Shown: positions 1-54,877 of the stretch, piece after piece | Position numbering within the stretch: position 1 is the stretch's first letter | Layout: every line of letters starts with the position of its first letter | Source of the DNA: Mycobacterium phage phiGD24-3 | Strand: one strand, 5' to 3' | Sequence record: MW314854.1 | DNA: 54,877 nt | Program-made: the position numbers and the translations under genes | The notes under the pieces: generated by a model | What the model saw: only the letters and a program-made list of their open reading frames with translations | Databases searched by the model: none | What the model was told of the DNA's origin: nothing

Positions 1-340
1 TCCGGAGGAGCCATCGTGTACGGGTTTAGAAGTCGAACACCCATTCGGGTGGTATGTAAACCCCCAGGTCGATCATAAAACGGTAGTGAAATAGGTAACA
101 ATTCAGTAACGGAGGCCCATTTACGGCACAGGGTGCGGGTATTTAACCTATGAGAGGGTAAGAGAAGAAAATCTTCTCTTTATATAGGACGAGGCGAAGC
201 CGAGTCCCCGGCTTCTTCTCGTCGGTTCGGCCTTCGGCCTCACGGTATACCAACGTAATGTAGTTACCTAACGTAACGGAATTACGGTTGGTGGGCCGTG
301 ACCGGCCCCTAAAGGCCGGGTCGCGGACCCGGAGTCCGAA

Positions 341-470
341 GGACGCATGAGATGCGTCCGAGGTCGGTCTCCGGAGCCCTTTCGGGGGCTCCGTCGACAC
401 CGGTCCTCACTCCGTTCGTCGTTCGTTCGGTACTTCGTACCTCACTCACTCCTCACTACGTTCGGAGGGC
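341..470. repeat. cos-proximal structured region: two perfect 8-bp-stem hairpins (341-359, 372-393) followed by short direct repeats (CGTTCG x3, CCTCACT x3)
   Basis: GGACGCAT-gag-ATGCGTCC and CGGAGCCC-tttcgg-GGGCTCCG read directly; repeats at 395-470. Confidence 0.6.
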
Positions 471-472
471 GG

Positions 473-604
473 ATGCTCAAGATCAACTACCACAAGACCA
501 CTCACGGGAACTTCCGTAAGGCGATCGACTACGCAGACGATCGTGGTAGGCAAAATGAGCGGCTGCATGCGCTCAGGATCTTCGGCATCCTCATCCTCTG
601 GTGA
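473..604 (+). CDS. hypothetical small basic protein (43 aa)
   Basis: ATG after GGAGGG; TGA overlaps the GTG of the next gene (GTGA). Confidence 0.3.
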   Translation: MLKINYHKTTHGNFRKAIDYADDRGRQNERLHALRIFGILILW

Positions 605-900
605 GTGGTTCGTGGTCTGGTTCGTATCGGAACCTTCGGCTGCCACCCAACTGGGGTGAGATCAGACGTCGAATCCTCGACAGAGACAACCACCTCTGCC
701 AGATCGAGTCCTTCGGCTGCTTAAGGGCAGCCTCGGACGTCGACCACATCGTTCGTGGTGACGATCACTCGGACGAGAACCTTAGGGCTGCATGCAGTAA
801 GTGCCACGCCCGCAAGTCGAGCGCGGAAGGTAACGACCGCCAACGACAACTCAGAGCCCTACGCAAGCGTCCCCCCGAACGTCACCCAGGGCAGCGATAA
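601..900 (+). CDS. HNH endonuclease
   Basis: Cys pairs and 'DHIV...H...N' HNH-like motifs; lies next to the terminase genes. Confidence 0.7.
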   Translation: MSGSWSGSYRNLRLPPNWGEIRRRILDRDNHLCQIESFGCLRAASDVDHIVRGDDHSDENLRAACSKCHARKSSAEGNDRQRQLRALRKRPPERHPGQR

Positions 901-939
901 ACGACGGCCAGGAGCCGTCTGACGGCCCAGGAGGCTACC

Positions 940-1419
940 TTGGCAGGATCACGCGGTCCTATACCCAAACGGGACGACGAGAGGGTCCGTAGAAACAAAC
1001 CGGACGTGCCGACCGAGAAGGTTTCGGCTATCGGAGTCGTACCCGTACCAGACCTTTCGATAGGTATCGAAGACCCAGACCCCTTCGTAGTCGCCTTCTA
1101 TGAGTCGATTCGACAGTCGGCTCAGTCGCGATTCTACGAACCCTCCGACTGGTTCACCGTGATCCTCATGCTTCGTGCGTTGAACGAGGAACTGAACGCG
1201 GTCTATGTCAAGGGTGATATGGCCGGTGAGAAGCGGCCTATCGGTGTGATGAAGCTACAAGTTCTGAACCAGATGATGTCCAGCCTCCTGATCACCGAAG
1301 GAGACCGCCGCCGCGTTCGGATGGAGATCGAACGAAACGCTGGCCCTACCGCTGAAGGCGGGAAGGTTCTGACGATGGCCGACCACTTCAAACAAGCGCT
1401 CGGCGCAACGAACACCTGA
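940..1419 (+). CDS. putative terminase small subunit (P27-like)
   Basis: TTG start after CCAGGAGG; N-terminal 'GSRGPIPKRDDER' resembles the P27-family motif; sits between HNH and virion genes. Confidence 0.45.
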   Translation: MAGSRGPIPKRDDERVRRNKPDVPTEKVSAIGVVPVPDLSIGIEDPDPFVVAFYESIRQSAQSRFYEPSDWFTVILMLRALNEELNAVYVKGDMAGEKRPIGVMKLQVLNQMMSSLLITEGDRRRVRMEIERNAGPTAEGGKVLTMADHFKQALGATNT

Positions 1420-1507
1420 TCCACCGGGGGAGCGTCAGTCTCGGCCTCCTCTCGCCGCGAGCCCCGCTACCGGCTCCGCTCCCCCGGAACAACTTTCAAG
1501 GAGATCC

Positions 1508-2478
1508 ATGTCCGATATCGGGCTACGGCCAGAAGGCAGCACGCTAGTCCTTTGGAAGGGCAGGGATTTCGCCTGGAATTTCGAGCTGGTGGACGAGAAC
1601 AAGCAACCGGTCGACTATCCAGCCGGTCAAATGTACTTCGAACTCCAGACCGGAGGCGAGCACAACGCCCTCCAGAAGGTCACCGTAACCGGGGCCAACG
1701 GCGGTACGTACAAGCTCGGTTTCGGCGGTCAGTGGACCGCCCCTATCGACTACAACGACGTCGTAGAGAACCCCCAGAACCTCTCTGGCGACATCACCGA
1801 CGCGCTGGAGGCCCTACCTACCCTCGGGGCTGGAAACGTCTTTGTACAGCCTTCCAGCCTGTATCCCACGTGGGAACTAGATCTCAACGTCAACGCCGGT
1901 CACGTGCTGACCGAGCAGTTGGTGAACACCGTAAACGCCACACTCAACGGGTTTTTCGGCACCTTCGAGGATCTGTTGGGCGTCGATATCGACTTCACGA
2001 TCCACGACAACCTGAACTTGGTTCTGAAGATCACCTCTACCAAGTCGTTTGACGAGGTCGGGTTGATCACGTTCGCCGTCGACGTGACATCCACGATGAT
2101 CGTCAACCTTTTCAACTCGGTGTCTTCCCTCATCGGCGTGTTCGACATCGCGCATCTGGACTTCTACTGGACCCACACGTACCAGGTGATGTTCATCGGT
2201 GCCCTCGGAAACGACGTGCAACCCGCTCTGGCGGTTGATGACTCGGGTCTGACAGGCGTGAACGGCTACGAGAGCGTCAAGGTCGACATCGTCAAGCCCG
2301 GAAAGCACCCGTTAACGATCTGGAATTTCGAGCTTGAAGGCTCGATGGCCCACATCAAGGTCGAATCGGAAGAGACCGACAAGATCGCGGACCGTTGCTT
2401 GTGGCAGCTGGTCTTTCTGCCTGACGGCGAGCCCGCTGGCGGCGAAGGTATAGACGCCGGAAGGGTTTCACGAGTCGG

Positions 2479-2482
<4 letters not shown>
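1508..2482 (+). CDS. virion structural protein carrying the shared ~50-aa 'G-x-[YW]-K-L...ALEALP..G.GNV' module
   Basis: RBS AAGGAG; module also present in capsid, major tail and a minor tail protein. Confidence 0.7.
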
Positions 2483-4475
<1,993 letters not shown>

Positions 4476-4489
4476 ACAAAGGATTATAG

Positions 4490-5047
4490 ATGGGCGTTAT
4501 CGGCGAACCACACAATTACCGGGAACGCCTACTCTCTATCCCCGGAGCACCGGGCATCACCGGACCTGCCGGACCAGTGGGACCACTTGGCCCCAAAGGA
4601 GATACCGGACCGGCTGGACCCACGGGGCCAACTGGCCCGGCTGGACCCAAGGGTGACGGACTCACACTAGACGGCACCGCAGACGATTTCGAATCACTTC
4701 CTACTGCCAGCTCCCACACGAACGAGATGTGGGGCGTCACCGACACCGGGCAGTTCTACGTGTCCAACGGGACCACTTGGTTTGAGGTTGAAGTCAAAGG
4801 ACCCCAAGGCGATGTCGGACCCGCTGGACCCAAGGGGGACAAGGGAGATACCGGGCTCACGGGACCTGCGGGACCAACAGGACCCGCTGGAGCGAGTGCC
4901 TGGGGGGACATTACAGGCAAGCCTGCCGTCGTCGTAGGGGCTAACAACAGCGGCGCGGTATCACTCACGCTGTGGGCTGGTACCGAGGCCGAGTACGCAG
5001 CCATCGAAACGAAAGACCCTCTGACGGTTTACGTAAGGACACCGTAG
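4490..5047 (+). CDS. minor tail protein, collagen-like
   Basis: RBS AAAGGA; GXY repeats. Confidence 0.8.
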
Positions 5048-7323
5048 TGGTGGGTATCTCTGTCGGAGCATCGGATATTTCCAAGCTCGCCGCCGGGGAG
5101 ACGGAAGCCACCAAGGTAAGCCTCGGCCCTATAGACGTATGGACCGCGTTCACCCCCGTCATCGAAAACAACGTCGCCAGAACCAACTACCCGGTCCCCT
5201 ACGGGGCTACCGGCGCGTGGGTAACGCTCCAAGCCGCTGGCGGTGCGGGTGGTGAAGGCGCTACGGGTCTTTGGACCGCCAACTCAGGAGGCGGTGGTGG
5301 AGGCCGCATAGAGCGGACCTGGGTCCCTGTCTCCGAGATGGGCGCGACCTACAGCGTCGTCCAAGGTAAAGGCGGCAAGGGAGACGGAGGCGACTCCGTA
5401 TTCTCCAGCGGCGGAGTGAATCTGACCGCCAAAGGCGGTAAGAAAGGCTCCTCGGGAGCGACCACAGTCGGTTCCAGCCCGTTCACGATACCCGGCGGAG
5501 CAGGCGGCACGTACTCAGTTACCGGTATGTCCGGGGTGCGCGTGTACCCCGGCTCCCCTGGTGGCGATGCGACTAACACAGTAACTAATCCCGGTGCCAC
5601 CAACGCCAATAACGCAGGCGCGGGCGGCGGCGCGGGAGGTCCTTACAGTTCGGACACCGGACAAACCCCCGGCGGAGCAGGCGGAAGTTCAACCACCGTC
5701 ACGGGTGGTGCGGGCGGTACAGATTCGGTAAAGCCTGGCGTCAAACCCGACAACGCCACAATCCCCAACGGCGGTGCTGGTGGTGGCGGCGGCGCAGGCG
5801 CTTGGTTCGCGGCTGGTGGAACCGGCGGCGATGGAGGCCGCTTTGGTGGCGGTGGCGGTGGAGCAGGGTGTGGCAACACAGTCGCCACAGCGGGTAAAGG
5901 TGGTGACGGATTCACTCGCATCGAGTGGACCGCCGAAAGCATCGAGTATCGACGGGTATTCGTCGCGGTAACCGAGGTCAACCAGACTTCCATCAAGGTT
6001 CAGGTCAACGGGCTTCCGCCCGACGCCGGAACTGTTACCGGATACAACTTCTACAAAAACGGCGTCAAGGTCACGCCGTCACCCCAGTCCCCCCCCGAGT
6101 ACACATTCGGCGGGCTGGACCCGAACTCGACGTACACACTCACCGCTACAGCGGTTTCTAGCGGCTCAGAATCATCTCCGTATGACCCAGCTGTCGTAAG
6201 AACACTCGCTGACGGCGCGTTGTCGTTGGAGGATCGTACAGCGATCGACAACATCGTGGCGCAGTGCATGGCTGAAGACGGCCAGCCCGGCGTGATGATC
6301 TCGATTACCGGACCCAAAGGCAGCTACACCAAAGCGTACGGGGTGTCCCCGGCGTCACCGGGCATCACTTCGTATCCGTTGTCGCTCAACCACCACTTCC
6401 GTATCGGCAGCTTGACCAAATCGTTTACCGGAACAGCGATCCTGATGCAGGTAGACAAAGGCATCTTGTCTCTGGACGACACTCTGGAGAAGTGGATACC
6501 GGGCCTGCCTGACGGCAAGAACATCAAGATCCGCCACCTACTCGGTATGCGCGACGGGTTGTTCGAGTTCCAGGCCGGAAACATCGGGTTGTTCCCGTAT
6601 GGCGTGTTCATGCTGTTGTTCCCGACCTTCCCGGTCACGGTGGACACTCAGATGAACATCATCAAAGGCCACGCGGTTACTTGGCCCGCTGGAACGAACT
6701 TCGCGTACCACAACTCGGGAATGATCGTGTTAGGTCAGATCCTCGAAGCCGCCACCGGTCGACGGTGTAGAGACATCTTCAAGGAAGACATCTGGATTCC
6801 GTTAGGGCTGACCGAGACGTCTTGGCCAGATAGCCCGAACATGCCGGAACCCTACAGTCGTGGACTTGGTCCGGGCATCTTCGGTTTACAAGACTGGACG
6901 GTAGTCAACCCCGAGTATGTCGGGTCCGCAGGCGCTTTGGTGTCGACCATCGACAACATACAGCGCTGGGGTCAGGCGATGCGCGACGGATGGGGTATAA
7001 GCCCCGAGATGCACGCGTTCCGCGAGAACATCGCCGTGTACTCGTCGGACGTATGGCCGTACGAAGGTCCGTCTTACTACGGTTACGGCCCTGCGTATTT
7101 CAACATCGCAAACTGGTTCGGTCACGCCGGATCTGTGTCGGGATACAACTGCACGTGCTACTACGAGCCGGTATCCGGCGCGGTGTTCGCAGGTATGGAG
7201 AACGTCCAATCAAACGGCGTGGCAATCGAATCGAAGATCCAGATCCGCATCTGTGAGTACCTATACCCAGGTACCACGACCGTGGAGCAACCCTTCGATC
7301 CGGCTCTGAGACACCACGAATAA
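5047..7323 (+). CDS. minor tail protein with Gly-rich region, FN3-like domain and C-terminal serine beta-lactamase/DD-peptidase-like (S12) domain
   Basis: GTG overlapping the upstream TAG; SLTK (SxxK), YHN and HAG motifs in the C-terminal 350 aa. Confidence 0.8.
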   Translation: MVGISVGASDISKLAAGETEATKVSLGPIDVWTAFTPVIENNVARTNYPVPYGATGAWVTLQAAGGAGGEGATGLWTANSGGGGGGRIERTWVPVSEMGATYSVVQGKGGKGDGGDSVFSSGGVNLTAKGGKKGSSGATTVGSSPFTIPGGAGGTYSVTGMSGVRVYPGSPGGDATNTVTNPGATNANNAGAGGGAGGPYSSDTGQTPGGAGGSSTTVTGGAGGTDSVKPGVKPDNATIPNGGAGGGGGAGAWFAAGGTGGDGGRFGGGGGGAGCGNTVATAGKGGDGFTRIEWTAESIEYRRVFVAVTEVNQTSIKVQVNGLPPDAGTVTGYNFYKNGVKVTPSPQSPPEYTFGGLDPNSTYTLTATAVSSGSESSPYDPAVVRTLADGALSLEDRTAIDNIVAQCMAEDGQPGVMISITGPKGSYTKAYGVSPASPGITSYPLSLNHHFRIGSLTKSFTGTAILMQVDKGILSLDDTLEKWIPGLPDGKNIKIRHLLGMRDGLFEFQAGNIGLFPYGVFMLLFPTFPVTVDTQMNIIKGHAVTWPAGTNFAYHNSGMIVLGQILEAATGRRCRDIFKEDIWIPLGLTETSWPDSPNMPEPYSRGLGPGIFGLQDWTVVNPEYVGSAGALVSTIDNIQRWGQAMRDGWGISPEMHAFRENIAVYSSDVWPYEGPSYYGYGPAYFNIANWFGHAGSVSGYNCTCYYEPVSGAVFAGMENVQSNGVAIESKIQIRICEYLYPGTTTVEQPFDPALRHHE

Positions 7324-7400
7324 CTGAATACACCAGAAGTCCCCGCGAACCGCCTCTCTGGCCTCGGAGCCATGACGCGGGCGGGGTTCTCTGGAGAGCT

Positions 7401-7425
7401 GGAAGGTATGCCCCCGGCTGGGGCA
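7401..7425 (+). repeat. duplicated 5' fragment (acceptor + D-arm) of the tRNA-Ser-like gene, fused upstream of tRNA 1
   Basis: GGAAGGTATGCCCCCGGCTGGGGCA is near-identical to 7655-7679. Confidence 0.6.
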
Positions 7426-7427
7426 CT

Positions 7428-7499
7428 TGGGACCTAGCTTAGTTGGTAGAGCGCCCGCCTGAAAAGCGGGAGGCCCTGGTTCGAGTCCAGGGGTCGCAG
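7428..7499 (+). tRNA. tRNA-like, anticodon GAA (Phe); G3·G70 mismatch in acceptor stem
   Basis: manual cloverleaf: D-arm GCTT/GAGC, anticodon loop CTGAAAA, T-arm CCTGG-TTCGAGT-CCAGG. Confidence 0.5.
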
Positions 7500-7654
7500 C
7501 AGGAGATGCAACCCTTACCGGGGAATGCTGCATCATCGCGTGGGTGCCGGTAACACCGCGACGCGACGGAATGCTGGACCTGCATACCCGGCCTCACAGG
7601 TGACGGGGTGTAGCTATCCATCGCCTCTCGGTTGGGTCCGTTAAGCCCGCCTCT

Positions 7655-7739
7655 GGAAGGTATGCCCTCGGCTGGGGCAACCGGTCTTGAAAACCGGCAC
7701 ACAGTAACCATTCTGGGGGTTCGACACCTCTACCTTCCG
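7655..7739 (+). tRNA. class II tRNA-like, anticodon UGA (Ser) with 17-nt variable arm; A at position 8
   Basis: acceptor GGAAGGT/ACCTTCC perfect; anticodon stem CCGGT/ACCGG, loop CTTGAAA; T-loop TTCGACA. Confidence 0.45.
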
Positions 7740-7888
7740 CTCGTGGGATCTCCAGTCACCCTGACATTGAGATCATCTGTCCCAGCACCAAACGACTGAC
7801 GAAGCCCTGTGATGGGTAGAAACACCCTCCAGGTGTCTCGTGGAGTCCGCACCGCTGGGGAATAACTGCGGACCTAGGGGTGACAACT

Positions 7889-7961
7889 GTCGACGTAGCT
7901 CAATTGGTAGAGCAGCGGTCTCCAAAACCGCAAGATGCAGGTTCGAGTCCTGTCGGGTCAG
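7889..7961 (+). tRNA. tRNA-Trp(CCA)-like with non-pairing acceptor stem (possible pseudo-tRNA)
   Basis: D-, anticodon- (loop CTCCAAA) and T-arms perfect, but 5' GTCGACG does not pair with 3' CGGGTCA. Confidence 0.4.
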
Positions 7962-8058
7962 CATGGATCAAGCAGGTTCTATGTCTGTGGCCGTCCCGAT
8001 GGTCTGTGGCCCTCGGGGACGCAGGGGTCCAAACCCTCGTCACTTGCTTGATCACCAA

Positions 8059-8134
8059 TGGAACATAGCTCAGCTGGTAGAGCACCCGTCTGAAAAGCGG
8101 GAAGTCCCTGGTTCGACCCCAGGTGTTCCAGCCA
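8059..8134 (+). tRNA. tRNA, anticodon GAA (Phe), encoded CCA
   Basis: perfect cloverleaf: TGGAACA/TGTTCCA acceptor, loop CTGAAAA, T-arm CCTGG-TTCGACC-CCAGG, GCCA 3' end. Confidence 0.8.
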
Positions 8135-8285
8135 TGCGGGCGGTCCCCTATCAGAGGGGAGCCCCCGCGCCAACCCCAAGGGAACGTGTCGACCCGCCAG
8201 CCGACGGCTCGCCAGTCGAGCGGGTGTGGGTGGACTTTGCGACAGCGCGCCCACACCCCCTTCGGGGATACCACGAGAGGAAAAC

Positions 8286-8540
8286 ATGAATTACCTTATG
8301 TCGCTGTTCGTTACAGCTCTGTTCGACTACATAAAGAAGCACCCCGAATTAGTAGAAGACTTCGCCAAGAAGGTCTCCGGGTATGTCATCGCGGAGATTC
8401 CTTCGGCGGTAGACGCGTTCACGGACTGGGTGCCGGGACAGCTGGACGACAAGATCTTCGACACCCTGGCAGCACGATTCGCCAAAGCCCTTCAGAAGGC
8501 CCTCCCCGGATTCGACCTGATTTTCAAGTTCCTGAAGTAG
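8286..8540 (+). CDS. hypothetical protein (84 aa) upstream of lysin A
   Basis: ATG after GAGAGGA; not obviously a holin (no clear transmembrane pair). Confidence 0.55.
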   Translation: MNYLMSLFVTALFDYIKKHPELVEDFAKKVSGYVIAEIPSAVDAFTDWVPGQLDDKIFDTLAARFAKALQKALPGFDLIFKFLK

Positions 8541-8547
8541 GAGTCAC

Positions 8548-9993
8548 ATGGCACGCCGCACGGTCTACGGGTACGACTACAGCTCCAACGGCTGGCCGAT
8601 GGTCGACCAAGGTTCGTGTGAATGGGTCAACATCCCCGGTACAAGCTGCACCCTGCAAATCCAGAGTGGGCAACCGCTGGCGATACTTCGAGCGTTCGCA
8701 GCGGACTTGAACGCCTACGTCGAACCCATGCGAGACGCCGACTCGGCTTCTTGGACCGCTGCGAACTCCGTCGGCACGTCCAACCACCTAAGTGGTACCG
8801 CATTCGACTACAACTGGAACTCACACCCCTTCCAGGTCCCGAACGCGGGCTGGAATTCCGCCCAACTGGCGACCATCCGGGAGATCCAGGACTTCTACGA
8901 AGGCACCGTCTTCTTTGGCAATGACTGGTCAAACCCCAAAGACGCGATGCACTTCCAGCTAGCGAGCCTAGCCAACGGTGGGAACATCAACACCTACCAG
9001 AACCCACACACCGCAGACTTCATCGCCAGAAAGATACGGGCAGATGGCTTTTCTACTTTCCGGCGTGGATCTCAGAGTCCTACTTCGACTGCTGTCAACG
9101 TCCTTGCAGCGGCCACTGGTCTCAGCGTTGGTAGAGCTACTGAAATTCTCGGCCCGGTTCGTGAAGGGTTGCAAGCGGCTTCTTGCACGAACGTAAACCG
9201 TATCGCGATGTGGCTGGCGCAGATCGGCCACGAATCGGACGGCTTCAACGCCACCGAGGAGTACAAGAAGGACGGTCGCTACGCCCCGTACATCGGCAGG
9301 ACGTGGATTCAGATCACCTGGGACTACAACTACCGAGCCTTCTCAGAGTGGTGCTTCGACCGTGGCCTAGTCCCGTCCAGGGACTACTTCGTCGTGAACT
9401 ATCGCGAGCTAGCCGACCTGAAATGGGCCGGTATCGGCGCGTCCTGGTACTGGACCGAGCAGCGCCCCATGAACGACCTGGTCGACGCTGGCAACAACGC
9501 CGTTTGGAAGACCGACCTGGGAACCTTCCGGGGCTTCGAGGCCGTCACCGCCGCTATCAACGGCGGTACCAACGGTCTCACCGACCGCCGCGACCGGTAC
9601 AACCGCGCCCTTCTGCAAGGCGACGCGCTTCTACAACTACTTTCCGCCGAAGAGGACGACATGTTCACCGAAGAAGACCGGAACCTGCTTCGTCAGGTCG
9701 CAGAGATCAGACGTAAGTCGTTGAGCCCGCTCCGGTGGCCGTACGAGAAGGAAGTAAACACCTGCGCCGGGTTCGCCTGGACCGCAGACGGAAACGTGCA
9801 CGTGATGCTCGTGGAGAAGCTAGCCGTCGACTACGGCGATCCGCAGGCGGTCGCCCTCTTGCTGGCGGTGTCTGAAACGGACGAGCCCGGACGCGAGGCC
9901 GATTCCAAGCTGGCCAAGGCGATTCTTGACAAGGTAGACGAAGACGCATTCGCAGCCGCCACCAAGTGGCTGGACGAGCACAATGCCAATTAG
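8548..9993 (+). CDS. lysA: lysin A (M15-type peptidase + GH19-like + cell-wall-binding domains)
   Basis: 'SNHLSGTAFDYNW...DAMHFQ' peptidase motif; central lysozyme-like region; RBS AGGAG. Confidence 0.9.
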   Translation: MARRTVYGYDYSSNGWPMVDQGSCEWVNIPGTSCTLQIQSGQPLAILRAFAADLNAYVEPMRDADSASWTAANSVGTSNHLSGTAFDYNWNSHPFQVPNAGWNSAQLATIREIQDFYEGTVFFGNDWSNPKDAMHFQLASLANGGNINTYQNPHTADFIARKIRADGFSTFRRGSQSPTSTAVNVLAAATGLSVGRATEILGPVREGLQAASCTNVNRIAMWLAQIGHESDGFNATEEYKKDGRYAPYIGRTWIQITWDYNYRAFSEWCFDRGLVPSRDYFVVNYRELADLKWAGIGASWYWTEQRPMNDLVDAGNNAVWKTDLGTFRGFEAVTAAINGGTNGLTDRRDRYNRALLQGDALLQLLSAEEDDMFTEEDRNLLRQVAEIRRKSLSPLRWPYEKEVNTCAGFAWTADGNVHVMLVEKLAVDYGDPQAVALLLAVSETDEPGREADSKLAKAILDKVDEDAFAAATKWLDEHNAN

Positions 9994-10945
9994 CCTCGGG
10001 GACCGTAACGAAACGGTCCGTGAGTGGCGACGGGTAATGGTCAAGCGGTTCGCGGGGTACGCCCGTACGTGTGGCGAACTGCCCCAAGATACCGACGAAT
10101 ACGGCCCCAGAGCCCGTGCATGGCAGTGGGAATATGAACGCCGCACCGGGCAGCCTATCGACGGAATCGTGTCCGACGATGACCTTAGAGCCCTCGGAAT
10201 CGAGGTCGTAGAACTACCGTGGCTTTTCACAGTTCACGGAACGGGTCAGCCGGACCCGATGGGACCTGGCATACCGGCAGATGTAGCGCGCCAGGTTCTA
10301 GACCTATACCGGTGGCAGCCGATCGGAAACTACTCCGCGTCGGCGTTCCCGATGTGGCCTTCCATCATGCAGGCGTACAACGAGCTGGTATTCCAAATCA
10401 ACTCCAAGACCGGTGACTTCGTCTTGGTTGGGTACTCCCAAGGAGCCGCAGCAGTAGCCCTAGTACTCAAGCACGAGATCATGGACCCCAAGGGTTCTCT
10501 GCACCATCGCCTGAACGACCTCCAAAAGGTCGTCTTCTTCGGTAATCCGATGCGCCAGAAGGGTATCGCGCACTTCGATGAGTGGCTCTACGAGATCGCC
10601 CCACCGGAGTCGCACGGCATCGTGGCGTGGGACCTGTTGGAGGGTCTGGAAGACGCACCGTTCGAGGTTCGGGACTACGCACACCGTAAAGACATGTACG
10701 CGTGCAACTTCGACAACGACAAAGACGAGTACAAGCGTGCTATCTGCAAGATCGTCTTCAAGGCGACGGACTGGTTTGACGGCCCGGATTCGATTGTGCA
10801 TCAACTCATCGAGCTTGGCACACGTCCGTTACAAGAGGGGCTGGCTATGGCGCAAGCCATGATCGACGCCCTGACGTTCTTCTCGAACCTGAACCCGCAC
10901 AACTACAACTGGGAACCCGCCGTGAGGTTCTTGAGAGACATCTAA
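9983..10945 (+). CDS. lysB: lysin B (mycolylarabinogalactan esterase)
   Basis: GYSQG serine-esterase motif; overlaps the lysA stop. Confidence 0.9.
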   Translation: MPISLGDRNETVREWRRVMVKRFAGYARTCGELPQDTDEYGPRARAWQWEYERRTGQPIDGIVSDDDLRALGIEVVELPWLFTVHGTGQPDPMGPGIPADVARQVLDLYRWQPIGNYSASAFPMWPSIMQAYNELVFQINSKTGDFVLVGYSQGAAAVALVLKHEIMDPKGSLHHRLNDLQKVVFFGNPMRQKGIAHFDEWLYEIAPPESHGIVAWDLLEGLEDAPFEVRDYAHRKDMYACNFDNDKDEYKRAICKIVFKATDWFDGPDSIVHQLIELGTRPLQEGLAMAQAMIDALTFFSNLNPHNYNWEPAVRFLRDI

Positions 10946-10959
10946 AGGAGGGGTGAGGG

Positions 10960-11460
10960 GTGGAACGTACGTGCAAACAATGCTCCGTCCCTCTCCCACC
11001 CAGTAAACGGTCTAACGCTATCTACTGCGACCGCAAATGCAAATCCGCCTCATCCGAGAAGAGAAGGCCGCAAAGGGACCATGCCGCCAGGTACCTAAAG
11101 GAGCGGGAACGAAGACTCGCGTACGCCCTTGAGCCTCATCGCATGAGAGCCGCCGCACACAAACGCAGATCAAGGGTTAGAGGTGCCGAACACTTCGCCT
11201 TCACGAAACGTGATTGGGAACGGCTAGTGGCTAGGTATCGCAACTGCTGCGCCTACTGCGGCCAGCGGAAGCCACCCACCACAGAGCACGTAGTGCCTCT
11301 CTCAAGGGGAGGAAGGCACTCCGCCGGAAACATTGTCCCGGCTTGTTTTTCGTGCAACTCCTCGAAAAGAGACCGCTTCATCACGGAGTGGAAACTAAGC
11401 ATCCCCTCGCCGCACCACAGGAGGGACAGATGCGCTACCCAGGAGGCAACGGCGAGTTAG
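10960..11460 (+). CDS. HNH endonuclease
   Basis: 'HVVPLSRGG...NIVPAC..CNSSK' HNH motif; overlaps the terminase start. Confidence 0.8.
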   Translation: MERTCKQCSVPLPPSKRSNAIYCDRKCKSASSEKRRPQRDHAARYLKERERRLAYALEPHRMRAAAHKRRSRVRGAEHFAFTKRDWERLVARYRNCCAYCGQRKPPTTEHVVPLSRGGRHSAGNIVPACFSCNSSKRDRFITEWKLSIPSPHHRRDRCATQEATAS

Positions 11461-13127
11461 CCCCTCAGCCGCCGCACATAAGCGGCCCGGTGTGGGCCAA
11501 GAACATTGACGGATCGTGGCACCTTCCCGAGAAGACACTCGGGTGGGAAGTTCTTAACTGGTGGTCTGAGTACGTAAATTCCCCAGGTGCCAACGGTGGA
11601 CCGTTTATACCGACTCTGGAACAAGCCCGATTTGCGTTGTGGTGGTACGCCGTTGATGAGAATGGCAAGTATTCATTCCGTGAAGGCGTATTCCGACGTC
11701 TGAAAGGTCACGGGAAGGACCCGTTCTGTGCAGCACTGGCTCTCGTAGAGCTGTGCGGACCGGTCGCGTTCTCCCACTTTGATGATGACGGCAACCCCGT
11801 TGGTAAGCAACGGCACGCCGCGTGGATCACGGTAGCGGCTGTCTCGCAGGACCAGACGAAGAACACCTTCCGACTGTTTCCGGTGATGGCGACCAAACGC
11901 TTGAGGACTGAACACCGCCTCGAAATCAATCGTTTCATCATCCACGCCGACAACGGCGGATGCATCGAAGCGGCCACGTCCTCCCCCGCCTCCATCGAAG
12001 GCAACCGGCCCACACTGGTTATCGAGAACGAAACCCAGTGGTGGGGTACGGGACCGGCTGGTGAGGTCAACGAGGGCCACGTGATGCACGGTGCCGTTAT
12101 CGGAAACTTGACCAAGATTCCTTCGGCCCGCCGACTCGCTATCTGCAACGCGCACATACCCGGAAATGACACGGTAGCCGAGCAAGACTACGACGCTTGG
12201 CAGGACATCCTTGGCGGTAAAGCTGTCGTTACCAACATGCTCTACGACGCCGTGGAAGCACCCTCAGACACACCCGTTTCAGAGATCCCTCCCCAATCGC
12301 AGGACCCAGAAGGATTCGCTGCTGGGGTTGAGAAGTTACGCCAGGGCGTCGAGATCGCTCGCGGTGACTCGTACTGGCTACCGGTCGATGAAATCGTGTT
12401 GTCGATTCTGGATACTAAGAATCCAATAACCGAGTCTCGTCGCAAGTTCCTGAACCAAGTCAACGCGTCCGAAGACTCTTGGATCGCTCCGACTCAATGG
12501 GACCGTATAGCCCTGTACGACAAGTCGTTCGCGCTACAAAAAGGCGAACGGATCACCCTCGGGTTCGACGGATCAAAGTCGAACGACTGGACAGCACTGG
12601 TTGCTTGCCGCGTTCACGATGGGATGTTGTTCCTAATCCAGTCGTGGAACCCCGAGCAGTACCCGAACAACGAAGTACCACGGGACCACGTAGATGCCAC
12701 GGTCCGATCTTGTTTCCAGGCGTACGACGTAGTCGCATTCCGCGCCGACGTCAAGGAGTTTGAGTCGTATGTAGATCAGTGGGGCAACGATTTTAAGGAT
12801 CGGCTCAGCGTAAACGCTTCGCCTAACAACCCGGTCGCCTTCGACATGCGCGGGAACCAGAAGAAGTTTGCGTTCGACTGCGAACGCTTCCTGGACGCCG
12901 TTCTTGAGCGGGAACTTAACCACGATGGTAACCCGATCCTACGGGCACACGTGTTGAACGCCAAGCGCTTTCCCACAACTTACGACGCCATCGCCATACG
13001 CAAAGCCACGAAGGCCAGCAAGAAGAAGATTGACGCCGCTGTCTGCGCAGTCCTCGCTTTTGGCGCACGACAGGAGTTCTTGATGAGCAACCACAACGTA
13101 GGACAGGGAGGGGTGGTGTTCGCGTGA
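11430..13127 (+). CDS. terminase large subunit
   Basis: ATG after GGAGGGA; ATPase and nuclease architecture; position before the portal. Confidence 0.9.
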   Translation: MRYPGGNGELAPQPPHISGPVWAKNIDGSWHLPEKTLGWEVLNWWSEYVNSPGANGGPFIPTLEQARFALWWYAVDENGKYSFREGVFRRLKGHGKDPFCAALALVELCGPVAFSHFDDDGNPVGKQRHAAWITVAAVSQDQTKNTFRLFPVMATKRLRTEHRLEINRFIIHADNGGCIEAATSSPASIEGNRPTLVIENETQWWGTGPAGEVNEGHVMHGAVIGNLTKIPSARRLAICNAHIPGNDTVAEQDYDAWQDILGGKAVVTNMLYDAVEAPSDTPVSEIPPQSQDPEGFAAGVEKLRQGVEIARGDSYWLPVDEIVLSILDTKNPITESRRKFLNQVNASEDSWIAPTQWDRIALYDKSFALQKGERITLGFDGSKSNDWTALVACRVHDGMLFLIQSWNPEQYPNNEVPRDHVDATVRSCFQAYDVVAFRADVKEFESYVDQWGNDFKDRLSVNASPNNPVAFDMRGNQKKFAFDCERFLDAVLERELNHDGNPILRAHVLNAKRFPTTYDAIAIRKATKASKKKIDAAVCAVLAFGARQEFLMSNHNVGQGGVVFA

Positions 13128-14563
13128 CAGCATACGAAGATCACGTAAACCACCTCCAGAACGTCCTATCCGGTCAGATGGGCGAGCTGCAACAGTCGGA
13201 GTCGTACCTGGACTCCAGCTACCGGCTTGAGACCATCGGCCTCGGAGTACCCCCGGAGATGCGAAAGCTCCGGGTGAACGTCGGATGGCCCGCTCTGTAC
13301 CTACGCGCTATCGAAGAACGCTTAGACGTAGAGGGCTTCCGAGTCAACGGACAATCCGAAGGCGTAGAGGAACTTTGGCAGTGGTGGCAAGACAACGACC
13401 TGGACGAAGAGTCAGGTCTAGGCCATATGGACGCTATGACGTTCCGACGTTCGTACATCACCGTAGCGGCCCCCGGACCCAACGACGACGCGGACTACCC
13501 GCTTATCCGGTTGGAGTCTCCGCTGTCGATGTACGCGGAGCTGGACCCACGCACCCACAACGTGACGCGGGCCTGCCGGTTTTACCACCTGGACTCCACC
13601 GACCCCAACGCGTTGATCGAAGGTAGGGCAGTCGCGGACGCGGCCACGTTGCTACTCCCCGACCGCACCATCTACCTACGACGAGACCAGGGTCCCGCTT
13701 CCAAGTGGATTCAGGACGGCCCTCCGGTGGTTCACAACCTCGGTGTTGTTCCGGTGGTCCCGTTGGTCAACCGCGCGAAACTATCCGACCGTCAAGGGCA
13801 GTCTGAGATCTCACCCGAGATTCGGTCGCTAACGGACGCCGCTGCCCGTACGTTGATGAACCTACAAGCGGCTTCCGAATTGATCGCCGTACCGCTACGA
13901 GGGTTCTTCGGCGTTGACCGAGGTCAGTTGACCAACGCCGACGGTAACGTGGCCTCCACCGCCGAGTTGTACTACGGGCGTTTTCTGGCGCTCTCGAATC
14001 CGCAAGGCAAGTCCTTCGAGTTCAAGGCAGCAGACCTACGCAACTTCGCCGAGGAGCTGAACGAACTCGCTAAGCAGTTCGCCGCGTACACCGGCCTCCC
14101 CCCGCAATACCTTTCGTTCTCGTCAGACAACCCCGCCTCGGCGGAAGCCATACAGGCTTCCGAGTCGCGGTTGGTCAAGACGTGTGAGCGCAAGGCTCGG
14201 ATGTTCGGCGGCTCGTGGGAGCGCGCGATGAGACTGGCCACCAAGGTCATGGGTAAAGAAGTCCCCGAGGAATACCACCGGCTTGAAACCGTGTGGCGCG
14301 ACCCGTCAACACCGACGATCTCGGCTAAGGCCGACGCAGCTACCAAGCTGTACGCCAACGGACAAGGCCCGGTTCCGAAGGAAATGATCCGAATTGACCT
14401 GGGGTACACCTCGGAGCAGCGAGCGCAAATGAAGGAATGGGACGCCGAGGATCGTCAGTCGATCCTCACCGACCTCTACGCGCAGACGAAGGCCGTTGCT
14501 GATGCGACACCTAAACCGGACCCTGCGACCAAGAAGCCCGCTAGCACCGGTAGTACGAAGTGA
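13124..14563 (+). CDS. portal protein
   Basis: GTGA coupling to terminase; size and position. Confidence 0.85.
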   Translation: MTAYEDHVNHLQNVLSGQMGELQQSESYLDSSYRLETIGLGVPPEMRKLRVNVGWPALYLRAIEERLDVEGFRVNGQSEGVEELWQWWQDNDLDEESGLGHMDAMTFRRSYITVAAPGPNDDADYPLIRLESPLSMYAELDPRTHNVTRACRFYHLDSTDPNALIEGRAVADAATLLLPDRTIYLRRDQGPASKWIQDGPPVVHNLGVVPVVPLVNRAKLSDRQGQSEISPEIRSLTDAAARTLMNLQAASELIAVPLRGFFGVDRGQLTNADGNVASTAELYYGRFLALSNPQGKSFEFKAADLRNFAEELNELAKQFAAYTGLPPQYLSFSSDNPASAEAIQASESRLVKTCERKARMFGGSWERAMRLATKVMGKEVPEEYHRLETVWRDPSTPTISAKADAATKLYANGQGPVPKEMIRIDLGYTSEQRAQMKEWDAEDRQSILTDLYAQTKAVADATPKPDPATKKPASTGSTK

Positions 14564-15471
14564 CACCGGAGGAGTACGCAGCCGCACAGCTCGCCATCTC
14601 CGCAGCTGTCGTTAGGTACGTAGAGTCATTCGCCCAATTCATCGTGGCGGTCGGACAATCGCTGTCCCTTGCCAACTGGGGGAAGTCCCTAGAACTGCTG
14701 TTCCCTGCGGTGCAACAAGGCCGTTGGGATTCAGCGGTTCTCGGTCGTAAGTTCTACGACGACCAGCGGGCCAGACATTTCCCCGATCTGCCAAGGCATG
14801 ACCGGTTCATCGAGAACTACGAGTTCAGCGACTTTGTGTTCGACATGGAACCGGTTCGCCGGGATCTGATGGAGATGAGGTCTAGCCGAGACGCGGTAGA
14901 GCACATCGCGCTCCGCGCGGTGCGGTCTGTAGAGAACGGTGCTAGACGGCAGATTATCCAAGCCGTCGAATCGGACACCGATCTGGCTGACGAACTCTCT
15001 GAAGAGGATCTTCGCAAGAAGTCTCGTCGTGTTCAGGGGTGGGCACGGGTAGCCACAGGTAGGGAAACCTGCGCGTGGTGCCTGATGCTCATCTCCCGTG
15101 GTCCGGTCTACATGGACGCTGTCACAGCGGGTCTTGACCTGGACCACCTCTCTGCTGTCGAGATGCACCTGAACGGTGAGGACATCTCCGACTACATGGA
15201 GCAATGGCATACCGGTTGTGACTGCAAGGTCGTTCCGGTGTTTAAAAACGAAGACTGGGCAGGTAAGGCCGCGTATCTCAAAGCCGAAAAGCTTTGGATC
15301 GAAGCGACCAACGAAGCCAAGAAACTTCGTGAAGAAGAACCCGATCGTGTTTACACGGCAGGGAAGAACAAGGGTAAGCCGATCACGTTGAACGACGACG
15401 TGATAAACGCCCTGCGCCGCAAGTTGTCTCGCGGCGAAATCAAACCCGAAGATTTCGCGTTCGTCGCGTAG
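14560..15471 (+). CDS. putative capsid maturation protease / MuF-like head morphogenesis protein
   Basis: synteny (portal-X-scaffold-capsid); GTGA coupling. Confidence 0.55.
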   Translation: MTPEEYAAAQLAISAAVVRYVESFAQFIVAVGQSLSLANWGKSLELLFPAVQQGRWDSAVLGRKFYDDQRARHFPDLPRHDRFIENYEFSDFVFDMEPVRRDLMEMRSSRDAVEHIALRAVRSVENGARRQIIQAVESDTDLADELSEEDLRKKSRRVQGWARVATGRETCAWCLMLISRGPVYMDAVTAGLDLDHLSAVEMHLNGEDISDYMEQWHTGCDCKVVPVFKNEDWAGKAAYLKAEKLWIEATNEAKKLREEEPDRVYTAGKNKGKPITLNDDVINALRRKLSRGEIKPEDFAFVA

Positions 15472-15494
15472 CTCTTCGTCGGCCCGTCACATCC

Positions 15495-15520
15495 AAGCGC
15501 CCCAGGTGGGCGCTTTTTTC
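15495..15520 (+). terminator. intrinsic terminator (AAGCGCCC-cagg-tGGGCGCTT + TTTTTC)
   Basis: 8-bp GC stem followed by T-tract, read directly. Confidence 0.6.
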
Positions 15521-15540
15521 ATGCCCAGGAGGCACTTTTC

Positions 15541-16050
15541 ATGTCAGAAACCGTCACCGAAAGCCCGGAAGCCACTGCACCCGAGGCACCGAAGCCGACA
15601 CCGCCCGCCGCGAAGGCGTCCAAAGAAGACGACCTTCCCGACTGGGCACGTCAGCAGATCTCATCTGCGAACCAGGAGGCGGCTAATTACCGCGTCCAAC
15701 TCCGAGAGGCCAACAACGCATTGCAGTCAGCACAGGAGAAAGTTGCTTCCTTGACTGCGGAAAAGACCCAGGCGGTCAACGCAAGTGCCTCGATTCAGAC
15801 CGACTTCGACAAGTTGGTCACGGCTATCAAGGCCGAAGTCCCCAACGACAAAGTCTTCGCTTTCGCCAAGACGCTCCAGGGGACCACGGAGGACGAACTG
15901 GCAGCCCATGCGGCGGAACTGAAGTCGATCTTCGGTAGCGCTCTGGGATCTTCGCCCGCCTACGACCCGTCACAGGGCCGTGGTGCGGCTACGAGCGCAA
16001 GTCCCGCCGACGCTTTCGCCGCACTTCTCAAATCGAAACTTACTAGATAA
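15541..16050 (+). CDS. scaffolding protein
   Basis: RBS CCAGGAGG; Ala/Glu-rich coiled-coil composition; directly precedes the capsid gene. Confidence 0.7.
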   Translation: MSETVTESPEATAPEAPKPTPPAAKASKEDDLPDWARQQISSANQEAANYRVQLREANNALQSAQEKVASLTAEKTQAVNASASIQTDFDKLVTAIKAEVPNDKVFAFAKTLQGTTEDELAAHAAELKSIFGSALGSSPAYDPSQGRGAATSASPADAFAALLKSKLTR

Positions 16051-16063
16051 GGAACGTTGAAAC

Positions 16064-17308
16064 ATGGCTCAACTGAATGAGCTTGCCCCCAACACAACCG
16101 ACAACCACCAGGGCCGGTTGGCTTACACGCCGTCCGAACTTCTACCCCCGACAGTAGTCGGTCCGATCTTTGATCAGGCACAGGAGCACTCGCTTGTTCT
16201 GCGCCTCGGAGAGCAGATCCCGGTGAGCTACGGAGAGACCGTAATCCCCACCACAACTAAGCGTCCCGCTGTCGGTCAGGTCGGTACCGGTACTTCCAAC
16301 GCACAGCGAGAAGGTGGTACGAAGCCGATCTCGGGTACCGCGTGGGACACGCGAGCCTTCAGCCCGATCAAGCTGGCCACCATCGTTACCGTCGCGGAAG
16401 AGTTCGCACAGAAGAACCCCGCCGGTCTCTACACGCAGCTTCAGGGCGACTTGGCGTTCGCGATCGGTCGTGGTGTTGACCTTGCGGTACTACACGGTAA
16501 GGACGCTCTCCGAGGTACTGCCCTTCAGGGCATCGACACCGACAACGTCATCGCCAACACTTCGCACTACAAGAACCTGACTGCGGGCAACATCATCGAT
16601 GGCCTACTTGACGGCTACGACCTGGTCAATGCCAACTCGAAGTTCAACTTCGATGGGTGGGCTGTAGACCCCCGTTTTCGGTCCACCGTAGCCCGCGCCT
16701 CGATTCACCGGGACGCTAACGGCAACGTCGACAACACCAGGGTCAATCTAGCGGCGGGTGTTACCGATATTCTCGGTCTCCCCGCCCACTTTGGCCGTGG
16801 CGTCGGTGGTGACCTGGACGCTTGCACCGACTCGGGTATCCGGGTTATCGGTGGCGACTTCTCCCAGCTTCGTTGGGGATTCGCCGATCAGATCCGGGTC
16901 AAGATCAGCGACACCGCTTCGCTCACCGATGGCACCAACACCGTTTCGATGTGGCAGACCAACCAGGTCGCAATCCTGGTGGAGTGCACCTTCGGCTGGG
17001 TCCTGGGCGACAAGGAAGGGTTCGTGAAGTTCTCCAACCGGGGCACCACGACCTACACGGTCGCTCTGGGCGGCGCTACTGCGGGTAACTTCAAGCTGTC
17101 TCTGAACGGTATGCCTTCCGCCGACATCGCCTACAACGCAGCGGCTTCCGCTGTGAAGTCCGCGATCGTGGCGATTGACGACGGCGTAGCCGCCGCCGAT
17201 GTGACTGTGACCGGTTCTGCTGGAACCTACACCGTCACCGTTCCAGGTCTGCTGGAGATCGACGGCACCGGCCTGACCGGTGGCTCACCCAGCGTCACTG
17301 TCGTCTGA
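16064..17308 (+). CDS. major capsid protein (with C-terminal shared module)
   Basis: size and position; C-terminal 60 aa similar to the module in major tail and other structural proteins. Confidence 0.85.
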   Translation: MAQLNELAPNTTDNHQGRLAYTPSELLPPTVVGPIFDQAQEHSLVLRLGEQIPVSYGETVIPTTTKRPAVGQVGTGTSNAQREGGTKPISGTAWDTRAFSPIKLATIVTVAEEFAQKNPAGLYTQLQGDLAFAIGRGVDLAVLHGKDALRGTALQGIDTDNVIANTSHYKNLTAGNIIDGLLDGYDLVNANSKFNFDGWAVDPRFRSTVARASIHRDANGNVDNTRVNLAAGVTDILGLPAHFGRGVGGDLDACTDSGIRVIGGDFSQLRWGFADQIRVKISDTASLTDGTNTVSMWQTNQVAILVECTFGWVLGDKEGFVKFSNRGTTTYTVALGGATAGNFKLSLNGMPSADIAYNAAASAVKSAIVAIDDGVAAADVTVTGSAGTYTVTVPGLLEIDGTGLTGGSPSVTVV

Positions 17309-17322
17309 CATCTGAACTGAAC

Positions 17323-17366
17323 GGAGGGGGCTTCTTTGGAGGCCCCCTCCCTTCCCTTGGAAGGGG
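17323..17366 (+). terminator. tandem GC hairpins after the capsid gene (GGAGGGGGC...GCCCCCTCC; CCTTCC-ctt-GGAAGG)
   Basis: perfect 9-bp and 6-bp stems; no U-tract. Confidence 0.5.
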
Positions 17367-17371
17367 TACTT

Positions 17372-17776
17372 ATGGCTTACGCAATCCCTTCTGACGTGTC
17401 AGGACGGCTTGGACGAGAGCTGAGCGCGGATGAGGCGACGATGGTCGCCGCACGACTCGCAGACGCAGAGCTGATCATCCGGTCCCGAATACCGGACCTG
17501 GACGACCAGATAACCGACGACAAGATCGACGTCGAGATTGTCAAGATGATCGAGGCCAACGCAGTAGTACGGCTGGTACGAAACCCTAACGCGTACACCG
17601 GGGAAACGGACGGGAACTACTCGTACCAGATCAACTGGAAGACCGCTACGGGGGAGCTGGAAATACTCGACAACGAGTGGGCTCTACTAGGAATCTCGCA
17701 AGCGATGTTCGTCATCGCCCCGTTGATCCCGGATATCGCGTATACCTGCGAACCCGAGTTCTGGTTCCCACTATGA
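17372..17776 (+). CDS. head-to-tail connector protein
   Basis: RBS GGAAGGGG; position. Confidence 0.65.
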   Translation: MAYAIPSDVSGRLGRELSADEATMVAARLADAELIIRSRIPDLDDQITDDKIDVEIVKMIEANAVVRLVRNPNAYTGETDGNYSYQINWKTATGELEILDNEWALLGISQAMFVIAPLIPDIAYTCEPEFWFPL

Positions 17777-18135
17777 GTCAGCTCGACGTAATGAACTCGG
17801 ACGTCGTTGTCTACCCCCAGGTTACGGAATCTAACCGTCATGGGAACACAACTACTAAGGCTTCCGATATAGGGGTACCGACACCGGCACGCATCCAGGT
17901 TGCGTCGTCTTCAGGTACGTCGGCTCGACGTGCTGAGCAGGACAACGAGGGATTCGAGTCGGAGGTCTTCTACCGAATCCGTTTTCCGCGTTCGTTCGAC
18001 GCGGATCACGGGATCTTAGGCATGCAATCCCAGATCGAATGGGAAGGCAAGCGCTACGGGATCTTCGGGATACCGCAGCGGTACATGGGATCTCCACGAA
18101 CCGCTCACGTCGAGTACTTGATGCAGAGGTCTTGA
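17773..18135 (+). CDS. head-to-tail adaptor/stopper
   Basis: ATGA coupling; position. Confidence 0.6.
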   Translation: MSQLDVMNSDVVVYPQVTESNRHGNTTTKASDIGVPTPARIQVASSSGTSARRAEQDNEGFESEVFYRIRFPRSFDADHGILGMQSQIEWEGKRYGIFGIPQRYMGSPRTAHVEYLMQRS

Positions 18136-18485
18136 TGTCCGTCAAACTCATCGGTGAAAAGGCTATGAACCACGTGGTGTCCCACCTCGAAGGTGTACAC
18201 CACGCAGTCGGGGACGCAGCTCGCCGGGTGGAAGTCCAAGCCGAACGACGGCTTGCGATGCACCACGACACCGGAGCCGCGCACATAACTCGTACCGAGG
18301 GCGACGTTGACTGGTTCGTGAACCTGGTTGACGAAGCCGCTCTGTCTATCGAGTTCGGCCACTGGGTAGAGGGCAAGTACAAGGATGAAGACCACCCCCA
18401 GTACGTCCCCGGTCTTTACATCCTCTCTACCGCATCCGGTTTGGATGCTGCGCCTAGATCAGGTCCACGACGGAAGGGGAAGTAG
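18135..18485 (+). CDS. head-tail joining protein
   Basis: TGATG coupling; position. Confidence 0.6.
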   Translation: MSVKLIGEKAMNHVVSHLEGVHHAVGDAARRVEVQAERRLAMHHDTGAAHITRTEGDVDWFVNLVDEAALSIEFGHWVEGKYKDEDHPQYVPGLYILSTASGLDAAPRSGPRRKGK

Positions 18486-18887
18486 TTGCCCCAGTCGATT
18501 ACCGACACCGTAGTTGAGATCCTTCAGACGAAGTTTCCAGACGCTCTTGTCGATACGTGGGTTCAGAACGTCGACTATCGGCGGTTCCCGTTCTTCAACG
18601 TACGCCGCATAGGCGGACCGAGACACCCACGTAGGCCAAGACAACTGTCGTTCCCTGTCATTGAACTAACCCTCATCGGGAACGAAAACCTAGACAGCAC
18701 CTACGACCTCTACGACGACGCGGTACTAGCACTGTACGACGCGGTCAAAAGGCAGACCCAAACAGCCCATGGGTACCTGCATTCGATGGAGGAAACCATG
18801 GGGGCGACCGAGTTCGACTCCCCATACACCGACACATGGCGTGTCCAAGGGCTAATCAAATTCGGCCTACGGCCACTTAGAAATTGA
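18486..18887 (+). CDS. tail terminator-like protein
   Basis: TTG start; position before the major tail gene. Confidence 0.55.
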   Translation: MPQSITDTVVEILQTKFPDALVDTWVQNVDYRRFPFFNVRRIGGPRHPRRPRQLSFPVIELTLIGNENLDSTYDLYDDAVLALYDAVKRQTQTAHGYLHSMEETMGATEFDSPYTDTWRVQGLIKFGLRPLRN

Positions 18888-18894
18888 GGAAACA

Positions 18895-19737
18895 ATGGCT
18901 CTTGATGATGACGCCGTTATCACAGCTGCCGTAGGCTACGTCTACACCGCTACCGCTGGTACAGCAGCACCCAGCCCCGCCGAGATCGACGCGTTCGACC
19001 CTGTGACCTTCGGGGCGCAGACCCAGAAGGTCGTGGCTTCGGCTGCGACCACCCTTACGGTCGGTGGTCAGAACACCCCGTCGCTACCCACTACCGCCAC
19101 GGCAGCAGCCGTACAGACTGCCCTAGAGGGCTTATCAACAGTGGGTGCGGGCAACGTGCTGGTGGTTGGATCTACCGACCCTACAGACACTATCGCGGAC
19201 GGATTGAACGTCTCGTGGGTCGGTGAGAAGCTGGGTGAAACCATCGCCCTGACTGGATCAACCGCCACTATCACCCCAGTTACAGCCGCTAACGGCTGGT
19301 CTATGACCGGCCACACCTCTCGGGATGATCTCCCGGAGTTCGGCAAGGACGGTGGCGACACCGAGGTCAAGGGCACCTGGCAGAACAAGGCGCTCCGCGA
19401 AACGCTCTCGGGCGACCCCCGAGTCGACTTCGTTACGGTGAAGCTCGAACAGTTCGACAAGAGGAACCTGGAACTGTTCTACGGTCCCGACGCAGCCAGC
19501 ACCGCAGGTGTATTCGGTGTGGACGGATCGTTCACACCCGTTGAGAAGGCCGTCTTGATGGTCATCGTTGATGGTACGGCCTCGATCGGATTCCACGCCC
19601 CTAAGGCGTCGATCCGTGGCGACGACTCAATCGACATGAGCGTAGACGGATTCACCGGATTCCCAGTGCGATTCACGTTCCTGAAGATGGGCGCTCGCCG
19701 CCTCTTCGATTGGATCTCTGGGGTTTTCCTAGATTAA
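18895..19737 (+). CDS. major tail subunit (contains shared module)
   Basis: RBS GAGGAAAC; position; module 'AAVQTALEGLSTVGAGNVLVV'. Confidence 0.85.
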   Translation: MALDDDAVITAAVGYVYTATAGTAAPSPAEIDAFDPVTFGAQTQKVVASAATTLTVGGQNTPSLPTTATAAAVQTALEGLSTVGAGNVLVVGSTDPTDTIADGLNVSWVGEKLGETIALTGSTATITPVTAANGWSMTGHTSRDDLPEFGKDGGDTEVKGTWQNKALRETLSGDPRVDFVTVKLEQFDKRNLELFYGPDAASTAGVFGVDGSFTPVEKAVLMVIVDGTASIGFHAPKASIRGDDSIDMSVDGFTGFPVRFTFLKMGARRLFDWISGVFLD

Positions 19738-19740
19738 GGA

Positions 19741-19754
19741 CTTGACATACGGCC
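19741..19754 (+). promoter_or_regulatory. stoperator-type repressor site (CTTGACATACGGCC), the only left-arm copy
   Basis: exact reverse complement of the right-arm GGCCGTATGTCAAG. Confidence 0.7.
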
Positions 19755-19772
19755 ATTGTATGTCGTCTGACC

Positions 19773-19814
19773 GGGGAGGGGTACACCTTGGCGGGCCTGC
19801 CCCTCCCCTCTTTT
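19773..19814 (+). terminator. intrinsic terminator after the major tail gene (GGGGAGGGG...CCCCTCCCC + TCTTTT)
   Basis: 9-bp stem plus T-tract. Confidence 0.6.
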
Positions 19815-19846
19815 ACTGGCCCGCCTAAATACTTGAAAGGCCCGCT

Positions 19847-20221
19847 ATGTCAAACGTATTCACCCTCGACGCTATGCGCGAGGAACTAGACCGCAAGTAT
19901 GCCCCAGTGCTTATCGAGATCGGAAGCGAGCATGTGGAGCTGCGCAATCTGCTCCGACTGAAATCGGAGCAGCGCAAGCAAGTTGCCGACAAGCTCGAAA
20001 AACTCAAGACCCTCGACGTCGCTGGCAAGGACGGGGACGAAATGTCTCTAGCCGAGTTGGATCATTTCACGAACCTTGCGGAAGAGATCTTGTACCAGGT
20101 CGCAGACAAACCGGACAAGCTCATAAGCGCCCTAGATGGTGACATGTCTCTGATCATGCAGGTTTTTGATGCGTGGATGGGCGACACCCAAGCGGGGGAA
20201 GCCTCCAGCTCGGAGAGCTAA
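19847..20221 (+). CDS. tail assembly chaperone (G-like)
   Basis: RBS GAAAGG; position before the tape measure gene. Confidence 0.8.
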   Translation: MSNVFTLDAMREELDRKYAPVLIEIGSEHVELRNLLRLKSEQRKQVADKLEKLKTLDVAGKDGDEMSLAELDHFTNLAEEILYQVADKPDKLISALDGDMSLIMQVFDAWMGDTQAGEASSSES

Positions 20222-20703
20222 TCGACAAGCACGGACAGTACCTTGCAGCCGACTTGATGGAGACGTACACCGTAGACATCCGCGACGTTCTGGACGCGGA
20301 TTCCGGTGTAACGCCTCGTTGGCTATTGGTTCTTATAGGTGGACTCGGCTCCAAATCCCGTTATGCCGCTGAGCTGAACGGCGGTCAGCAGTTCCGAGGG
20401 TGGGACCTAGACCGATGTGTGTCCGTGTACTCGCTAGAAACTCTCCGGGCTATTCAGTGGCTCTACACGGCTGCCCACGTAGAGCGAAAGCCACAGTTCC
20501 CCAAGCCCTTCCCAATTCCCAGGGACAGGCGGCCCAAAGAAAAAACCCCCGACAAGCCAGGTTCTTTCGCGTTCATCGCTAAGTCCCGCCTTGCATCGGT
20601 GAAGAAGAGGAAGGCCGAACAATGGCAGGAGCCGGTGGCCGTGAAGTCGGTCGAATCTCCATCCGGGTCGTCCCCGACACAGACGGGTTCCGCCGAGATC
20701 TAA
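20173..20703 (+). CDS. tail assembly chaperone -1 frameshift extension (GT-like)
   Basis: -1 frame ORF overlapping the end of 19847-20221; candidate slip sites GGTTTTT (20161-20167) or GGGGGAA (20194-20200). Confidence 0.65.
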   Translation: MDGRHPSGGSLQLGELIDKHGQYLAADLMETYTVDIRDVLDADSGVTPRWLLVLIGGLGSKSRYAAELNGGQQFRGWDLDRCVSVYSLETLRAIQWLYTAAHVERKPQFPKPFPIPRDRRPKEKTPDKPGSFAFIAKSRLASVKKRKAEQWQEPVAVKSVESPSGSSPTQTGSAEI

Positions 20704-22697
20704 AGCGACAACTTGAAGCAATTACCAAAGGCGTAGAGGCCAAGATCAACGTCAACCCGGACGTGAGCGGTTTCCGGCAAAAGGTAAGTGCCGCCACCAA
20801 GGCCCTAGACAACGCCAAGGTCAAGGTCGATGTCGACAAGAACAGCGAGATCCTGCGTAAGAACGGTTTTCACACAGCCGACGAAACGATCAAGCTCAAG
20901 TTAGACCCGAAGTTCGACTACATGCTTCGGCAACGTCTGCAAAAGATGGGCGCTGTCAAAGTACCGGTAGAACCGGATGTCAAGACGTTCCGTATGCGGT
21001 TCGCAACGATGATGTCCAAACTGAAGAACCGGCTGTCCAATATCGAGCCCCCTTCGTTCGGATTCGGCATCAACGCAACAGGTTACGCGTTGATAGCTTC
21101 GGCCATTTCGCTCTTATCACCGGTAATCGTAGGTCTTCTAGGTGCCCTAACCACAGGTCTGCTGGCGCTCCCCGGACTCATTACGGCTGTGGTAGCGCCA
21201 ATAGGGGCGTTGGTTCTCGGTCTAGATGGACTGAAGAAAGCAGCTGGGGTACTGGAGAAGCCGTTCAAGGAACTTCGGGACACGATGTCCGAGAAGGTCG
21301 AAGAACAGTTTACGCCTGTCTTCGAGAAGCTGAAAGACATATTCCCGACGCTGAAGGCGGCATTGCCCAGCGTCACACAGGGTTTGGCTGATATGGCTAA
21401 GTCGTTCGCGGACGTGCTGACCAATCCCGCCAACCTTGCCAAACTCGATCAGACGATTCGCAACATCGCTAGTGGCCTGACGGCAGCGGCACCCGGTATA
21501 CGGGACTTCACCCAAGGGTTCCTTGATCTGATCAACGGGTTCTCTAACAAGCTCCCCGATATCGGTAGATGGTTCTCGGATACAGGTGCCTCGTTCAGCA
21601 AGTGGGTCAAGGACTTCACGACGGCGGGGCCAGACGGGGTATCCAAGTTCGATGTCGCTTTGAAGGGCCTCGGGGACACCCTGAAAATACTAGGTAGCGG
21701 ACTAGTCAACATCGCTGGCCGCGTACTGGACTTCTTCTCCGACCCCAAGAAGGTCGAAGGGTTCAAGAAGGAACTACAGGCCATCGTGACTCTGCTGGAG
21801 AAGCTAGTCGGCCTGTTGGTCATCGCCGCCAATGCGGTATCCGATTTCATCAATAGGTGGGATCGACTAACTAGCACAAGTCCTTCCACGATGCTGTCCG
21901 GCATATTCACCGGACTACAGCAGAGCATCGGAAGTCTCACCGCTTCAATCCTCACCGAGCTATCGAAGGTTCCTACCCAGATGGCGTCTCTGTGGGGTCA
22001 GATACCCGGTATCGCCCAAGCTGCCTGGAACGGCGTAATTCAAACGGTCAGCGGTGTTTTAGCTGGCGTACTAAACGTCGTTATAAACGGTGGGTTCCAG
22101 ATCATCGGTGAGGTCACTACATGGCCTGGGCGAATCACCGCCGCCCTGGCCGGTCTGTTCCAAGCAGGATTCCAGGCGGGAGCCCAACTGGTTCAGGGGT
22201 TCATAAACGGCATTGGATCTCTGATCGGTTCGGCTATCGCCAAAGCCCAGGAACTCGCTAGCTCAGTCAAGAACGCTGTCACTGGTTTTCTCGGAATTCA
22301 TTCCCCTTCAAGGGTAATGCACGAAGTAGGCCAGTTCACCGGTCAGGGTTTCGCTGATGGTCTGGAGTCACAGAAGGAAAAGATCACCAACGTCGCTGCG
22401 GACATCGCCAAAAGCGTCAAGGACCAGTTCGGTGTTGACCTTCCAGCGTTGGGCCAAAAGGGACTTGATACCGCGTTCGGCTTCGGAGAAGCCAACTTCA
22501 GTCAGCTGAAGGACGACCTAGGTATCGGCGGCGGTGCTATAACCGCTGCTCTCGATCAGGGTCTTCAGATCGGAAAACAGATGTTGGGCAACGGTCTAAC
22601 GCAGATCTTCAACACGTCCAACGTGGACGACACGATCGCCGTCAAGAACAACCAGTTGAACAAGCAGGCACTAGGTGTCGTCGGCAAGAGCGGATAG
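20622..22697 (+). CDS. tape measure protein
   Basis: RBS GAAGAGGAAGG; long helical, Ala/Gly/Leu-rich protein with hydrophobic central segment. Confidence 0.85.
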   Translation: MAGAGGREVGRISIRVVPDTDGFRRDLKRQLEAITKGVEAKINVNPDVSGFRQKVSAATKALDNAKVKVDVDKNSEILRKNGFHTADETIKLKLDPKFDYMLRQRLQKMGAVKVPVEPDVKTFRMRFATMMSKLKNRLSNIEPPSFGFGINATGYALIASAISLLSPVIVGLLGALTTGLLALPGLITAVVAPIGALVLGLDGLKKAAGVLEKPFKELRDTMSEKVEEQFTPVFEKLKDIFPTLKAALPSVTQGLADMAKSFADVLTNPANLAKLDQTIRNIASGLTAAAPGIRDFTQGFLDLINGFSNKLPDIGRWFSDTGASFSKWVKDFTTAGPDGVSKFDVALKGLGDTLKILGSGLVNIAGRVLDFFSDPKKVEGFKKELQAIVTLLEKLVGLLVIAANAVSDFINRWDRLTSTSPSTMLSGIFTGLQQSIGSLTASILTELSKVPTQMASLWGQIPGIAQAAWNGVIQTVSGVLAGVLNVVINGGFQIIGEVTTWPGRITAALAGLFQAGFQAGAQLVQGFINGIGSLIGSAIAKAQELASSVKNAVTGFLGIHSPSRVMHEVGQFTGQGFADGLESQKEKITNVAADIAKSVKDQFGVDLPALGQKGLDTAFGFGEANFSQLKDDLGIGGGAITAALDQGLQIGKQMLGNGLTQIFNTSNVDDTIAVKNNQLNKQALGVVGKSG

Positions 22698-22707
22698 GTG
22701 GTGAACA

Positions 22708-24069
22708 TTGATCGCTGAAACCGTCGTAGAGATCGAAGGTTGCAACGGCCAATGGGCCACCATCGCCGGTCCCCAAGAGGGTGATCGGGGTATGCACCTA
22801 GCCACCGATATTCAAGGGTTCTTTGACCCGCCCGTGAAGGTTGTATACGAGGAGCCGGGGAACTACCCCGGCGCTCGTTACCTGAACCACCGAATCCTAC
22901 GCCGTGACATGACGTTCGGCGTATGGATTCTGAACGACGCTGAGCACGGCGAGAACTCCTGGCAGTCGCGTGACTCCGAGTGGCGAAAAATGTGGGACTA
23001 CGACAAAGACACCTACATCCACATCACCACAGAGGATTCCGGTCGCCGGACGCTGAAATGCCGCCTGGGTGAGGCGATGGAAGTAGATCTCGTCACCGAC
23101 CCCCATGGCCGCTCGATGAACATGGTCAAAATGACCGTCATCGCTGGCGACCCGTTCTGGTACGGCGAAGACGCGACGTGGGAAGCCGAATGTCAGAAAG
23201 ACACGACGTTCAACCCGATCCTTATGGATCTGCCGTTCCCGTGGCCGCTGGCAGAACTCCCCAAAGAGACGCTGTACATCGAGATCGCCAACGGTGATAC
23301 ACAACACGGTCTAAACCCCACAGACCAAACGGTATTCCCCAAGTGGGCTGTACCCGGTTCAGAGCTTCCTCCGTCAGAGCCGTACATCCCGTTCCTTCCG
23401 TGGCTGGGTGCCCCCACGTCTCCCGCGACTATCTGGACCATCCCGGACTACTCGTTCGATGACCCGGAGTTCGCTAACCGTAGGTTGCGCCTACCGTCTC
23501 TTATCGGTGGACTGCGCACTGCATCGGTGCAAGTGGTCAACATCGTCGGCAAGCCGACGTCGGGAACGTGGAAGCTGACCTACAACGGTCAGTCCACCGT
23601 GAACCTATCTCGTACTGCTTCTGCTGCAACGGTTCAAGCAGCCCTGGAGGCCCTACCGGCTATCGGTGAAGGCAACGTGGTTGTCGACGGTGGACCGGCG
23701 TTCCTGGTGGGAACCCGGCCCTACACCGTGGCGTTCACGGGCTCACTCGCCGGTACCCCGGTCAAGTTGATGACCGGTTCGTCTTCGTTCAGCCCCACAA
23801 CGGCTTACGTACAGGTCTACGAATCTAACACCGGCTACACCGCAGGTGCTGAGGATTGCCTGATCGATACCGACCCTCGGGTCGAACAGGTCACCGCGCT
23901 CAACGGATCGCCTGTGTGGCAACGGATGAACGGTGTCCGCTTCCGCAATTCGATTCCACCGTGGACTAAGACCGCCACTTTCGAGATCACCGTGTCGGGT
24001 GCGAAGCCCGGCCAAATGGTCCAGCTTCGCGTACCCCGTCCTTGGTCTCGCCCTTGGGGATTGGAATAG
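22708..24069 (+). CDS. minor tail protein (C-terminal shared module)
   Basis: position; 'GTWKLTYNGQSTVNL...VQAALEALPAIGEGNVVV'. Confidence 0.8.
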   Translation: MIAETVVEIEGCNGQWATIAGPQEGDRGMHLATDIQGFFDPPVKVVYEEPGNYPGARYLNHRILRRDMTFGVWILNDAEHGENSWQSRDSEWRKMWDYDKDTYIHITTEDSGRRTLKCRLGEAMEVDLVTDPHGRSMNMVKMTVIAGDPFWYGEDATWEAECQKDTTFNPILMDLPFPWPLAELPKETLYIEIANGDTQHGLNPTDQTVFPKWAVPGSELPPSEPYIPFLPWLGAPTSPATIWTIPDYSFDDPEFANRRLRLPSLIGGLRTASVQVVNIVGKPTSGTWKLTYNGQSTVNLSRTASAATVQAALEALPAIGEGNVVVDGGPAFLVGTRPYTVAFTGSLAGTPVKLMTGSSSFSPTTAYVQVYESNTGYTAGAEDCLIDTDPRVEQVTALNGSPVWQRMNGVRFRNSIPPWTKTATFEITVSGAKPGQMVQLRVPRPWSRPWGLE

Positions 24070-24072
24070 TAG

Positions 24073-25818
24073 ATGTCGATCCGATCCAAAGAGGATGCTC
24101 AATTCCTGTGGGACCGGGTCATGGAGTCCCGCCGCTGGCGCGAGAAGCAACGTCTAAAGCCCGTCCTCACCCGTCTCTACGACGGTGACTTTGACCTCCG
24201 GGGTGTAGTCGCCGGGGAGCGTAAGGGCGAGTTCGAGTTTATCGACAACGACACCGGCACAGCGTCTTTGCAGCTGTCCCTAGACCACTATCTAGCCAAA
24301 TGGGTAATGGACTTCCGGGGCCGAGCCAAGCGCAACGTCCACGTGACCTTCGACAAGCAAGGTGCCCGGTGGTCGGGCCGGATGGAGTCCTACCGCGTTG
24401 TCCGTGAAGAGTCCGGTGACTGCTACCTAGAGATCACGTTCCTTCACGACATCGAAGAACTCAAGCACATGTACTGCTGGGCTAACCCGTTCCTGCGGCC
24501 TGAGTTCCAGTTCCCGAAGATGTGGGTGATCTTCGGACCCGCGAAGTGGTGCTTGCTAGTCACGTTGTTCGTCAACCTATTCCGGTTGGAGACGTCGTGG
24601 CTCACGCTGCCTGACAATCCGCTAGATCCTACAGAGTGGATGGGTCTGTCGTTCCTACCGTCGAACTGGCGGAACATCTGTTCCCCGTTGGACCTTCTGG
24701 ACGATAACTCCAACCTGGCAATCGTCTTCTCCCGGTTCAAGTCGATGTTCGACGTCGCCAAACGGGTGATGGAAGACGCTCAGCTGTCGTGGGTACCTCG
24801 TCGGTACCTGAAGGGTGAAGACCCACATCCGTTCGCGCACAAGTACGGTGGGATTCTCAACGAGACAACCTTCCCGCTACGTAACGGCTGTCTGGTCTGG
24901 GACATCGAAGACAAGTCCGGGTGGGGTACCGAGACCGCTTTCGGCGGTTCGATACTCGTCGGTCTGGTCCGTGCGATCGTCAACATCGCATCGGATGGCA
25001 CAACCGAAGGTGTTGAGGTCTACCACGGTGACCCGACCTACCCCGGCGAGTACTACGTTCCGTGGTTCCTCGGGACCAACCCGAAGGCACCCCACGTCGT
25101 CTACCAAGAGGGTCCGCTAACCGGTATCAAGTCCTCGGAGTTCAAGTACTACGAGGCTACCGACACGTCGTTCCTAACCGGTGGGCAGTCAATGCCTGGC
25201 GTAAATGAAGAGATCTCAGCGGTTATTCAGATGGGTGGAGACCTACTGGCAGCGCATATTTCGGCTGCCATCGAAGTTCAGCTTCCGCCTATTGGTGGTG
25301 CGATCGACGCTATCGCTAACCCGATTTACTCGGACACGATCCTCGCGTTCATGGAGATCCCGACCCTACGGGCTATGGAACTCTCGCTACCTCTTCCGGG
25401 GTTGGAGAACGCCATCACCGGGCTTGGAGATTTCCACTACTACGAGGGCTGGGCAGACGGCGCGGACAAAGCGTTCACGCTCTCCGCGATTATGGCGATA
25501 CGGGCGAAGATCTGGGCGACCAGGGCTCACACGTCGCACACGCTTAAGATCTCGGACGCAGCCCCGTACTACATCGGGGCACCCGGCTACGGTCACTTCT
25601 GGCTCGGAGACCGTATCGGTACAACGGTTCTCGGTTTCCCTGACCCGTACACGATATTTGTCGAACGTGTATCCAAGATCAGCTACTCATGGGGTGCAGA
25701 CGGCCCTAAGGGTTGGGAGATCGAAGTCGGATACCGCGAACCACAAGATCCGATGCTCAAGGCGTTCGAGATGATCCGCGACATTAACTCGTCGCTGGGT
25801 GACCTAGGCGTTCTGTAA
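24073..25818 (+). CDS. minor tail protein
   Basis: size and position. Confidence 0.8.
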   Translation: MSIRSKEDAQFLWDRVMESRRWREKQRLKPVLTRLYDGDFDLRGVVAGERKGEFEFIDNDTGTASLQLSLDHYLAKWVMDFRGRAKRNVHVTFDKQGARWSGRMESYRVVREESGDCYLEITFLHDIEELKHMYCWANPFLRPEFQFPKMWVIFGPAKWCLLVTLFVNLFRLETSWLTLPDNPLDPTEWMGLSFLPSNWRNICSPLDLLDDNSNLAIVFSRFKSMFDVAKRVMEDAQLSWVPRRYLKGEDPHPFAHKYGGILNETTFPLRNGCLVWDIEDKSGWGTETAFGGSILVGLVRAIVNIASDGTTEGVEVYHGDPTYPGEYYVPWFLGTNPKAPHVVYQEGPLTGIKSSEFKYYEATDTSFLTGGQSMPGVNEEISAVIQMGGDLLAAHISAAIEVQLPPIGGAIDAIANPIYSDTILAFMEIPTLRAMELSLPLPGLENAITGLGDFHYYEGWADGADKAFTLSAIMAIRAKIWATRAHTSHTLKISDAAPYYIGAPGYGHFWLGDRIGTTVLGFPDPYTIFVERVSKISYSWGADGPKGWEIEVGYREPQDPMLKAFEMIRDINSSLGDLGVL

Positions 25819-25831
25819 CTACAACGGCTGA

Positions 25832-25853
25832 ACCGTACCGAAACCGGTACGGT
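25832..25853 (+). terminator. perfect 9-bp hairpin (ACCGTACCG-aaac-CGGTACGGT), candidate terminator/attenuator
   Basis: read directly; no U-tract. Confidence 0.4.
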
Positions 25854-25873
25854 CTGGCCACGAAAGGCCCGCC

Positions 25874-26353
25874 ATGACCTTCAAACCCGGCATTCCCTCA
25901 CAGCAAGAAGCCGATCCGCACAACCCAGAAGAGCACGTTGTCTGGGCTCTGCGGAATATGCCCACGTTCGCCGGTATCGGTGCGGTAACGCACCCCGGCT
26001 TTCTACGGCAGTGGTCTAAGCATCTGTGGGAGTGCGGGTTTAGGCATCGGGACTACTTGGAAGGGCTGGCTGACGAGAACGGCAACATCCACGTCAGCCA
26101 GCTCCCCAAGCAGACGATAGAACTCCAAGGCGCGTTCCGTGGCCCTAGCCACATCTACAACAACGCGGCCCGGTGGGTGCCGGTTGGTACGGCTACCCCA
26201 CCACCTGTCGTCCTCCCCGACACACGCGAAATGACCATCCAAGAGAGCGACGTCATGCTGCGCCAGTTCGAGAGAGACGGACGCCTTCCGGGGCCTCTGC
26301 CCCGCAGAGATGTTGCACAAGAACTTAATCGAGAGGAGCCGGACAATGGCTGA
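25874..26353 (+). CDS. minor tail / hypothetical protein
   Basis: RBS CGAAAGG. Confidence 0.65.
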
Positions 26354-26600
26354 GAACGACCCTATGGACACGGGCGGTCTGGTCGTAGATGACGACGACA
26401 CGTTCGAGGAGATCGTCAAGAAGGCAACCGAACCCGTCGTGGTCCGTGCCGGTCTGTTCGCTGTAGCCAACCTGATCGCGGTCATCGTCGGTAAACAGGT
26501 TCTAGACCAGGCCGCGATCGAAGCCATCATGGCCGTGTACGGCGTGGTCGGCCCGATCATCCTCGGACTGTGGATTCGTAGACACGTCACACCGAAGTGA
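26346..26600 (+). CDS. membrane protein with two predicted TM helices (holin-like)
   Basis: hydrophobic stretches '[15 protein letters not shown]' and '[18 protein letters not shown]', basic C-terminus. Confidence 0.6.
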
Positions 26601-26920
26601 ACATCACTCCGTTCAACCCGGACGATTGGATGGACGTCGTTGCCCTGTTTGGCCTTAGCTTCTCTGGACTACTGGCGACGGTATTGCCGGTGTGGCTGAA
26701 CCTGCGCAAGCAGAACCGAGACCTCAAGACCATCAAACACGAAGTCAAGAACGACCACGGCACCAACCTCCGAGCGGACATAGACCGCCTCACAAAGGCT
26801 GTAGAGACCGGGTTCTCGAACGTGGAGCGAGATATCTCCGCTCTCCGTAAGGACGTTCAGCAAGAACGAGAAGACCGGATCGAAGGTGACCGCCTTCGAC
26901 TGATTAGGGGGCACCGATGA
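26597..26920 (+). CDS. membrane protein, single N-terminal TM + charged coiled-coil
   Basis: GTGA coupling; 'VVALFGLSFSGLLATVLPVWL'. Confidence 0.6.
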   Translation: MNITPFNPDDWMDVVALFGLSFSGLLATVLPVWLNLRKQNRDLKTIKHEVKNDHGTNLRADIDRLTKAVETGFSNVERDISALRKDVQQEREDRIEGDRLRLIRGHR

Positions 26921-28407
26921 CAACCCCGCATCAGCCCGCCCCCGATGGAGCATACGTAGTCGGCGGTAACAACGCCAACGGCGAGGGGTTCAACTTCGGT
27001 CAGGACATGACCGAGACGATAGCCAAATCGCTATACATGCCGGTGGTTTCGTTCATCGACCAGCTGGGAGCCCTCGCAGCCAACCTGCTCAGGATGCCCC
27101 TGGACGTGCTCAAGCAGTTCATGCCCGCCATCCCCGGCGCGACCGCTGCGATGTTCAAAGACGTTCCCACAGCGGTACAAACAATCATCAACTGGTTTAC
27201 CGGTCTCGGAAAACTGTTGCTGGTCGGAGACTTCCTCGGGTTCCTTCGTCAGGTAACCGGTGGAGTATCAGATGATTTCGGTGAACTCGTTCAAGAGTTC
27301 ATCAACATGCTTAACCCGTTGAACTCTATCCCGTACATCCTGTCGGTTCTGAATCAGATCCTCGACATCATCAGCGGAGCGTTCACCGCCCCTATCAACG
27401 GTGCGCTAGCGATGTTGCAAGACTGGTTCAACGCGCTTACCGGTAAGACACAAGCACTTACGGTGGACGGAGAACTAGACGGCGGCAACATCGTCGGAAC
27501 TATCGCTTCGTCTGTCGTTGAGGGTTTGGACGACCTCGGAGACACAGTAGTCGGTATCGGCAACGATCTCGTCGCCACCGGACAGGCGATCGTCAACGGT
27601 TGGTTCGGTGGGTCGTCCGCTACGGGCACGCCTGCCGAAGTTCAAACGACGATCGAAACGATCAAGCAAGCTGTAATCAACGGCTACACCGTGGACACGA
27701 TCACGTCTTCGCAGTCGTACGCCAAACCCTCCACCACCATAAGCGAACTCGTTGTTATCGGAATCGGTGCAGGCGACAACGGGGCCGGTGGCTCCAGCGG
27801 CACCACCACTACCGGTGGAAATGGTGGCGCAGGTGGTGTGAACGGCGGATACCTAGCGCTCAAGCTAGATCCAGATTCGATTACCTGGCCGGTTGACGTA
27901 ACGATCGGGACTAACGCACAACACACCTCGTTCGGTTCGTATTTAAGTACGACGCGGGGCGCGGGTGGTATCCAAGGGGAATTCGGGTATCAACAAACGT
28001 CTTCCACCCCCGGCAGCGGGGGTGACGGAGGTAAGGGCGGGTTCAAGGCTGGCACATCAGCCAGCTATGGAACATACGGTGCAACAGGGTCTTCGTCTGC
28101 TGCCGCCATGGGCGGGGTGGGCGGATCTCCCAGCGCACTACCGGCTGGCACGGGTACGGCTGGAGGCGCGGTCTCAGCTGGTGCTGAGATCAAATGCGGC
28201 GGCGGCGGTGCCGGGGGCGGCGGGGGCGGTAATCCCACGGGCACCTTGGCCCAAGCTGTCGGCGGTAACGGTGCCAACGGTGGATACCCTGGAGGTGGCG
28301 GCGGTGGAGGTGGTGGCGGGGCTGGTTTCAGCACCGGTAGCCACGGCGGTGGCGGATGGGGCGGTAACGGTGCTACAGGCGTCCTGTGGGTGTTCTGGAA
28401 GGCGTGA
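26917..28407 (+). CDS. minor tail protein, glycine-rich
   Basis: ATGA coupling; long poly-Gly C-terminal region. Confidence 0.8.
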   Translation: MTTPHQPAPDGAYVVGGNNANGEGFNFGQDMTETIAKSLYMPVVSFIDQLGALAANLLRMPLDVLKQFMPAIPGATAAMFKDVPTAVQTIINWFTGLGKLLLVGDFLGFLRQVTGGVSDDFGELVQEFINMLNPLNSIPYILSVLNQILDIISGAFTAPINGALAMLQDWFNALTGKTQALTVDGELDGGNIVGTIASSVVEGLDDLGDTVVGIGNDLVATGQAIVNGWFGGSSATGTPAEVQTTIETIKQAVINGYTVDTITSSQSYAKPSTTISELVVIGIGAGDNGAGGSSGTTTTGGNGGAGGVNGGYLALKLDPDSITWPVDVTIGTNAQHTSFGSYLSTTRGAGGIQGEFGYQQTSSTPGSGGDGGKGGFKAGTSASYGTYGATGSSSAAAMGGVGGSPSALPAGTGTAGGAVSAGAEIKCGGGGAGGGGGGNPTGTLAQAVGGNGANGGYPGGGGGGGGGGAGFSTGSHGGGGWGGNGATGVLWVFWKA

Positions 28408-28409
28408 GT

Positions 28410-28721
28410 ATGCATACAGCTGAGCTGATCTCAGAGTTCTTACCGCACTTCTGTCCTAAGACTAACCACTACCGATGCACCGATGGTGAAACCACGTGGT
28501 ACCTCCTGATCACCGTGGCGTCCGCTGAATCACTCGGGAACCTACTCGGTATCCCGGTGAACATGCTTCACCTCCCGAAGACGGTCGACGTCTTCTTGGC
28601 CGACGAGAACGCGGTAGTGCTCGACGCCGACTTCGACCCGGCCAACGGTCTAACGCCGTTGTGTCGCATCGAAGATTGCACATCACACGAACAAGCACTA
28701 TCCCTGATGGGATACCAGTAG
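28410..28721 (+). CDS. hypothetical protein
   Basis: last rightward ORF before the convergent terminator. Confidence 0.55.
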   Translation: MHTAELISEFLPHFCPKTNHYRCTDGETTWYLLITVASAESLGNLLGIPVNMLHLPKTVDVFLADENAVVLDADFDPANGLTPLCRIEDCTSHEQALSLMGYQ

Positions 28722-28727
28722 TACACG

Positions 28728-28806
28728 AAAAGCCCCCTACCTGGTCGTACAACCAAAACCCGGATTACACCGAGTTGGTTGTATTGCCTGGATAGGGGGC
28801 TTTTTT
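28728..28806. terminator. bidirectional terminator: AAAA-GCCCCCTA...(inner 9-bp hairpin)...TAGGGGGC-TTTTTT
   Basis: flanked by A- and T-tracts; separates convergent operons. Confidence 0.7.
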
Positions 28807-28810
28807 GCGT

Positions 28811-29170
28811 TTAGAGGACTAGACAGGTTGGGTCGTTGGCGTCGCCTACGGTGTGTTTCTCGGCCTTCACCTCACCGTCTACGGTGATTCGGCACCACGC
28901 CTGGGTATCCCGGCCCTCTCCTGAATTGGCCCAGGTGTACAACGGCTTGGGGCTCTGCGGCACGTTGTCGCCCCGCAGTTCCACTCGGGTCTGACCTGGT
29001 TGGTATCGAATACCGTTTTGGTAGTTGTCGTCGTACGAGGCGAACGAATAGTCACCCCCGACCTCGAACACAACTACCCCCCGCTTCACCGGGGCTTCTG
29101 TAGGCGTCTCGTGGTTGGTACTACATGCCGTCAGCGCTAGCAGCAACACTGGCACTAGCTTCCTCATCAT
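28811..29170 (-). CDS. lipoprotein (signal peptide + lipobox LTAC), translationally coupled to integrase
   Basis: RBS AAGGAGA; 'MMRKLVPVLLLALTAC'; ATGA overlap with the int stop. Confidence 0.7.
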   Translation of the reverse strand: MMRKLVPVLLLALTACSTNHETPTEAPVKRGVVVFEVGGDYSFASYDDNYQNGIRYQPGQTRVELRGDNVPQSPKPLYTWANSGEGRDTQAWCRITVDGEVKAEKHTVGDANDPTCLVL

Positions 29171-30585
29171 TCTCCTTTCAAAGCCATACGTTCCAGTATG
29201 TCGTCGGGTATATGCAGGTGTAGTTTCTGCCCACCTGTCATTGTGGCGGCTAGTGTGATACCTGATTTCAACAGGAGTTCTCGTCGGAATTGCGGGTCGT
29301 CGTCCGACTCCCACATCTCCCGGTATGTCCGGGGCAATTCCCGGTATTCCCACCGGGACTCAGACGTCGGAAGCTTTTCCAGTGAGGCTATACGAGAATC
29401 CAGGGCTGCCAATTGGGCTGTGAGCGACGAACGCATAGTGGCTGATGTCATTGTGCCCAAGAGGGCTGTTAGTTCTTCTGTGGCCCGTATAGCCTCGTCT
29501 AATTCGATTTGGTGGTTTTCAGCCGGTACGAAGTACCTTTCCAGGACGTTTTTGTCCCCCACCTCACGCATAAGGTTTTCTTCCAGGTACTCATCCAACA
29601 TATCGGCCTTGATTCCGGGGGTTCGGTGGTTCCGGCAGTAGTAGCTTCTGTATAGCCCCTTACCGTAATTGCGGGTGTAGCTCCGGTAGTACAAAGGCTT
29701 ATCACATATGTAACACACAACCACCCCGAGAAGTGGCGATGTGTTTTTTACTCGATTCGATGTCTCGGGTAGTTTCCACTGGGTTAGCACGGCTTGCAGC
29801 CGATCCCACTCAGAAGGAGTAAGCAAGGCTTCGCAGTTGGATATAGGTACACCCGACGAATCGCGTACGGTCTTGCCGCGATCGGTGGAGTGGCCTTTAA
29901 GGTACTTATGCTGAAGAATCCGCCACAACGTCTGCGATGTCCACTTCTTCCCACCAGGACTGGGAACCCCTTGGTCGTTCAGACGTTCAGCAACGGTGTG
30001 TACGGCAGTACCGTCTAACACCTCGTCTATCGCACGGCGAAGTATTGGTGCGGTTTCGGTATTCAGAGACAACACCCACCCGCCCTCCGGTAACTTCTCT
30101 GGGATGAGCCAGTATGGCACCGGTCCCCCGGTCCATCGACCGGATTCCAGTAGTTTCTTACGGGACGCCTTGGTCCGTTCTCGGATGGCTTCTAACTCGC
30201 CTTCCGCGACCCCGGCGATGACGTTGGCCACCAACCGGCCAACCCAAGTTGATAGGTCGATGTTGTCGGACACGCACACGAGTGTCTTCTCGTGCTCCAG
30301 CATCCACCCGAACACTTTGTTCAGTGGTATCGCCCGTCGACCTATTCGGTCTAGCTTCCAGGCGACCAGGATGTCCCAGTCCCCCCGTTTGTCTTCCTGG
30401 AACCACGGCCCTAACTGGGGTGCCTCGAAGGGGTCGATAGATCCCGACACGTCTACGTCTTCAGCCCACCCCACGATGGTGTGGTCGTTCATCTCGGACC
30501 ACTTCTCGATCAGTTCTCGTTGGCGGTCGACGGACGTGGATTCCTCGGTCAACCTGGACAAACGCACCCGTCCTAGTACTCGCAT
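29167..30585 (-). CDS. int: large serine recombinase / integrase (Bxb1-like)
   Basis: N-terminal 'MRVLGRVRLSRLTEESTS' resolvase catalytic domain with S at the conserved position; zinc-ribbon and coiled-coil C-terminal region. Confidence 0.9.
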   Translation of the reverse strand: MRVLGRVRLSRLTEESTSVDRQRELIEKWSEMNDHTIVGWAEDVDVSGSIDPFEAPQLGPWFQEDKRGDWDILVAWKLDRIGRRAIPLNKVFGWMLEHEKTLVCVSDNIDLSTWVGRLVANVIAGVAEGELEAIRERTKASRKKLLESGRWTGGPVPYWLIPEKLPEGGWVLSLNTETAPILRRAIDEVLDGTAVHTVAERLNDQGVPSPGGKKWTSQTLWRILQHKYLKGHSTDRGKTVRDSSGVPISNCEALLTPSEWDRLQAVLTQWKLPETSNRVKNTSPLLGVVVCYICDKPLYYRSYTRNYGKGLYRSYYCRNHRTPGIKADMLDEYLEENLMREVGDKNVLERYFVPAENHQIELDEAIRATEELTALLGTMTSATMRSSLTAQLAALDSRIASLEKLPTSESRWEYRELPRTYREMWESDDDPQFRRELLLKSGITLAATMTGGQKLHLHIPDDILERMALKGE

Positions 30586-30597
30586 AGGGCGAGTCTA
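30586..30597 (-). promoter_or_regulatory. candidate int promoter -10 (TAGACT), 7 nt before ATG (leaderless)
   Basis: TANNNT hexamer; A of ATG at the expected +1; -35 weak. Confidence 0.35.
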
Positions 30598-30606
30598 CAA
30601 TGCTTC

Positions 30607-30644
30607 CCACATGAGAAGTCGTATAGTAACTATTCTAGATGTGG
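30607..30644. other. candidate attP core: 38-bp imperfect palindrome CCACATgAGAAg...tATTCTaGATGTGG
   Basis: immediately upstream of the serine integrase gene, as in Bxb1-type phages. Confidence 0.35.
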
Positions 30645-30654
30645 TTTAGGTACG

Positions 30655-30696
30655 AAAAAAGCCCCCAGGCCAGCCGGTTAGGGCCAGCCCAGGGGC
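30655..30696 (-). terminator. intrinsic terminator for leftward transcription (15-bp GC stem with G·U pairs + TTTTTT on minus strand)
   Basis: read directly. Confidence 0.65.
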
Positions 30697-30702
30697 CTAG
30701 TT

Positions 30703-30933
30703 TCACAGGTACCCGCCTCCGTAACTACCAGGTAGGAAGTAGCGCATGGTGTCCTCGTACACCGGTTCGGGTGATATGTGCTCCGGTCGAAGGGCGATCA
30801 CCGAGAACCCGTGGTTGGTGAAGTCCTGGAGGATAGACTCCATGTCCTCCAACTCCCGAATCACGATCGGCTGTACAGAATCCGGTAGGCCGAGAAAAGG
30901 TTTCTGCAGGAAGTTAAGCAATCGTCGGACCAC
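30703..30933 (-). CDS. hypothetical protein
   Basis: ORF. Confidence 0.5.
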   Translation of the reverse strand: MVRRLLNFLQKPFLGLPDSVQPIVIRELEDMESILQDFTNHGFSVIALRPEHISPEPVYEDTMRYFLPGSYGGGYL

Positions 30934-31096
30934 TATAAATACCTCCTTCGGGAACGGTTACAAATCCGCTCTGTAACCCCTCGTTGATCATCGCGACACA
31001 TGCTTTGAGAGTGGTTCGATCGTTCATATCCCGCAGCTCGTTGGCTATAGTTTTCAATGTGTCGGCGATCTCGCGGAACTGGGATTCAGTCAGCAT
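30914..31096 (-). CDS. hypothetical protein
   Basis: ORF. Confidence 0.45.
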   Translation of the reverse strand: MLTESQFREIADTLKTIANELRDMNDRTTLKACVAMINEGLQSGFVTVPEGGIYSGPTIA

Positions 31097-31334
31097 CCGA
31101 CAGCTCCTTTCTGATTTGTAGATAGATAAGAACGGGCCAACTCAGAATCAATGCAACCAACAACGTGGGGAGCCCAAAGACGAATAGAAACATCGCCAGG
31201 GTCTCGCTCCGCTCGGTAATCGGCCCGAAACGCCGGTCGGCTATTTCGTCCCACATTCGGTTGAATAGATACAGCGCGAACACCACGGACACGATGGTGT
31301 AGAAGATGATTCCGGTAGACAGTAGGAACGTCAT
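31086..31334 (-). CDS. membrane protein (2-3 TM)
   Basis: hydrophobic composition. Confidence 0.55.
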   Translation of the reverse strand: MTFLLSTGIIFYTIVSVVFALYLFNRMWDEIADRRFGPITERSETLAMFLFVFGLPTLLVALILSWPVLIYLQIRKELSDAD

Positions 31335-31744
31335 TTCGACGCCTTCGAGAGGTCGTATTCCAACTCGTTGATCCGACCGTTTAGTTCGTCAATCTTCTCT
31401 TCCAACCCCGCGATACGGAACTCTTGTTCGTCCCGCTGTTCGTCCAACCGATCGGCCTCGTCCAGCGCCTCGTGGGTACGACGAACCAGATCCGGCAGAG
31501 CGCCATGGATCGCGGTGATGAAGTTGGCGTCTACCTCATTCAGAAGATTCCCCAACAACTCTTGGTTCTGTTCTTCGTTCAGAGACCAGAGGTCCCAACC
31601 CTCCCCCGGCTCGCGGTACTCACCGCCGACCCCGTCATCCAGCCAGTCGTCGGGTTGTTCTTTTGGCATCCAGTAGGTTTTCTCTGCCCCGGTGGTTTTG
31701 GCCCACAGCTGATACAGCTCGTCTAGAAACTCGCGGATGTCCAT
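31331..31744 (-). CDS. hypothetical acidic protein
   Basis: ORF. Confidence 0.55.
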   Translation of the reverse strand: MDIREFLDELYQLWAKTTGAEKTYWMPKEQPDDWLDDGVGGEYREPGEGWDLWSLNEEQNQELLGNLLNEVDANFITAIHGALPDLVRRTHEALDEADRLDEQRDEQEFRIAGLEEKIDELNGRINELEYDLSKASK

Positions 31745-31897
31745 TCAGTCGCCCGTCAGAGCGTGGTCAAGATCATCAAACAAGTCTTGGGCTGTATCCG
31801 GTCGCACCAAGATCCGAAAGTGCCCCGAGCCGTTGGGATGCGGTAGCTCTTGCCCCTCGATGTCTAAAACGAACCCTTGATTTACTGCTGCGGTCAT
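31745..31897 (-). CDS. hypothetical small protein (50 aa)
   Basis: RBS GGAGGA directly downstream of a stoperator. Confidence 0.45.
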   Translation of the reverse strand: MTAAVNQGFVLDIEGQELPHPNGSGHFRILVRPDTAQDLFDDLDHALTGD

Positions 31898-31907
31898 GTT
31901 TCCTCCT

Positions 31908-31921
31908 GGTCGTATGTCAAG
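31908..31921 (-). promoter_or_regulatory. stoperator site GGTCGTATGTCAAG
   Basis: exact 14-mer. Confidence 0.75.
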
Positions 31922-31930
31922 TTAGAAACG

Positions 31931-32233
31931 TCACTGTGACGCTGGCTCATGCGGAATTACCTGCGCGGTAAACGACACAACGTAAAATTCCGACTCTGTT
32001 TCGGGAAGACCATGCACGGCCCGTACACTCTCATCGCCCCTGGTGTACTCAACGCGGTAAGTCATACCTGAAACCATCGTGCCCAGTTTCGAGAACGCGT
32101 CCGACGCGTTCCTCTCCAAAACCGGATACAAGTCGTCCCACGGTACGTCTTGATAGTACTGCTCTGACACCGTAAAGAAGGTGCAAACTTCCCTCGTGTT
32201 GGGTGTTTCGTTCATTTGTAAACTCCTACTCAT
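31931..32233 (-). CDS. hypothetical protein
   Basis: ORF. Confidence 0.55.
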   Translation of the reverse strand: MSRSLQMNETPNTREVCTFFTVSEQYYQDVPWDDLYPVLERNASDAFSKLGTMVSGMTYRVEYTRGDESVRAVHGLPETESEFYVVSFTAQVIPHEPASQ

Positions 32234-34010
32234 GTGAAGCCTCCATCCAGTTGGCCCCAGCCGGTCCGGCAGACACCGGGAACTCGACTCGCTGGCCTCC
32301 TACGGAGGGTTGAAACTTGGTTTCCATTAGGCGTACCAAGTAATCCCGGCACGCTTCCCAGTTCTCACGCGGAACCGAGAACAACACCGCGTCGTGGATC
32401 TGCGCCTTCACGCGGCGCAGGACGTGCGGCGGCATACGCAACAGCGCATCGCACACGATCTCCCGAGTACCGTTCTGGCCCTTCAGGGCCGGGGCCTGCG
32501 TGAAGATCCGGTCTTTCTCAACCCAGAGCTTCCGGCCCCACTCGTTCATCACGTACCCGCGTGTGGCTTCGTCACGGACCCGGTTCTGCCAGTCGACCAA
32601 CGCAACGAACGTAGAATCCATTCCGTCGCAGAACTTCTTGGCCGTCGTGAACGGCAATCCGGTCACCCGAACCAGACCGCCAGGACGACCACCGTAAGAC
32701 CAACCGTGCCCCAACGGCTTCGCCATCTGCCGGTACTTCTTCGGATCGGACTCCACTACTTCACGGCCCCACGCGGCTATCGCGTTGATCATGTGGCCGT
32801 CCGCTCCCGGCTCGAACCGCTCCGCGTACTTACGGTCCCCCGAGTAGGCAGCGACAATACGAGCGTCGGCGTTCGAGTAATCCAGCTCCAACAACACCTC
32901 GTCGTCGGAGTCCGGTACGAAGTACGACTTCTCCACCGCACCTTCACCTCTGGATGTCCAGACCGTCAACCCCGGTTCGGTGGTACTCCACCGACCCGAC
33001 CGTTGGAGCATCGTTATATCCGGGTGTACGAACCCGTCCGGGTGTGTCGAGTCCAACGCCAGTTGAGCCAACGAACGCTGGCCCTTCAGTTCAGCCAGCG
33101 CTTTTCCGAGATCTTCCGCAGACGTGCCTTTGGTCAGCTCAGTAAGAACCTCGCCACCCAACGACAGGTTTCCGGTAGACGTCTTCGTCCAGTCCTTCCG
33201 GGACTTCGGGGTGATCCCGTGATCGGCCAACGCCGCCATGATGGCTTCTTTACCGGCTGTCGTAGCCCACGGGCTCTTACCCTCGGTCGGCAGACCGTAC
33301 TTGGTCTGGAGTTCGGACAAGATCGCCTCACGGCGGACCCGGAGTTCTTCTACGCGGGCTTTGGCTGCCTCTACGTCAACCCGTAAACCGTTGGAGGATA
33401 TGACGGCAGCTCTTGCCGCTATCTCCTGTTCACGCAGCGCGTAGTCGTCCAGCTTGCCCTTCTTCAGAAGCTCTTGGGCCACCACTCGGGACGCTACAAC
33501 GTCACCGATCAGGTACTCCCGATACCGCTCGTCGTCCACCGGGATAGAACCGAACCCGCCGAACTCTTTGGCTAGCGCCTTCAGGTCGTGGGTCTTCCCC
33601 GGTACCCCGAGCTGGTGTGCCTGTTCGTCCAGGCTGAACCACCGCTTCATCTTGTCCGGGGAATTGGCAAGAGCGTTCTTGCCGTGGCGGTTGACGAACA
33701 TGTACGGGGCCGGATTGACCAACGCCGCGTGGGTCCAGGTGTCGTATACCCGTCGCTGTTGGGCTAGTTCTAGCGGTATGTCGGACTTGATACCGAACAC
33801 CGCTCGCAGGTCGAAGGCGTGGATGTTGTGTCCGATTATCCACCGGGCCTTGAGGATCTGGTGTTTGATCTCGTCCAGGTCGGTGGTCAGAACCACCTCG
33901 CCGTCACCCCACGCGTACCCGATCAGCCGTACGAACTCTTCCGGCTCCATCGAGTACATCAGCTCTGCCGAGTGCGTCTCGATGTCGAAAATCAATGTGC
34001 CCTCGGCCAT
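32226..34010 (-). CDS. DNA polymerase I (3'-5' exo + polymerase domains)
   Basis: N-terminal DEDD exonuclease motifs; family A polymerase motifs. Confidence 0.9.
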   Translation of the reverse strand: MAEGTLIFDIETHSAELMYSMEPEEFVRLIGYAWGDGEVVLTTDLDEIKHQILKARWIIGHNIHAFDLRAVFGIKSDIPLELAQQRRVYDTWTHAALVNPAPYMFVNRHGKNALANSPDKMKRWFSLDEQAHQLGVPGKTHDLKALAKEFGGFGSIPVDDERYREYLIGDVVASRVVAQELLKKGKLDDYALREQEIAARAAVISSNGLRVDVEAAKARVEELRVRREAILSELQTKYGLPTEGKSPWATTAGKEAIMAALADHGITPKSRKDWTKTSTGNLSLGGEVLTELTKGTSAEDLGKALAELKGQRSLAQLALDSTHPDGFVHPDITMLQRSGRWSTTEPGLTVWTSRGEGAVEKSYFVPDSDDEVLLELDYSNADARIVAAYSGDRKYAERFEPGADGHMINAIAAWGREVVESDPKKYRQMAKPLGHGWSYGGRPGGLVRVTGLPFTTAKKFCDGMDSTFVALVDWQNRVRDEATRGYVMNEWGRKLWVEKDRIFTQAPALKGQNGTREIVCDALLRMPPHVLRRVKAQIHDAVLFSVPRENWEACRDYLVRLMETKFQPSVGGQRVEFPVSAGPAGANWMEASHE

Positions 34011-34142
34011 TTCGCTCCTACTGGCGTGACTGGTACCCCATGATCATGTGGTAGATAACGCGCGTTGCGATGTGAGACTTTTCCTTGGAAAGACCTGAGC
34101 CATACAAGTAGGTCTGGAGAATGTGTTCCAGCGTTTCGTCCA

Positions 34143-34355
34143 CTAGTCGTCCAACCCCGAATACTGTTCGACCATGCGAACAGCGGTGTTTTCGAGGGTC
34201 TGGACGAACATCTGGATCTCGTCCGTATACGCACCCATCTGCGCGTAGGCGTGCTGCGTAGCCTTCAGGGCTGCCAACACCACAATCGGAGACAGACTGT
34301 GTGCCAGTATGTCTTTGTAAATCTCTTTCTCGATGTTCATCAAATGCCTTTCCAA
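34143..34355 (-). CDS. hypothetical protein
   Basis: ORF. Confidence 0.5.
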   Translation of the reverse strand: MERHLMNIEKEIYKDILAHSLSPIVVLAALKATQHAYAQMGAYTDEIQMFVQTLENTAVRMVEQYSGLDD

Positions 34356-34609
34356 TAAACGTGTTTGACGATCCGAGAGACCGTGGAATGGTTTACGTCG
34401 AAGATGACCGCCAATTCAGTCACCTTGTAGCCCTTGCGGTACATGTCCCGGATCTGCGAGACCTCGGACTTGGTCAGCTTCTTAGAGTTCGACGGTTGTT
34501 GTCGGATCTGAGATTTCAGCCGTTTGTTGACTTCGGTCAACCGTTCGACCTCGTCGTGTAGGGCGTCGTAGTCGTCTTGAGTCATGTAGATGTACTCGGT
34601 CGTAGTCAT
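34340..34609 (-). CDS. helix-turn-helix DNA-binding protein
   Basis: 'YKVTELAVIFDVNHSTVSRIV' HTH. Confidence 0.6.
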   Translation of the reverse strand: MTTTEYIYMTQDDYDALHDEVERLTEVNKRLKSQIRQQPSNSKKLTKSEVSQIRDMYRKGYKVTELAVIFDVNHSTVSRIVKHVYWKGI

Positions 34610-34833
34610 CGAACGGCCTTCCCCGTGTAGTACTCGACCAACTCCCACCGAAACGACGTGAAACTACCTGTGTCGCCGGTTAGTACCAGTTCGTCGCCGT
34701 CAAACGTCACTCGGCTCTTTGGCACCCGGATCGGTTCGTCTTCGCTGATTAGGTGGACCTCGAAGTCGAACACCTCCGGGGGAGGCGGGGGATCAAACCC
34801 CGCCCCCTCCATCAGTTCCTCGAATGCCGCCAC
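34606..34833 (-). CDS. hypothetical protein
   Basis: ATGA coupling. Confidence 0.5.
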   Translation of the reverse strand: MAAFEELMEGAGFDPPPPPEVFDFEVHLISEDEPIRVPKSRVTFDGDELVLTGDTGSFTSFRWELVEYYTGKAVR

Positions 34834-34836
34834 GGG

Positions 34837-35328
34837 CTATCGAATCCACTCCGCGTCGCACTGGTCCGGAGTTCCCTTGGGAGAAGGACACATAAACGCC
34901 TTCCAGGTCCGACCGTTCTTCGATCCGGTGCGGTACACCATCTCGCCGTGCTTGCACTGGCGGGAGTCACCATCCGGTGCCGACTGTGCCGCTGCCGGTG
35001 CGTTGGACCGAGCCTGTGCGGGTGCAGCCGGTGCCGAGGGGGTAGAACCACCACGGAAGTACGCCGCCGCCTTCTTCGACAGATCCAACAGTTCCTTGAA
35101 CTCCGGGTCTTTCAGAATCGCCTTAGCGTCTTCAACCGAGTTGGCATGGACTACCGTCCACGACGAGTCAAACCCCGCCCCCTCCTTGTAGGTAAGAACG
35201 ATCTTGCCCTCACCGTCCCCTACGGCGGCGGTCTTAACCACGGCGGGGGGTCGCCCTGCGTCGGAGGACACGGGGTTATCGGCTACAGCGGTCTTCGGTG
35301 CGAACGGGTCGTCATCAATATCAGTCAT
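34837..35328 (-). CDS. hypothetical protein with C-terminal Cys cluster
   Basis: RBS GAAAGG. Confidence 0.55.
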   Translation of the reverse strand: MTDIDDDPFAPKTAVADNPVSSDAGRPPAVVKTAAVGDGEGKIVLTYKEGAGFDSSWTVVHANSVEDAKAILKDPEFKELLDLSKKAAAYFRGGSTPSAPAAPAQARSNAPAAAQSAPDGDSRQCKHGEMVYRTGSKNGRTWKAFMCPSPKGTPDQCDAEWIR

Positions 35329-35545
35329 GTTTGCCTTTCGACTTCTTGAACAAAACACCGATCAGGTGATACGGATCGGTTTGAGAAGGCAGCCAATTCA
35401 GTAGGTGGGCTGCCGTTACTAGGACGAGCACGTAGATAGGTACCGGGTTCTTCTCCAGTCCCCTATCGACCGCCTCGGATAGGAGTTCGCCGTCCCGACA
35501 CGAGAGTTCGTGGTAGACAACGGCTGCGGCTATCGCCGCCCACAT
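35321..35545 (-). CDS. small membrane protein (start uncertain)
   Basis: hydrophobic ORF; overlaps the RNR 3' end if the longer start is used. Confidence 0.35.
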   Translation of the reverse strand: MWAAIAAAVVYHELSCRDGELLSEAVDRGLEKNPVPIYVLVLVTAAHLLNWLPSQTDPYHLIGVLFKKSKGKHD

Positions 35546-35564
35546 CTGGGCGCCGGTAAACGAC

Positions 35565-37616
35565 CTAGCGCACGGGACAGCTCCCGTTGCTGCACTCCTC
35601 GTCAACGCCGTCAGCGACGGCCTTAACCACTGACGACTCATATTCCTCCTTCGAGATTCTTTGGTAGGGCGCCTGCGGCAGTGAGGATTCCGGGAAACAC
35701 GTAGACCCCTTGATCAACCCTGCGAACTTCACCAACTGATCCGACACGTCTTTCGCCGTGTACTTGTCTGGGTTGAAGTTGGCGGTGAACGACACCGCGT
35801 TATCCGACCAACACGTCTGGTACATCGCCTGGAACGCCAACAACTCGTTGAGCGACAACTCATCCACCGACTGGACCAATTCTTCGGCCTGTTCCGGCCC
35901 GTAGATCGCCTCTACGTCGGCTACCAGAGAGTCCTTGGTAGGAATGGTTACCACCAACGTGTCCGGGGCGTACAGGTCCTTTTCGACGTGGTACCCCTGC
36001 TCTCGCAGTTCGTCCACCTGTTGCATGTCGTCGCCTCGGGTGTTGAACCGGATGCGCCGGTTGAAGTAGCGGGAGAAGATCGGGTGGATACCTTCTGATA
36101 CTCCGGGCATCTTGGCGATGGTCCCCGTGGGAGCCACCGTCCGTTTCTTAACCGGCACCGGGATACGGAGCTGGTGACAGAACCTCACGGCCTCGTCGTC
36201 CACGTCACCGGCCCACGAACGCAGCTTCGCCTTGAACTCCGGGTCACCCGGTGCGTCCGAGTACTTCCGACCGGTCATCGCCAGATACGAGGCCACCCCT
36301 AGGTGGCCGACACCGATTCGGCGGTTGCGGTCCAACACTTCTCGGGACTTCTCGTCACCTACGGCGGCAAACGTCGCCCGGATCAGGAACCGCGTCATCA
36401 GCTGGTGGGCTTTGTAGACCTCGTAGAGGGACTCCTGACCGTATTCGTCCACGAACGCGGCTAGGTTGACGTGTCCGAGATTGCACGGTTCCCAGGCTTC
36501 TAACGCTATCTCTGCGCAGGGATTGCACGCGATTACACCGTTCGGCTCTCCTCGGTTGTTGGCACTTGCATCCCACATACCTGGTTCGCCGTTGTGTACG
36601 GCACCCACAGACATCAAGTTCATCACCTTGTGAGCGACGATGCTCCGTGAGTCGTACGGGTCCATCGGGTGGTTGTTGTGTAACCAGAACTCTTCATCCA
36701 CCTCCACACTTATGTTGGTCGTCCAGTGTTTCCCCGATTCAGACTTGCAGTAGATGAAGTCGGTAATCTGCTCATCAGCCCAATGCATCATCGCCATGCG
36801 GGCCGACCGGCGAACACCACCCGCCACAACACACTTGGCGATCTCGTGGTCCATCTCCATCGCCGACATACCGTCCAGCCGGTGACCGTGTTTGTCACTG
36901 AGGATCTTCGACACTTCGATCAGCATGTGGGCCAACGGGAGCGGACCCGATGCACGACCACCGAACGTCTTCAGACGAGCGCCCGCATGCCGTATCCGCG
37001 ACACGTCGTAAACCCGGTTGAAGTGGACGGTGTCCTCCCGGTAGTGAGTGTCGATCAGGTCGACCAGCGCAGCCGCCCAACCCTCTCGGGAGTCCTCGAT
37101 AGGGTAGGCACCCTCCCACTCGTAGTCGTACAGCGTAGACAACACGCCTTCAGCCTTGAGCGTTTCGTAATCGGGATGCTCTGGGTCGCAGACGATTTCA
37201 ACCTGTAGGAAGTGTTGGATCAACGGGAAGTGCTGTAGGAACCTGTTGGAGTAGTTAGCCCCTACACCCCCGCCTTCCATCAGGCGCATGAACGTGAACT
37301 CGAAGTGATCCGAAGGTTTTTCGGTCCAACCCGATACCCAGCAGTTGAACAAGTGTTGTGCGTTCTTCACGCCCGACGCCCACAGATGACGACCAGCCGG
37401 GAGGATCTTGAAGTCCGTCATCAGACGGATTAGGTCTTCGCGTTCGTTCTCCAGCTCGTACCGCTTATCGACCAGTGCCAGATTCCCGTCGACTACTCGT
37501 TCCACTGTTTCCGGCCACTGCTCCTTTTCACCGTTGGGTTTTGTGCGGCTGTACGTTCTGCCGTAGACAATCTCTCCGGTTGGACCCCAATTCACCGCAG
37601 TCGTGGGTGTTGCCAC
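35565..37616 (-). CDS. ribonucleotide reductase (class II-like)
   Basis: 'CNPCAEIAL' active-site region; size. Confidence 0.85.
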
Positions 37617-38104
37617 AGATCCATCAACCCTTTCTTCCTTGCCCGCCTAAGGGCAAGGGATATCTCGTTCTTCATCTCGATAGGCATATCCAGCAGCAAC
37701 ATGTTGCAAGTTCCACAACTTGGGACGACGTTGTCCTGCGTGTGGGCGAGCGCGTTGTCTATTCGGTCTAACCCACCCGATTCGGACTTCCCGCAATGGC
37801 TACAAGGACGCTTCATAATCTCCTTGGCCGTAGGCCAAGAAACAGGGGTGCCAGGTCGGCCGCGTGCCAGGTCTTTACCCAGGTAATGTCGGTAGCGTTC
37901 GTACGTTCGGTTAGATTCCCGGTACTTAGCGACCGCTGATCGGGTCTGCCCCCTATGGCGTGCGCGACATCTCCATCGTCCTCCGTCCCGCTGGCGGTTG
38001 TCCTTGTGCCATAACCAATGTTCCGTAGTGGGTTCTACATTCCCGCAGTACGTGCACATACTAGGCTTGGGTACCGGGTCATCCGCATAACTCACTTTGC
38101 CCAT
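37592..38104 (-). CDS. HNH endonuclease
   Basis: 'GGLDRIDN...CGTCN' plus N-terminal CxxC. Confidence 0.65.
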
Positions 38105-38224
38105 TCGCCGCCGCAAAACATCTCGCGGTCCTGTTGACTCCAGTTCTCTATCCGCATCCGCTTCTCGTGCGGGAAGAGTTCGGGAAACACTTCCGCCCTG
38201 TACATCTCGGAATGTGGCATCCCG

Positions 38225-39025
38225 TTAAACTGGCCGTCGAATAAGTTCATCACCGTAGAACTCCCTTCTATATGTAGTTATCGCCGTTACCTCCCCGGTT
38301 CGGTCCACTACCGGGATGATGTTGTCCCCGTGATCGATCAACGCCATCGCCACGTCACCGGTTGGGTCTCCGTGCTGCCCCTTGCGCTTTCGCTGTTCGG
38401 GGAACATCACGTCTTTGCTTCCGATGCCTTTGACGTCGTCCGCGATATACATCGCGTTGACCTCTTCGGTCAGAGACTTGACAGCGCGAATGAGCACGTA
38501 TTTTGCAGGGGAGTCCCTAGTGGGTACGACACCGTCGTCGTACCGAACTCGGATGGCCTCCGCGTGATCAGGCCACTTACGGCCCACGGACTCTATGGCT
38601 ATCGGCAACGCACCCATCAGATACTTGTTCGTGGACTCACCCCGAAGCGCTTCCCGTACTGAGTCAGACGAGTACAACGACTTGTCCTCGAACAGGTTTA
38701 ACTCGTAACGTTCCTCTGACAGCAGCTGTTCGGCAGCTTTGTTGGCCAGGTTCCGCACAAGCGGCGTTTGATCGTCTTCGATCAGTTGCGCGAACTGTGT
38801 TTGAACACTGGGGCGTTCGAGATACCAGACCCACATAGACTGAGCTAGATCGTCTAGATACTGGCTCTCATCCCAACCCCACTCCAACAACGCCTTCGCG
38901 GCGGCTCGTCGGAAGATCCCGTCTATTACTGTGTCAAGCTCAGCCAAAAGTCCGCCACAATCTCGTAGAACGTCAGATCGATTTGTGCCGATCCATCGGT
39001 ACGGGCTAGGTCCGCTTTCAACCAT
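38225..39025 (-). CDS. hypothetical protein (266 aa)
   Basis: ORF downstream of a stoperator. Confidence 0.6.
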   Translation of the reverse strand: MVESGPSPYRWIGTNRSDVLRDCGGLLAELDTVIDGIFRRAAAKALLEWGWDESQYLDDLAQSMWVWYLERPSVQTQFAQLIEDDQTPLVRNLANKAAEQLLSEERYELNLFEDKSLYSSDSVREALRGESTNKYLMGALPIAIESVGRKWPDHAEAIRVRYDDGVVPTRDSPAKYVLIRAVKSLTEEVNAMYIADDVKGIGSKDVMFPEQRKRKGQHGDPTGDVAMALIDHGDNIIPVVDRTGEVTAITTYRREFYGDELIRRPV

Positions 39026-39116
39026 GGACGGGTAGGGTGCAGAAGGTATTCATCTGTAGCCCTTTGGCTTCCAACCTTCAGGCGCACCCAACCATCTCCG
39101 ACCAACCGATCCGTCG

Positions 39117-39130
39117 GGTCGTATGTCAAG
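39117..39130 (-). promoter_or_regulatory. stoperator site GGTCGTATGTCAAG
   Basis: exact 14-mer. Confidence 0.75.
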
Positions 39131-39184
39131 TACGGCTCCTGTCAAAGACAGGGGCCTCCAGCTCATGAACTCCGTTCATAGCGC

Positions 39185-39952
39185 CTAGACCTCCCAAACT
39201 TCCCCGTCGACCGAGAATCGACCCTTCTTGATCTCTACGATTTCCGGTTTCACGTGCTGGCCGTCGACCGTCAGAAGTCCGAAACCCTGCTGCCAATTAG
39301 CAGTGCCGGATTTCAGGTAGTGGGCCAACGTCATATCCATCAGGTTCCCGACTTCCATACCTGTCAGCTGGGACGTCACCTTGCCGCCGTAACCTCGTGT
39401 CTCGGAGATGATTCCGAGTCGGTGGGTATGACCCATCACTACCGACTTGTTGAACTTCCGGGCCGCACCCATAGCGGTGTTACCGGCGATACGGTTCAGC
39501 GAGATACCGCCCAAGTGACCATGGGTAGAGACCCAACCCGGAGCGATGTCGTAGAACGTCGGCAACAACGTGATGTCGAATTGCTCGAAGTCACAAAGCA
39601 CTTCGATGTTGAACGCGTTGGTTCCCGCCAGCGCCGGGGAGTACTTCTCTAGATACGCGCGAGGACGCAGGTCGTGGTTGCCTTCGTGCATCCCGATAGG
39701 TCCGTCGTATCCGTCCCGCAGGACGGCCAACACCTTCTCCTGGAATCCTTTGACGTCGTTGTAGATTGAGCCCTCGAACTCCGATCGGGTGTCCTTGGAC
39801 CACCGTGCCGGTTGCGGGAAATCCAGACAATCACCGATCAACACAACCTCATCGGGGGCCGTATCATGGATGTACTGGATGACCGCTTTGACGGCCTTGC
39901 GGTCGTGATACGGCCATTGGATGTCCGAAATTATTGCCACACGTCTTGTCAT
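39185..39952 (-). CDS. metallophosphoesterase
   Basis: 'GDCLD...GNHD' calcineurin-like motifs. Confidence 0.8.
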   Translation of the reverse strand: MTRRVAIISDIQWPYHDRKAVKAVIQYIHDTAPDEVVLIGDCLDFPQPARWSKDTRSEFEGSIYNDVKGFQEKVLAVLRDGYDGPIGMHEGNHDLRPRAYLEKYSPALAGTNAFNIEVLCDFEQFDITLLPTFYDIAPGWVSTHGHLGGISLNRIAGNTAMGAARKFNKSVVMGHTHRLGIISETRGYGGKVTSQLTGMEVGNLMDMTLAHYLKSGTANWQQGFGLLTVDGQHVKPEIVEIKKGRFSVDGEVWEV

Positions 39953-40452
39953 GCGACATCCTTCCGCTGTTTGCTAGAGATTAGGTTGTGTACGTACGAT
40001 TGAGTTGTTCTGAATACACGTGCTATCTCGCGTTGTGTAAATCCCATCTCGTACAGGCGCTTGATCTCAACTACATCGTCAGCGGATAGCCTGACCCCTA
40101 ACCCCTTGTTGGTCATATGATCTCGCATATTGTCAGCGTGGGTGCCCCACTCTAGGTTGCTGACGTGATTGTGTTTCGGATTGTCGTCTTTGTGGAGAAC
40201 GATCGCGCCTTCAAACTGTGATTCCGCTAGGAAGGCTTCTGCGACAAGTTGATGTACACCCCTAAACTTTCTCCTAGGCCCATTTGAGAGAACTAGTCGC
40301 AAGTAACCGTCTGAGTCTTCTACTAGCTTTCTCGGACGGGGCTCGACGTAAAGGTTGCCCCGACCTGGTTTCCGGTAACTACGAACGTTGCCGTAGTTGG
40401 ACACTTCATACCCGTCCCAACCGATCACCGGTCGCCACTCCTCGTCAGCCAT
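39949..40452 (-). CDS. HNH endonuclease with NUMOD4-like N-terminus
   Basis: 'WRPVIGWDGYEVSNYGNVRS' and 'HKDDNPKHNHVSNLEW'. Confidence 0.75.
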   Translation of the reverse strand: MADEEWRPVIGWDGYEVSNYGNVRSYRKPGRGNLYVEPRPRKLVEDSDGYLRLVLSNGPRRKFRGVHQLVAEAFLAESQFEGAIVLHKDDNPKHNHVSNLEWGTHADNMRDHMTNKGLGVRLSADDVVEIKRLYEMGFTQREIARVFRTTQSYVHNLISSKQRKDVA

Positions 40453-40873
40453 CGAGCACCTCCGTGAACGGTCCGTGGTAATCGAACGCGTTGCGGTCGT
40501 CCGCTGTCCACGGTCCCGATCCGTCCCGCCCCCTAACAGACACATCGTCCGGGACGTCAGTAAGCGACAGCCACACTCGCGGTTCGGCTTTGGCAGTGTC
40601 GACCAGCTTCTCCGTCAGACCGGCGTACCCGGAGATGTCGACGTGATCGTCACGGTGATATTCGCCACGATCAACCGCCGCCTTGGACCGCGAAATCTTA
40701 AGTAGGACCATCATGTTGGCTACGTCAACCGGTGTTAACGCCTCGGTGAACGGGTACAGGTACGATGTCCAGAACTCCGCGATACGCTCAAACATAACCT
40801 TTGGGTCACCGTACTGCTCGGCCCTGTCCCCGTTGATGATCCGTTCTGCTTCTTGCAAAATGCTCTCTGTCAC
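40445..40873 (-). CDS. hypothetical protein
   Basis: GTG after an AGGAGGG RBS that overlaps a stoperator. Confidence 0.55.
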   Translation of the reverse strand: MTESILQEAERIINGDRAEQYGDPKVMFERIAEFWTSYLYPFTEALTPVDVANMMVLLKISRSKAAVDRGEYHRDDHVDISGYAGLTEKLVDTAKAEPRVWLSLTDVPDDVSVRGRDGSGPWTADDRNAFDYHGPFTEVLDG

Positions 40874-41160
40874 CGACCCTCCTGGTCGTATGTCAAGGGC
40901 GGTACGCCCGAAGGTGCGGATTGCTCGTAAGCCCGCACTACTTGTTTGATCACGTCTGGTTTGAACCCGACAATGGGTTGATGGGTCCACGACAACACCA
41001 ACGGGACCTGTTTGACGCCATGTTCTTTCAGAACATCCATCGCCCAGTCATTATCCGTTGTCGATATGTCGTAGTACTCGTACACCGCACCTTCGCGGTC
41101 CAACAGCTTCTTAACCTGTTCGCAGCCAGGGCAACCCGGCTTCCCGAATACTTGAATCAC
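40870..41160 (-). CDS. NrdH-like glutaredoxin
   Basis: CPGC active site. Confidence 0.75.
   Translation of the reverse strand: MIQVFGKPGCPGCEQVKKLLDREGAVYEYYDISTTDNDWAMDVLKEHGVKQVPLVLSWTHQPIVGFKPDVIKQVVRAYEQSAPSGVPPLTYDQEGR
40884..40897 (-). promoter_or_regulatory. stoperator site GGTCGTATGTCAAG
   Basis: exact 14-mer. Confidence 0.75.
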
Positions 41161-41489
41161 ACTGCCACCGACTGTCCATCGGGTAGGTAGGGGTTATCAG
41201 GCCACGAGATCCTCTCTAACGTGCCCCAGCCATCCGCGCCGTCGTTGTCGAACCGCTGGAACACGCCTCCGTAGCTGGCGACTAGGAACCTTCGAAGGCC
41301 AAATACCCAGTCCTGCATAGCTCCATCTCGATATGTATTCTCCCGGCGCTTCGGGGGTAACGGTGCCACTTCCTCACTACCTGCAAATGGGTTGTCCACG
41401 CGTCGGCGTACAGATCCAGGCTTGGGCAGAACTACGAACGCCCGGTCGGTCACAACCCGTCCTTGCTGTACTTTTCTGCGAAGTCCCAC
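41157..41489 (-). CDS. hypothetical protein
   Basis: ORF. Confidence 0.45.
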   Translation of the reverse strand: MGLRRKVQQGRVVTDRAFVVLPKPGSVRRRVDNPFAGSEEVAPLPPKRRENTYRDGAMQDWVFGLRRFLVASYGGVFQRFDNDGADGWGTLERISWPDNPYLPDGQSVAV

Positions 41490-41713
41490 GAGTCCATGGT
41501 CTCCAAGACCTGCCGGGTACGTGGGTCGATCACCACAACCATCCCCTGCCCCACCCGGAAGCCGGCAGCCGCCAGGATGTCGGCCTGATGAGGTCTAACA
41601 GTAATCGTCATCTCTGGCCCCCCAAGGGCATCGTAGATATCCTCTACCGACTGTGAATCGTTGTAGGTGATGGCCACAACAGCATCTGTACGTCGGGGGT
41701 AGTAAACACTCAT
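41450..41713 (-). CDS. hypothetical protein
   Basis: ORF. Confidence 0.45.
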   Translation of the reverse strand: MSVYYPRRTDAVVAITYNDSQSVEDIYDALGGPEMTITVRPHQADILAAAGFRVGQGMVVVIDPRTRQVLETMDSWDFAEKYSKDGL

Positions 41714-42345
41714 TTCAACCTGTCTTTCAATGCTTCTCGTCCTTCTCTGAGAACGAAGTCGTTAACGTCCGAGCCTTTTGGCATCGGAACAATCCGTGCG
41801 TTCGGTAGATCCGACGCAACGGTGTTGGCGAACTGCATACCGGCGTCATCCCCGTCCGCGAGGATGTACACCGTCTGATACCCGAGGAACGGTTCTCGGA
41901 AATACCGTTGCCACGAAGTGGCACCCGGAACCCCAACCGCTCGGGTACCGCACGACTCGGCGGCGATAGCGTCTAGCTCGCCTTCGGTAATCGCCACCTT
42001 CTCCGCGCCCTTCCACAACGACAACGTGTTGTACAACCGTGGCCGATCCCCCGCGACCGTCATGTACTTACCGTGACCGTGATGTTCGTGTTCTTCGATA
42101 CACCGGAACCGGATAGACGCTACGCCCCACCCGAACTCGTACGATTTACGCAGATACGGAAGGGCCAACATCCCCCGGTACATTTCATGTCCCGCCAAAG
42201 GGTCGTCTACGTACCCGAGTCGGAAGTATGCTTTGTCTTCCGGTTCGTCCACTATCGCCGGTACTGTTAGACCCCGACTCGCCAAATACTCTTCGGCTGG
42301 ACTGCCCTTGAACGACCGGTGGTACTTCTCCGTCGCCTCCCTCAA
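41710..42345 (-). CDS. DNA primase, TOPRIM domain part
   Basis: 'ITEGELDAI' (EGxxD) and 'ILADGDDAG' (DxD). Confidence 0.75.
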   Translation of the reverse strand: MREATEKYHRSFKGSPAEEYLASRGLTVPAIVDEPEDKAYFRLGYVDDPLAGHEMYRGMLALPYLRKSYEFGWGVASIRFRCIEEHEHHGHGKYMTVAGDRPRLYNTLSLWKGAEKVAITEGELDAIAAESCGTRAVGVPGATSWQRYFREPFLGYQTVYILADGDDAGMQFANTVASDLPNARIVPMPKGSDVNDFVLREGREALKDRLK

Positions 42346-42694
42346 GAATTTCTTGGATTCGGCGCTTTGCCTCTGAATAGTTCACCCCCTCACGGGCTTT
42401 CACAATGGCTATCGCATCGCCCTTGGTCCCGCACGCCAGGCAAGAAAACGCGTCGTACCCGTAGTGGACCGCACCCGAAGGGGTTTCGTCCCCGTGGAAC
42501 GGGCACAGACAACGACGCCAACCGGGTCCGGGGTTAGGCGGTGACCAATCCGGGTAGTAGTACAAGATGACTGCGGTTATGGCCAACGATCTAGGACCCT
42601 TCGACCGGGTGGATTTAACAAGTAGTCCTTTATCCGCTCTGCTGTCTGCACGTCGTCGCGGATGTGCCCAAGAAGTTTGTTGCACGTCGAACAC
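42185..42694 (-). CDS. DNA primase, CHC2 zinc-finger part (start uncertain)
   Basis: 'CPFHGDETPS...CLACGTKGD'. Confidence 0.65.
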   Translation of the reverse strand: MFDVQQTSWAHPRRRADSRADKGLLVKSTRSKGPRSLAITAVILYYYPDWSPPNPGPGWRRCLCPFHGDETPSGAVHYGYDAFSCLACGTKGDAIAIVKAREGVNYSEAKRRIQEILEGGDGEVPPVVQGQSSRRVFGESGSNSTGDSGRTGRQSILPTRVRRRPFGGT

Positions 42695-43020
42695 AACAGC
42701 GATCTAACGCATTTCCCGCAGCTGACCGGGCCGTTGCAACACGAGTGATCGTGGTCTACGGACAACCTGCGCGAGGCCCCGGTGGCTCTCTGGCAGATAG
42801 CACACTTGCGACCTTGGGCCTCGTACACCGCCCAATATTGCTCCGGTGACAGTGAATACGTCTTCATCAACCGGGATTCCCAAGCGGTAGAACGGGTCTT
42901 GGCCCGCCTAGCCCGGTGGTGCGAAGCACAACGCGGCCCCGGATTGGGTGCCGGTCGTTTGGTCGTGATGCCTTCGGCCCGACAGTCGACGCAGACGCGG
43001 GGTTTAGCCATCGCACTCAC
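42577..43020 (-). CDS. endonuclease VII (Holliday-junction resolvase)
   Basis: 'CAICQR...VDHDHSCC...C.KCVRSLLCSTCN' motif. Confidence 0.8.
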   Translation of the reverse strand: MSAMAKPRVCVDCRAEGITTKRPAPNPGPRCASHHRARRAKTRSTAWESRLMKTYSLSPEQYWAVYEAQGRKCAICQRATGASRRLSVDHDHSCCNGPVSCGKCVRSLLCSTCNKLLGHIRDDVQTAERIKDYLLNPPGRRVLDRWP

Positions 43021-43228
43021 ACAACAGATTCCACACTTTGTCAGGGCTTCCCAGTTCTTTGTCAGGGCTTCCCAGTTCTTTGTCAGGGCTTCCCAGTTCT
43101 AGGATGACCCGACACCCTTTGTTACGGCAGTGCATTTCTGGTCTGTGCCCGCACCGTTCACATTTCGTGCACGTACAACCCTTAGCGGCGCATCCGTGGG
43201 GTTTGGACGGTCGGTCAGTCAATAGCAC
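43004..43228 (-). CDS. small Cys-rich protein with three tandem ELGSPDK repeats
   Basis: ORF spans the 3x21-bp repeat. Confidence 0.35.
   Translation of the reverse strand: MLLTDRPSKPHGCAAKGCTCTKCERCGHRPEMHCRNKGCRVILELGSPDKELGSPDKELGSPDKVWNLLCECDG
43036..43098. repeat. three perfect tandem copies of 21-bp CTTTGTCAGGGCTTCCCAGTT
   Basis: read directly. Confidence 0.95.
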
Positions 43229-43293
43229 CCACCCCGCAGATCACCAGCACCGCTAGCAGGTACCCACCGGCAACCGTTGCGGCTAAACCGATG

Positions 43294-44427
43294 TCAGCCC
43301 ACATCTGGGAATACCTCGGTATAGGGGCCACCACTCCGAAGCAGCCTCGGGACGACCAGCTTTAAGTCCCTGCCTCGCGTGCCGTTATCGGTACGCCACT
43401 CGCCGTTGAACCAGAATCGCCAACCATTCTGGCCCCTCCATACCGTGCCGTCTCGGGCCTCTTCACAATTCAGGCTCGGAAGTACACGGGGTGTGCGAGA
43501 GGGCTTGTCGCCTCGGTGCCTCTGTATCGGGTCGATGAGATCCAGCCGGTCTGCCGGTTCCTGTTGTGGCTCCAGGTAGTCGTCCCTACGGGATACCCGT
43601 CCAGCGGCAATATCGTCCAGACCGCGCGCCAGAGACTCGCCCGGTTCCTGTTGTGTCCGCCGAACGAACTCCATCGGGTCCGTCTCAAGAAGCTCCACGT
43701 CGTCAGGGCGTAGAGCGTCCTCAACGGTGCCACGTACGACCTTGGGCTTAGCCCTGTCGGGTACCTGTGCGGAACGCTTCTCGGCCTTGTCGAACTCTTG
43801 GCGTAGCCAGCCCCTCGTTTCGCAGGGCGGCCCCTCTTCCGGTTCCTGTTGTGCTGTTGGGTCTGGCGTGAACGTAGGCAGTGTCCCGTCTAGGTTCACC
43901 GTGCCGTGCGGGTCGGCGTCGAACACAGACGGCTCCCGCATCAGCCGCTCAAGTCGCGGCTTATCACCTTCGTGGTATTCGTCCGGATACTCGTCCGGGT
44001 CGTCCGCTTGGCAGTGCTCCGCTAGATCCTGGTGGAAGTACTCTCGTAATTCCTCACGGGACGGTTCCCTCGGGTCGTAGGTCTCACCCCCATCGGTGGT
44101 GGGGCCAGAGCCCACGGCTTCGCCGGGGGTGAAGATGACAGGCCAAGAGTCGGCGTCACGCCCCTCTGGGACCCCCTGACCCGCCGCAAGAAGCTGACGG
44201 TACAGCCACACCCCCGGCTGCGCCGGTTCGACAAACGCGATCCACGCCCCGTCTGGTCGTCGTGCGATGGTGCCAACAGGTGGCCCCTCGGGGATGCTGT
44301 TAGCAGCAGCCAGAAAGGCGTCCAACCAACCCTCATAATCCGGTTTGTACGGGTCGTAGTGCGGGTACGGGCGGGACAGAAACCCGATAATCGCTTTCCG
44401 CTGCGCTTCAGTCGGTTCCAGCTTCAT
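43294..44427 (-). CDS. hypothetical acidic Pro/Glu-rich protein
   Basis: RBS AAGGAG. Confidence 0.6.
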   Translation of the reverse strand: MKLEPTEAQRKAIIGFLSRPYPHYDPYKPDYEGWLDAFLAAANSIPEGPPVGTIARRPDGAWIAFVEPAQPGVWLYRQLLAAGQGVPEGRDADSWPVIFTPGEAVGSGPTTDGGETYDPREPSREELREYFHQDLAEHCQADDPDEYPDEYHEGDKPRLERLMREPSVFDADPHGTVNLDGTLPTFTPDPTAQQEPEEGPPCETRGWLRQEFDKAEKRSAQVPDRAKPKVVRGTVEDALRPDDVELLETDPMEFVRRTQQEPGESLARGLDDIAAGRVSRRDDYLEPQQEPADRLDLIDPIQRHRGDKPSRTPRVLPSLNCEEARDGTVWRGQNGWRFWFNGEWRTDNGTRGRDLKLVVPRLLRSGGPYTEVFPDVG

Positions 44428-44653
44428 AACCCATCTCCTTAGCCAACTCGTCATACGAATCCGCAGCCGCGAGTAGCCACGCTGCGAGTTCACGAGCGCC
44501 CTCGCTGTCGCCTTGATACATCTCCCCGAAAACACCGTCATCTATGAATGGGCGGTGTTGGGACTTCGGTAGCAGTTTTCGGCTCATGTATTGGTATTTG
44601 GCGACATATACCCGGAAGGGTCCGTGGTCTTCCGGCCACCTATCCGTGCTCAT
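44408..44653 (-). CDS. hypothetical protein
   Basis: ORF. Confidence 0.5.
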   Translation of the reverse strand: MSTDRWPEDHGPFRVYVAKYQYMSRKLLPKSQHRPFIDDGVFGEMYQGDSEGARELAAWLLAAADSYDELAKEMGYEAGTD

Positions 44654-44735
44654 CTAGAACATCCTTTCCGCCCACCAACGGGACAGCGCACGAACACCCC
44701 TGCGGGCGATACGGTCCACTTCCACCGCCTCGGCA

Positions 44736-44749
44736 GGCCGTATGTCAAG
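44736..44749 (-). promoter_or_regulatory. stoperator site GGCCGTATGTCAAG
   Basis: exact 14-mer. Confidence 0.75.
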
Positions 44750-44888
44750 TGTCAGATCAGCAAAACGGACGCCAAACACATCGATAGACAGGTTCATGAC
44801 GGATACCACCCGTAAACCCCTCCGAAAGCACCCATGACCACACCGATGTGGTACACGACTTCGGAGTACACAATGAACGGAAGGAGTC

Positions 44889-45134
44889 TCATACGCCTAC
44901 CCGCTCGATAAACCGGTCCACATTCAGCTGAGACACGTTGCCCGCCAACGGGTTCTTGTACGCCCAACCGGTCATCTTGGTCTCGATGATCAACGGACGC
45001 TTCGGGTCCGGGCTTGCCGGGTCGACCCTCTTGTGGGTCCACGTCGTAGGCACCCGGTCGATAAGACCGAAACCGATACGCTGCCTTACCAAGCTGGGCT
45101 TAGCGAGTGCCATCGGGGTAATGGTTGCAGTCAT
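44889..45134 (-). CDS. hypothetical protein
   Basis: RBS GAGAGGAA downstream of a stoperator. Confidence 0.55.
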   Translation of the reverse strand: MTATITPMALAKPSLVRQRIGFGLIDRVPTTWTHKRVDPASPDPKRPLIIETKMTGWAYKNPLAGNVSQLNVDRFIERVGV

Positions 45135-45157
45135 GGTTATTCCTCTCGTGATATTTG

Positions 45158-45171
45158 GGCCGTATGTCAAG
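45158..45171 (-). promoter_or_regulatory. stoperator site GGCCGTATGTCAAG
   Basis: exact 14-mer. Confidence 0.75.
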
Positions 45172-45229
45172 TACGGCACGAGCGAAAGCTCGCGCCTAGT
45201 GTCGCCAGCTCGGCTGGCTAACACCGCAC

Positions 45230-46030
45230 CTACTGAAAATCCTTGATATCCATCGTTTTACCGTCGAACTGAAGGCTGACGTACGAACGTCCGGACGGGA
45301 ACCCCCTACCGGACCGGTTCTTCACCGCCGAGACGTTCAACGTATCCGGGCCGTGGTCAGACGGAATCCGGTGCAACGTCAGAATCATCTCCGGTGTACG
45401 CGAGATCTGACCTTTGATGCCCGACAACGGTATTGGCTTGTTCCCGTCGTTGTGGTCGCCTTTCACGTGGTGCAGCCCGACGACACACGCCCCGGTGTTC
45501 CGGGCCATCGAATGCAGGTAGTCGTTCAGCGACTCCAACCCGCCGAACGGGTCCTCGTCATTACCGGCGAACCCCGATATCACGTTGGTGATGTTGTCTA
45601 CCACGATGATCTGCGGGTAGTCGTCCCACAGCTCCAACGTGGAGTTGACTACGTCTTCGATGTGTTTGAGCGTAGGACTGGGGTTGAAGTCGAACAACAC
45701 CCGAGAGTCGTCTAGCGTCTGCACCGCTCGTTCTTTGTTGTCGCGGTACATCTGCGCCGACTTCTCCATCGTCCACCCGTTCAGGATCGACATAGCGCGG
45801 GTTGCCTGGGTGAATTCGTCGGAGTCAGCCGACAGGTACAACGCCGGTACCCCGGACTTCAACACCTTCGTCAGGACGAACGCCGACTTACCGATACCCG
45901 GTGCTGCACAGACCATCACATACTGACCTTGCAGGAACCGGATACCGTGTTTCTCCAACGACGTCCACACCGTGGGTAGTGGTACACCTGAGTCGTTCTT
46001 CTGGTGCAACGCCTGTCTAAGTGTTAGCAA
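45230..46030 (-). CDS. DnaB-like helicase / RecA-fold NTPase
   Basis: Walker A 'AAPGIGKS'. Confidence 0.75.
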   Translation of the reverse strand: MLTLRQALHQKNDSGVPLPTVWTSLEKHGIRFLQGQYVMVCAAPGIGKSAFVLTKVLKSGVPALYLSADSDEFTQATRAMSILNGWTMEKSAQMYRDNKERAVQTLDDSRVLFDFNPSPTLKHIEDVVNSTLELWDDYPQIIVVDNITNVISGFAGNDEDPFGGLESLNDYLHSMARNTGACVVGLHHVKGDHNDGNKPIPLSGIKGQISRTPEMILTLHRIPSDHGPDTLNVSAVKNRSGRGFPSGRSYVSLQFDGKTMDIKDFQ

Positions 46031-46153
46031 CCGGACCCCTAATACCGCACCACGGGCACAGTGGGTGGTTTCGCTGTCGGTGCATATTGTTGTGTATTAC
46101 ACCCCAATTATCCGAGCGTCTATTGACCTCGTGCATCACTCGGTCTAGGTCGG

Positions 46154-46477
46154 TCAACCCCACTCACCTCCACATCCACCAGAAGGCGCGGGTGACAACA
46201 GAATCCCGTTCCGCGTCTTGCACGCGGTGTCGATACGGAATCTGCCGAACGACGTGTACGCCGTCTGGTGCCAAAATGTCCCGTCCGGGTACTGAACGCC
46301 GTTGCACCAACCCGTCAGGTTGGAGGACGACACACCTACACCCTCGTTGGTCCCACCACCGGGGCACCAGCCCCGGATGTAGTCAGGGTGGTACGGATCG
46401 TGATATGGGTCAGCGGCAGAAGGTACGGCGAAACCCGATGACAGCACAGCGATTACAGCCGCAAGTAGGGTCTTCAT
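46154..46477 (-). CDS. secreted Cys-rich protein (signal peptide)
   Basis: 'MKTLLAAVIAVLSSGFAVPSAA' + 6 Cys. Confidence 0.65.
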   Translation of the reverse strand: MKTLLAAVIAVLSSGFAVPSAADPYHDPYHPDYIRGWCPGGGTNEGVGVSSSNLTGWCNGVQYPDGTFWHQTAYTSFGRFRIDTACKTRNGILLSPAPSGGCGGEWG

Positions 46478-46489
46478 AATATATCCTCT

Positions 46490-46828
46490 CTAACCCCAGA
46501 AGGCGGAAACCCTTTTGTACGTAATCGACCACCGATCTGTAGGCCGATCCCCACCCTTTTTTATAAAGACGTAGCAGTCTTCACCGTCTATCGTGGGGTG
46601 GACGTCTGTAGCGATCACCCGATCTAGTAGCCGCCAGGTGTCGTCCAACCGAGTCATCAACGTCACGAATCTATTGAAGTCAGACATTTCGGCCTCCGTT
46701 GGGGGCCAGCCGTCTTCAGTCAACTCTTCATACACCCGTGTGACTTTAGCCATCTGCCACGGCTCTAACGGGTACTCTTTACCGTCCCGAGTCACTGACC
46801 GGGGACCGATCTTTATTGGGCCACCCAT
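46490..46828 (-). CDS. hypothetical protein
   Basis: ATG after AGGAGG overlapping a stoperator. Confidence 0.6.
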   Translation of the reverse strand: MGGPIKIGPRSVTRDGKEYPLEPWQMAKVTRVYEELTEDGWPPTEAEMSDFNRFVTLMTRLDDTWRLLDRVIATDVHPTIDGEDCYVFIKKGGDRPTDRWSITYKRVSAFWG

Positions 46829-46838
46829 CGAACCTCCT

Positions 46839-46852
46839 GGTCGTATGTCAAG
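46839..46852 (-). promoter_or_regulatory. stoperator site GGTCGTATGTCAAG
   Basis: exact 14-mer. Confidence 0.75.
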
Positions 46853-46854
46853 CA

Positions 46855-47634
46855 CTAAGCCTGGCTGTATTGGCATGAATACGAAACATCGCAGAACCGG
46901 CACTTCGACGGCTCCGGGTCTGGCGGGAAGTTTCCCGCGTTGATGTTGTCCTGTAGTTCTACGAACTTGTCCCGCACCGTCTCTCGGGTCCAGTCGGTGA
47001 GATCGTATGGCTTGGTGGGCTTTCCAGTCTTACCCATCCAGTAGTCCCCTGTCGGCGCATACGCGCCGTGGGTCACTTCCATCGCCACCTTGTAGGCTCC
47101 GAGTTGGAAGTCATCACCAGGCTTGTTACCCGTCTTGTTGTCCCGGACGTAGATCTCATCACCGCAGAGGTTTGACATGATCAAGTCGATGAACCCACGG
47201 ATCTCGATACCGTCTAGGTCGATGTCGAACCCGAGCTCAATACCGGGCGTGCCGTCCGGCGCGATCCACACGACCTCGTCCTGGTGCTTCCCGTACCAGT
47301 CCAACATCCGGCCACACTGCTGTAGTCCGAGGTCATATCGGCGGTTGATATCGGCTTCGCCGTTATACGGTCCCGACCAGAACCACCACTCCAAGTTCGG
47401 TGTTACGTCACAGTATGTATTGACGTGGTTGTCGTACGACTCGGTGTAGACCTGTTGCATCTCTTCCAGGGTCATCGTCCGACCGGATCGCTCCCACGCC
47501 TCCCCCGCTTCGTGTACCGCAGACCCCTGCGGTAGCCACGCTGCCGGTCGCTGCCACGCCTTCTCAACCCGAGATAGGTACCACGCCATAGGACACCGCT
47601 CGTACTGTTTGTACTGGGAGACACTGAGTTTCAC
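46855..47634 (-). CDS. Cas4-family / RecB-like exonuclease
   Basis: PD-(D/E)xK-like core and C-terminal Cys cluster 'CRFCDVSYSC'. Confidence 0.75.
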   Translation of the reverse strand: MKLSVSQYKQYERCPMAWYLSRVEKAWQRPAAWLPQGSAVHEAGEAWERSGRTMTLEEMQQVYTESYDNHVNTYCDVTPNLEWWFWSGPYNGEADINRRYDLGLQQCGRMLDWYGKHQDEVVWIAPDGTPGIELGFDIDLDGIEIRGFIDLIMSNLCGDEIYVRDNKTGNKPGDDFQLGAYKVAMEVTHGAYAPTGDYWMGKTGKPTKPYDLTDWTRETVRDKFVELQDNINAGNFPPDPEPSKCRFCDVSYSCQYSQA

Positions 47635-47897
47635 TACGGCACCGCCAGTCTGTAGATTGTGTAGATCGCATGGTTGGAGGCCATGTTCTCATCGAGTGTT
47701 ACGTAGGGACCCACCTGGATGGTATGTCGGTTCTCCGCCAAGAACTCCAACACCGGTTGGTATATCTCGCTGGTCTCCGGTAGGGCAATACTACGGTTGA
47801 CCAACAAAACACGATTGCCAGACATCATCATCGTCCTGGCCACAAGCCAAGGTACGTAAGCGATTAGGAGTGTTGTGTGCGCAGCGGCTTGTAGCAC
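47634..47897 (-). CDS. hypothetical protein
   Basis: GTG-start ORF. Confidence 0.45.
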   Translation of the reverse strand: MLQAAAHTTLLIAYVPWLVARTMMMSGNRVLLVNRSIALPETSEIYQPVLEFLAENRHTIQVGPYVTLDENMASNHAIYTIYRLAVP

Positions 47898-47912
47898 GTC
47901 GGGTCCTGCTTT

Positions 47913-48416
47913 CTAGGGTTCGCGTGGCGGAAATTTCCATATCTGTTCTCCGTATTCAGTTATGTGAGTGTGTTCGTTCACGCGAATCATCAGACCCTTA
48001 TCACGCGGCTCTCTCGGCCTGTAAGCAAACCCTCCTGGCTTGCATACCCCTGGGTCAGACGGGATTTCCGGGTCGTACTCAACAACCAGGTTCTCGTCCC
48101 TAAGTTTCTTGTAGAACGACCGTAACTTGCTGCGTCGACGTTCGGTAAAACGGTCGCTGCCTTGCATCATGTGCTCGGCGTGGTCTCGCAGCAGCGCTAG
48201 TGGCTGTGCCCGGTTGAATTTCTCCGGCACCGCGAACGGAAGAGCCTCGGCCACACGCTGCCGTATGGCGGGCGTTCCGTCGTACTTCCTCCATAGGTAC
48301 GAAACTGCCTGGCGGGTGACCCCGAACATCTCCGCAATTTGGCTGTGGTTGTACCCTTCATTTTTCAGTTGTCGAATGATCCCTATGGTCAAACCGGATG
48401 CATATGTTTCGTCCAT
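47913..48416 (-). CDS. immunity repressor (L5 gp71-like, HTH)
   Basis: HTH 'SQIAEMFGVTRQAVSYLW'; 'LRDHAEHM' and 'IRVNEHTHIT' match the recalled L5 gp71 pattern. Confidence 0.85.
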   Translation of the reverse strand: MDETYASGLTIGIIRQLKNEGYNHSQIAEMFGVTRQAVSYLWRKYDGTPAIRQRVAEALPFAVPEKFNRAQPLALLRDHAEHMMQGSDRFTERRRSKLRSFYKKLRDENLVVEYDPEIPSDPGVCKPGGFAYRPREPRDKGLMIRVNEHTHITEYGEQIWKFPPREP

Positions 48417-48479
48417 CTATTCCTCCAGCTCGGTTGACAGTCAATACAGTCAAGGCTAGCTGTCAAGTGGTTGCATAGC

Positions 48480-48508
48480 AATATAGGCCCCTTTCGTCGG
48501 GCTGTGAC
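48480..48508 (-). promoter_or_regulatory. candidate repressor promoter (-35 GTCACA, 17 bp, -10 TATATT)
   Basis: hexamers read on the minus strand ~60 nt upstream of the repressor ATG. Confidence 0.4.
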
Positions 48509-48689
48509 GTATCAGGAGTCCCCGTCCTGTGACACAGATTACAACAAGTGTTCACAAAGATTTGACGCGTATGTCACTCGTTACCAAATCGTTATCTAAC
48601 ACACCTCGGTTCACCAAAGACGCCCTTGACCAGTACGTATGTCCGGGTTCTTATAGATTCATCAACTAGATAGAGTAGTTGTGCCCTAT

Positions 48690-48890
48690 CTAGAAAGTGA
48701 GAAGTGCTGTAAGATGCCCGATTCGCTCCTGGACCTGTGTCAACAACGTTTGCAAGAAGTACCGATTGTTGACGGCGATCGGTGATTGGTCCCCGTCCAA
48801 GTCTTCCAGATCGTCGTAAATCCGCGTCTCCAATTTGATAGCTTCGGGGAGCATCAAGTCTTCGTATTCCACGGGGGTCGTAATAGACAT
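48690..48890 (-). CDS. hypothetical protein
   Basis: ORF. Confidence 0.5.
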   Translation of the reverse strand: MSITTPVEYEDLMLPEAIKLETRIYDDLEDLDGDQSPIAVNNRYFLQTLLTQVQERIGHLTALLTF

Positions 48891-48916
48891 ATCAAACCTC
48901 TTTGTTTGATTAGTGA

Positions 48917-49162
48917 CTAATGGTTGTTGCCTAAAGGCACGATGATACTGTTGTAATAATCCATCTGGGCTTCATACGCATCTTGCGCTACTGAGTACTC
49001 ACAAGCCTTAGCAAAATTCCGATGGTGGGCGTCCAGATGGTCAAACCGATCTCCTGGTCCGTCGCCCTCGTACTCATACTCGGGTTCTACGGGCGGCACA
49101 GGAGCGGGGATGAACGTCGGCAGTTGTTCGTCTCCGTCGATGTACGTACCCTCTTGCCTCAT
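48917..49162 (-). CDS. hypothetical protein
   Basis: ORF with conserved upstream ACGTGATTCGGAGG. Confidence 0.5.
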   Translation of the reverse strand: MRQEGTYIDGDEQLPTFIPAPVPPVEPEYEYEGDGPGDRFDHLDAHHRNFAKACEYSVAQDAYEAQMDYYNSIIVPLGNNH

Positions 49163-49341
49163 AACCCCTCCGAATCACGTCGGATGTACTTGCGGAACAG
49201 TCCCGATGACTCGATACATCGAGAGCCCTTGCCGTCCAAGTCCGTGTACCGATAGAAGCGGCTGCCGTCGTATCCGGCTATGACAATGGCGCGCTTACCG
49301 TCCTTGCTATCCCAGACGGTCCCAACAAGATCCTTGGTCAT
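49159..49341 (-). CDS. hypothetical protein
   Basis: ORF with conserved upstream ACGTGATTCGGAGG. Confidence 0.5.
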   Translation of the reverse strand: MTKDLVGTVWDSKDGKRAIVIAGYDGSRFYRYTDLDGKGSRCIESSGLFRKYIRRDSEGL

Positions 49342-49446
49342 TCCCCGTCCTCCGAATCACGTTTGGCCCCAGAATGCTTACACCCCGGAGGCCACTCATT
49401 GATGCCGTGGCATTTACCAACACAGACACATCGATAGACAACAACA

Positions 49447-49776
49447 TCAGTCATCTCTCCACCACTTGTTCTTTCTGTTCCAATGATGATGGTCATCGTC
49501 GTCTTCGTCCTCTTCGGTCTGAACCGGTACCGGGGCGTATGTCGTTGGGGCCGTGGGCGTCACCACCTGGTGAGGATCTGCATCGCCCTTATCGCAGTTG
49601 GGTAGCTCACCCCGAGACACGTGGTACGCGTTGTCGTTGTCTATACCGCCGTGTCTTTCAACGTGTGCGGTACCCCGGTGTTCACACGTCAGGGGTATAG
49701 CGTGCGCCACTATAGGTGAGGTGATCGGGGCCAGGGCCAAGCCCAAACCTATTGCGGTCGGACGGATTAGGTTCAT
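49447..49776 (-). CDS. secreted protein (signal peptide, acidic/His-rich C-terminus)
   Basis: 'MNLIRPTAIGLGLALAPITSPIVAHA'. Confidence 0.6.
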   Translation of the reverse strand: MNLIRPTAIGLGLALAPITSPIVAHAIPLTCEHRGTAHVERHGGIDNDNAYHVSRGELPNCDKGDADPHQVVTPTAPTTYAPVPVQTEEDEDDDDHHHWNRKNKWWRDD

Positions 49777-50258
49777 ACGTAGTATTCCGAGCTGGCGAGG
49801 CGGATTCGTTGTCTAACGTAGATCCGAGACATGTTCTCCCCTGCTCGGTTCTGCGCCGCTCGCACAGCAGCCCGGAGACCACTAGCCGCAGACTCATATC
49901 GTTGCCAACCGTAGTGTGCAAGGGTGTCGAACTTGTCGTCGCCGCCGTACGGCCCCCACTCTTGGATATCCGTTGTGGGGCAACCTTCGATGTGTATCTG
50001 GTCGCTGTTCCTGTGCTCGTAAGCGCAGAATGTCCAGTCCCCCGCCGTAACTGTCAATCCGTATTCTCGGCAGTTGTCAAAGGTACCGAACTCGATGTCC
50101 ACGATTGACGAGTCGTCTTCCAGACACTCGAACACTCGGTAGGCGATAGATACCTGTGTTGATGCTAGCGCGAACACCACAGGACTCTTGTAATAGCCCT
50201 TACCCCAGTCGGTATATTGGTCCTGTACAAGCTGTTCCACAGCCTCGTAGAACTTCAT
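49773..50258 (-). CDS. hypothetical protein
   Basis: RBS GGAGG; start chosen to avoid overlap. Confidence 0.5.
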   Translation of the reverse strand: MKFYEAVEQLVQDQYTDWGKGYYKSPVVFALASTQVSIAYRVFECLEDDSSIVDIEFGTFDNCREYGLTVTAGDWTFCAYEHRNSDQIHIEGCPTTDIQEWGPYGGDDKFDTLAHYGWQRYESAASGLRAAVRAAQNRAGENMSRIYVRQRIRLASSEYYV

Positions 50259-50325
50259 CAAGCCTCCAAATACGCTGTGATAGTGAGGATTACCGGGAAG
50301 ATCAGGCACAGGTACACGATGAACG

Positions 50326-50556
50326 TCACAGCCGTAGCTCCAAGACTGCATCCCCAACAACGCAACCGTCCTTGGTAAGACCCCAAAACTTGTAATAGCC
50401 GGGAACTTCAAAGTCAGCCGATACGATTAACTGGTTGTCCGACGCATAATTGATAACAATGCTTTCGGCTTGACCCCAATCACTCGGGTGTCTCACCGTA
50501 TGCCGGTGATTGTCATTGTCCGACACGTCACGAATCTGTAGTATTAGCTCACTCAT
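50326..50556 (-). CDS. hypothetical protein
   Basis: RBS GAAAGG. Confidence 0.5.
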   Translation of the reverse strand: MSELILQIRDVSDNDNHRHTVRHPSDWGQAESIVINYASDNQLIVSADFEVPGYYKFWGLTKDGCVVGDAVLELRL

Positions 50557-50780
50557 TCGAATATCCTTTCCAACGTCGCGTATCCTGCGAATCCCATTGT
50601 CGGACAGACGAACCACCACGTGGTTTTGTTCTCGTCGTGGTGTTTGATGTCCATCCGATACGAGTTGTCAGCCGCGTAAGCGGCTGCCATACCTACACCC
50701 TGGTCCCAGTTGGACGGGTATTCGGTGGTGTCGTGGCCGGTGATGACGTTCGATACCGTCAGCCGGTAGAACGTGGTCAC
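50553..50780 (-). CDS. hypothetical protein
   Basis: ATGA coupling. Confidence 0.5.
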   Translation of the reverse strand: MTTFYRLTVSNVITGHDTTEYPSNWDQGVGMAAAYAADNSYRMDIKHHDENKTTWWFVCPTMGFAGYATLERIFE

Positions 50781-51052
50781 AACCGAGCCTCGTAGTACAC
50801 GTCCTCAGGACGTACACCACAACGATCACACGATCCACCATTCCGTTGCCCGTATGCGTATTCGTCCTTGACAAGATCACGGTGGTGTCCACAGAAGGCC
50901 ACTACATGGTTTTCGCAGGGGTATACGAAGTGCACCCGCATAACCCACTCCGCCTCCGACGCACAAGGACCCCCTTCCTCGGCCCATTCGCAGACACGTG
51001 CGGGCATGTCCCCCACGATGCTCTCAACATCGACTACCGACATCGTTGTCAT
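50777..51052 (-). CDS. Cys/His-rich (zinc-binding?) protein
   Basis: RBS TAAGGAG. Confidence 0.55.
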   Translation of the reverse strand: MTTMSVVDVESIVGDMPARVCEWAEEGGPCASEAEWVMRVHFVYPCENHVVAFCGHHRDLVKDEYAYGQRNGGSCDRCGVRPEDVYYEARL

Positions 51053-51085
51053 GTCGCTCCTTATGTTGTTGTCATACCTTTGATT

Positions 51086-51172
51086 TGGTGCCCCCGGCGC
51101 GAATCGAACGCGCCACACACAGCGACTCCGGGAGTTCATACGCCTCCGGGGGAGCGTGTAACCGTTGGGGGC
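51086..51172 (-). ncRNA. tRNA-like element: perfect T-arm (GCGCG-TTCGATT-CGCGC), GC acceptor helix, encoded CCA; non-canonical 5' half
   Basis: minus strand reads ...GGCGCGTTCGATTCGCGCCGGGGGCACCA; 5' GCCCCCA pairs with 3' CGGGGGC. Confidence 0.4.
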
Positions 51173-51295
51173 GGTCTGGTTTCGACATGAGCGATAGCTC
51201 ATGCCTTTTATCGTGGGTGGTTAGAGTTGTGGCTCAAACCAAATCCAAAGCCAGCCGTCATCACCGTCGTCGTCCCGCTCCCTCATAGTCCTAGT

Positions 51296-51430
51296 TCACG
51301 CTCCTGTCAGCTGGTCTACGTAGCAGCCGGAAGGGCAACGCCCGCAGCACATGTTGTAAGCCCAGTCAGCATCTACGGCGCGGAGTCGGGCTTTCTGTTC
51401 TTCGGATAGGGGTTCAATGCGGTAACTCAT
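51296..51430 (-). CDS. small Cys-rich protein (44 aa)
   Basis: ATGA coupling. Confidence 0.35.
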   Translation of the reverse strand: MSYRIEPLSEEQKARLRAVDADWAYNMCCGRCPSGCYVDQLTGA

Positions 51431-51639
51431 CGCCACCACCTCGCAGGCTTCGCCCACATGATCGATAAGTACGGATGTCCCGGCTGGTTATCGTGGGGCA
51501 GTCGGATTGCGACTCCGATGACTTGTCGCGGGTACCGGTTCAGGACAACAAGCCGGGGGCGTTCGGCTGCATGGCATTTCACAGCCCGGAACTGGATTGG
51601 CCAACCAAACGGCGGCACGAATCGTCTTTGGTCGCTCAT
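51427..51639 (-). CDS. hypothetical protein
   Basis: ORF. Confidence 0.45.
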   Translation of the reverse strand: MSDQRRFVPPFGWPIQFRAVKCHAAERPRLVVLNRYPRQVIGVAIRLPHDNQPGHPYLSIMWAKPARWWR

Positions 51640-51887
51640 CTTCCACCTGCCGTGAATGCTGCTATAGCCTCCCGAACCTCAATCACGTGCACCTGACCAT
51701 CGTTTGTCCGTGGCACGATGATTTCTCCAAACCGGTGGAGTGCGTTAGCCCCTCCTTGTATCAGGCTCCTGTAGCCAGAACGTGAATAGTGCTGACCACA
51801 ATGCGAATACGTGTCGTAGACGTCCTTCACCCATAAATCGAGGTCTCTTCGGTTTTCAACCTTGGGTACGTAACGAATCACGGTCAA
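51636..51887 (-). CDS. hypothetical protein
   Basis: TTG start after AGAAAGG. Confidence 0.45.
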   Translation of the reverse strand: MTVIRYVPKVENRRDLDLWVKDVYDTYSHCGQHYSRSGYRSLIQGGANALHRFGEIIVPRTNDGQVHVIEVREAIAAFTAGGR

Positions 51888-52010
51888 ACCTTTCTCAATC
51901 CCGTGTAACCGGGTGTCTGCGTTCGTATCTCGTCAAACCTCTAGTGGCGACAGCCACGGCTACAACACCGAACACACCGGCAACCACGAGGTGTATCAAC
52001 GTGCTCATGT

Positions 52011-52250
52011 CTAATTCGTATGCCTAATACGGCCCACGACAACATCTCCCGGCTGTAACGGGCTGTACCACGGTAGTAGACCAGGCGATCCCGGAGGGGC
52101 GAAGGAATTGTCTGAGTAGACGTGGTACTTGCCCGACCGTTTTAAAACCGTGTATCCGCACCAGAACTCAGGTCTGACCACTTGTCTGTCCAACCACATC
52201 GCTTGTCCAGCGGTCTCTATTGCCTCATCCAGGGTGGTATGCATCGTCAT
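52011..52250 (-). CDS. hypothetical protein
   Basis: ORF. Confidence 0.45.
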   Translation of the reverse strand: MTMHTTLDEAIETAGQAMWLDRQVVRPEFWCGYTVLKRSGKYHVYSDNSFAPPGSPGLLPWYSPLQPGDVVVGRIRHTN

Positions 52251-52289
52251 CTCTTTCGTTTATTGGTACGTCAGGCCTGTAGACATTCG

Positions 52290-52541
52290 TCATCGCCACA
52301 TGTCCTTGACCAGTTCGTCTGTCCAAACGACAACGGTTTCGCTGCCGTCGTGGGGTTGGACAAGGCATTGGTTGTGGATGGACCGACGCATCAGCACAGT
52401 GCCGACACGACCACTACGCATGAAAACGGTGTCGTTGTTACGAATCATGTTCTGTGCCTCTATGTCCATGGTTATCGGACGACCACGGTCAGGCCGCGTA
52501 GGTTGGGCTCTGGGGCCTTCGTGGAATGCCCGCGCTTGCAC
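52290..52541 (-). CDS. hypothetical protein
   Basis: ORF. Confidence 0.45.
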   Translation of the reverse strand: MQARAFHEGPRAQPTRPDRGRPITMDIEAQNMIRNNDTVFMRSGRVGTVLMRRSIHNQCLVQPHDGSETVVVWTDELVKDMWR

Positions 52542-52589
52542 GTGTACTGGTTAAGCCAGACCAACGCCTCCGCTGCAAGACTGCCTCTT

Positions 52590-52631
52590 GCCTCGCAGGT
52601 CGAGCACCAGCTCGACGAGCGGGGCTTTTTT
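52590..52631 (+). terminator. rightward-oriented intrinsic terminator (nested hairpins GCCTCGC...GTCGAGC-acca-GCTCGAC...GCGGGGC + TTTTTT)
   Basis: read directly; orientation opposes the gene direction in this arm. Confidence 0.5.
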
Positions 52632-52952
52632 ATGCCCAGAACGAGACCGCCTACTGTTCGGCCACGTGACCGCCGCGCTGCGATACCGTCGCCGCAAATC
52701 GATCAGGGACTCGCTCGACGATTCGGAGCTGACACCGACCGTCGACCTACGGATTAAAAGTCCGTAGCTTCAGCCTGCGACGCAAAATGTCAGAGTATGC
52801 GCTGGTGAGCGGCGTAGCATACGAGCCGCGGGCATTTCACCTGAACCGGGCCCCAATATATAGGAGTCTCTCGGGGTGCCCACAGCAGAGGAATGGCGGT
52901 CATTGGCCGCTACCGGCATCGTCGAACTCTTGGAGACTGAGGGGGCGGCCAC

Positions 52953-53117
52953 TCAGCCGGGTATGGAGGCCAAGCTGGCGGACGCGTCGTGGAGGTACTC
53001 CGGGTCGTTGGCGATCTTCCCCATCGCGTACACCTCGGCCAAGTCTTCCGACCGCATGTCGTCTAGCGACCAACCCAAGTCTTTGATGGCCTGGTCGACC
53101 TCTGCCATTGCGCTCAT
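52953..53117 (-). CDS. hypothetical small protein (54 aa)
   Basis: RBS AGGAGA downstream of a stoperator. Confidence 0.5.
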   Translation of the reverse strand: MSAMAEVDQAIKDLGWSLDDMRSEDLAEVYAMGKIANDPEYLHDASASLASIPG

Positions 53118-53138
53118 ATCTTCTCCTAAGTCGGTTCG

Positions 53139-53152
53139 GGTCGTATGTCAAG
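53139..53152 (-). promoter_or_regulatory. stoperator site GGTCGTATGTCAAG
   Basis: exact 14-mer. Confidence 0.75.
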
Positions 53153-53198
53153 TACTTGGGTAAATAAAAAGGTCTATTAGTTGGTATGTAGTAGTGGA

Positions 53199-53369
53199 TT
53201 AGTAGGGTAGGTCGGTCAAATCGTCTGAGTAGTGTTCGGCATAGTTGACCTCGTGTCCGACAAGTGCGGCTGCGTGCTCGGCGGCTTCGCATTCACTGTC
53301 TGCGATGACGTAGATGTCTTCATCTCCGGTGTCTACGACATACACGGCGCTCTGCCCGCAGGTACCCAT
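53199..53369 (-). CDS. hypothetical small acidic protein
   Basis: ATGA coupling. Confidence 0.45.
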   Translation of the reverse strand: MGTCGQSAVYVVDTGDEDIYVIADSECEAAEHAAALVGHEVNYAEHYSDDLTDLPY

Positions 53370-53746
53370 CAGAACACCACGCCGCCCGTGAAAGCCTTGC
53401 AAATTCCCAGCTCGTCGTGGTCACGCAGAAGCAGCTCAAGTGTCTCTGCCATCTCCCTAGGGACATAGCGCAGCTCTGATCCGATGCGGACCTCGATCAA
53501 GTCTGCACGCCGTTCTGCCGCAAAGCGGCGCTCCTCTTCCGCTTGGTGGCAACTCACCTGAAAGTCACCCTCTACGAATTGGTGGCGTGGGATGGCTACT
53601 TGATTGCCGTACTGGTTGCTGATCGCCACGGCGTTATGACGATTGACCCGTAATACCCGGAAGGTCTCACCGCTGTGTGTATTACGCACGGTGTCACCGG
53701 CAGCGACGACTTGGTCAACGCCTTTACCCGCCCAGTAATCATTCAT
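53369..53746 (-). CDS. hypothetical protein (125 aa)
   Basis: first sizeable ORF downstream of the right-end promoters. Confidence 0.6.
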   Translation of the reverse strand: MNDYWAGKGVDQVVAAGDTVRNTHSGETFRVLRVNRHNAVAISNQYGNQVAIPRHQFVEGDFQVSCHQAEEERRFAAERRADLIEVRIGSELRYVPREMAETLELLLRDHDELGICKAFTGGVVF

Positions 53747-54174
53747 CTATCTAGTCCTTATCGGTAGTAGCTCAAATCTTCTAGTGCCACGTTTGGAGTC
53801 GAACCAAACCCCTACGGTCATATCGAGAGGGCGAACCTGCCGTGGCCGACCACCAGGCACACGCTGTATCTCAAGCGCAAGCCAAATGGCCTTAAAGTAT
53901 GTTCACGTCCGTATGTTTTCCTCGGCCCGTTTCCGTGGGTTAGACCGGTCACTGAAGGCTGACTAAACGCCACTCCCTCGCAGTCCGGTAGGTCTTGGCG
54001 ATGCCCGTCATCGCTCGCTACCGGAGATATCTTCTACGTACGCTATGTGTTATGACTTGGGGGGTATCACCAGGCTCGCTGGTTGACCATGCTCCGTGTC
54101 ACTTGTTATTCAGTTGTAGGCGCTTGAGGCATAGCCTCTGCGCTTTGCGTCGAGAACTATGTTCTCTAGCGATC

Positions 54175-54204
54175 AAACTATCAGATTGTGGGCCGTATGT
54201 CAAG
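54175..54204 (-). promoter_or_regulatory. candidate promoter: -35 TTGACA inside operator GGCCGTATGTCAAG (54191-54204), 17 bp, -10 TAGTTT
   Basis: read on the minus strand. Confidence 0.45.
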
Positions 54205-54290
54205 CCGTGTTGCTTGGCTCTATGCGCTCGCTCACCCGCTGGCGTATGGGTTTACTTGACGTTGTATGCCCGTTCTGAAGTTGTATCTGT

Positions 54291-54320
54291 ACTCTAACTC
54301 ATTGCCGGTCGTATGTCAAG
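54291..54320 (-). promoter_or_regulatory. candidate early promoter (Pleft-like): -35 TTGACA inside operator GGTCGTATGTCAAG (54307-54320), 17 bp, -10 TAGAGT
   Basis: read on the minus strand. Confidence 0.5.
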
Positions 54321-54415
54321 TCGCAATTTGAGCGGTTGTACGGCCCTGTGCGGTATCGGGGTTACCGACATACCGCCACACCGTTGACGGGCCGTCTGTG
54401 CTCGCACAGGGACAC

Positions 54416-54443
54416 AAAAAAGGCCCTCCCCGAAGGGAGGGCC
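54416..54443 (-). terminator. intrinsic terminator for leftward transcription (GGCCCTCCC-cgaa-GGGAGGGCC + TTTTTT on minus strand)
   Basis: perfect 9-bp stem + U-tract. Confidence 0.75.
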
Positions 54444-54457
54444 GTTGGCGGTGGGGG

Positions 54458-54667
54458 TTATCGGTAGTTCTCCGATGTCACGTAGTACACCGCGCCTGTG
54501 TCGGGGTCGGTCCAGTTGCACGGTTTCCCGTCCGTATTCCCGTCCTCGTATTGGCATACGGGCAATTGGTCTGCGTGTGCTGTTGCTTCTACCGCAGTGG
54601 GCAGTCCTACCCAGAACGCACCAACGGTGAGTGTAGCGAGGGCCAGTTGCTTCCATGTGTTTGACAT
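54458..54667 (-). CDS. small secreted protein (69 aa; signal peptide, 2 Cys), probably leaderless
   Basis: 'MSNTWKQLALATLTVGAFWVGLPTAVEATAHA'; ATG at the predicted +1 of the promoter at 54674-54702. Confidence 0.55.
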   Translation of the reverse strand: MSNTWKQLALATLTVGAFWVGLPTAVEATAHADQLPVCQYEDGNTDGKPCNWTDPDTGAVYYVTSENYR

Positions 54668-54673
54668 ACGACC
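54660..54673 (+). promoter_or_regulatory. inverted operator-like site tTTGACATACGACC (13/14) overlapping the start codon of the 69-aa gene
   Basis: reverse orientation relative to 54689-54702, forming a dyad. Confidence 0.6.
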
Positions 54674-54702
54674 ACTCTACTACGCACGGGCCGTATGTCA
54701 AG
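54674..54702 (-). promoter_or_regulatory. candidate promoter: -35 TTGACA inside operator GGCCGTATGTCAAG (54689-54702), 16 bp, -10 TAGAGT; +1 = A of ATG at 54667
   Basis: read on the minus strand. Confidence 0.5.
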
Positions 54703-54877
54703 TGGTGCGTGCATACGAATGTGGACACCACGCACACACGCATGCACATACATAAGCGTGGGTGGGTAGCACGGTGCACACCACCGTGCACGGGCACGGC
54801 TCGGTCGGCAGCGCAGCTGCCCCACCCGGCACCCCAGGGGGGACACCCCTCCCCCGGCCCCCAGGATCGGGCGGTAA

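What the first reader, a model, noticed from the sequence alone, without database searches (positions are those of the whole stretch)
7391..8134. tRNA cluster in decay: one intact tRNA, three flawed tRNA-like genes and a duplicated tRNA 5' fragment
Only 8059-8134 (anticodon GAA, encoded CCA) folds perfectly. Its paralogue 7428-7499 has a G·G acceptor mismatch. The Trp(CCA)-like gene has perfect arms but a non-pairing acceptor stem. The class II Ser(UGA)-like gene has A8 and G·U-rich T-stem. A 25-bp copy of the Ser-like 5' end (7401-7425) is fused directly upstream of tRNA 1, with a shared CTCTGGA context, which indicates recombination between tRNA genes. A 9-bp inverted repeat (GATCAAGCA/TGCTTGATC) brackets the spacer at 7963-8054.
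Basis: seen in the sequence. Interest (0 to 1): 0.6.

Follow-up and report, generated by a model that had tools for sequence, protein, structure and literature searches.

The report
Hammerhead-bearing RNA inside phage tRNA array
The flawed tRNA cluster is real and is a recombination-shuffled cassette of a Mycobacterium abscessus prophage, but the 144-base "spacer" inside it is an unannotated, widely conserved double-pseudoknot RNA that carries a self-cleaving hammerhead ribozyme and matches no RNA family in Rfam 15.

Summary
There are two tRNA-Phe(GAA) genes, one perfect with CCA and one with a G3·G70 mismatch. There is a divergent class II tRNA-Ser(UGA). A tRNA-Trp body has an acceptor stem that pairs at only 2 of 7 positions. 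A 27-nt repeat holds the Ser 5' end, and a 12-nt inverted repeat closes one spacer.

"Decay" is only part of the story. The window is 99.6% identical to prophiT46-3, apart from an extra Phe–spacer unit. Six related prophages have six different arrays, all sharing the Trp body. The broken Trp looks like a crossover chimera, and the Ser fragment looks like a junction scar.

The main result lies between Ser and Trp. Bases 7742-7885 belong to a structured RNA family with 80 distinct sequences from phages and metagenomes. Pairing is 99.2%, 19 pairs show compensatory changes, and there are two pseudoknots. About half the members, this one included, carry a complete type I hammerhead in a variable loop. 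The predicted cut is at C7837|U7838. Members sit in tRNA slots, always co-oriented with the tRNAs, or stand alone behind a promoter-like box. One lineage is circularly permuted. Rfam 15 has no match for the core, and its function is unknown.

The parts
7399..7425 (+). Left copy of the 27-nt direct repeat (right copy 7653-7679)
   Evidence: the repeat finder family D4, 96% identity
7401..7426 (+). Orphan 5' fragment of tRNA-Ser (acceptor 5' strand plus D arm, nt 1-26). It is the prophiT46-3 allele and is read as a recombination scar.
   Evidence: Identical to L001 tRNA-Ser nt 1-26, including C at position 26, whereas the full gene at 7655 is the BWHA-1 allele
7428..7500 (+). tRNA-Phe(GAA) copy 1, with a G3·G70 mismatch and no encoded CCA
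   Evidence: ARAGORN; Rfam tRNA 64.2 bits, full length; absent from all related phage records
7501..7654 (+). Spacer A, homologous to the spacer after tRNA-Leu(UAG) in prophiGD43A-4
   Evidence: BLAST 79-84% identity; first hairpin GAUGCA/UGCAUC versus GAUGCG/CGCAUC is compensatory; fold z = -1.1, not significant
7655..7739 (+). Class II tRNA-Ser(UGA), divergent (A8, short D arm, two G·U pairs in the T stem), BWHA-1 allele
   Evidence: ARAGORN; below the Rfam tRNA threshold, tRNA-Sec 40 bits; annotated as tRNA-Ser in OQ417965 and OQ417975
7742..7885 (+). Conserved double-pseudoknot RNA. Helices: Ha 7747-52/7769-74; Hb 7755-61/7878-84; He 7777-79/7875-77; Hc 7781-86/7854-59; Hd 7845-50/7868-73; tertiary pair G7745-C7866.
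   Evidence: Model R1 gives 121 bits, E 1e-24, and this is the only copy in the window. Covariation: 99.2% paired, 19 compensatory pairs, 0 of 500 shuffles reach the observed values. Coordinates.
7792..7841 (+). Type I hammerhead ribozyme inserted in the loop of Hc. Stem I ACGA/UCGU; core CUGACGA 7796-7802; stem II 7803-18; GAAA 7819-22; stem III 7822-36; C17 at 7837.
   Evidence: Parse of all insert-bearing members; compensatory changes in Gaia and the Arthrobacter phages
7837..7838 (+). Predicted self-cleavage site (C17 | U1.1)
   Evidence: Inferred from the hammerhead numbering; not tested experimentally
7889..7961 (+). Chimeric tRNA-Trp(CCA)-like gene with intact D, anticodon and T arms but only 2 of 7 acceptor pairs; probably non-functional
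   Evidence: Rfam local match to positions 6-65 only; no ARAGORN call; relatives with the same body give full-length matches of 55.8-68.5 bits; alignment
7962..8058 (+). Spacer C, a branched fold closed by a 12-bp helix (7966-7977 / 8042-8053); shared only with prophiT46-3
8059..8134 (+). tRNA-Phe(GAA) copy 2, canonical, with encoded CCA
   Evidence: ARAGORN; Rfam 66.5 bits
8136..8168 (+). Conserved hairpin that follows the last tRNA (or Trp) in every array of this prophage family
   Evidence: Present in L001-L004, L020 and L028; UCCCCU/AGGGGA becomes UUCCCU/AGGGAA in BWHA-1, a compensatory change

Best explanation
The region is the variable tRNA cassette of a Mycobacterium abscessus prophage. 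It lies between the minor tail protein gene and the lysis genes, and it is built from interchangeable modules that are reshuffled by recombination inside the tRNA genes.

Shown:
- Phe2 is canonical.
- Phe1 has a single mismatch.
- Ser is divergent but conserved.
- The Trp-like gene has an unpaired acceptor stem.
- The 26-nt Ser fragment is a different allele from the full Ser gene next to it.

Inferred:
- The Trp-like gene arose by a crossover within the conserved Trp body, between two alleles with different acceptor strands. This uncoupled the 5' strand from the 3' strand.
- The Ser fragment marks the illegitimate left junction where a [Phe1 - spacer A - Ser] segment entered a T46-3-like genome.

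The segment 7742-7885 is not spacer. It is one copy of a conserved RNA of about 95 nt with two pseudoknots. In about half of the family, including here, a complete type I hammerhead ribozyme sits in a variable loop.

Likely mechanism (inferred):
1. The array is transcribed as one precursor.
2. The RNA begins two bases after the discriminator of tRNA-Ser and ends three bases before the next tRNA-like gene. tRNA-processing enzymes therefore release it as a discrete molecule.
3. The hammerhead cuts it between C7837 and U7838, giving a 2',3'-cyclic phosphate end and a 5'-OH end. This severs the Ser half of the precursor from the Trp/Phe half without any host nuclease.

My estimates:
- Probability that the hammerhead is catalytically active: about 0.7.
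- The pseudoknot core has a fold-dependent function of its own. That function is unknown. My leading guess, at about 0.3, is that it is itself catalytic or a processing module for tRNA precursors.
For: Identity of the locus:
- 99.6% identity to prophiT46-3 over 10 kb.
- Annotated neighbours are minor tail protein and lysin A.

Mosaicism:
- Six array arrangements, all containing the Trp body.
- The window equals T46-3 plus a 254-bp unit bounded by the 27-nt repeat.
- The left repeat is the T46-3 allele. The right repeat and the rest of Ser are the BWHA-1 allele.

Trp chimera:
- The same 5' strand GUCGACG is joined to CGUCUUC in four relatives and to CGGGUCA here.
- CGGGUCA+G resembles the 3' strands of cluster A phage tRNA-Trp.
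- Relatives score full length; the window does not.

Structured RNA:
- 81% and 79% identity to Gaia and to the Arthrobacter phages, where the flanks are unrelated.
- 80 distinct members.
- 97.3% paired with 15 compensatory pairs on a MAFFT alignment.
- 99.2% paired with 19 compensatory pairs on the model-based alignment, with 0 of 500 shuffles reaching the observed values and slid controls at 39-47% paired. Ha, Hd and the tertiary pair were not in the model, yet are 100% paired.

Hammerhead, in all 39 distinct long-insert members:
- [C/U]UGAN[G/A]A, GAAA and A15.1-U16.1 are all present.
- N17 is C, A or U, never G.
- Stem I is 4 bp.
- There are 33 distinct stem II and 33 distinct stem III sequences.
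- Mean contiguous stems are 3.2 and 4.5 bp, against 0.9 and 0.6 in shuffles.
- Gaia has U3/A8 in place of C3/G8.
- There is a weak Rfam Hammerhead_3 hit in Karkharias.

Context:
- 283 tRNAs in 32 loci are all on the element's strand, and none is on the opposite strand.
- The junction N73-C-(C/U)-CGUGGG recurs in at least 15 loci.
- The next tRNA lies 3-5 nt downstream in several loci.
Against: - No experiment or expression data were available. Cleavage is inferred from sequence alone.
- Rfam hammerhead models do not reach their gathering scores. There is no hit at all in the window and only 20.9 bits in Karkharias.
- The window copy has A·A at 10.1/11.1, a G·U pair in stem II, and only four pairs in stem I.
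- About half the family lacks the hammerhead, so the core does not need it.
- Members were collected with sequence motifs from the family itself. The conservation of those motifs is therefore partly by construction, and diversity is under-sampled.
- The donor arrays required by the recombination model were not found. These are [Phe1-spacer A-Ser] and a Trp allele with 5' strand UGRCCCG.
- A deletion in the T46-3 lineage, rather than an insertion here, is not excluded for part of the difference.
Confidence: 0.8

Rival explanations
1. Plain decay. The cluster is a set of tRNA genes drifting into pseudogenes under relaxed selection in a prophage. The intervening sequences are meaningless spacers, and their structure is incidental.
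For: One gene has a broken acceptor stem and another has a mismatch. Ser is below the Rfam threshold. A gene fragment is present. Phe is duplicated.
Against: The 7742-7885 segment is conserved at about 80% in phages of other genera whose flanks are unrelated, with 19 compensatory pairs. The window differs from T46-3 by one discrete block in a 99.6% identical background; point decay would not give that pattern. The differences between the Ser alleles avoid helices.
Confidence: 0.1
2. The pseudoknot core is itself a self-cleaving ribozyme that cuts at its own 5' edge and so trims the 3' trailer of the upstream tRNA, as proposed for the HDV-like theta ribozymes of gut phages. The hammerhead would be a second, nested ribozyme.
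For: In at least 15 loci the core starts exactly two bases after a tRNA discriminator. Unpaired nucleotides are highly conserved across phages of very different hosts. The fold is a double pseudoknot. A natural circular permutation exists, which is typical of hammerhead and twister ribozymes. Self-cleaving ribozymes are reported to cluster near one another (PMC10085705). Theta ribozymes are a precedent (PMC10879173).
Against: The helix order does not fit the HDV fold: there is no room for P3/L3, with only 7-8 nt between Hb5 and Ha3. No Rfam ribozyme family matches. Many copies stand alone directly behind a promoter-like box, where there is no trailer to remove. In the permuted form the CGUGG end is internal. 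No cleavage site can be assigned from sequence.
Confidence: 0.25
3. The core is a trans-acting phage small RNA, for example a tRNA-sized mimic or decoy that binds a universally conserved host component such as a tRNA-processing or tRNA-modifying enzyme, the ribosome, RNA polymerase or a tRNA-targeting defence nuclease. It is produced by riding in the tRNA precursor.
For: It occupies tRNA slots with tRNA-like spacing on both sides, 0-2 nt upstream and 3-5 nt downstream. Free-standing copies have a -10-like box 7-8 nt upstream and a U-run downstream. Loop sequences are nearly invariant across hosts from Actinobacteria to Proteobacteria and a MAG labelled archaeal. The 7-bp terminal helix is followed by a conserved unpaired A.
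Against: No partner is known and neighbouring genes are not consistent. A self-cleaving hammerhead inside a stable effector RNA is hard to explain. Nothing here tests binding.
Confidence: 0.3
4. The tRNA-plus-element unit is a selfish mobile module, analogous to a retrozyme or a SINE, that spreads between phage genomes and targets tRNA 3' ends. The hammerhead would serve its propagation.
For: It shows about 80% identity between phages of Mycobacterium and Arthrobacter in otherwise unrelated contexts. In Gaia an 18-nt direct repeat flanks the tRNA-like gene plus the element. The junction with tRNA 3' ends is stereotyped. Type I hammerheads are typical of repeat elements in eukaryotes (PMC3088659).
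Against: There is only one copy per locus in every locus examined. No reverse transcriptase or recombinase is consistently nearby. There is no tandem or dimeric arrangement. Purifying selection on a complex fold, including hammerhead-free members, points to a function for the carrier.
Confidence: 0.12

Closest known systems
Hammerhead ribozyme, type I topology (Rfam clan CL00010; bacterial and phage examples in Perreault et al. 2011, PMC3088659)
   Same: The conserved core CUGANGA ... GAAA ... UH is present, with a three-stem junction. Stems II and III are capped and stem I is open. All three stems covary. Location in a phage intergenic region matches known examples.
   Different: Stem I is only 4 bp and continues into a conserved pseudoknot rather than an ordinary helix. 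The 10.1/11.1 pair is non-Watson-Crick in 22 of 39 members. The ribozyme sits inside the loop of another conserved RNA that also exists without it. It scores below the Rfam thresholds.
Theta ribozymes (minimal HDV-like ribozymes next to phage tRNAs; Kienbeck et al. 2024, PMC10879173)
   Same: Both are structured, pseudoknotted RNAs placed directly downstream of tRNA genes in tailed phages, co-oriented with the tRNAs. A role in processing tRNA precursors is plausible for both.
   Different: The fold differs: the helix order is incompatible with HDV P1-P2-P3-P1.1(-P4). The catalytic module here is a hammerhead that cuts about 95 nt downstream of the tRNA end, not at it. The hosts are soil and environmental lineages and Actinobacteria rather than gut Bacteroidota and Bacillota.
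Stable small RNAs encoded within phage tRNA clusters (T4 species 1 and 2 RNAs, rnaC/rnaD; from my own knowledge, not checked here)
   Same: Both are non-tRNA RNAs of about 100-140 nt embedded in a phage tRNA gene cluster, released by the tRNA-processing machinery, with function unknown.
   Different: No sequence comparison was made. No ribozyme is known in the T4 RNAs.
Mosaic tRNA arrays of mycobacteriophages (for example the cluster A tRNA-Trp genes of HelDan and Seabiscuit)
   Same: The Trp body is about 90% identical to cluster A phage tRNA-Trp. The array position is variable and the tRNA content is variable between close relatives.
   Different: Here the crossover points fall inside the tRNA genes. 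They leave a chimeric tRNA with an unpaired acceptor stem and an orphan 5' fragment.
Twister ribozyme
   Same: Both have nested helices plus two pseudoknots, natural circular permutation, optional inserted stems and frequent association with hammerheads.
   Different: There is no Rfam twister or twister-sister match at E up to 10, even for the short form. The pseudoknot partners differ: here one pseudoknot involves the 5' tail, not the terminal loop.

Membership tests
Hammerhead ribozyme | Conserved core C3-U4-G5-A6-N7-G8-A9 | tested here: met
   The window has CUGACGA at 7796-7802. Of 39 members, 37 have CUGANGA, one has UUGACGA and one has UUGAUAA.
Hammerhead ribozyme | G12-A13-A14 followed by an A15.1-U16.1 pair | tested here: met
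   GAAA lies at 7819-7822, and A7822 pairs with U7836. The feature is present in all 39 members, although the parsing pattern required it.
Hammerhead ribozyme | Cleavage-site nucleotide N17 = H (not G) | tested here: met
   The window has C7837. Across the family N17 is C in 28, A in 8, U in 3 and G in 0. The pattern allowed any base at this position.
Hammerhead ribozyme | Three helices around the core, supported by covariation | tested here: met
   Stem I has 2 of 4 pairs with compensatory changes and is 97-100% paired. There are 33 distinct stem II and 33 distinct stem III sequences, with mean stems of 3.2 and 4.5 bp against 0.9 and 0.6 in shuffles.
Hammerhead ribozyme | C3-G8 Watson-Crick pair | tested here: met
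   C/G occurs in 37 members. Gaia has U3/A8, a compensatory change. One member has U3/G8.
Hammerhead ribozyme | G10.1-C11.1 pair at the base of stem II | tested here: not met
   The window has A·A. Across the family the counts are GC 16, AA 8, UU 7, AG 3, CA 2 and others 3. This is a quasi-conserved feature rather than an invariant one.
Hammerhead ribozyme | Score at or above the curated Rfam threshold | tested here: not met
   There is no hammerhead hit in the window at E up to 10. Karkharias gives Hammerhead_3 at 20.9 bits against a threshold of 48.5.
Hammerhead ribozyme | Site-specific self-cleavage giving 2',3'-cyclic phosphate and 5'-OH ends | not testable with these tools
   This requires an in vitro or in vivo cleavage assay.
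Canonical tRNA (Trp-like gene 7889-7961) | Seven-pair acceptor stem | tested here: not met
   Only pairs 6-67 and 7-66 form. The Rfam match is local, positions 6-65, and ARAGORN makes no call.
Canonical tRNA (Trp-like gene 7889-7961) | D, anticodon and T arms with conserved loop nucleotides | tested here: met
   53.1 bits over positions 6-65 with no non-canonical pair flagged.
Canonical tRNA (Ser-like gene 7655-7739) | Cloverleaf with a long variable arm, recognised by gene finders | tested here: inconclusive
   ARAGORN calls tRNA-Ser(UGA). Rfam tRNA is below 29 bits and tRNA-Sec gives 40 bits against a threshold of 47. The acceptor stem is perfect, the anticodon arm is identical to that of bacterial tRNA-Ser(UGA) (my knowledge), and A8 is atypical.
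Canonical tRNA (Phe1 7428-7499, Phe2 8059-8131) | Full-length covariance-model match above threshold | tested here: met
   64.2 and 66.5 bits. Phe1 has one flagged pair, 3-70.
HDV-like / theta ribozyme | Helix order P1-P2-P3(L3)-P1'-P1.1-(P4)-P2' with a P3 hairpin between P2 5' and P1 3' | tested here: not met
   Only 7-8 nt (UGACAUU) lie between Hb5 and Ha3, so no P3 hairpin is possible. No Rfam HDV-family hit.
Any Rfam 15 family (for the pseudoknot core) | Covariance-model match | tested here: not met
   Nothing relevant appeared at E up to 10 for the window copy or for the 94-nt hammerhead-free member L032.

The most novel reading that the evidence does not exclude
The roughly 95-nt double-pseudoknot core is a previously undescribed class of functional RNA of tailed phages. 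It would be either a new self-cleaving or processing ribozyme, or a tRNA-sized mimic. It is built into tRNA arrays, tolerates circular permutation, and has repeatedly hosted a hammerhead ribozyme in one loop, giving a ribozyme nested within another functional RNA.
Probability: 0.3. Interest if true: 0.9.

Novelty: new variant of a known kind. Interest (0 to 1): 0.72.

Why it matters
For phage genomics:
- Non-tRNA gaps in tRNA arrays can hold conserved functional RNAs.
- None of the GenBank records of prophiT46-3, prophiBWHA-1, Gaia, Karkharias or Constance annotates the element as an RNA feature. In Gaia and Constance a hypothetical protein CDS overlaps it.

For RNA biology:
- This is a well-supported new scaffold with two pseudoknots, a tertiary pair and a natural circular permutation.
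- It occurs with and without a hammerhead, in phages of very different hosts.
- It gives a tractable system for two questions: what hammerheads do in phages, and whether phages process their own tRNA precursors with RNA catalysts, as proposed for theta ribozymes.

For tRNA evolution:
- The locus illustrates how crossovers inside conserved tRNA bodies shuffle array modules.
- As a by-product, such crossovers can uncouple co-adapted acceptor strands and create dead chimeric tRNAs.

Tried and rejected
- **HDV-like fold for the core.** Rejected, because there is no room for P3/L3.
- **Permuted hammerhead in the core.** The 'CUGAGGA' in the core could have been a permuted hammerhead core. Rejected, because that segment is helix Hd3 and its A covaries with its partner (A-U, C-G, U-A).
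- **Hatchet ribozyme.** Rejected. Its secondary structure has four stems and no pseudoknots (PMC6561176), and there is no Rfam hit.
- **Twister or twister-sister.** No Rfam hit, and the pseudoknot partners differ.
- **Further copies in the window.** Spacers A, C and D are not diverged copies of the same family. Model R1 finds only one copy in the window at E up to 10.
- **Rescue of the Trp acceptor stem.** UGAC at 7881-7884 can pair with GUCA at 7957-7960, but this leaves a 9-nt bulge, overlaps helix Hb3 and has no support in relatives. I treat it as chance.
- **Simple target-site duplication for the 27-nt repeat.** Rejected, because the two copies are different alleles.
- **tRNA-dependent lysogeny (PMC10865867).** That paper does not cover these prophages or these isotypes.
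- **Neighbouring genes of free-standing copies.** No consistent partner emerged, and the ORF calls are noisy in GC-rich DNA.
- **Searches for donors.** Exact-pattern scans of IMG/VR for Phe1 and for the Trp*/spacer C junction found nothing.
- **Literature string searches.** Searches for the conserved motifs found nothing relevant.
- **Simple promoter and terminator scans of 7200-8400.** Nothing found.
Full report
**1. What the window is**

The interval lies between the stop codon of a minor tail protein gene (7323) and a small ORF followed by lysin A (from 8287 and 8548).
- The closest record is Mycobacterium phage prophiT46-3 from M. abscessus, at 99.6% identity over 10 kb and 98% coverage.
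- prophiGD43A-4, prophiBWHA-1 and prophiT49-3 are the next relatives.

**2. The observation**

- ARAGORN finds tRNA-Phe(GAA) at 7428-7500, tRNA-Ser(UGA) at 7655-7740 and tRNA-Phe(GAA) at 8059-8134.
- Rfam's tRNA model gives 66.5 bits for 8059-8131 with no flagged pair. It gives 64.2 bits for 7428-7499, with pair 3-70 flagged. For 7894-7955 it gives only a local match, to model positions 6-65, at 53.1 bits.
- The Trp-like gene therefore has normal D, anticodon (CCA) and T arms. Its acceptor strands, GUCGACG and CGGGUCA, pair only at 6-67 and 7-66 (read).
- The Ser gene is below the tRNA gathering score. Its best hit is tRNA-Sec at 40 bits against a threshold of 47.
- The 27-nt direct repeat 7399-7425 / 7653-7679 (96%) and the 12-nt inverted repeat 7966-7977 / 8042-8053 (92%) are both found.
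- The spacer enclosed by the inverted repeat folds with z = -3.0.

**3. The array is a shuffled cassette, not simply a decaying one**

Relative to T46-3, the window has one extra block: Phe1 plus 152 nt of spacer A. The block is bounded by the 27-nt repeat.

The two repeat copies are different alleles.
- The left copy, with the base that follows it (7401-7426), is identical to nt 1-26 of the T46-3 tRNA-Ser.
- The right copy and the rest of the complete Ser gene are the BWHA-1 allele.
- The two alleles differ at five positions: the D loop, position 26 and three in the variable region. All five lie outside helices. By my rough estimate the chance of that is about 0.02 if the changes were placed at random. 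This argues that Ser is under selection.

The block is therefore not a target-site duplication. It is a segment from another array joined illegitimately inside Ser.

Spacer A recurs after tRNA-Leu(UAG) in GD43A-4.

Six arrangements exist among the relatives:
- window: Ser fragment - Phe1 - A - Ser - X - Trp* - C - Phe2
- T46-3: Ser - X - Trp* - C - Phe2
- BWHA-1 and L028: Ser - X - Trp
- L020: Ser - X - Trp - Leu
- GD43A-4: Leu - A - Trp
- T49-3: Trp - Leu

The Trp body is the only module common to all six.

Its acceptor strands differ between arrangements:
- GGGUCGG/CCGGCCU in T49-3, with all seven positions paired.
- GUCGACG/CGUCUUC in four relatives, with two mismatches.
- GUCGACG/CGGGUCA here and in T46-3, with five mismatches.

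The window's 3' strand plus discriminator resembles those of cluster A phage tRNA-Trp: Seabiscuit has AGAGUCA-G and HelDan has CGCGUCU-G. Relatives give full-length Rfam matches of 55.8-68.5 bits.

The simplest reading is a crossover within the roughly 60-nt conserved Trp body, between arrays carrying different Trp alleles. That would exchange everything to the right of the crossover and uncouple the acceptor strands. This is inference, because the donor arrays were not found.

**4. The 'spacer' between Ser and Trp\* is a conserved structured RNA**

Bases 7741-7888 are 81% identical to a segment of M. smegmatis phage Gaia and 79% identical to Arthrobacter phages Karkharias and Constance. The flanking sequences there are unrelated. 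The substitutions are compensatory.

I collected further members as follows:
- Exact-pattern scans gave 23 IMG/VR contigs, 4 MAGs, 32 further IMG/VR matches (19 of them new loci) and 63 metagenome contigs.
- A covariance model built from 22 sequences finds 88 matches, of which 80 are distinct. It finds exactly one copy in the window, 7742-7885, at 121 bits.

The consensus architecture is: CGUGG - Ha5 - CA - Hb5 - UGACAU - Ha3 - AU - He5 - Hc5 - {variable loop} - CGUGGA - Hd5 - CNN - Hc3 - GAAUAACU - Hd3 - C - He3 - Hb3 - A.
- Ha crosses Hb, and Hc crosses Hd, so there are two pseudoknots.
- G4 of the 5' CGUGG pairs with the C of AAUAACU. This pair is G:C in 29 sequences and U:A in 4.

Covariation support:
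- On a plain MAFFT alignment, 97.3% of cells pair and 15 pairs show double changes. None of 500 shuffles reaches the observed values, and slid controls pair at 34-47%.
- On the model-based alignment of 33 distinct sequences, 99.2% of cells pair and 19 pairs are compensatory. Ha, Hd and the tertiary pair were not in the model, yet are 100% paired.
- G·U pairs, notably G39·U145 in 20 of the 22 sequences in the alignment, together with the hammerhead, fix the functional strand as the tRNA strand.

**5. The hammerhead**

In the window the variable loop reads as follows:
- stem I 5' strand: ACGA
- core: CUGACGA
- stem II: AGCCC-UGUGAU-GGGUA
- GAAA
- stem III: (A)CACC-CUCCA-GGUG(U)
- C17
- stem I 3' strand: UCGU

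This is a type I hammerhead with predicted cleavage between C7837 and U7838.

All 39 distinct members with a long insert have the same organisation:
- Core: CUGANGA in 37, UUGACGA in 1 and UUGAUAA in 1.
- GAAA and A15.1-U16.1 are present in all.
- N17 is C in 28, A in 8, U in 3 and never G.
- There are 13 different paired stem I combinations.
- There are 33 distinct stem II and 33 distinct stem III sequences.

Gaia's U3/A8 replaces the C3-G8 pair. This double change is known to be tolerated (Przybilski and Hammann 2007, cited in PMC3088659).

Deviations from the textbook hammerhead:
- The 10.1/11.1 pair is non-Watson-Crick in 22 of 39 members, and is A·A in the window.
- Stem I is very short. 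It is extended by helix Hc of the scaffold.
- Rfam scores are sub-threshold. There is no hit in the window, and 20.9 bits in Karkharias.

The other 41 members have either a loop of up to about 9 nt or a plain hairpin at this site. The scaffold therefore exists independently of the ribozyme.

**6. Context of the family**

- In 32 of 80 loci tRNAs are present. There are 283 in total, every one on the element's strand.
- In at least 15 loci the element is fused to a tRNA or tRNA-like 3' end with a fixed junction: acceptor strand - N73 - C - (C/U) - CGUGGG. The window follows this rule (…ACCUUCC-G-CU-CGUGGG).
- In several loci the next tRNA starts 3-5 nt after the terminal A. In the window, ACU precedes Trp*.
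- Other copies are enclosed by an extra helix formed by their flanks. Others lie 7-8 nt behind a TACAAT-like box and are followed by a U-run, so they look like free-standing RNA genes.
- One lineage (L069, L072, L077, L097) is circularly permuted. Its order is: promoter-like box - Hc5 - hammerhead - Hd5 - Hc3 - Hd3 - He3 - Hb3 - 20-nt linker - CGUGG - Ha - Hb5 - He5. All helices remain intact.

**7. What it is not**

- No Rfam 15 family matches the core, either in the window or in a 94-nt hammerhead-free member.
- The helix order excludes the HDV/theta fold.
- The CUGAGGA inside the core is a covarying helix strand, not a second hammerhead core.
- Hatchet has no pseudoknots in its secondary structure.
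- Full-text searches for the conserved strings, and for hammerheads in actinobacteriophages, found nothing relevant.
- I cannot exclude a description in literature outside the searchable library.

**8. Mechanism**

Shown:
- the fold;
- the hammerhead signature;
- the co-orientation with tRNAs and the junction rule;
- the mosaic relationship of the arrays.

Inferred:
- The array is transcribed as one precursor from the late region.
- RNase P, RNase Z and related activities excise the tRNAs and thereby release the 144-nt RNA.
- The hammerhead nicks that RNA at 7837|7838, separating the Ser side from the Trp*/Phe2 side.

My estimates:
- The hammerhead is active: about 0.7.
- The core has a fold-dependent function of its own: about 0.85. 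This rests on hammerhead-free members, the permutation and the invariant loops across very different hosts.

Candidate functions for the core:
- a processing or self-cleaving module: about 0.25-0.3;
- a trans-acting mimic or decoy: about 0.3;
- a selfish module: about 0.1.

**9. Verdict**

- 'In decay' is partly right: there is one dead chimera and one scar. It misses that the cassette is being actively recombined.
- It also misses that the cassette's largest 'spacer' is a ribozyme-bearing member of an apparently undescribed RNA family.

**Caveats**

- Family members were found with motifs taken from the family itself.
- One of the two alignments was fitted to part of the structure.
- Nothing here is experimental.

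Noticed in passing
L072 430-600 (also L069, L077, L097): A natural circular permutation of the pseudoknot RNA. The 3' domain, including the hammerhead, comes first, directly behind a TAGAAT box. The 5' domain (CGUGG-Ha-Hb5-He5) follows after a 20-nt linker. All helices can still form.
   Followed up: partly
L005 (Gaia) 1413-1432 and 1642-1661: An 18-nt direct repeat (GGCACCTTTTGACCGAGC / GGCACCTTTTAACCGAGC) flanks the unit 'tRNA-like gene + element'. The gene annotated as tRNA-Ser(cga) there is not called by ARAGORN or Rfam. The annotated CDS gp147 starts inside the element.
   Followed up: no
L006/L007 (Arthrobacter phages Karkharias, Constance) about 1130-1420: The element is flanked on both sides by tRNA-like pieces (T arm plus acceptor 3' strand upstream, T arm downstream) that no tool calls as tRNAs. 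In Constance a 36-aa 'hypothetical protein' CDS is annotated across the start of the element.
   Followed up: no
window 7501-7654 and L003 1860-2001: Spacer A is conserved between the window and prophiGD43A-4. It follows a different tRNA in each (Phe versus Leu) and precedes a different tRNA in each (Ser versus Trp). The first hairpin has a compensatory change, and a 7-bp hairpin with loop CCGUUAA ends 3-4 nt before the next tRNA.
   Followed up: partly
window 7972-7988: The start of spacer C (GCAGGTTCTATGTCTGT) is a 76% copy of the Trp* T arm (7937-7953, GCAGGTTCGAGTCCTGT). It may be a second trace of the recombination event. The spacer also contains a 13-nt near-repeat, GTCTGTGGCC(G/C)TC, at 7983 and 8002.
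   Followed up: no
window 8136-8168 and 8219-8261: Two strong hairpins without U-tracts lie between the last tRNA and the lysis genes, and are conserved in all relatives. The first shows a compensatory change in BWHA-1 and always follows the last tRNA or Trp.
   Followed up: no
window 7836-7848 versus 8266-8278: The hammerhead cleavage-site region (UCUCGUGGAGUCC) is 85% complementary over 13 nt to GGAUACCACGAGA, which lies immediately upstream of the ribosome-binding site of the ORF at 8287. Inverted repeats of this quality are at chance level in this 1 kb, and the target is also present in a relative that lacks the element.
   Followed up: no
window 7412-7437 versus 7852-7877: The Ser-fragment/Phe1 junction (GCTGGGGCA-CTTGGGACCTAG) resembles the 3' part of the element (GCTGGGGAATAACTGCGGACCTAG). 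This may be microhomology relevant to the junction, or coincidence.
   Followed up: no
window 7428, 8059, 7960; L005 2151, 2361; L118: The type I tRNAs of these phages start with U1-A72 and mostly have G73 (Phe1, Phe2, the Trp* 3' strand, Gaia Asn and Seabiscuit Trp; Gaia Lys has A73). This is unusual for bacterial tRNA-Phe, which to my knowledge has G1-C72 and A73.
   Followed up: no
L054, L039, L099 (variable loop of the element): Some hammerhead-free members carry a short insert containing UGAGAUAC. UGAGAU is also the commonest hexaloop of hammerhead stem II in the family (7 of 39). This hints that the loop docks on the scaffold.
   Followed up: no

What the first reader, a model, noticed from the sequence alone, without database searches (positions are those of the whole stretch)
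30586..30700. Candidate attP palindrome, leaderless int promoter and an upstream leftward terminator
A 38-bp imperfect inverted repeat (CCACAT...ATGTGG, 30607-30644) lies 22 bp upstream of the large serine integrase gene. A TAGACT -10 places +1 at the int ATG. A 15-bp-stem terminator (30655-30696) insulates int from the early operon. This layout resembles Bxb1 but with a different attP sequence, implying a different (unknown) attB target.
Basis: inference. Interest (0 to 1): 0.55.

Follow-up and report, generated by a model that had tools for sequence, protein, structure and literature searches.

The report
Phage attP, integrase promoter and terminator
This 115-base gap in a Mycobacterium abscessus phage really is where the phage recombines with the host chromosome, next to a terminator and a probable promoter for its integrase gene, but the site and its bacterial target were already published.

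Summary
The window is almost certainly phage phiGD24-3 (54,877 bp, cluster MabJ, Mycobacterium abscessus). The 117-bp gap between the last leftward early gene and the serine integrase gene holds three parts, all read on the minus strand. First comes a strong strand-specific terminator. Then comes attP. Then comes a -10 hexamer, TAGACT, placed so that transcription would start at the A of the int ATG.

So the attP call is right. The palindrome as drawn is not the functional dyad: only 10 of 19 pairs match, it is no better than chance, and it is not conserved. The real dyad is centred on AA (30616-30617), with conserved outer motifs TCTACAAT and ATTCTAGA.

The attB target is not unknown. It is the published attB-7, in codons 17-19 of MAB_2445 (Dedrick 2021).

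The leaderless promoter gains strong comparative support. In 34 of 35 distinct upstream regions of related integrase genes, Bxb1 included, a TANNNT hexamer ends 6-8 nt before the start codon, and none of the 34 shows a clear ribosome-binding site (read by eye). That regularity, with the -10 lying in the attP arm, is the only mildly new point. The attP is already known, and overall interest is low.

The parts
29167..30585 (-). int, a 472-aa large serine recombinase. The start codon is the ATG at 30585-30583.
   Evidence: ORF. Pfam Resolvase (E = 6e-20), Recombinase (E = 1e-15) and a weak zinc-ribbon match. PDB 9iu2, a 500-aa chain deposited only as 'Integrase', E = 8e-53, aligned from residue 1. 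The N-terminus MRVLGRxRLSR is conserved from the first Met in Swirley, Arturo, Natosaleda and Bxb1.
30592..30597 (-). Candidate -10 hexamer TAGACT of the int promoter. It ends 6 nt before the ATG, so the predicted +1 is the A at 30585 (a leaderless mRNA).
   Evidence: Sequence. Invariant in all attP variants seen. In 34 of 35 distinct related int upstream regions a TANNNT hexamer ends 6-8 nt before the start codon.
30592..30641 (.). attP, about 50 bp: an imperfect dyad of two 24-bp arms around the AA at 30616-30617.
   Evidence: Symmetry scan: 14/24 in the window, 15/24 in T46-3, 16/24 in BWHA-1, the best of all centres tested. Only 0.1% of centres genome-wide reach 14. GC is 38% against 57.7% for the genome.
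30594..30601 (.). Outer motif of the int-proximal arm (P'), TCTACAAT, at positions 15-22 from the centre. Inferred contact for the integrase zinc-ribbon domain.
   Evidence: Pairs 7/8 with 30632-30639. Conserved in T46-3, BWHA-1, L080 and in L099, whose Int is only 54% identical.
30616..30617 (.). Proposed central (crossover) dinucleotide: AA on the plus strand, TT in the int sense.
   Evidence: It is the centre of best dyad symmetry in every attP variant and lies in the common core. In BWHA-1 it is flanked by the perfect repeat TACGAC/GTCGTA. Inferred, not shown.
30616..30623 (.). Common core AAGTCGTA, shared by attP, attB, attL and attR.
   Evidence: The prophiGD43A-4 record ends at window 30623 and starts at 30616. 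Both junctions were read in M. abscessus genomes L004 and L010. Published as the MabJ core.
30632..30639 (.). Outer motif of the int-distal arm (P), ATTCTAGA.
   Evidence: Its reverse complement, TCTAGAAT, matches TCTACAAT 7/8 at the mirror position.
30653..30698 (-). Intrinsic terminator for leftward transcription: 17-bp stem (30698 to 30659) and U6 (30658 to 30653).
   Evidence: The stem is identical in T46-3, BWHA-1 and T49-3 although the flanks differ.
30703..30933 (-). Last gene of the leftward operon before the terminator, a small protein of unknown function (72-76 aa depending on the start chosen).
   Evidence: ORF. Annotated as gene 1, hypothetical protein, in prophiGD43A-4. No Pfam match above cutoff.

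Best explanation
The interval is the terminator, attP and int-promoter cassette of a temperate cluster-MabJ (cluster A-like) phage of Mycobacterium abscessus.

Transcription of the leftward operon stops at the hairpin-U6 terminator (30698 to 30653).

The next 50 bp or so (30641 to 30592) are attP. Integrase dimers would bind two imperfectly symmetric 24-bp arms and exchange strands at a central dinucleotide inside the 8-bp core AAGTCGTA. That dinucleotide is most likely AA at 30616-30617.

The partner site, attB-7, lies in codons 17-19 (Tyr-Asp-Leu) of the host gene MAB_2445, a DJ-1/PfpI-AraC regulator. Integration splits that gene.

int begins 6 nt beyond attP. It is most likely transcribed as a leaderless mRNA from a promoter whose -10 (TAGACT) lies in the outer end of the int-proximal attP arm. 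That arm stays attached to int in the prophage, so the promoter is kept after integration.

Shown here: the crossover position, the attB identity, and the terminator structure with its conservation. Inferred: which dinucleotide is exchanged, that the outer motifs are the zinc-ribbon contacts, and that the promoter is active and leaderless.
For: Identity of the window:
- Its length equals phiGD24-3, 54,877 bp, cluster MabJ.
- It is 100% identical to prophiGD43A-4 across int.

Crossover:
- The prophage record ends and starts overlap at 30616-30623.
- The int-side junction in six M. abscessus genomes reads host ...GTGATCACC|TACGACTT|CTCATGTGGG phage.
- The other junction reads phage ...AGTTACTA|TACGACTT|GGCGTGCGCC host.
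- The published core, AAGTCGTA, and attB-7 in MAB_2445 agree.
- attP PCR products were reported for the relatives prophiT46-3 and prophiBWHA-1.

Dyad:
- AA is the best centre in three attP variants: 14, 15 and 16 of 24, against 6 expected by chance.
- A 54%-identical integrase locus (L099) has the same outer motif on both arms, and its centre is the same distance from the ATG, 32 nt.

Host gene:
- The reconstructed 317-aa ORF is intact in M. chelonae.

Promoter:
- TAGACT and its 6-nt spacing do not vary while neighbouring bases do.
- In 34 of 35 distinct family upstream regions a TANNNT hexamer ends 6-8 nt before the start. Other offsets hold 0-4 hexamers each. I saw no clear ribosome-binding site in any of the 34. 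The exception, L091, has one, AAAGGAG. The ribosome-binding sites were judged by eye, not scored.

Terminator:
-.
- The same terminator-then-attP-then-int order occurs in Bxb1, Swirley and Arturo. A strict hairpin scan found a terminator upstream of int in 15 of 28 further relatives.
Against: - No transcript data. The attP region is AT-rich and carries six TANNNT hexamers in 81 bp. Within this one phage TAGACT could be chance, or could be conserved only as part of the integrase binding site.
- There is no good -35 and no TGn extended -10.
- On its own the dyad score of 14/24 is reached by 5.7% of shuffles of the region. The case rests on its coincidence with the core and on the relatives, which are not independent.
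- The representative M. abscessus genome gave no match in the genome-contig scans. The empty M. abscessus attB is therefore taken from the paper and from reconstruction, not read directly.
Confidence: 0.85

Rival explanations
1. One reading: the functional attP dyad is the 38-bp CCACAT...ATGTGG palindrome centred at 30625/30626.
For: The two 6-bp arms are perfect complements and bracket the common core.
Against: Its centre lies 2 bp outside the 8-bp core, so the exchanged dinucleotide could not sit at the symmetry centre. Only 10 of 19 pairs match. 27% of shuffles contain a 6-bp inverted pair. The arms are not conserved in T46-3, BWHA-1 or L080, whereas the dyad centred on AA improves in those variants.
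Confidence: 0.05
2. int has no promoter of its own here. It is made from read-through of the leftward operon in the phage, and from the host MAB_2445 promoter in the lysogen. TAGACT is conserved only because it is part of the integrase binding site.
For: TAGACT overlaps the conserved outer attP motif TCTACAAT. The region is rich in -10-like hexamers. In the lysogen the host promoter and 16 host codons read directly into int. No -35 is recognisable.
Against: A very stable terminator with U6 lies 68 nt upstream of the ATG. In relatives whose candidate attP centre lies 42-55 nt from the ATG, so that the hexamer is outside the dyad arm, a TANNNT hexamer still ends 6-8 nt before the start codon. 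No ribosome-binding site precedes the ATG, which fits leaderless translation better than internal initiation on a long read-through RNA.
Confidence: 0.2
3. The crossover dinucleotide is another pair within AAGTCGTA, for example GT or TC, not AA.
For: Junction sequences alone cannot say where within the 8 identical bases the exchange occurs. In Bxb1, as I recall it, the dinucleotide lies in the middle of the core. The attB symmetry is weak and other centres score nearly as well: 9/24 at offsets 3 and 4, against 10/24 at AA.
Against: In all three attP variants every other offset within the core scores only 3-9 of 24, near chance, against 14-16 for AA. BWHA-1 has the perfect repeat TACGAC-AA-GTCGTA. 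The CG at offset 4 is palindromic and could not set the orientation of integration.
Confidence: 0.3
4. The AT-rich element is a repressor binding site (a cluster A-type stoperator) rather than, or as well as, attP.
For: The minus strand reads TTACTATACGACT, which shares ATACGAC with the MabJ stoperator consensus TTGACATACGACC.
Against: The match is 9 of 13. The 3-mismatch search did not report it, and even at 3 mismatches most hits are at the chance level (28 found, 16 expected). True sites have 0-1 mismatch.
Confidence: 0.05

Closest known systems
attP/attB-7 system of cluster MabJ prophages of M. abscessus: prophiGD24-3, prophiGD43A-4, prophiT46-3, prophiBWHA-1 (Dedrick et al. 2021, PMC8092301; Amarh et al. 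2023, PMC9934374)
   Same: It is the same element. The int protein is identical to that of prophiGD43A-4, the 8-bp core is the same (AAGTCGTA), and the target is the same, the 5' end of MAB_2445.
   Different: The parts of the papers I read (term-search extracts and Table S1) give only the core and the target gene. The dyad centred on AA, the outer TCTACAAT motifs, the terminator and the leaderless -10 are added here.
Mycobacteriophage Bxb1 attP and integrase gp35
   Same: A large serine integrase. A terminator lies upstream. attP directly abuts the int start codon: 1 nt in Bxb1, 6 nt here. A TANNNT hexamer in the int-proximal arm ends 7-8 nt before the ATG. The common core is short. Integration disrupts a host ORF, groEL1 for Bxb1.
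   Different: Only about 30% amino-acid identity. The attP and attB sequences are unrelated. int is rightward after the tail genes in Bxb1, but leftward at the end of the early operon here. As I recall it, the Bxb1 GT dinucleotide sits mid-core, whereas here the proposed AA is at the core edge.
Serine integrases of M. smegmatis phages Swirley and Arturo and Rhodococcus phage Natosaleda (about 47-50% identical)
   Same: These are the closest characterised-genome relatives. They share the N-terminus MRVLGRxRLSR. In Swirley and Arturo int is leftward, with a terminator, a dyad-symmetric candidate attP and a -10 ending 7-8 nt before the ATG. Natosaleda-type loci (L112, L137) have a -10 ending 6 nt before the ATG, but no terminator was found and the dyad is weak.
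   Different: The candidate attP centres of Swirley and Arturo lie 44-55 nt from the ATG, so their -10 is outside attP. The att sequences and hosts differ.

Membership tests
Large serine recombinase (phage serine integrase) | N-terminal resolvase catalytic domain with the nucleophilic serine | tested here: met
   PF00239, E = 6e-20, residues 7-151. Ser10 in the RLSR motif is invariant in the alignment with Bxb1.
Large serine recombinase (phage serine integrase) | Recombinase domain followed by a zinc-ribbon domain | tested here: inconclusive
   PF07508 is met, E = 1e-15. PF13408 scores 20.1 bits, below its 25.3 cutoff. Cysteines C291, C294 and C317 are invariant in the five-sequence alignment.
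Serine-integrase attP site | Prophage junctions map to the site, with a short common core (2-8 bp) shared with attB | tested here: met
   Both junctions were read in M. abscessus genomes. The core is the 8 bp at 30616-30623. Published core.
Serine-integrase attP site | Imperfect dyad of about 40-50 bp around a non-palindromic central dinucleotide | tested here: met
   14-16 of 24 symmetric positions around AA in three variants, the best of all centres. 15-17 of 26 in the half-site comparison.
Serine-integrase attP site | Recombines with attB in the presence of integrase alone | not testable with these tools
   Needs a recombination assay. The indirect support is that the window's own sequence is the attP junction of a phage spontaneously released from a lysogen.
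Intrinsic (factor-independent) terminator | GC-rich hairpin directly followed by a U tract on the transcribed strand | tested here: met
   17-bp stem, 11 G-C pairs, U6, -32.9 kcal/mol, z = -3.8 on the minus strand only.
Intrinsic (factor-independent) terminator | Transcript 3' ends at the U tract in vivo | not testable with these tools
   No RNA data available.
Mycobacterial leaderless gene (SigA-type -10 at -12 to -7, +1 at the start codon) | A TANNNT hexamer ending 6-8 nt upstream of the A/G of the start codon, and no ribosome-binding site | tested here: met
   TAGACT-CGCCCT-ATG. Found in 34 of 35 distinct related upstream regions. The definition of the motif rests on established knowledge of mycobacterial promoters.
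Mycobacterial leaderless gene (SigA-type -10 at -12 to -7, +1 at the start codon) | Mapped transcription start at the start codon | not testable with these tools
   No 5'-end data available.
Cluster A / MabJ stoperator (repressor site) | A 13-bp match to TTGACATACGACC with 0-1 mismatch, in the operon orientation | tested here: not met
   The best register at attP has 4 mismatches of 13 and was not reported at 3 or fewer. True sites are listed.

The most novel reading that the evidence does not exclude
In this whole family of actinobacteriophage serine integrases, Bxb1 included, int is a leaderless gene. In many members, here and in Bxb1, its -10 element is built into the outer end of the int-proximal attP arm. 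Integrase bound to attP, or to the prophage junction that keeps that arm, would then sit on its own promoter and shut it off. That would be a built-in autoregulatory loop linking site occupancy to integrase supply. On integration here, the region upstream of the core is replaced by host DNA in which the MAB_2445 promoter reads into int.
Probability: 0.25. Interest if true: 0.5.

Novelty: already known. Interest (0 to 1): 0.25.

Why it matters
The attP/attB pair itself adds nothing to what is published. Two practical points follow from the finer anatomy.

- Minimal sites. A defined attP of about 50 bp (30592-30641) and an attB of about 40 bp in MAB_2445 codons 10-24 give the minimal sites for an integration vector orthogonal to Bxb1 and L5 in M. 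abscessus. M. chelonae may also be usable, because its site differs at only two positions in the central 40 bp and keeps the TTG codon.
- Promoter position. The near-universal -10 ending 6-8 nt before the start codon of these integrase genes suggests they are expressed as leaderless mRNAs. The promoter often lies inside attP. This is relevant both to how integrase levels are controlled and to anyone moving these genes into expression constructs.

Tried and rejected
- Stoperator overlapping attP: rejected, 4 mismatches.
- Known RNA family in 30300-31000: only a sub-threshold chance hit, NsiR1, 18.6 bits against a cutoff of 39.
- Sigma-70 consensus scan: it found no promoter at int. This is expected, because the scan requires a -35 match.
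- Exact 34-mer of the reconstructed attB in genome contigs: no hit.
- Degenerate codon-level attB pattern: it found 45 orthologous sites in Mycobacteroides, Nocardia and Segniliparus, but not the M. abscessus representative. The empty M. abscessus site was therefore not read directly.
- Literature search for leaderless serine integrase genes: nothing relevant in the held library.
- Terminator covariation: it cannot be assessed because the stem is invariant in every relative.

Full report
**What the window is.** The integrase region is 100% identical to prophage prophiGD43A-4 of Mycobacterium abscessus, cluster MabJ. The window length, 54,877 bp, equals that of phiGD24-3. That phage was spontaneously released from strain GD24 and propagated lytically (PMC8092298). 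It is also 8 bp shorter than its prophage form, prophiGD24-3 (54,885 bp), which carries the 8-bp core twice. MabJ phages are organised like cluster A mycobacteriophages.

**Checking the observation.**
- The integrase gene runs from 30585 down to 29167 on the minus strand. "Upstream" therefore means higher coordinates.
- Read on the minus strand, the 117-bp gap contains in order: the stop of a small gene (30703), a hairpin with U6, an AT-rich stretch, TAGACT, six bases, then ATG.
- The terminator is stronger than described. It has 17 pairs including four G-U pairs, which exist only in the leftward transcript. Its energy is -32.9 kcal/mol, z = -3.8, and no shuffle of 200 folds as well. The rightward transcript folds at -22.5 kcal/mol with internal loops and no U tail.
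- The palindrome is weaker than described. Only the 6-bp ends and four inner positions pair (10 of 19). 27% of shuffles contain such a pair. No inverted repeat of 8 bp or more is found.

**Where the crossover is.**
- The prophiGD43A-4 record ends at window 30623 and begins at window 30616. The annotators' prophage ends therefore overlap by AAGTCGTA.
- I read both junctions directly in M. abscessus genome assemblies. On the int side, six genomes read host ...GGCGTGATCACC, then TACGACTT, then phage CTCATGTGGG....
- On the other side, five genomes read phage ...AGTTACTA, then TACGACTT, then host GGCGTGCGCC....
- This matches the published table: MabJ, core AAGTCGTA, serine integrase, attB-7, in the 5' end of MAB_2445.
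- attP PCR products from cultures were reported for the relatives prophiT46-3 and prophiBWHA-1.

**The host target.**
- Joining the two host flanks gives a 317-aa ORF with DJ-1/PfpI and AraC-type HTH domains. The core covers codons 17-19 (Tyr-Asp-Leu).
- The orthologue in M. chelonae is uninterrupted and has the same N-terminus.
- The host gene points the same way as int. In the lysogen its promoter and first 16 codons read into int, giving a 32-aa fusion ORF that overlaps the int start in another frame.
- The body of the host gene lies behind the phage terminator, with an in-frame stop three codons before the core. The gene is therefore inactivated, as the paper states.

**The real symmetry of attP.**
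- I scored every possible central dinucleotide for mirror symmetry over 24 positions a side. I used the window and two diverged attP variants rebuilt from the prophage ends.
- In all three the best centre is AA at 30616-30617: 14, 15 and 16 of 24, against 6 expected.
- Genome-wide, 0.1% of centres reach 14. Among shuffles of this region, 5.7% reach it somewhere. The score alone is modest. The weight comes from its coincidence with the mapped core and from its rise in the diverged variants.
- prophiBWHA-1 reads TACGAC-AA-GTCGTA, a perfect inner repeat.
- The outer motifs TCTACAAT (30594-30601) and ATTCTAGA (30632-30639) sit at mirror positions 15-22.
- Those motifs recur on both arms of a metagenomic relative, L099, whose integrase is only 54% identical. 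Its centre is the same 32 nt from the ATG.
- The 8-bp core then has a simple reading: the 2-bp crossover plus a 6-bp inner half-site motif (GTCGTA) that the distal attP arm and one attB arm share. The other attB arm has CACGCC at the mirror position, 4 of 6.
- From established knowledge of large serine recombinases, inner motifs are bound by the recombinase domain and outer motifs by the zinc-ribbon domain. Applying that here is an inference.
- AA is non-palindromic, as orientation control requires. CG, another dinucleotide within the core, is palindromic.

**The promoter.**
- In this phage alone the evidence is thin. attP is AT-rich (38% GC against 57.7%). It holds six TANNNT hexamers on the two strands, where 0.7 would be expected.
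- The ATG at 30585 is the true start. The N-terminus MRVLGRxRLSR aligns from the first residue with Swirley, Arturo, Natosaleda and Bxb1. No ribosome-binding site precedes it.
- The comparative test is much stronger. I collected 80 related integrase loci from viral contigs. I kept those whose match starts at a start codon followed by Arg, then removed duplicate upstream sequences.
- Thirty-six distinct upstream regions remained, one of which is not a true start (L120). Of the other 35, 34 have a TANNNT hexamer ending 6 nt (15 cases), 7 nt (16) or 8 nt (3) before the start codon. Every other offset from 1 to 64 holds 0-4 hexamers.
- The single exception, L091, has AAAGGAG, a plain ribosome-binding site, instead. 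I saw no such site in the other 34. These sites were judged by eye from the printed sequences, not scored.
- The sequences further upstream are otherwise unrelated, and the set includes Bxb1-type genes.
- In Swirley- and Arturo-type phages the candidate attP centre lies 44-55 nt from the ATG. There the hexamer is outside attP yet still keeps its spacing. Its conservation is therefore not just a by-product of integrase binding.
- This fits the known mycobacterial pattern of leaderless genes, with a -10 at -12 to -7 and +1 at the start codon (established knowledge). I put the leaderless promoter at about 0.7.

**Comparison with Bxb1.**
In Bxb1 a terminator is followed by the 50-bp attP, which ends 1 nt before the int ATG. 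I supplied the Bxb1 attP sequence from memory, and it matched the record exactly.
- At genome scale the layout differs. Bxb1 int is rightward after the tail genes. Here int is leftward, as the last unit of the leftward arm.
- The proteins are about 30% identical.
- A GC-rich hairpin with a T run lies 28-180 nt upstream of int in 15 of 28 other relatives under a strict search. The two shortest stems, 9 bp each, are doubtful. That search missed the bulged Bxb1 hairpin.
- The order terminator, attP, leaderless int is thus a common cassette, not a peculiarity of this phage.
- prophiT49-3 is a MabJ phage with a different serine integrase and a different target (attB-21). It shares this terminator exactly, and identity to the window starts at 30651. 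The attP-int unit has evidently been swapped at that boundary.

**Verdict.**
- The attP call, the terminator and the promoter idea stand.
- The palindrome as drawn does not stand.
- The "unknown attB" is in fact published.
- The element is an ordinary, already described serine-integrase attachment site.
- The one point that may be new is the family-wide -10 placed for a leaderless start, and its overlap with the int-proximal attP arm here and in Bxb1. That overlap would allow integrase to repress its own promoter. This is untested.

Noticed in passing
window 30561-30585: The GenBank record of prophiGD43A-4 starts int at the TTG at 30561 (464 aa). prophiT46-3 and prophiBWHA-1 use the ATG at 30585. 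Homology of residues 1-8 (MRVLGRVR) to Swirley, Arturo, Natosaleda and Bxb1 favours the ATG.
   Followed up: yes
window 30651-30696; L019 38-83: prophiT49-3 has a different serine integrase and integrates at attB-21. It shares the terminator 100%, but everything between the terminator and int differs. This marks a recombination boundary for the attP-int module just past the U tract.
   Followed up: partly
L014 6430-6565; L021 2870-3003; L030 2870-3003: Some M. abscessus assemblies and IMG/VR contigs carry the intact attP junction (terminator, attP, int) rather than a host junction. L021 lies in a 96.8-kb contig and has SNPs in both arms. This suggests excised circles in the sequenced cultures, or tandem prophages.
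   Followed up: no
L031-L075 (45 genomes): The attB region is conserved as coding sequence in orthologues across Mycobacteroides, Nocardia and Segniliparus. Most of them have CTG instead of TTG at the Leu codon, which changes the proposed crossover dinucleotide. M. chelonae (L050) keeps TTG and differs at two positions in the central 40 bp. The representative M. abscessus genome gave no match in either scan.
   Followed up: partly
L004 9915-10013: In lysogens the MAB_2445 promoter and 16 host codons read into the prophage. This gives a 32-aa fusion ORF whose stop lies just inside int. Host transcription could therefore reach int.
   Followed up: partly
window 31908-31920, 39117-39129, 40884-40896, 46839-46851, 53139-53151, 54307-54319 (-) and 54661-54673 (+): Exact copies of the MabJ stoperator TTGACATACGACC. 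One-mismatch copies lie at 19742, 44736, 45158, 54191 and 54689. All right-arm copies are on the minus strand except 54661 (+), which is probably the operator at the early leftward promoter. None lies between the terminator and int.
   Followed up: partly
L018 end / L017 start (prophiBWHA-1 attP): The int-proximal arm of the BWHA-1 attP (GTTCCCATACGACAA) matches the stoperator consensus at 10 of 13 positions. This is probably chance, but both share TACGAC.
   Followed up: no
window 30596-30601 (+) and 30637-30632 (-): Each outer attP motif contains a good -10-like hexamer, TACAAT and TAGAAT, pointing toward the centre of attP. The first would read out of the prophage toward the divergent host gene. 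There is no evidence of function.
   Followed up: no
window 7428-8134: ARAGORN finds three tRNA genes (Phe-GAA, Ser-TGA, Phe-GAA). The published table lists four for prophiGD24-3.
   Followed up: no

Follow-up and report, generated by a model that had tools for sequence, protein, structure and literature searches.

The closest described counterparts of the locus studied here are the immunity systems of the Cluster A mycobacteriophages. In L5, Bxb1 and TipsytheTRex, the repressor is known to bind its sites as a monomer and to block elongation in an orientation-dependent manner (PMC9283540), and binding to L5 sites of the same kind as those described below has been proven by experiment (PMC5712189, PMC9283540); the operator at the L5 promoter Pleft has been mapped and its transcription start site is quoted in PMC5712189. 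The usual pattern across Cluster A is that repressor and stoperators diverge together (PMC6550527). Stoperators of Cluster MabJ were published in PLoS One in 2023, with the consensus cTTgACATACGaCC and 14 sites in prophiT49-3, in a study that also lists the MabJ prophages as serine-integrase phages (PMC9934374).

The window analysed here is the whole 54,877-nt stretch of DNA from Mycobacterium phage phiGD24-3 (MW314854.1). By its sequence this is a cos-ordered temperate phage genome of Cluster MabJ, a cluster that infects Mycobacterium abscessus and resembles the Cluster A mycobacteriophages in its organisation. It encodes a serine integrase: the 472-aa product of 29167–30585 matches both PHROG 95 (integrase; E 9e-119) and PHROG 125 (DNA invertase). 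Identity to prophiT46-3, prophiGD43A-4, prophiBWHA-1 and prophiT49-3 is 88–99.6% over 41–99% of the queried segments, with the first two being closest. No record is identical to this mosaic genome, which shares 99.6% identity with prophiT46-3 in its left arm and 97.5% with prophiGD43A-4 in the part of its right arm from 30.6 to 46 kb.

In an unbiased k-mer count, the top-ranked repeated 10-mers genome-wide were fragments of a single 14-mer, GGYCGTATGTCAAG, which occurs in 11 exact copies against an expectation of 0.00 in 100 dinucleotide-preserving shuffles. The original prediction that this motif is commoner than chance was thus upheld by the shuffled-genome check; its count of 11 copies plus one in the left arm was one too high, as there are ten exact copies on the + strand (31908, 39117, 40884, 44736, 45158, 46839, 53139, 54191, 54307 and 54689) and one on the − strand (19741). 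A twelfth copy appears only when one mismatch is allowed (GGTCGTATGTCAAA, 54660–54673, − strand) and is inverted with respect to its neighbours. Transcription runs rightward in the left arm and leftward in the right arm, and relative to the local genes each of the 11 exact copies has CTTGACATACGRCC on the coding strand, in line with the uniform orientation that had been claimed; the sole inverted copy is the one-mismatch site at the right-end promoter. The motif is asymmetric rather than palindromic, and conservation is confined to the 14 bp, the flanks of different sites being unrelated. Repeat counts in phiGD24-3 and prophiT49-3 yielded no second over-represented motif. A site at 37826–37839 (+ strand; GGCCGTAGGCCAAG) with two mismatches in the TTGACA half adjoins AAGGAG-N3-ATG, recurs as the same variant in prophiT49-3 and is probably a decayed stoperator.

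The sites are widely shared within the cluster. Syntenic copies occur in prophiT46-3, prophiGD43A-4, prophiT49-3 and prophiBWHA-1 and in nine IMG/VR prophages; prophiT46-3 and prophiGD43A-4 have 11 exact sites each, ten of them held in common, and in synteny, with phiGD24-3. In IMG/VR, the multi-copy 14-mer is mostly confined to isolate prophages of about 53–57 kb, with two contigs of 64 and 97 kb, and metagenome contigs have single matches only, consistent with chance. Searches of GTDB, at one genome per bacterial species, found no match to the Pleft double-operator pattern or to a 20-mer joining stoperator and ribosome-binding site (RBS). The published cTTgACATACGaCC is the reverse complement of GGtCGTATGTcAAg; motif, distribution and interpretation are already in the literature for MabJ, and the finding is correct, ordinary and conceptually nothing new.

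Gene junctions hold seven or eight of the sites and the non-coding right end holds three. Three junction sites share the arrangement CTTGACATACGACC-AGGAGG-N4-ATG/GTG on the coding strand: 31908–31921 (+ strand), in a 33-bp gap and adjoining AGGAGG-N4-ATG (31897); 46839–46852 (+ strand), in a 26-bp gap after the Cas4-type exonuclease gene and directly adjoining AGGAGG-N4-ATG (46828); and 40884–40897 (+ strand), inside the NrdH-like gene upstream, in its final codons, and adjoining AGGAGG-N4-GTG (40873). The overlap with the downstream RBS that had been reported for 40884 and 46839 therefore proved to be adjacency. Elsewhere in the right arm, all on the + strand, the site at 39117–39130 starts 54 nt past the stop of a metallophosphoesterase gene, and a TTG within it is the start codon of the next gene in the annotations of relatives; 44736–44749 lies in a 235-bp stretch between 44653 and 44889, where relatives are annotated with small ORFs of varying length, including a doubtful 51-codon ORF; 45158–45171 lies between the stop of a DnaB-like helicase gene, 58 nt away, and ATG 45134, which comes 23 nt after it, in agreement with the prophiT46-3 annotation; and 53139–53152 follows the stop of the preceding ORF by 46 nt, precedes ATG 53117 by 21 nt and is syntenic in all four annotated relatives. 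Small hairpins precede the 39117 and 45158 sites. The only left-arm site, 19741–19754 (− strand), begins 3 nt past the stop of the major tail protein gene, before the tail assembly chaperone gene. Most sites fall in short intergenic stretches, as expected of a Cluster A-type system. The very short gaps in which they had been placed hold only in part: 31908 and 46839 fit, the gaps around 45158 and 53139 measure about 80–95 bp, 40884 is inside a gene, and the right-end sites are in non-coding DNA.

At the right end, the site at 54689–54702 (+ strand; CTTGACATACGGCC on the coding, − strand) is a putative operator at a Pleft-like promoter. Its TTGACA (54701→54696) forms the −35 hexamer of a predicted TTGACA-16-TAGAGT element (10/12), an arrangement of operator and −35 kept in 14 MabJ genomes; the predicted −10 hexamer, TAGAGT at 54674–54679 (− strand), is TAGAGT or TAGGGT in 14 of 14. 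Directly after the −10 begins the inverted site at 54660–54673, GGTCGT-ATG-TCAAA, which takes in the start codon of the first early ORF (ATG 54667) and is probably a second operator covering the transcription start. It corresponds to ‘site #12’ of PMC9934374, which names this inverted site as the true operator, whereas in phiGD24-3 it is, as in L5, a co-oriented site that gives the −35, located 29 bp upstream of the inverted one, and the latter lies over the start point. The first ORF (54458–54667, − strand) encodes 69 aa with a hydrophobic N-terminus and matches PHROG 12613 (unknown function; E 5e-10); its ATG is likewise the annotated start of gp57 in prophiT49-3 and gp55 in prophiBWHA-1. 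Because this ATG lies only 6 nt past the −10, the mRNA is probably leaderless. Just past the ORF, at 54413–54443 (− strand), is an intrinsic-terminator-like hairpin, GGCCCTCCC-TTCG-GGGAGGGCC followed by TTTTTT. A permissive scan of the right end gave a weak, sub-threshold Rfam sRNA match across this hairpin, scoring 22 bits where the gathering score is 61, which we regard as chance.

Two further sites lie within the non-coding right end of roughly 0.55 kb. That at 54307–54320 (+ strand) also serves as −35 for a second element resembling a promoter, TTGACA-17-TAGAGT (−10 at 54296→54291), with TANNNT kept at 17 bp in 14 of 14 MabJ genomes despite varying spacer sequence, and that at 54191–54204 (+ strand) is the −35 of a third, TTGACA-17-TAGTTT. 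The three right-end sites look like tandem operator-promoters, and the early region appears to comprise three such operator-controlled promoters together with an inverted operator holding the start codon of the probably leaderless first gene. The MabJ prophages prophiT49-3, prophiT46-3, prophiBWHA-1 and prophiGD43A-4 have the same site cluster near the right cos end. Folding of the non-coding leader at 53747–54168 (422 nt) showed no unusual stability (z = −0.24), and a tRNA-like T-arm at about 53775–53860 was not called by ARAGORN.

The repressor gene was confirmed at 47913–48416 (− strand). Its 167-aa product has a helix-turn-helix at its N-terminus and, after it, an L5-type ‘stoperator’ DNA-binding domain. 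The protein matches PHROG 357 (‘transcriptional repressor’; E 1.8e-61) and, over residues 9–163 and thus both DNA-binding domains, the TipsytheTRex/L5-type ‘Immunity repressor’ of PDB 7R6R/7TZ1 (E 3.2e-34); it shares 99.4% identity with the proteins annotated as immunity repressors in prophiGD43A-4 and prophiT46-3. In transcriptional order the gene lies two genes upstream of that for the Cas4/RecB-type exonuclease, the position that gene 71 occupies in L5, and the leftward order of exonuclease (46855–47634), small gene (47634–47897) and repressor matches L5 69-70-71.

We consider a MabJ genome with an L5 gp71-homologue repressor acting through 14-bp stoperators, in the manner of Cluster A, to be the best explanation of these observations, with a probability of about 0.9. 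Every part of this reading, already advanced in the original prediction, that sequence could address was found: a homologous repressor, asymmetric co-oriented sites, the TGTCAAG half and a site at a −35. The genome thus appears to carry a complete Cluster A-style immunity circuit of MabJ specificity, and the 14-mer is, on this analysis, almost certainly the binding site of the phiGD24-3 immunity repressor. By extension from work on L5, Bxb1 and TipsytheTRex, the 167-aa protein would bind the asymmetric 14-bp site 5'-CTTGACATACGRCC as a monomer, with its helix-turn-helix reading the CTTGACA half common to Cluster A and its second domain reading the TACGRCC half specific to the cluster. Within a lysogen, the early leftward promoter or promoters at the right end would be shut by the repressor occupying the −35 at 54689, probably also those at 54307 and 54191, together with the inverted site (54660) that spans the transcription start. 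Elongating RNA polymerase would be blocked, as in the model phages, at the seven co-oriented right-arm sites and the one left-arm site, so that read-through is silenced.

Could the 14-mers instead be mainly early and middle promoters scattered along the right arm, rather than repressor roadblocks? Every site carries TTGACA, a consensus −35, on its coding strand, and at 54689, 54307 and 54191 a TANNNT 16–17 bp downstream is kept in 14 genomes. Yet none of the eight other exact sites has TANNNT at 16–19 bp, and for these internal sites, which lack a −10, we rejected a promoter role; at 31908, 40884 and 46839 the start codon comes 10 nt past the site, so that a transcript would start inside the gene; and the seven bases beyond TTGACA, none of which a −35 element needs, are equally conserved. 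The same kind of site in L5 binds repressor experimentally (PMC5712189, PMC9283540), and we hold a mainly promoter role to be very unlikely. It is also highly improbable that the 14-mers are repeats with no regulatory role—a packaging signal, the end of a miniature mobile element or a hotspot for recombination where modules meet—and we put less weight on this than on any other account. Such an origin would fit the location of the sites at the borders of genes, which is also where mosaic joints fall, and the hairpins before 39117 and 45158, but only 14 bp are conserved between unrelated flanks, the sites lack target duplications and paired inverted ends, and neither the strict orientation with transcription nor the overlap with an early-promoter −35 is expected of selfish or structural elements.

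A different difficulty is raised by the MabJ repressors themselves, of which there are two alleles: one of 167 aa (phiGD24-3, prophiT46-3 and prophiGD43A-4) and one of 155 aa (prophiT49-3 and prophiBWHA-1). They are 52% identical overall and about 44–45% identical in the helix-turn-helix region and N-terminal 128 residues; at the nucleotide level the first 128 codons (48034–48416) cannot be aligned, between flanks that are 86–95% identical. The site sets are nevertheless identical in genomes of both alleles, contrary to the co-divergence pattern (PMC6550527), and this counts against the stoperator explanation. It favours the idea that another conserved phage protein, such as one of the annotated right-arm helix-turn-helix proteins, binds the sites while the gp71-like repressor reads something else. 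Against this, the stoperator-domain region is specifically conserved between the alleles (59% identical, against 33–38% to other subclusters), at the contact positions in the alignment both alleles carry KFNRA and KLRSF, and their half-site is the same, the motif contains the TGTCAAG half-site found across Cluster A, and no further over-represented motif emerged from the repeat counts in phiGD24-3 and prophiT49-3. We accordingly see little chance that a protein other than the repressor is the ligand.

With the repressor as ligand, both diverged alleles may serve one set of 14-bp stoperators, their divergence being driven by something besides DNA specificity; we rate this as possible, at somewhat less than even odds. 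If both alleles truly bind the same site, the phages would be at least partly homoimmune, against the expectation in PMC9934374, with RNA polymerase contacts, anti-repressors and host defences as candidate drivers of the divergence. A diverged allele pair with one operator sequence is only a mildly interesting lead. Of more practical use, the sites help to predict which M. abscessus lysogens resist which MabJ phages by immunity, which matters for phage therapy of M. abscessus, and they serve as an aid to annotation, as several annotated start codons of relatives fall within stoperators.

Compared with L5 and TipsytheTRex (Cluster A2; 7R6R), phiGD24-3 has a homologous repressor (42% identity) with both DNA-binding domains and, like L5, asymmetric sites with TGTCAAG at their end and an orientation that follows transcription, some of them adjoining an AGGAGG RBS. 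The L5 operator at 51697–51709 lies over the Pleft −35 in the same geometry as the phiGD24-3 site at 54689, and L5 (14880), MyraDee (13177) and phiGD24-3 (19741) each have a site after the major tail gene, in syntenic positions. The specificity differs, as had been suggested from an L5 consensus that proved correct: the top repeat of the L5 genome is GGTGGMTGTCAAG (13 bp), which is not a repeat in phiGD24-3, and because of this the MabJ motif GGYCGTATGTCAAG represents a different specificity; it is also unlike the motifs of MyraDee (CGTTCGATGTCAAG) and JSwag (GGGGATTGTCAAG), which we derived directly from the genomes and compared as consensuses. A stoperator of 14 bp, where that of L5 has 13 bp, must entail a somewhat different contact geometry, which we counted against the best explanation. 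The repressors of L5, MyraDee and JSwag have different residues across the stretch that aligns with L5 72–83, and their variable half-sites differ too. From L5 to phiGD24-3, the residues aligned to base contacts of the stoperator domain change as K75E, D78N, K79R, K81Q and R108K; two of these are essential in TipsytheTRex, and we likewise counted it against the best explanation that K81 is Q here and R108 a conservative K. Unlike L5, with about 24 sites, phiGD24-3 has 11–12, one of them in the left arm, and it has a serine integrase and M. abscessus as host. We ruled out the tandem operator-promoters as a MabJ novelty, as L5 has a second one and MyraDee has four such sites at its right end. 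The repressors of MyraDee and of Gordonia A15 phages such as JSwag are 49–52% identical to that of phiGD24-3, roughly as distant from it as the second MabJ allele is, and these phages share the same system logic.

The 14-bp motif GGYCGTATGTCAAG occurs as 11 exact matches across the whole 54,877-bp window, against none expected in 100 dinucleotide-preserving shuffles: ten on the + strand (31908, 39117, 40884, 44736, 45158, 46839, 53139, 54191, 54307 and 54689) and one on the − strand (19741). The original prediction, which gave 11 copies plus the last, was thus off by one, and its proposed comparison with a shuffled genome came out in favour of the motif. Allowing up to two mismatches added two sites, at 37826 (two mismatches) and at 54660–54673 (one mismatch, − strand), the latter opposite in orientation to its neighbours. 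In a count of all 10-mers, the top repeated sequences genome-wide were fragments of this motif, and a general repeat search of the window found no other dispersed short motif.

The window is the genome, in cos order, of a prophage-type phage of Mycobacterium abscessus that belongs to Cluster MabJ, with structural genes on the + strand to the left, early and replication genes on the − strand to the right and a 472-aa serine integrase at 29167–30585. Identity to prophiT46-3 is 99.6% in the left arm and, across 77% of its length, 98.8% in the final 11 kb, and the 30.6–46 kb part of the right arm shows 97.5% identity to prophiGD43A-4; as no identical database record was found, the window is a mosaic. 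At ~30616, the presumed attP, similarity passes from one end of the prophage records to the other; beside this point, where the leftward right-arm operon has its distal end, lies a terminator-like hairpin (30659–30698, − strand; 17-bp stem, T tract). Collagen-like Gly-X-Y coding repeats occur in two minor tail protein genes (2533–3098, 4567–4891), and a 21-bp unit (CTTTGTCAGGGCTTCCCAGTTCT), present at 43036–43100 as three perfect copies in tandem, would form an in-frame 7-aa repeat within a small ORF on the − strand (43004–43228). The tRNAs called at 7428–8134 are two tRNA-Phe(GAA) and one tRNA-Ser(TGA); an additional tRNA-like stretch with a CCA anticodon-loop sequence (7889–7937) received no ARAGORN call, and relatives annotate a tRNA-Trp(CCA) in this region.

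Each of the 11 exact sites shows 5′-CTTGACATACGRCC when read on the coding strand of the surrounding genes, as expected from the predicted common orientation. The sites had also been placed in very short intergenic gaps, often overlapping a downstream ribosome-binding site (RBS). Gaps are indeed short at 31908 and 46839 (33 and 26 bp), but site 40884 falls within the final codons of an NrdH-like gene, and 45158 and 53139 lie in gaps of 80–95 bp; at 31908, 40884 and 46839 the site adjoins the RBS rather than overlapping it, in the identical layout CTTGACATACGACC-AGGAGG-N4-ATG/GTG. Site 39117 begins 54 bp past the stop of the upstream gene, and the left-arm site 19741 begins 3 nt past the major tail protein stop, the same syntenic place as sites in L5 (14880) and MyraDee (13177). 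Site 44736 lies where relatives' annotations show small ORFs whose lengths disagree (126, 156 and 198 bp), and the 51-codon ORF that spans it (44654–44809) is doubtful. Two annotated records of relatives use a TTG start at 39129 (39127–39129) that is part of the CTTGACA of stoperator 39117, and a GTG start at 46855 (46853–46855), directly beside stoperator 46839; ATG 46828, which a perfect AGGAGG precedes by 4 nt, is the more plausible start. Small hairpins lacking T tracts lie 6–8 nt upstream of stoperators on the coding strand at 39131–39160 (CCTGTC-TTT-GACAGG) and 45172–45200 (GCGAGC-TTTC-GCTCG), each followed by the same GTAC spacer.

Similarity supports the gene at 47913–48416 as the proposed repressor gene. 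Its 167-aa product matches the crystallised TipsytheTRex immunity repressor (E 3.2e-34, residues 9–163), itself 98% identical to L5 gp71 (PMC9283540), as well as PHROG 357 ‘transcriptional repressor’ (E 1.8e-61) and the immunity repressors annotated in prophiGD43A-4 and prophiT46-3 (99.4% identity), and the genes for exonuclease, small protein and repressor follow one another as L5 genes 69-70-71 do. CTTGACAGCTAGCC, CTTGACTG and the palindromic TTGACTGTCAA, all degenerate half-sites, cluster immediately upstream of the repressor ATG (48431–48467, − strand), a position at which L5 has a one-mismatch site (44936, upstream of gene 71); the cluster may provide weak autoregulation.

Motifs obtained directly from the genomes of L5 (GGTGGMTGTCAAG, in agreement with the original prediction), MyraDee (CGTTCGATGTCAAG), the Gordonia A15 phage JSwag (GGGGATTGTCAAG) and MabJ all share the TGTCAAG half. 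RNA polymerase encounters the repressor's helix-turn-helix (HTH) domain first, and the second domain's K75 and D78 contact variable central positions 8–9 (PMC9283540); because CTTGACA also comes first in the site on the coding strand, we infer recognition of CTTGACA by the HTH and of the variable half by the stoperator domain. Alignment of the window repressor is consistent with this assignment: R45, Q46 and Y55 are retained, and stoperator-domain contacts are altered (K75E, D78N, K79R, K81Q, R108K).

MabJ genomes carry two repressor alleles that are 52% identical overall. Nucleotides 48034–48416, encoding the N-terminal 128 codons with the DNA-binding part, could not be aligned with the prophiT49-3/prophiBWHA-1 allele, and flanking identity between the window and prophiT49-3 is 86% downstream and 95.5% upstream of the divergent part. 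The HTH part is less similar between the MabJ alleles (44% identical) than between the window and MyraDee (59%), whereas in the stoperator-domain region the alleles reach 59% identity, as against 33–38% to L5, MyraDee and JSwag, with KFNRA and KLRSF common to both at the aligned contact segments. Despite the divergent alleles, stoperators are identical in the window, prophiT49-3 and prophiBWHA-1, and the stoperator-domain resemblance fits the common variable half-site. Such a pattern predicts at least partial cross-immunity, contrary to the heteroimmunity expected by the published account (PMC9934374).

At the right end, a consensus scan predicted TTGACA-16-TAGAGT on the − strand (54701–54674), with its −35 within site 54689–54702. 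The L5 operator 51697–51709, oriented like all L5 right-arm stoperators, likewise provides TTGACA upstream of the Pleft start, mapped at 51,672 (PMC5712189). The inverted one-mismatch site starts immediately past the −10 and reads GGTCGT-ATG-TCAAA on the − strand; its ATG (54667) opens a 69-aa ORF, annotated with the same start in prophiT49-3 and prophiBWHA-1, and as this ATG lies only 6 nt past the −10 hexamer, the mRNA is probably leaderless. The ORF (54458–54673 region, − strand) has a hydrophobic N-terminus and is directly followed by a strong terminator-like hairpin (54443–54413), a layout in which a tiny gene next to the promoter is insulated from the remaining early region. TANNNT lies exactly 17 bp past TTGACA at 54307 and 54191 too, and this element, 16–17 bp past TTGACA at 54191–54204, 54307–54320 and 54689–54702, is kept in 14 of 14 MabJ genomes despite diverged spacers; it was found at such spacing at none of the eight remaining exact sites (background 0.9–1.7% per position for the hexamer). 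These three sites look like tandem repressor-controlled promoters. We rejected such promoters as a MabJ novelty, since MyraDee has the same arrangement with four sites and L5 has it weakly, with a second such site; the arrangement is thus a trait that MabJ shares with Cluster A. In the non-coding leader downstream, a tRNA-like piece (~53775–53860, − strand) with a consensus T-arm (GGTTCGACTCC) and partial acceptor stem drew no call from ARAGORN or Rfam; it lies where L5 and D29 have their abundant non-coding Pleft RNA.

On every point that sequence can address, the window system belongs to the Cluster A/MabJ stoperator family, in support of the original Cluster A interpretation, and by homology we infer that the repressor would bind these sites and block elongation. 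In IMG/VR, more than one copy of the 14-mer was present only in isolate-derived prophages, mostly of 53–57 kb, with single matches in metagenome contigs, and GTDB, searched with one genome per species, gave no matches. The motif and the stoperator system are already known: prophiT49-3 has 14 sites with consensus 5′-cTTgACATACGaCC, one over Pleft and a cluster near the right cos end, its repressor is related to those of Subcluster A8, and the rest of the MabJ repressors seem to target similar sites (PMC9934374). Our own scan reproduced the published sites at syntenic positions in prophiT49-3, prophiBWHA-1, prophiT46-3 and prophiGD43A-4. The published ‘site #12’ corresponds to the inverted copy that covers the start point. 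The −35 operator at 54689 shares the orientation of the stoperators, as is also the case in L5, and these two sites together bracket the promoter. This co-oriented operator and the two MabJ repressor alleles extend the published description slightly.

What the first reader, a model, noticed from the sequence alone, without database searches (positions are those of the whole stretch)
43004..43228. Perfect 3x21-bp tandem repeat embedded in a small Cys-rich ORF between endonuclease VII and replication genes
CTTTGTCAGGGCTTCCCAGTT x3 (43036-43098) is perfect at the DNA level. It is read in frame as ELGSPDK x3 at the C-terminus of a 74-aa Cys-rich minus-strand ORF that overlaps the endoVII start. 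Perfect DNA-level identity suggests either recent expansion or a cis-acting iteron function (origin or partition-like) near the primase/helicase genes, rather than a purely protein-level repeat.
Basis: seen in the sequence. Interest (0 to 1): 0.6.

Follow-up and report, generated by a model that had tools for sequence, protein, structure and literature searches.

The report
Variable in-frame repeat in phage gene
The perfect 3x21-bp repeat is a recently expanded, copy-number-variable stretch inside a real but uncharacterised small cysteine-rich phage gene, and the evidence is against it being a replication origin, so it is ordinary.

Summary
CTTTGTCAGGGCTTCCCAGTT occurs 3.1 times, perfectly, at 43036-43100, and is read as ELGSPDK x3 in a 74-aa (GenBank: 72-aa) minus-strand ORF that overlaps the endonuclease VII start by 8 nt. 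The window is the Mycobacterium abscessus phage phiGD24-3 (cluster MabJ).

The ORF is a real gene. Six distant homologs (39-56% identity in the alignments) keep an invariant His/Cys pattern; none has the repeat. The spacing between the flanking invariant residues is 10-12 aa in the homologs and 12 aa in a single-copy allele.

Four otherwise identical alleles carry 1, 2, 3 and 3 copies. The repeat therefore varies in copy number among these alleles while no base in the rest of the ORF differs, which is the pattern expected of slippage. It lengthens a loop between the Cys-rich core and a C-terminal LLCxC motif.

The iteron/origin reading is not supported:
- Three relatives lack the ORF and repeat completely, yet keep partly very similar replication-module proteins (primase C-terminal ORF 91-97%; T46-3 three small proteins 100%).
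- There is no AT-rich region nearby.
- The unit is not this phage's stoperator motif, and its DNA fold is no better than shuffled sequence.

The function of the small, probably metal-binding, protein family remains unknown.

The parts
43036..43100 (-). Perfect tandem repeat, 21-bp unit (plus strand CTTTGTCAGGGCTTCCCAGTT), 3 full copies plus a 2-bp 'CT' continuation. In the coding phase (43037-43099) it encodes ELGSPDK x3, residues 44-64 of the 74-aa product.
   Evidence: TRF; pattern search; translation. Copy number is 3 in the window and L006, 2 in prophiGD43A-4 and 1 in L007.
43004..43228 (-). Small Cys-rich gene: 74 aa from GTG 43228, or 72 aa from TTG 43222 as annotated in GenBank (phiGD24-3 gp66 / prophiGD24-3 gp28, hypothetical protein).
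   Evidence: ORF list. Exact-sequence look-up finds the 72-aa form under QPO17436.1 and QSM02275.1 and the 67-aa 2-copy form under QSM04409.1. Distant homologs have invariant H11, C13, C18, C20, C26, G38, C39, I42 and L-C. Relatives without the gene align up to 43007 and resume at 43228.
43100..43228 (-). N-terminal conserved Cys/His-rich core (residues 1-43), presumed metal binding: HxC-x4-CxC-x2-C-x2-CGH-x4-HC-x4-C.
   Evidence: Alignments A3 and A4. Weak, non-significant resemblance of CxxCG...C to the zinc ribbon of ribosomal protein uS14 type Z (E=0.14). No Pfam, PHROG or PDB family.
43004..43036 (-). C-terminal segment VWNLLCECDG plus the stop codon. It contains the family-conserved LLCxC motif and overlaps the endonuclease VII start.
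   Evidence: Alignments A3 and A4; sequence.
42577..43011 (-). Endonuclease VII gene (144 aa from ATG 43011), immediately downstream with an 8-nt overlap to the Cys-rich gene.
   Evidence: Pfam PF02945, E=1.7e-23; annotation of the GD43A-4 ortholog.
43215..43304 (-). Unannotated 29-aa hydrophobic micro-ORF (MWADIGLAATVAGGYLLAVLVICGVGAID), immediately upstream. Its stop overlaps the start of the Cys-rich gene. It marks the conserved upstream boundary of the gene-sized indel.
   Evidence: The ORF is intact, with a conserved upstream CCGAGGT, in 7 loci. The T46-3 copy differs by both synonymous and amino-acid changes.

Best explanation
The repeat is a young, in-frame, variable-number tandem repeat inside a genuine protein-coding gene of phage phiGD24-3. 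The gene encodes a small Cys/His-rich, probably zinc-binding, protein of a rare and uncharacterised family found in mycobacterial and other actinophage-like contigs. In its ancestral single-copy form, the 21 bases encode part of the poorly conserved loop between the last conserved core segment (GCRVIL) and the C-terminal LLCxC motif. A first duplication, bounded by only a 2-bp 'CT' microhomology, created a substrate for slipped-strand mispairing or unequal recombination during replication. Gains and losses of whole 21-bp units then produced alleles with 1, 2 and 3 copies. Because 21 is a multiple of 3, every allele keeps the reading frame, the C-terminal Cys pair and the translationally coupled start of endonuclease VII. 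The added heptads (ELGSPDK: Gly/Ser/Pro plus charged residues) just lengthen a flexible loop. The perfect DNA identity reflects how recent the expansion is; it need not mean selection for a DNA-binding site. Shown here: the repeat, the copy-number series, the identity of the flanks, the conservation of the protein family, and absence from relatives that share parts of the replication module. Inferred: the slippage mechanism, loop flexibility and tolerance, and metal binding.
For: (1) Four alleles differ only in copy number (3, 3, 2, 1). There are no substitutions across the rest of the ORF, while the flanking genes carry SNPs.
(2) phmmer against 1.84 billion representatives finds six short homologs of the N-terminal core (E 5e-11 to 6e-4; 39-56% identity in alignments A3-A5). 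A profile search recovers the same set (E 1e-21 to 1e-25). H11, C13, C18, C20, C26, G38, C39, I42 and L-C are invariant.
(3) None of the homologs has a repeat. The spacing between the invariant Ile and the invariant Leu-Cys is 10-12 residues in them, 12 in the 1-copy allele, and 19 and 26 in the 2- and 3-copy alleles.
(4) The gene is tightly packed and overlaps both neighbours: an 8-nt overlap with the endonuclease VII ATG, and the upstream micro-ORF's stop lies inside its 5' end.
(5) The same 3-copy protein is recorded for both the integrated prophage and the lytically propagated phage (PMC8092298). So the 3-copy allele is compatible with a viable phage.
(6) The gene is independently annotated as a CDS in GenBank.
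Against: There is no direct evidence that the ORF is expressed. Codon-position GC bias in this short ORF is weak: GC3 is 0.57-0.59, against 0.66-0.78 in neighbouring genes. Only four alleles are known, so the direction of change (expansion versus contraction) rests on the outgroup loop length. Both AlphaFold models are of low confidence (pLDDT 45), so the 'loop' assignment rests on alignment variability. A dual role, coding plus cis-acting, cannot be formally excluded by sequence analysis.
Confidence: 0.85

Rival explanations
1. Iteron-type replication origin, like lambda ori inside gene O. The three 21-bp copies, spaced two helical turns apart, would be binding sites for a phage initiator that recruits the nearby DnaB-like helicase and primase. 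The coding frame would be incidental or dual-use.
For: There are three direct repeats of iteron-like length (21 bp) in the replication-gene block. Lambda's origin iterons lie inside a coding sequence (established knowledge).
Against: prophiT46-3, prophiBWHA-1 and prophiT49-3 lack the whole 43008-43227 segment, yet they keep parts of the same module. The primase C-terminal ORF is 91-97% identical in all three. In T46-3 the 111-, 51- and 81-aa proteins are 100% identical, and the 89 helicase residues held in the locus are 98.9% identical. Other parts of the module are diverged: primase N-terminal ORF 68-82%, endonuclease VII 52-64%, the 415-aa protein 41-62%. L007 has a single copy and GD43A-4 two. 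No AT-rich unwinding region is present: 100-bp-window GC is at least 0.52 between 42550 and 44500. No recognisable initiator is adjacent. Blastn at E<=1 finds no tandem copy of the unit in any other phage record.
Confidence: 0.03
2. A regulatory array for a DNA-binding protein: repressor stoperators as in cluster A phages, a partition centromere, or autoregulatory sites for the Cys-rich protein itself. Copy number would tune regulation.
For: MabJ phages are organised like cluster A mycobacteriophages (PMC8092301). The genome carries a dispersed asymmetric motif, GGYCGTATGTCAAG, with 11 perfect copies, mostly in one orientation. The unit contains TGTCAGG, which resembles the TGTCAAG end of that motif.
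Against: The unit is more than 3 mismatches from the 14-bp stoperator consensus and is not returned by the 3-mismatch search. MabJ prophages integrate with a serine integrase, and no plasmid-type prophages were found (PMC8092301), so a centromere is not expected. The unit has no good internal dyad symmetry, and its single-strand fold is no better than shuffled sequence (z=-0.25). Copy number 1 and complete absence in relatives argue against an essential site.
Confidence: 0.04
3. The ORF is not a gene. The segment would be non-coding filler or a remnant, and the repeat a neutral minisatellite in an intergenic insertion.
For: GC3 bias is weak. The family is very rare, with 7 clusters among about 5.8 billion proteins. 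No Pfam or PHROG family matches. Relatives do without the segment.
Against: Homologs at 39-56% identity keep eight or more invariant Cys/His/Gly positions and a similar length of 62-74 aa. This is not expected of non-coding DNA. All homologs are called genes inside tightly packed same-strand phage gene arrays. The start and stop overlap the neighbouring genes in the manner of translationally coupled phage genes.
Confidence: 0.06

Closest known systems
Coding variable-number tandem repeats (minisatellites) in mycobacterial genomes, such as the MIRU-VNTR typing loci and in-frame repeats in M. tuberculosis genes
   Same: Head-to-tail perfect copies of a unit of tens of bp. Copy number differs between otherwise near-identical strains. 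The unit length is a multiple of 3, so the frame is kept. The presumed mechanism is replication slippage or unequal recombination. Rapid change of tandem-repeat copy number in M. tuberculosis is described in PMC12817950 (title and abstract only).
   Different: This one lies in a temperate phage gene rather than a chromosomal locus. Only 1-3 copies have been seen. No phenotype is known.
Iteron origins (phage lambda ori within gene O; plasmid iterons of P1, F, RK2)
   Same: Direct repeats of about 20 bp, embedded in a coding region near replication genes.
   Different: Iteron arrays are conserved among replicons that use the same initiator, are usually imperfect copies around a conserved core, and adjoin an AT-rich unwinding element and an initiator gene. 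Here the array varies from 0 to 3 copies among relatives that share parts of the replication module. The copies are perfect, there is no AT-rich element, and no initiator is recognisable.
Cluster A mycobacteriophage stoperators (L5 gp71 / Bxb1 gp69 13-bp asymmetric sites)
   Same: The genome is cluster-A-like and carries its own dispersed stoperator-type motif ending in TGTCAAG. The repeat unit contains a similar heptamer, TGTCAGG, in the same orientation.
   Different: The unit differs from the 14-bp consensus at more than 3 positions. Stoperators are dispersed single sites rather than tandem arrays.
Small zinc-ribbon or zinc-knuckle proteins (for example the CxxC...CxxC ribbon of ribosomal protein uS14 type Z)
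   Same: Short length, a CxxCG knuckle, and many conserved Cys/His residues.
   Different: The match is not significant (E=0.14). The second CxxC is not conserved. The family has its own pattern, HxC-x4-9-CxC-x2-C-x2-CGH-x4-HC-x4-C...LLCxC, and matches no Pfam model or PDB chain.

Membership tests
Coding VNTR / minisatellite | Head-to-tail copies of one unit with high identity | tested here: met
   3.1 copies, 100% identity, no indels.
Coding VNTR / minisatellite | Copy number polymorphic among otherwise near-identical alleles | tested here: met
   1 (L007), 2 (prophiGD43A-4), 3 (window, L006). The rest of the ORF is 100% identical.
Coding VNTR / minisatellite | Unit length a multiple of 3 within a real coding sequence, so all alleles stay in frame | tested here: met
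   21 bp = 7 codons. The 60-, 67- and 74-aa products keep the C-terminal LLCEC motif. Coding status is supported by conserved homologs.
Coding VNTR / minisatellite | Homologs outside the lineage have the unit once or not at all | tested here: met
   Six distant homologs have no repeat. Ile-to-LeuCys spacing is 10-12 aa in them, against 12 aa in the 1-copy allele.
Iteron-type replication origin | Array of three or more direct repeats of about 17-22 bp | tested here: met
   3 x 21 bp.
Iteron-type replication origin | Array conserved in relatives that use the same replication proteins | tested here: not met
   The array is absent from T46-3, BWHA-1 and T49-3. These share the primase C-terminal ORF at 91-97%, and T46-3 shares three small proteins at 100% and a helicase C-terminal segment at 98.9%. 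Other module proteins are more diverged (primase N-terminal ORF 68-82%). L007 has a single copy.
Iteron-type replication origin | Adjacent AT-rich DNA-unwinding element | tested here: not met
   The lowest 100-bp GC between 42550 and 44500 is 0.52.
Iteron-type replication origin | Cognate initiator (Rep/O-like) encoded nearby and binding the repeats | tested here: inconclusive
   No initiator domain was found in neighbouring ORFs by Pfam or PHROGs. The 415-aa neighbour has unknown function. Binding cannot be tested with these tools.
Cluster A-type stoperator | Match to the genome's own 13-14-bp asymmetric repressor-site consensus | tested here: not met
   Consensus GGYCGTATGTCAAG (11 perfect sites). 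The repeat unit is not recovered with up to 3 mismatches.
Partition centromere (parS) | Repeat array linked to parA/parB in an extrachromosomal prophage | not tested
   I did not scan for parAB here. The literature states that MabJ prophages integrate by serine integrase and that no plasmid-type prophages were found (PMC8092301).
Zinc-ribbon / zinc-finger protein | Conserved Cys/His ligand pattern | tested here: met
   Invariant H11, C13, C18, C20, C26, C39 and C70 across 8 sequences.
Zinc-ribbon / zinc-finger protein | Significant match to a described zinc-binding family or fold | tested here: not met
   No Pfam, PHROG or PDB profile hit. Best match is uS14 type Z at E=0.14. AlphaFold pLDDT of 45 is too low for a fold search.

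The most novel reading that the evidence does not exclude
The most novel reading not excluded is that the loop-length polymorphism is functional, not neutral. On this reading the Cys-rich protein belongs to an undescribed family of small metal-binding actinophage proteins that engages a host or phage partner, for example a defence or replication factor. Gain or loss of ELGSPDK heptads, between the core and the C-terminal Cys pair, would tune or switch that interaction, giving the phage a fast-mutating contingency locus. A weaker variant is that the array also serves as a DNA site bound by the protein it encodes.
Probability: 0.07. Interest if true: 0.5.

Novelty: new member of a known kind. 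Interest (0 to 1): 0.2.

Why it matters
It matters little for replication biology, because the candidate origin does not hold up. There are three modest points of value:
- It documents a fast-evolving in-frame repeat that could serve as a strain marker for MabJ prophages of M. abscessus, a clinically important host. phiGD24-3 is one of the few phages that grow lytically on M. abscessus.
- It shows that an ORF annotated only as 'hypothetical' belongs to a conserved, very rare Cys/His-rich protein family with no described function. That family is a defined target for biochemical work.
- It is a reminder that perfect tandem repeats near replication genes are not in themselves evidence of iterons.

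Tried and rejected
- **Iteron origin.** Rejected on comparative grounds: the array is absent or single-copy in relatives that share parts of the replication module, and there is no AT-rich element.
- **Stoperator array.** I derived the phage's own motif from k-mer counts. The unit is not within 3 mismatches of it.
- **Structured DNA or RNA.** The DNA fold has z=-0.25, and there is no Rfam match at E<=1 in 42500-43800.
- **A fourth partial copy.** The 13-mer GCTTCCCAGTTCT at 32353 lies inside DNA polymerase I in another reading frame, so it is chance.
- **Function from homology.** Pfam, PHROGs, PDB sequence and PDB profile searches gave nothing significant.
- **Structure.** Two AlphaFold runs, on the 74-aa protein and on the repeat-free homolog P0003, both gave pLDDT of about 45. 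No fold search was attempted.
- **More alleles.** The exact unit in one-genome-per-species contigs gave a single lone 21-mer in a Methylobacillus MAG, against about 0.3 expected by chance. Two metagenome scans found nothing. Exact-sequence look-ups of 0-, 4- and 5-copy proteins found nothing. tblastn of the window protein and two homologs against 50,697 phage records found only prophiGD43A-4.
- **Profile-based locus search.** This failed because the alignment had no sufficiently conserved stretch.
- **Codon-position GC.** The ORF is too short and the bias too weak to be decisive.

Full report
**Observation.** The repeat is real and is as described. Tandem Repeats Finder reports one array at 43036-43100 with period 21, 3.1 copies, 100% matches and no indels. 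A search for the unit CTTTGTCAGGGCTTCCCAGTT allowing 3 mismatches finds only these three copies, and none in 100 shuffles. On the minus strand, ORF 43004-43228 reads MLLTDRPSKPHGCAAKGCTCTKCERCGHRPEMHCRNKGCRVIL(ELGSPDK)x3VWNLLCECDG. Its TAA stop at 43004-43006 overlaps by 8 nt the ATG (43009-43011) of a gene with a strong Endonuclease_7 domain (E=1.7e-23). The repeat is followed by ten residues, so it is near the C-terminus but not at it.

**Identity of the window.** The best database relative is Mycobacterium phage prophiGD43A-4, at 97.7% over 1.3 kb. An exact-sequence look-up shows that the 72-aa TTG-start version of the ORF is the annotated hypothetical protein of phiGD24-3 (gp66) and prophiGD24-3 (gp28). 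phiGD24-3 is listed at 54,877 bp, the length of the window. It belongs to cluster MabJ and was isolated as a spontaneously released, lytically propagating phage of M. abscessus (PMC8092298). MabJ prophages are organised like cluster A mycobacteriophages and integrate with a serine integrase (PMC8092301).

**Copy-number variation.**
- prophiGD43A-4 has the same ORF with two copies, annotated as gene 29 at 67 aa.
- Exact searches of IMG/VR found two further carriers: L006 with three copies and L007 with one.
- In a four-way alignment the whole ORF outside the repeat is identical in all four, while the flanking genes carry substitutions.
- Copy number therefore differs among these alleles while no base in the rest of the ORF does, which is the pattern expected of slippage at a tandem repeat.
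- The array is bounded by only a 2-bp 'CT' microhomology.

**Is the ORF a gene?** A word-indexed search found only the GD43A-4 ortholog. An exhaustive phmmer search of 1.84 billion representatives found six short proteins matching residues 6-52 (E from 5e-11 to 6e-4). The other hits in that search matched only the repeat region and are low-complexity look-alikes. A profile search recovered the same seven clusters and no more. The alignments show invariant H11, C13, C18, C20, C26, G38, C39, I42 and a C-terminal L-C, at 39-56% overall identity. That pattern is what purifying selection on a metal-binding mini-protein would produce, and non-coding DNA would not produce it. The homologs lie in dense same-strand arrays of small genes with actinophage markers (WhiB, HNH/NUMOD4, Mycophage_Gp41, Gp80). 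They have no constant link to endonuclease VII or primase. One of these contigs shares DNA with an M. abscessus prophage.

**Where the repeat sits in the protein.** None of the homologs contains a repeat. The distance between the invariant Ile (CRVI) and the invariant Leu-Cys is 10-12 residues in the homologs and 12 in the single-copy allele. It is 19 and 26 in the two- and three-copy alleles. One copy is therefore the ancestral state, and the repeat lengthens the least conserved loop of the protein. A low-confidence AlphaFold model of the repeat-free homolog places this segment at the turn of a beta-hairpin. At pLDDT 45 this is only a hint.

**Test of the iteron/origin idea.** Three relatives (prophiBWHA-1, prophiT46-3, prophiT49-3) lack the ORF entirely. 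Their alignments to the window stop at 43007 and resume at 43228, so the indel is exactly gene-sized. These phages still share parts of the replication module with the window:
- In T46-3 the 111-, 51- and 81-aa proteins are 100% identical. The 89 helicase residues held in the locus are 98.9% identical, and the primase C-terminal ORF is 94%.
- In BWHA-1 the primase C-terminal ORF is 97% identical and the helicase segment 91%.
- Other proteins of the module are more diverged: primase N-terminal ORF 68-82%, endonuclease VII 52-64%, and the 415-aa protein 41-62%.

An origin used by shared replication proteins should not be absent from these relatives or single-copy in others. In addition, no AT-rich stretch lies nearby (100-bp GC is at least 0.52 between 42550 and 44500). 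No initiator-like domain is adjacent. The unit occurs nowhere else in the genome. No other phage record has it in tandem.

**Test of the stoperator idea.** Because the genome is cluster-A-like, I derived its dispersed repressor-site motif from k-mer counts. The motif is GGYCGTATGTCAAG, with 11 perfect sites, nearly all in one orientation in the right arm. The repeat unit contains TGTCAGG but is more than 3 mismatches from the 14-bp consensus. It is not a stoperator.

**Other checks.**
- The array has no unusual single-strand fold (z=-0.25).
- No Rfam family matches at E<=1 between 42500 and 43800.
- A 13-mer of the unit at 32353 lies in DNA polymerase I in another reading frame and is a chance match.
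- Codon-position GC in the short ORF is only weakly biased. The argument that the ORF is coding therefore rests on family conservation and gene packing.

**Conclusion.** The finding is a young, in-frame, variable-number tandem repeat in a genuine but uncharacterised small Cys/His-rich phage gene. It most likely arose and varies by replication slippage, and is tolerated because it lengthens a flexible loop while preserving the frame, the C-terminal Cys pair and the coupled start of endonuclease VII. Confidence is about 0.85. The iteron and regulatory-site readings are each given below 0.05. What the protein does is unknown. The best guess, by inference only, is a small zinc-binding module that interacts with nucleic acid or with a protein partner during early or replication-phase gene expression. 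Novelty: a new member of a known kind. Interest: low.

Noticed in passing
window 43215-43304 (-): An unannotated 29-aa hydrophobic micro-ORF (MWADIGLAATVAGGYLLAVLVICGVGAID) lies between the 415-aa gene and the Cys-rich gene. It is intact (29-30 aa), with a conserved upstream CCGAGGT, in all seven related loci examined. The most divergent copy (prophiT46-3) differs by both synonymous and amino-acid changes. It falls in the unannotated 'gap' of the GenBank records of prophiGD43A-4 and prophiBWHA-1. It is probably a real single-pass membrane peptide gene.
   Followed up: partly
window 19741, 31908, 39117, 40884, 44736, 45158, 46839, 53139, 54191, 54307, 54689 (14-bp sites); also 54660 (-): A dispersed asymmetric motif, GGYCGTATGTCAAG, has 11 perfect copies, ten of them on the plus strand in the right arm. 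One more copy with a single mismatch forms an inverted pair at 54660/54689. This looks like the cluster-A-type stoperator/operator set of this phage.
   Followed up: partly
window 41710-42345 and 42185-42694 (-): The primase is split into two overlapping ORFs: the CHC2 zinc finger in one and the Toprim domain in the other, with a 161-nt overlap in different frames. Both are annotated separately as 'DNA primase' in relatives. This could be a programmed frameshift or a genuinely split primase.
   Followed up: no
window 42999-43005 and 43198-43204: A 7-bp direct repeat, GGGGTTT, brackets most of the Cys-rich gene module. Relatives lacking the gene have one copy at the endonuclease VII start. The N-terminus of the Cys-rich protein (TDRPSKPHGC) resembles the endonuclease VII N-terminus of those relatives (MTRPKPRVC). 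This suggests the gene entered or left by recombination at this microhomology.
   Followed up: partly
window 43294-44541 (-): The 415-aa hypothetical protein next to the locus is highly mosaic among relatives: 99%, 92%, 62%, 54% (partial alignment), 42% and 41% amino-acid identity. Short islands of near-identical DNA are interspersed. No Pfam or PHROG family matches.
   Followed up: no
window 2890-3090 and 4588-4650: Imperfect tandem repeats with periods of 36/72 and 27 bp (70-74% matches). Their G-rich consensus units look collagen-like (Gly-X-Y), presumably in a tail-fibre-type gene.
   Followed up: no
L005 5625-5645 (Methylobacillus MAG CAYUJU010000033.1): A single exact copy of the 21-mer lies in an unrelated proteobacterial metagenome-assembled genome. 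About 0.3 such hits are expected by chance in 596 Gb, so I treated it as coincidence.
   Followed up: no
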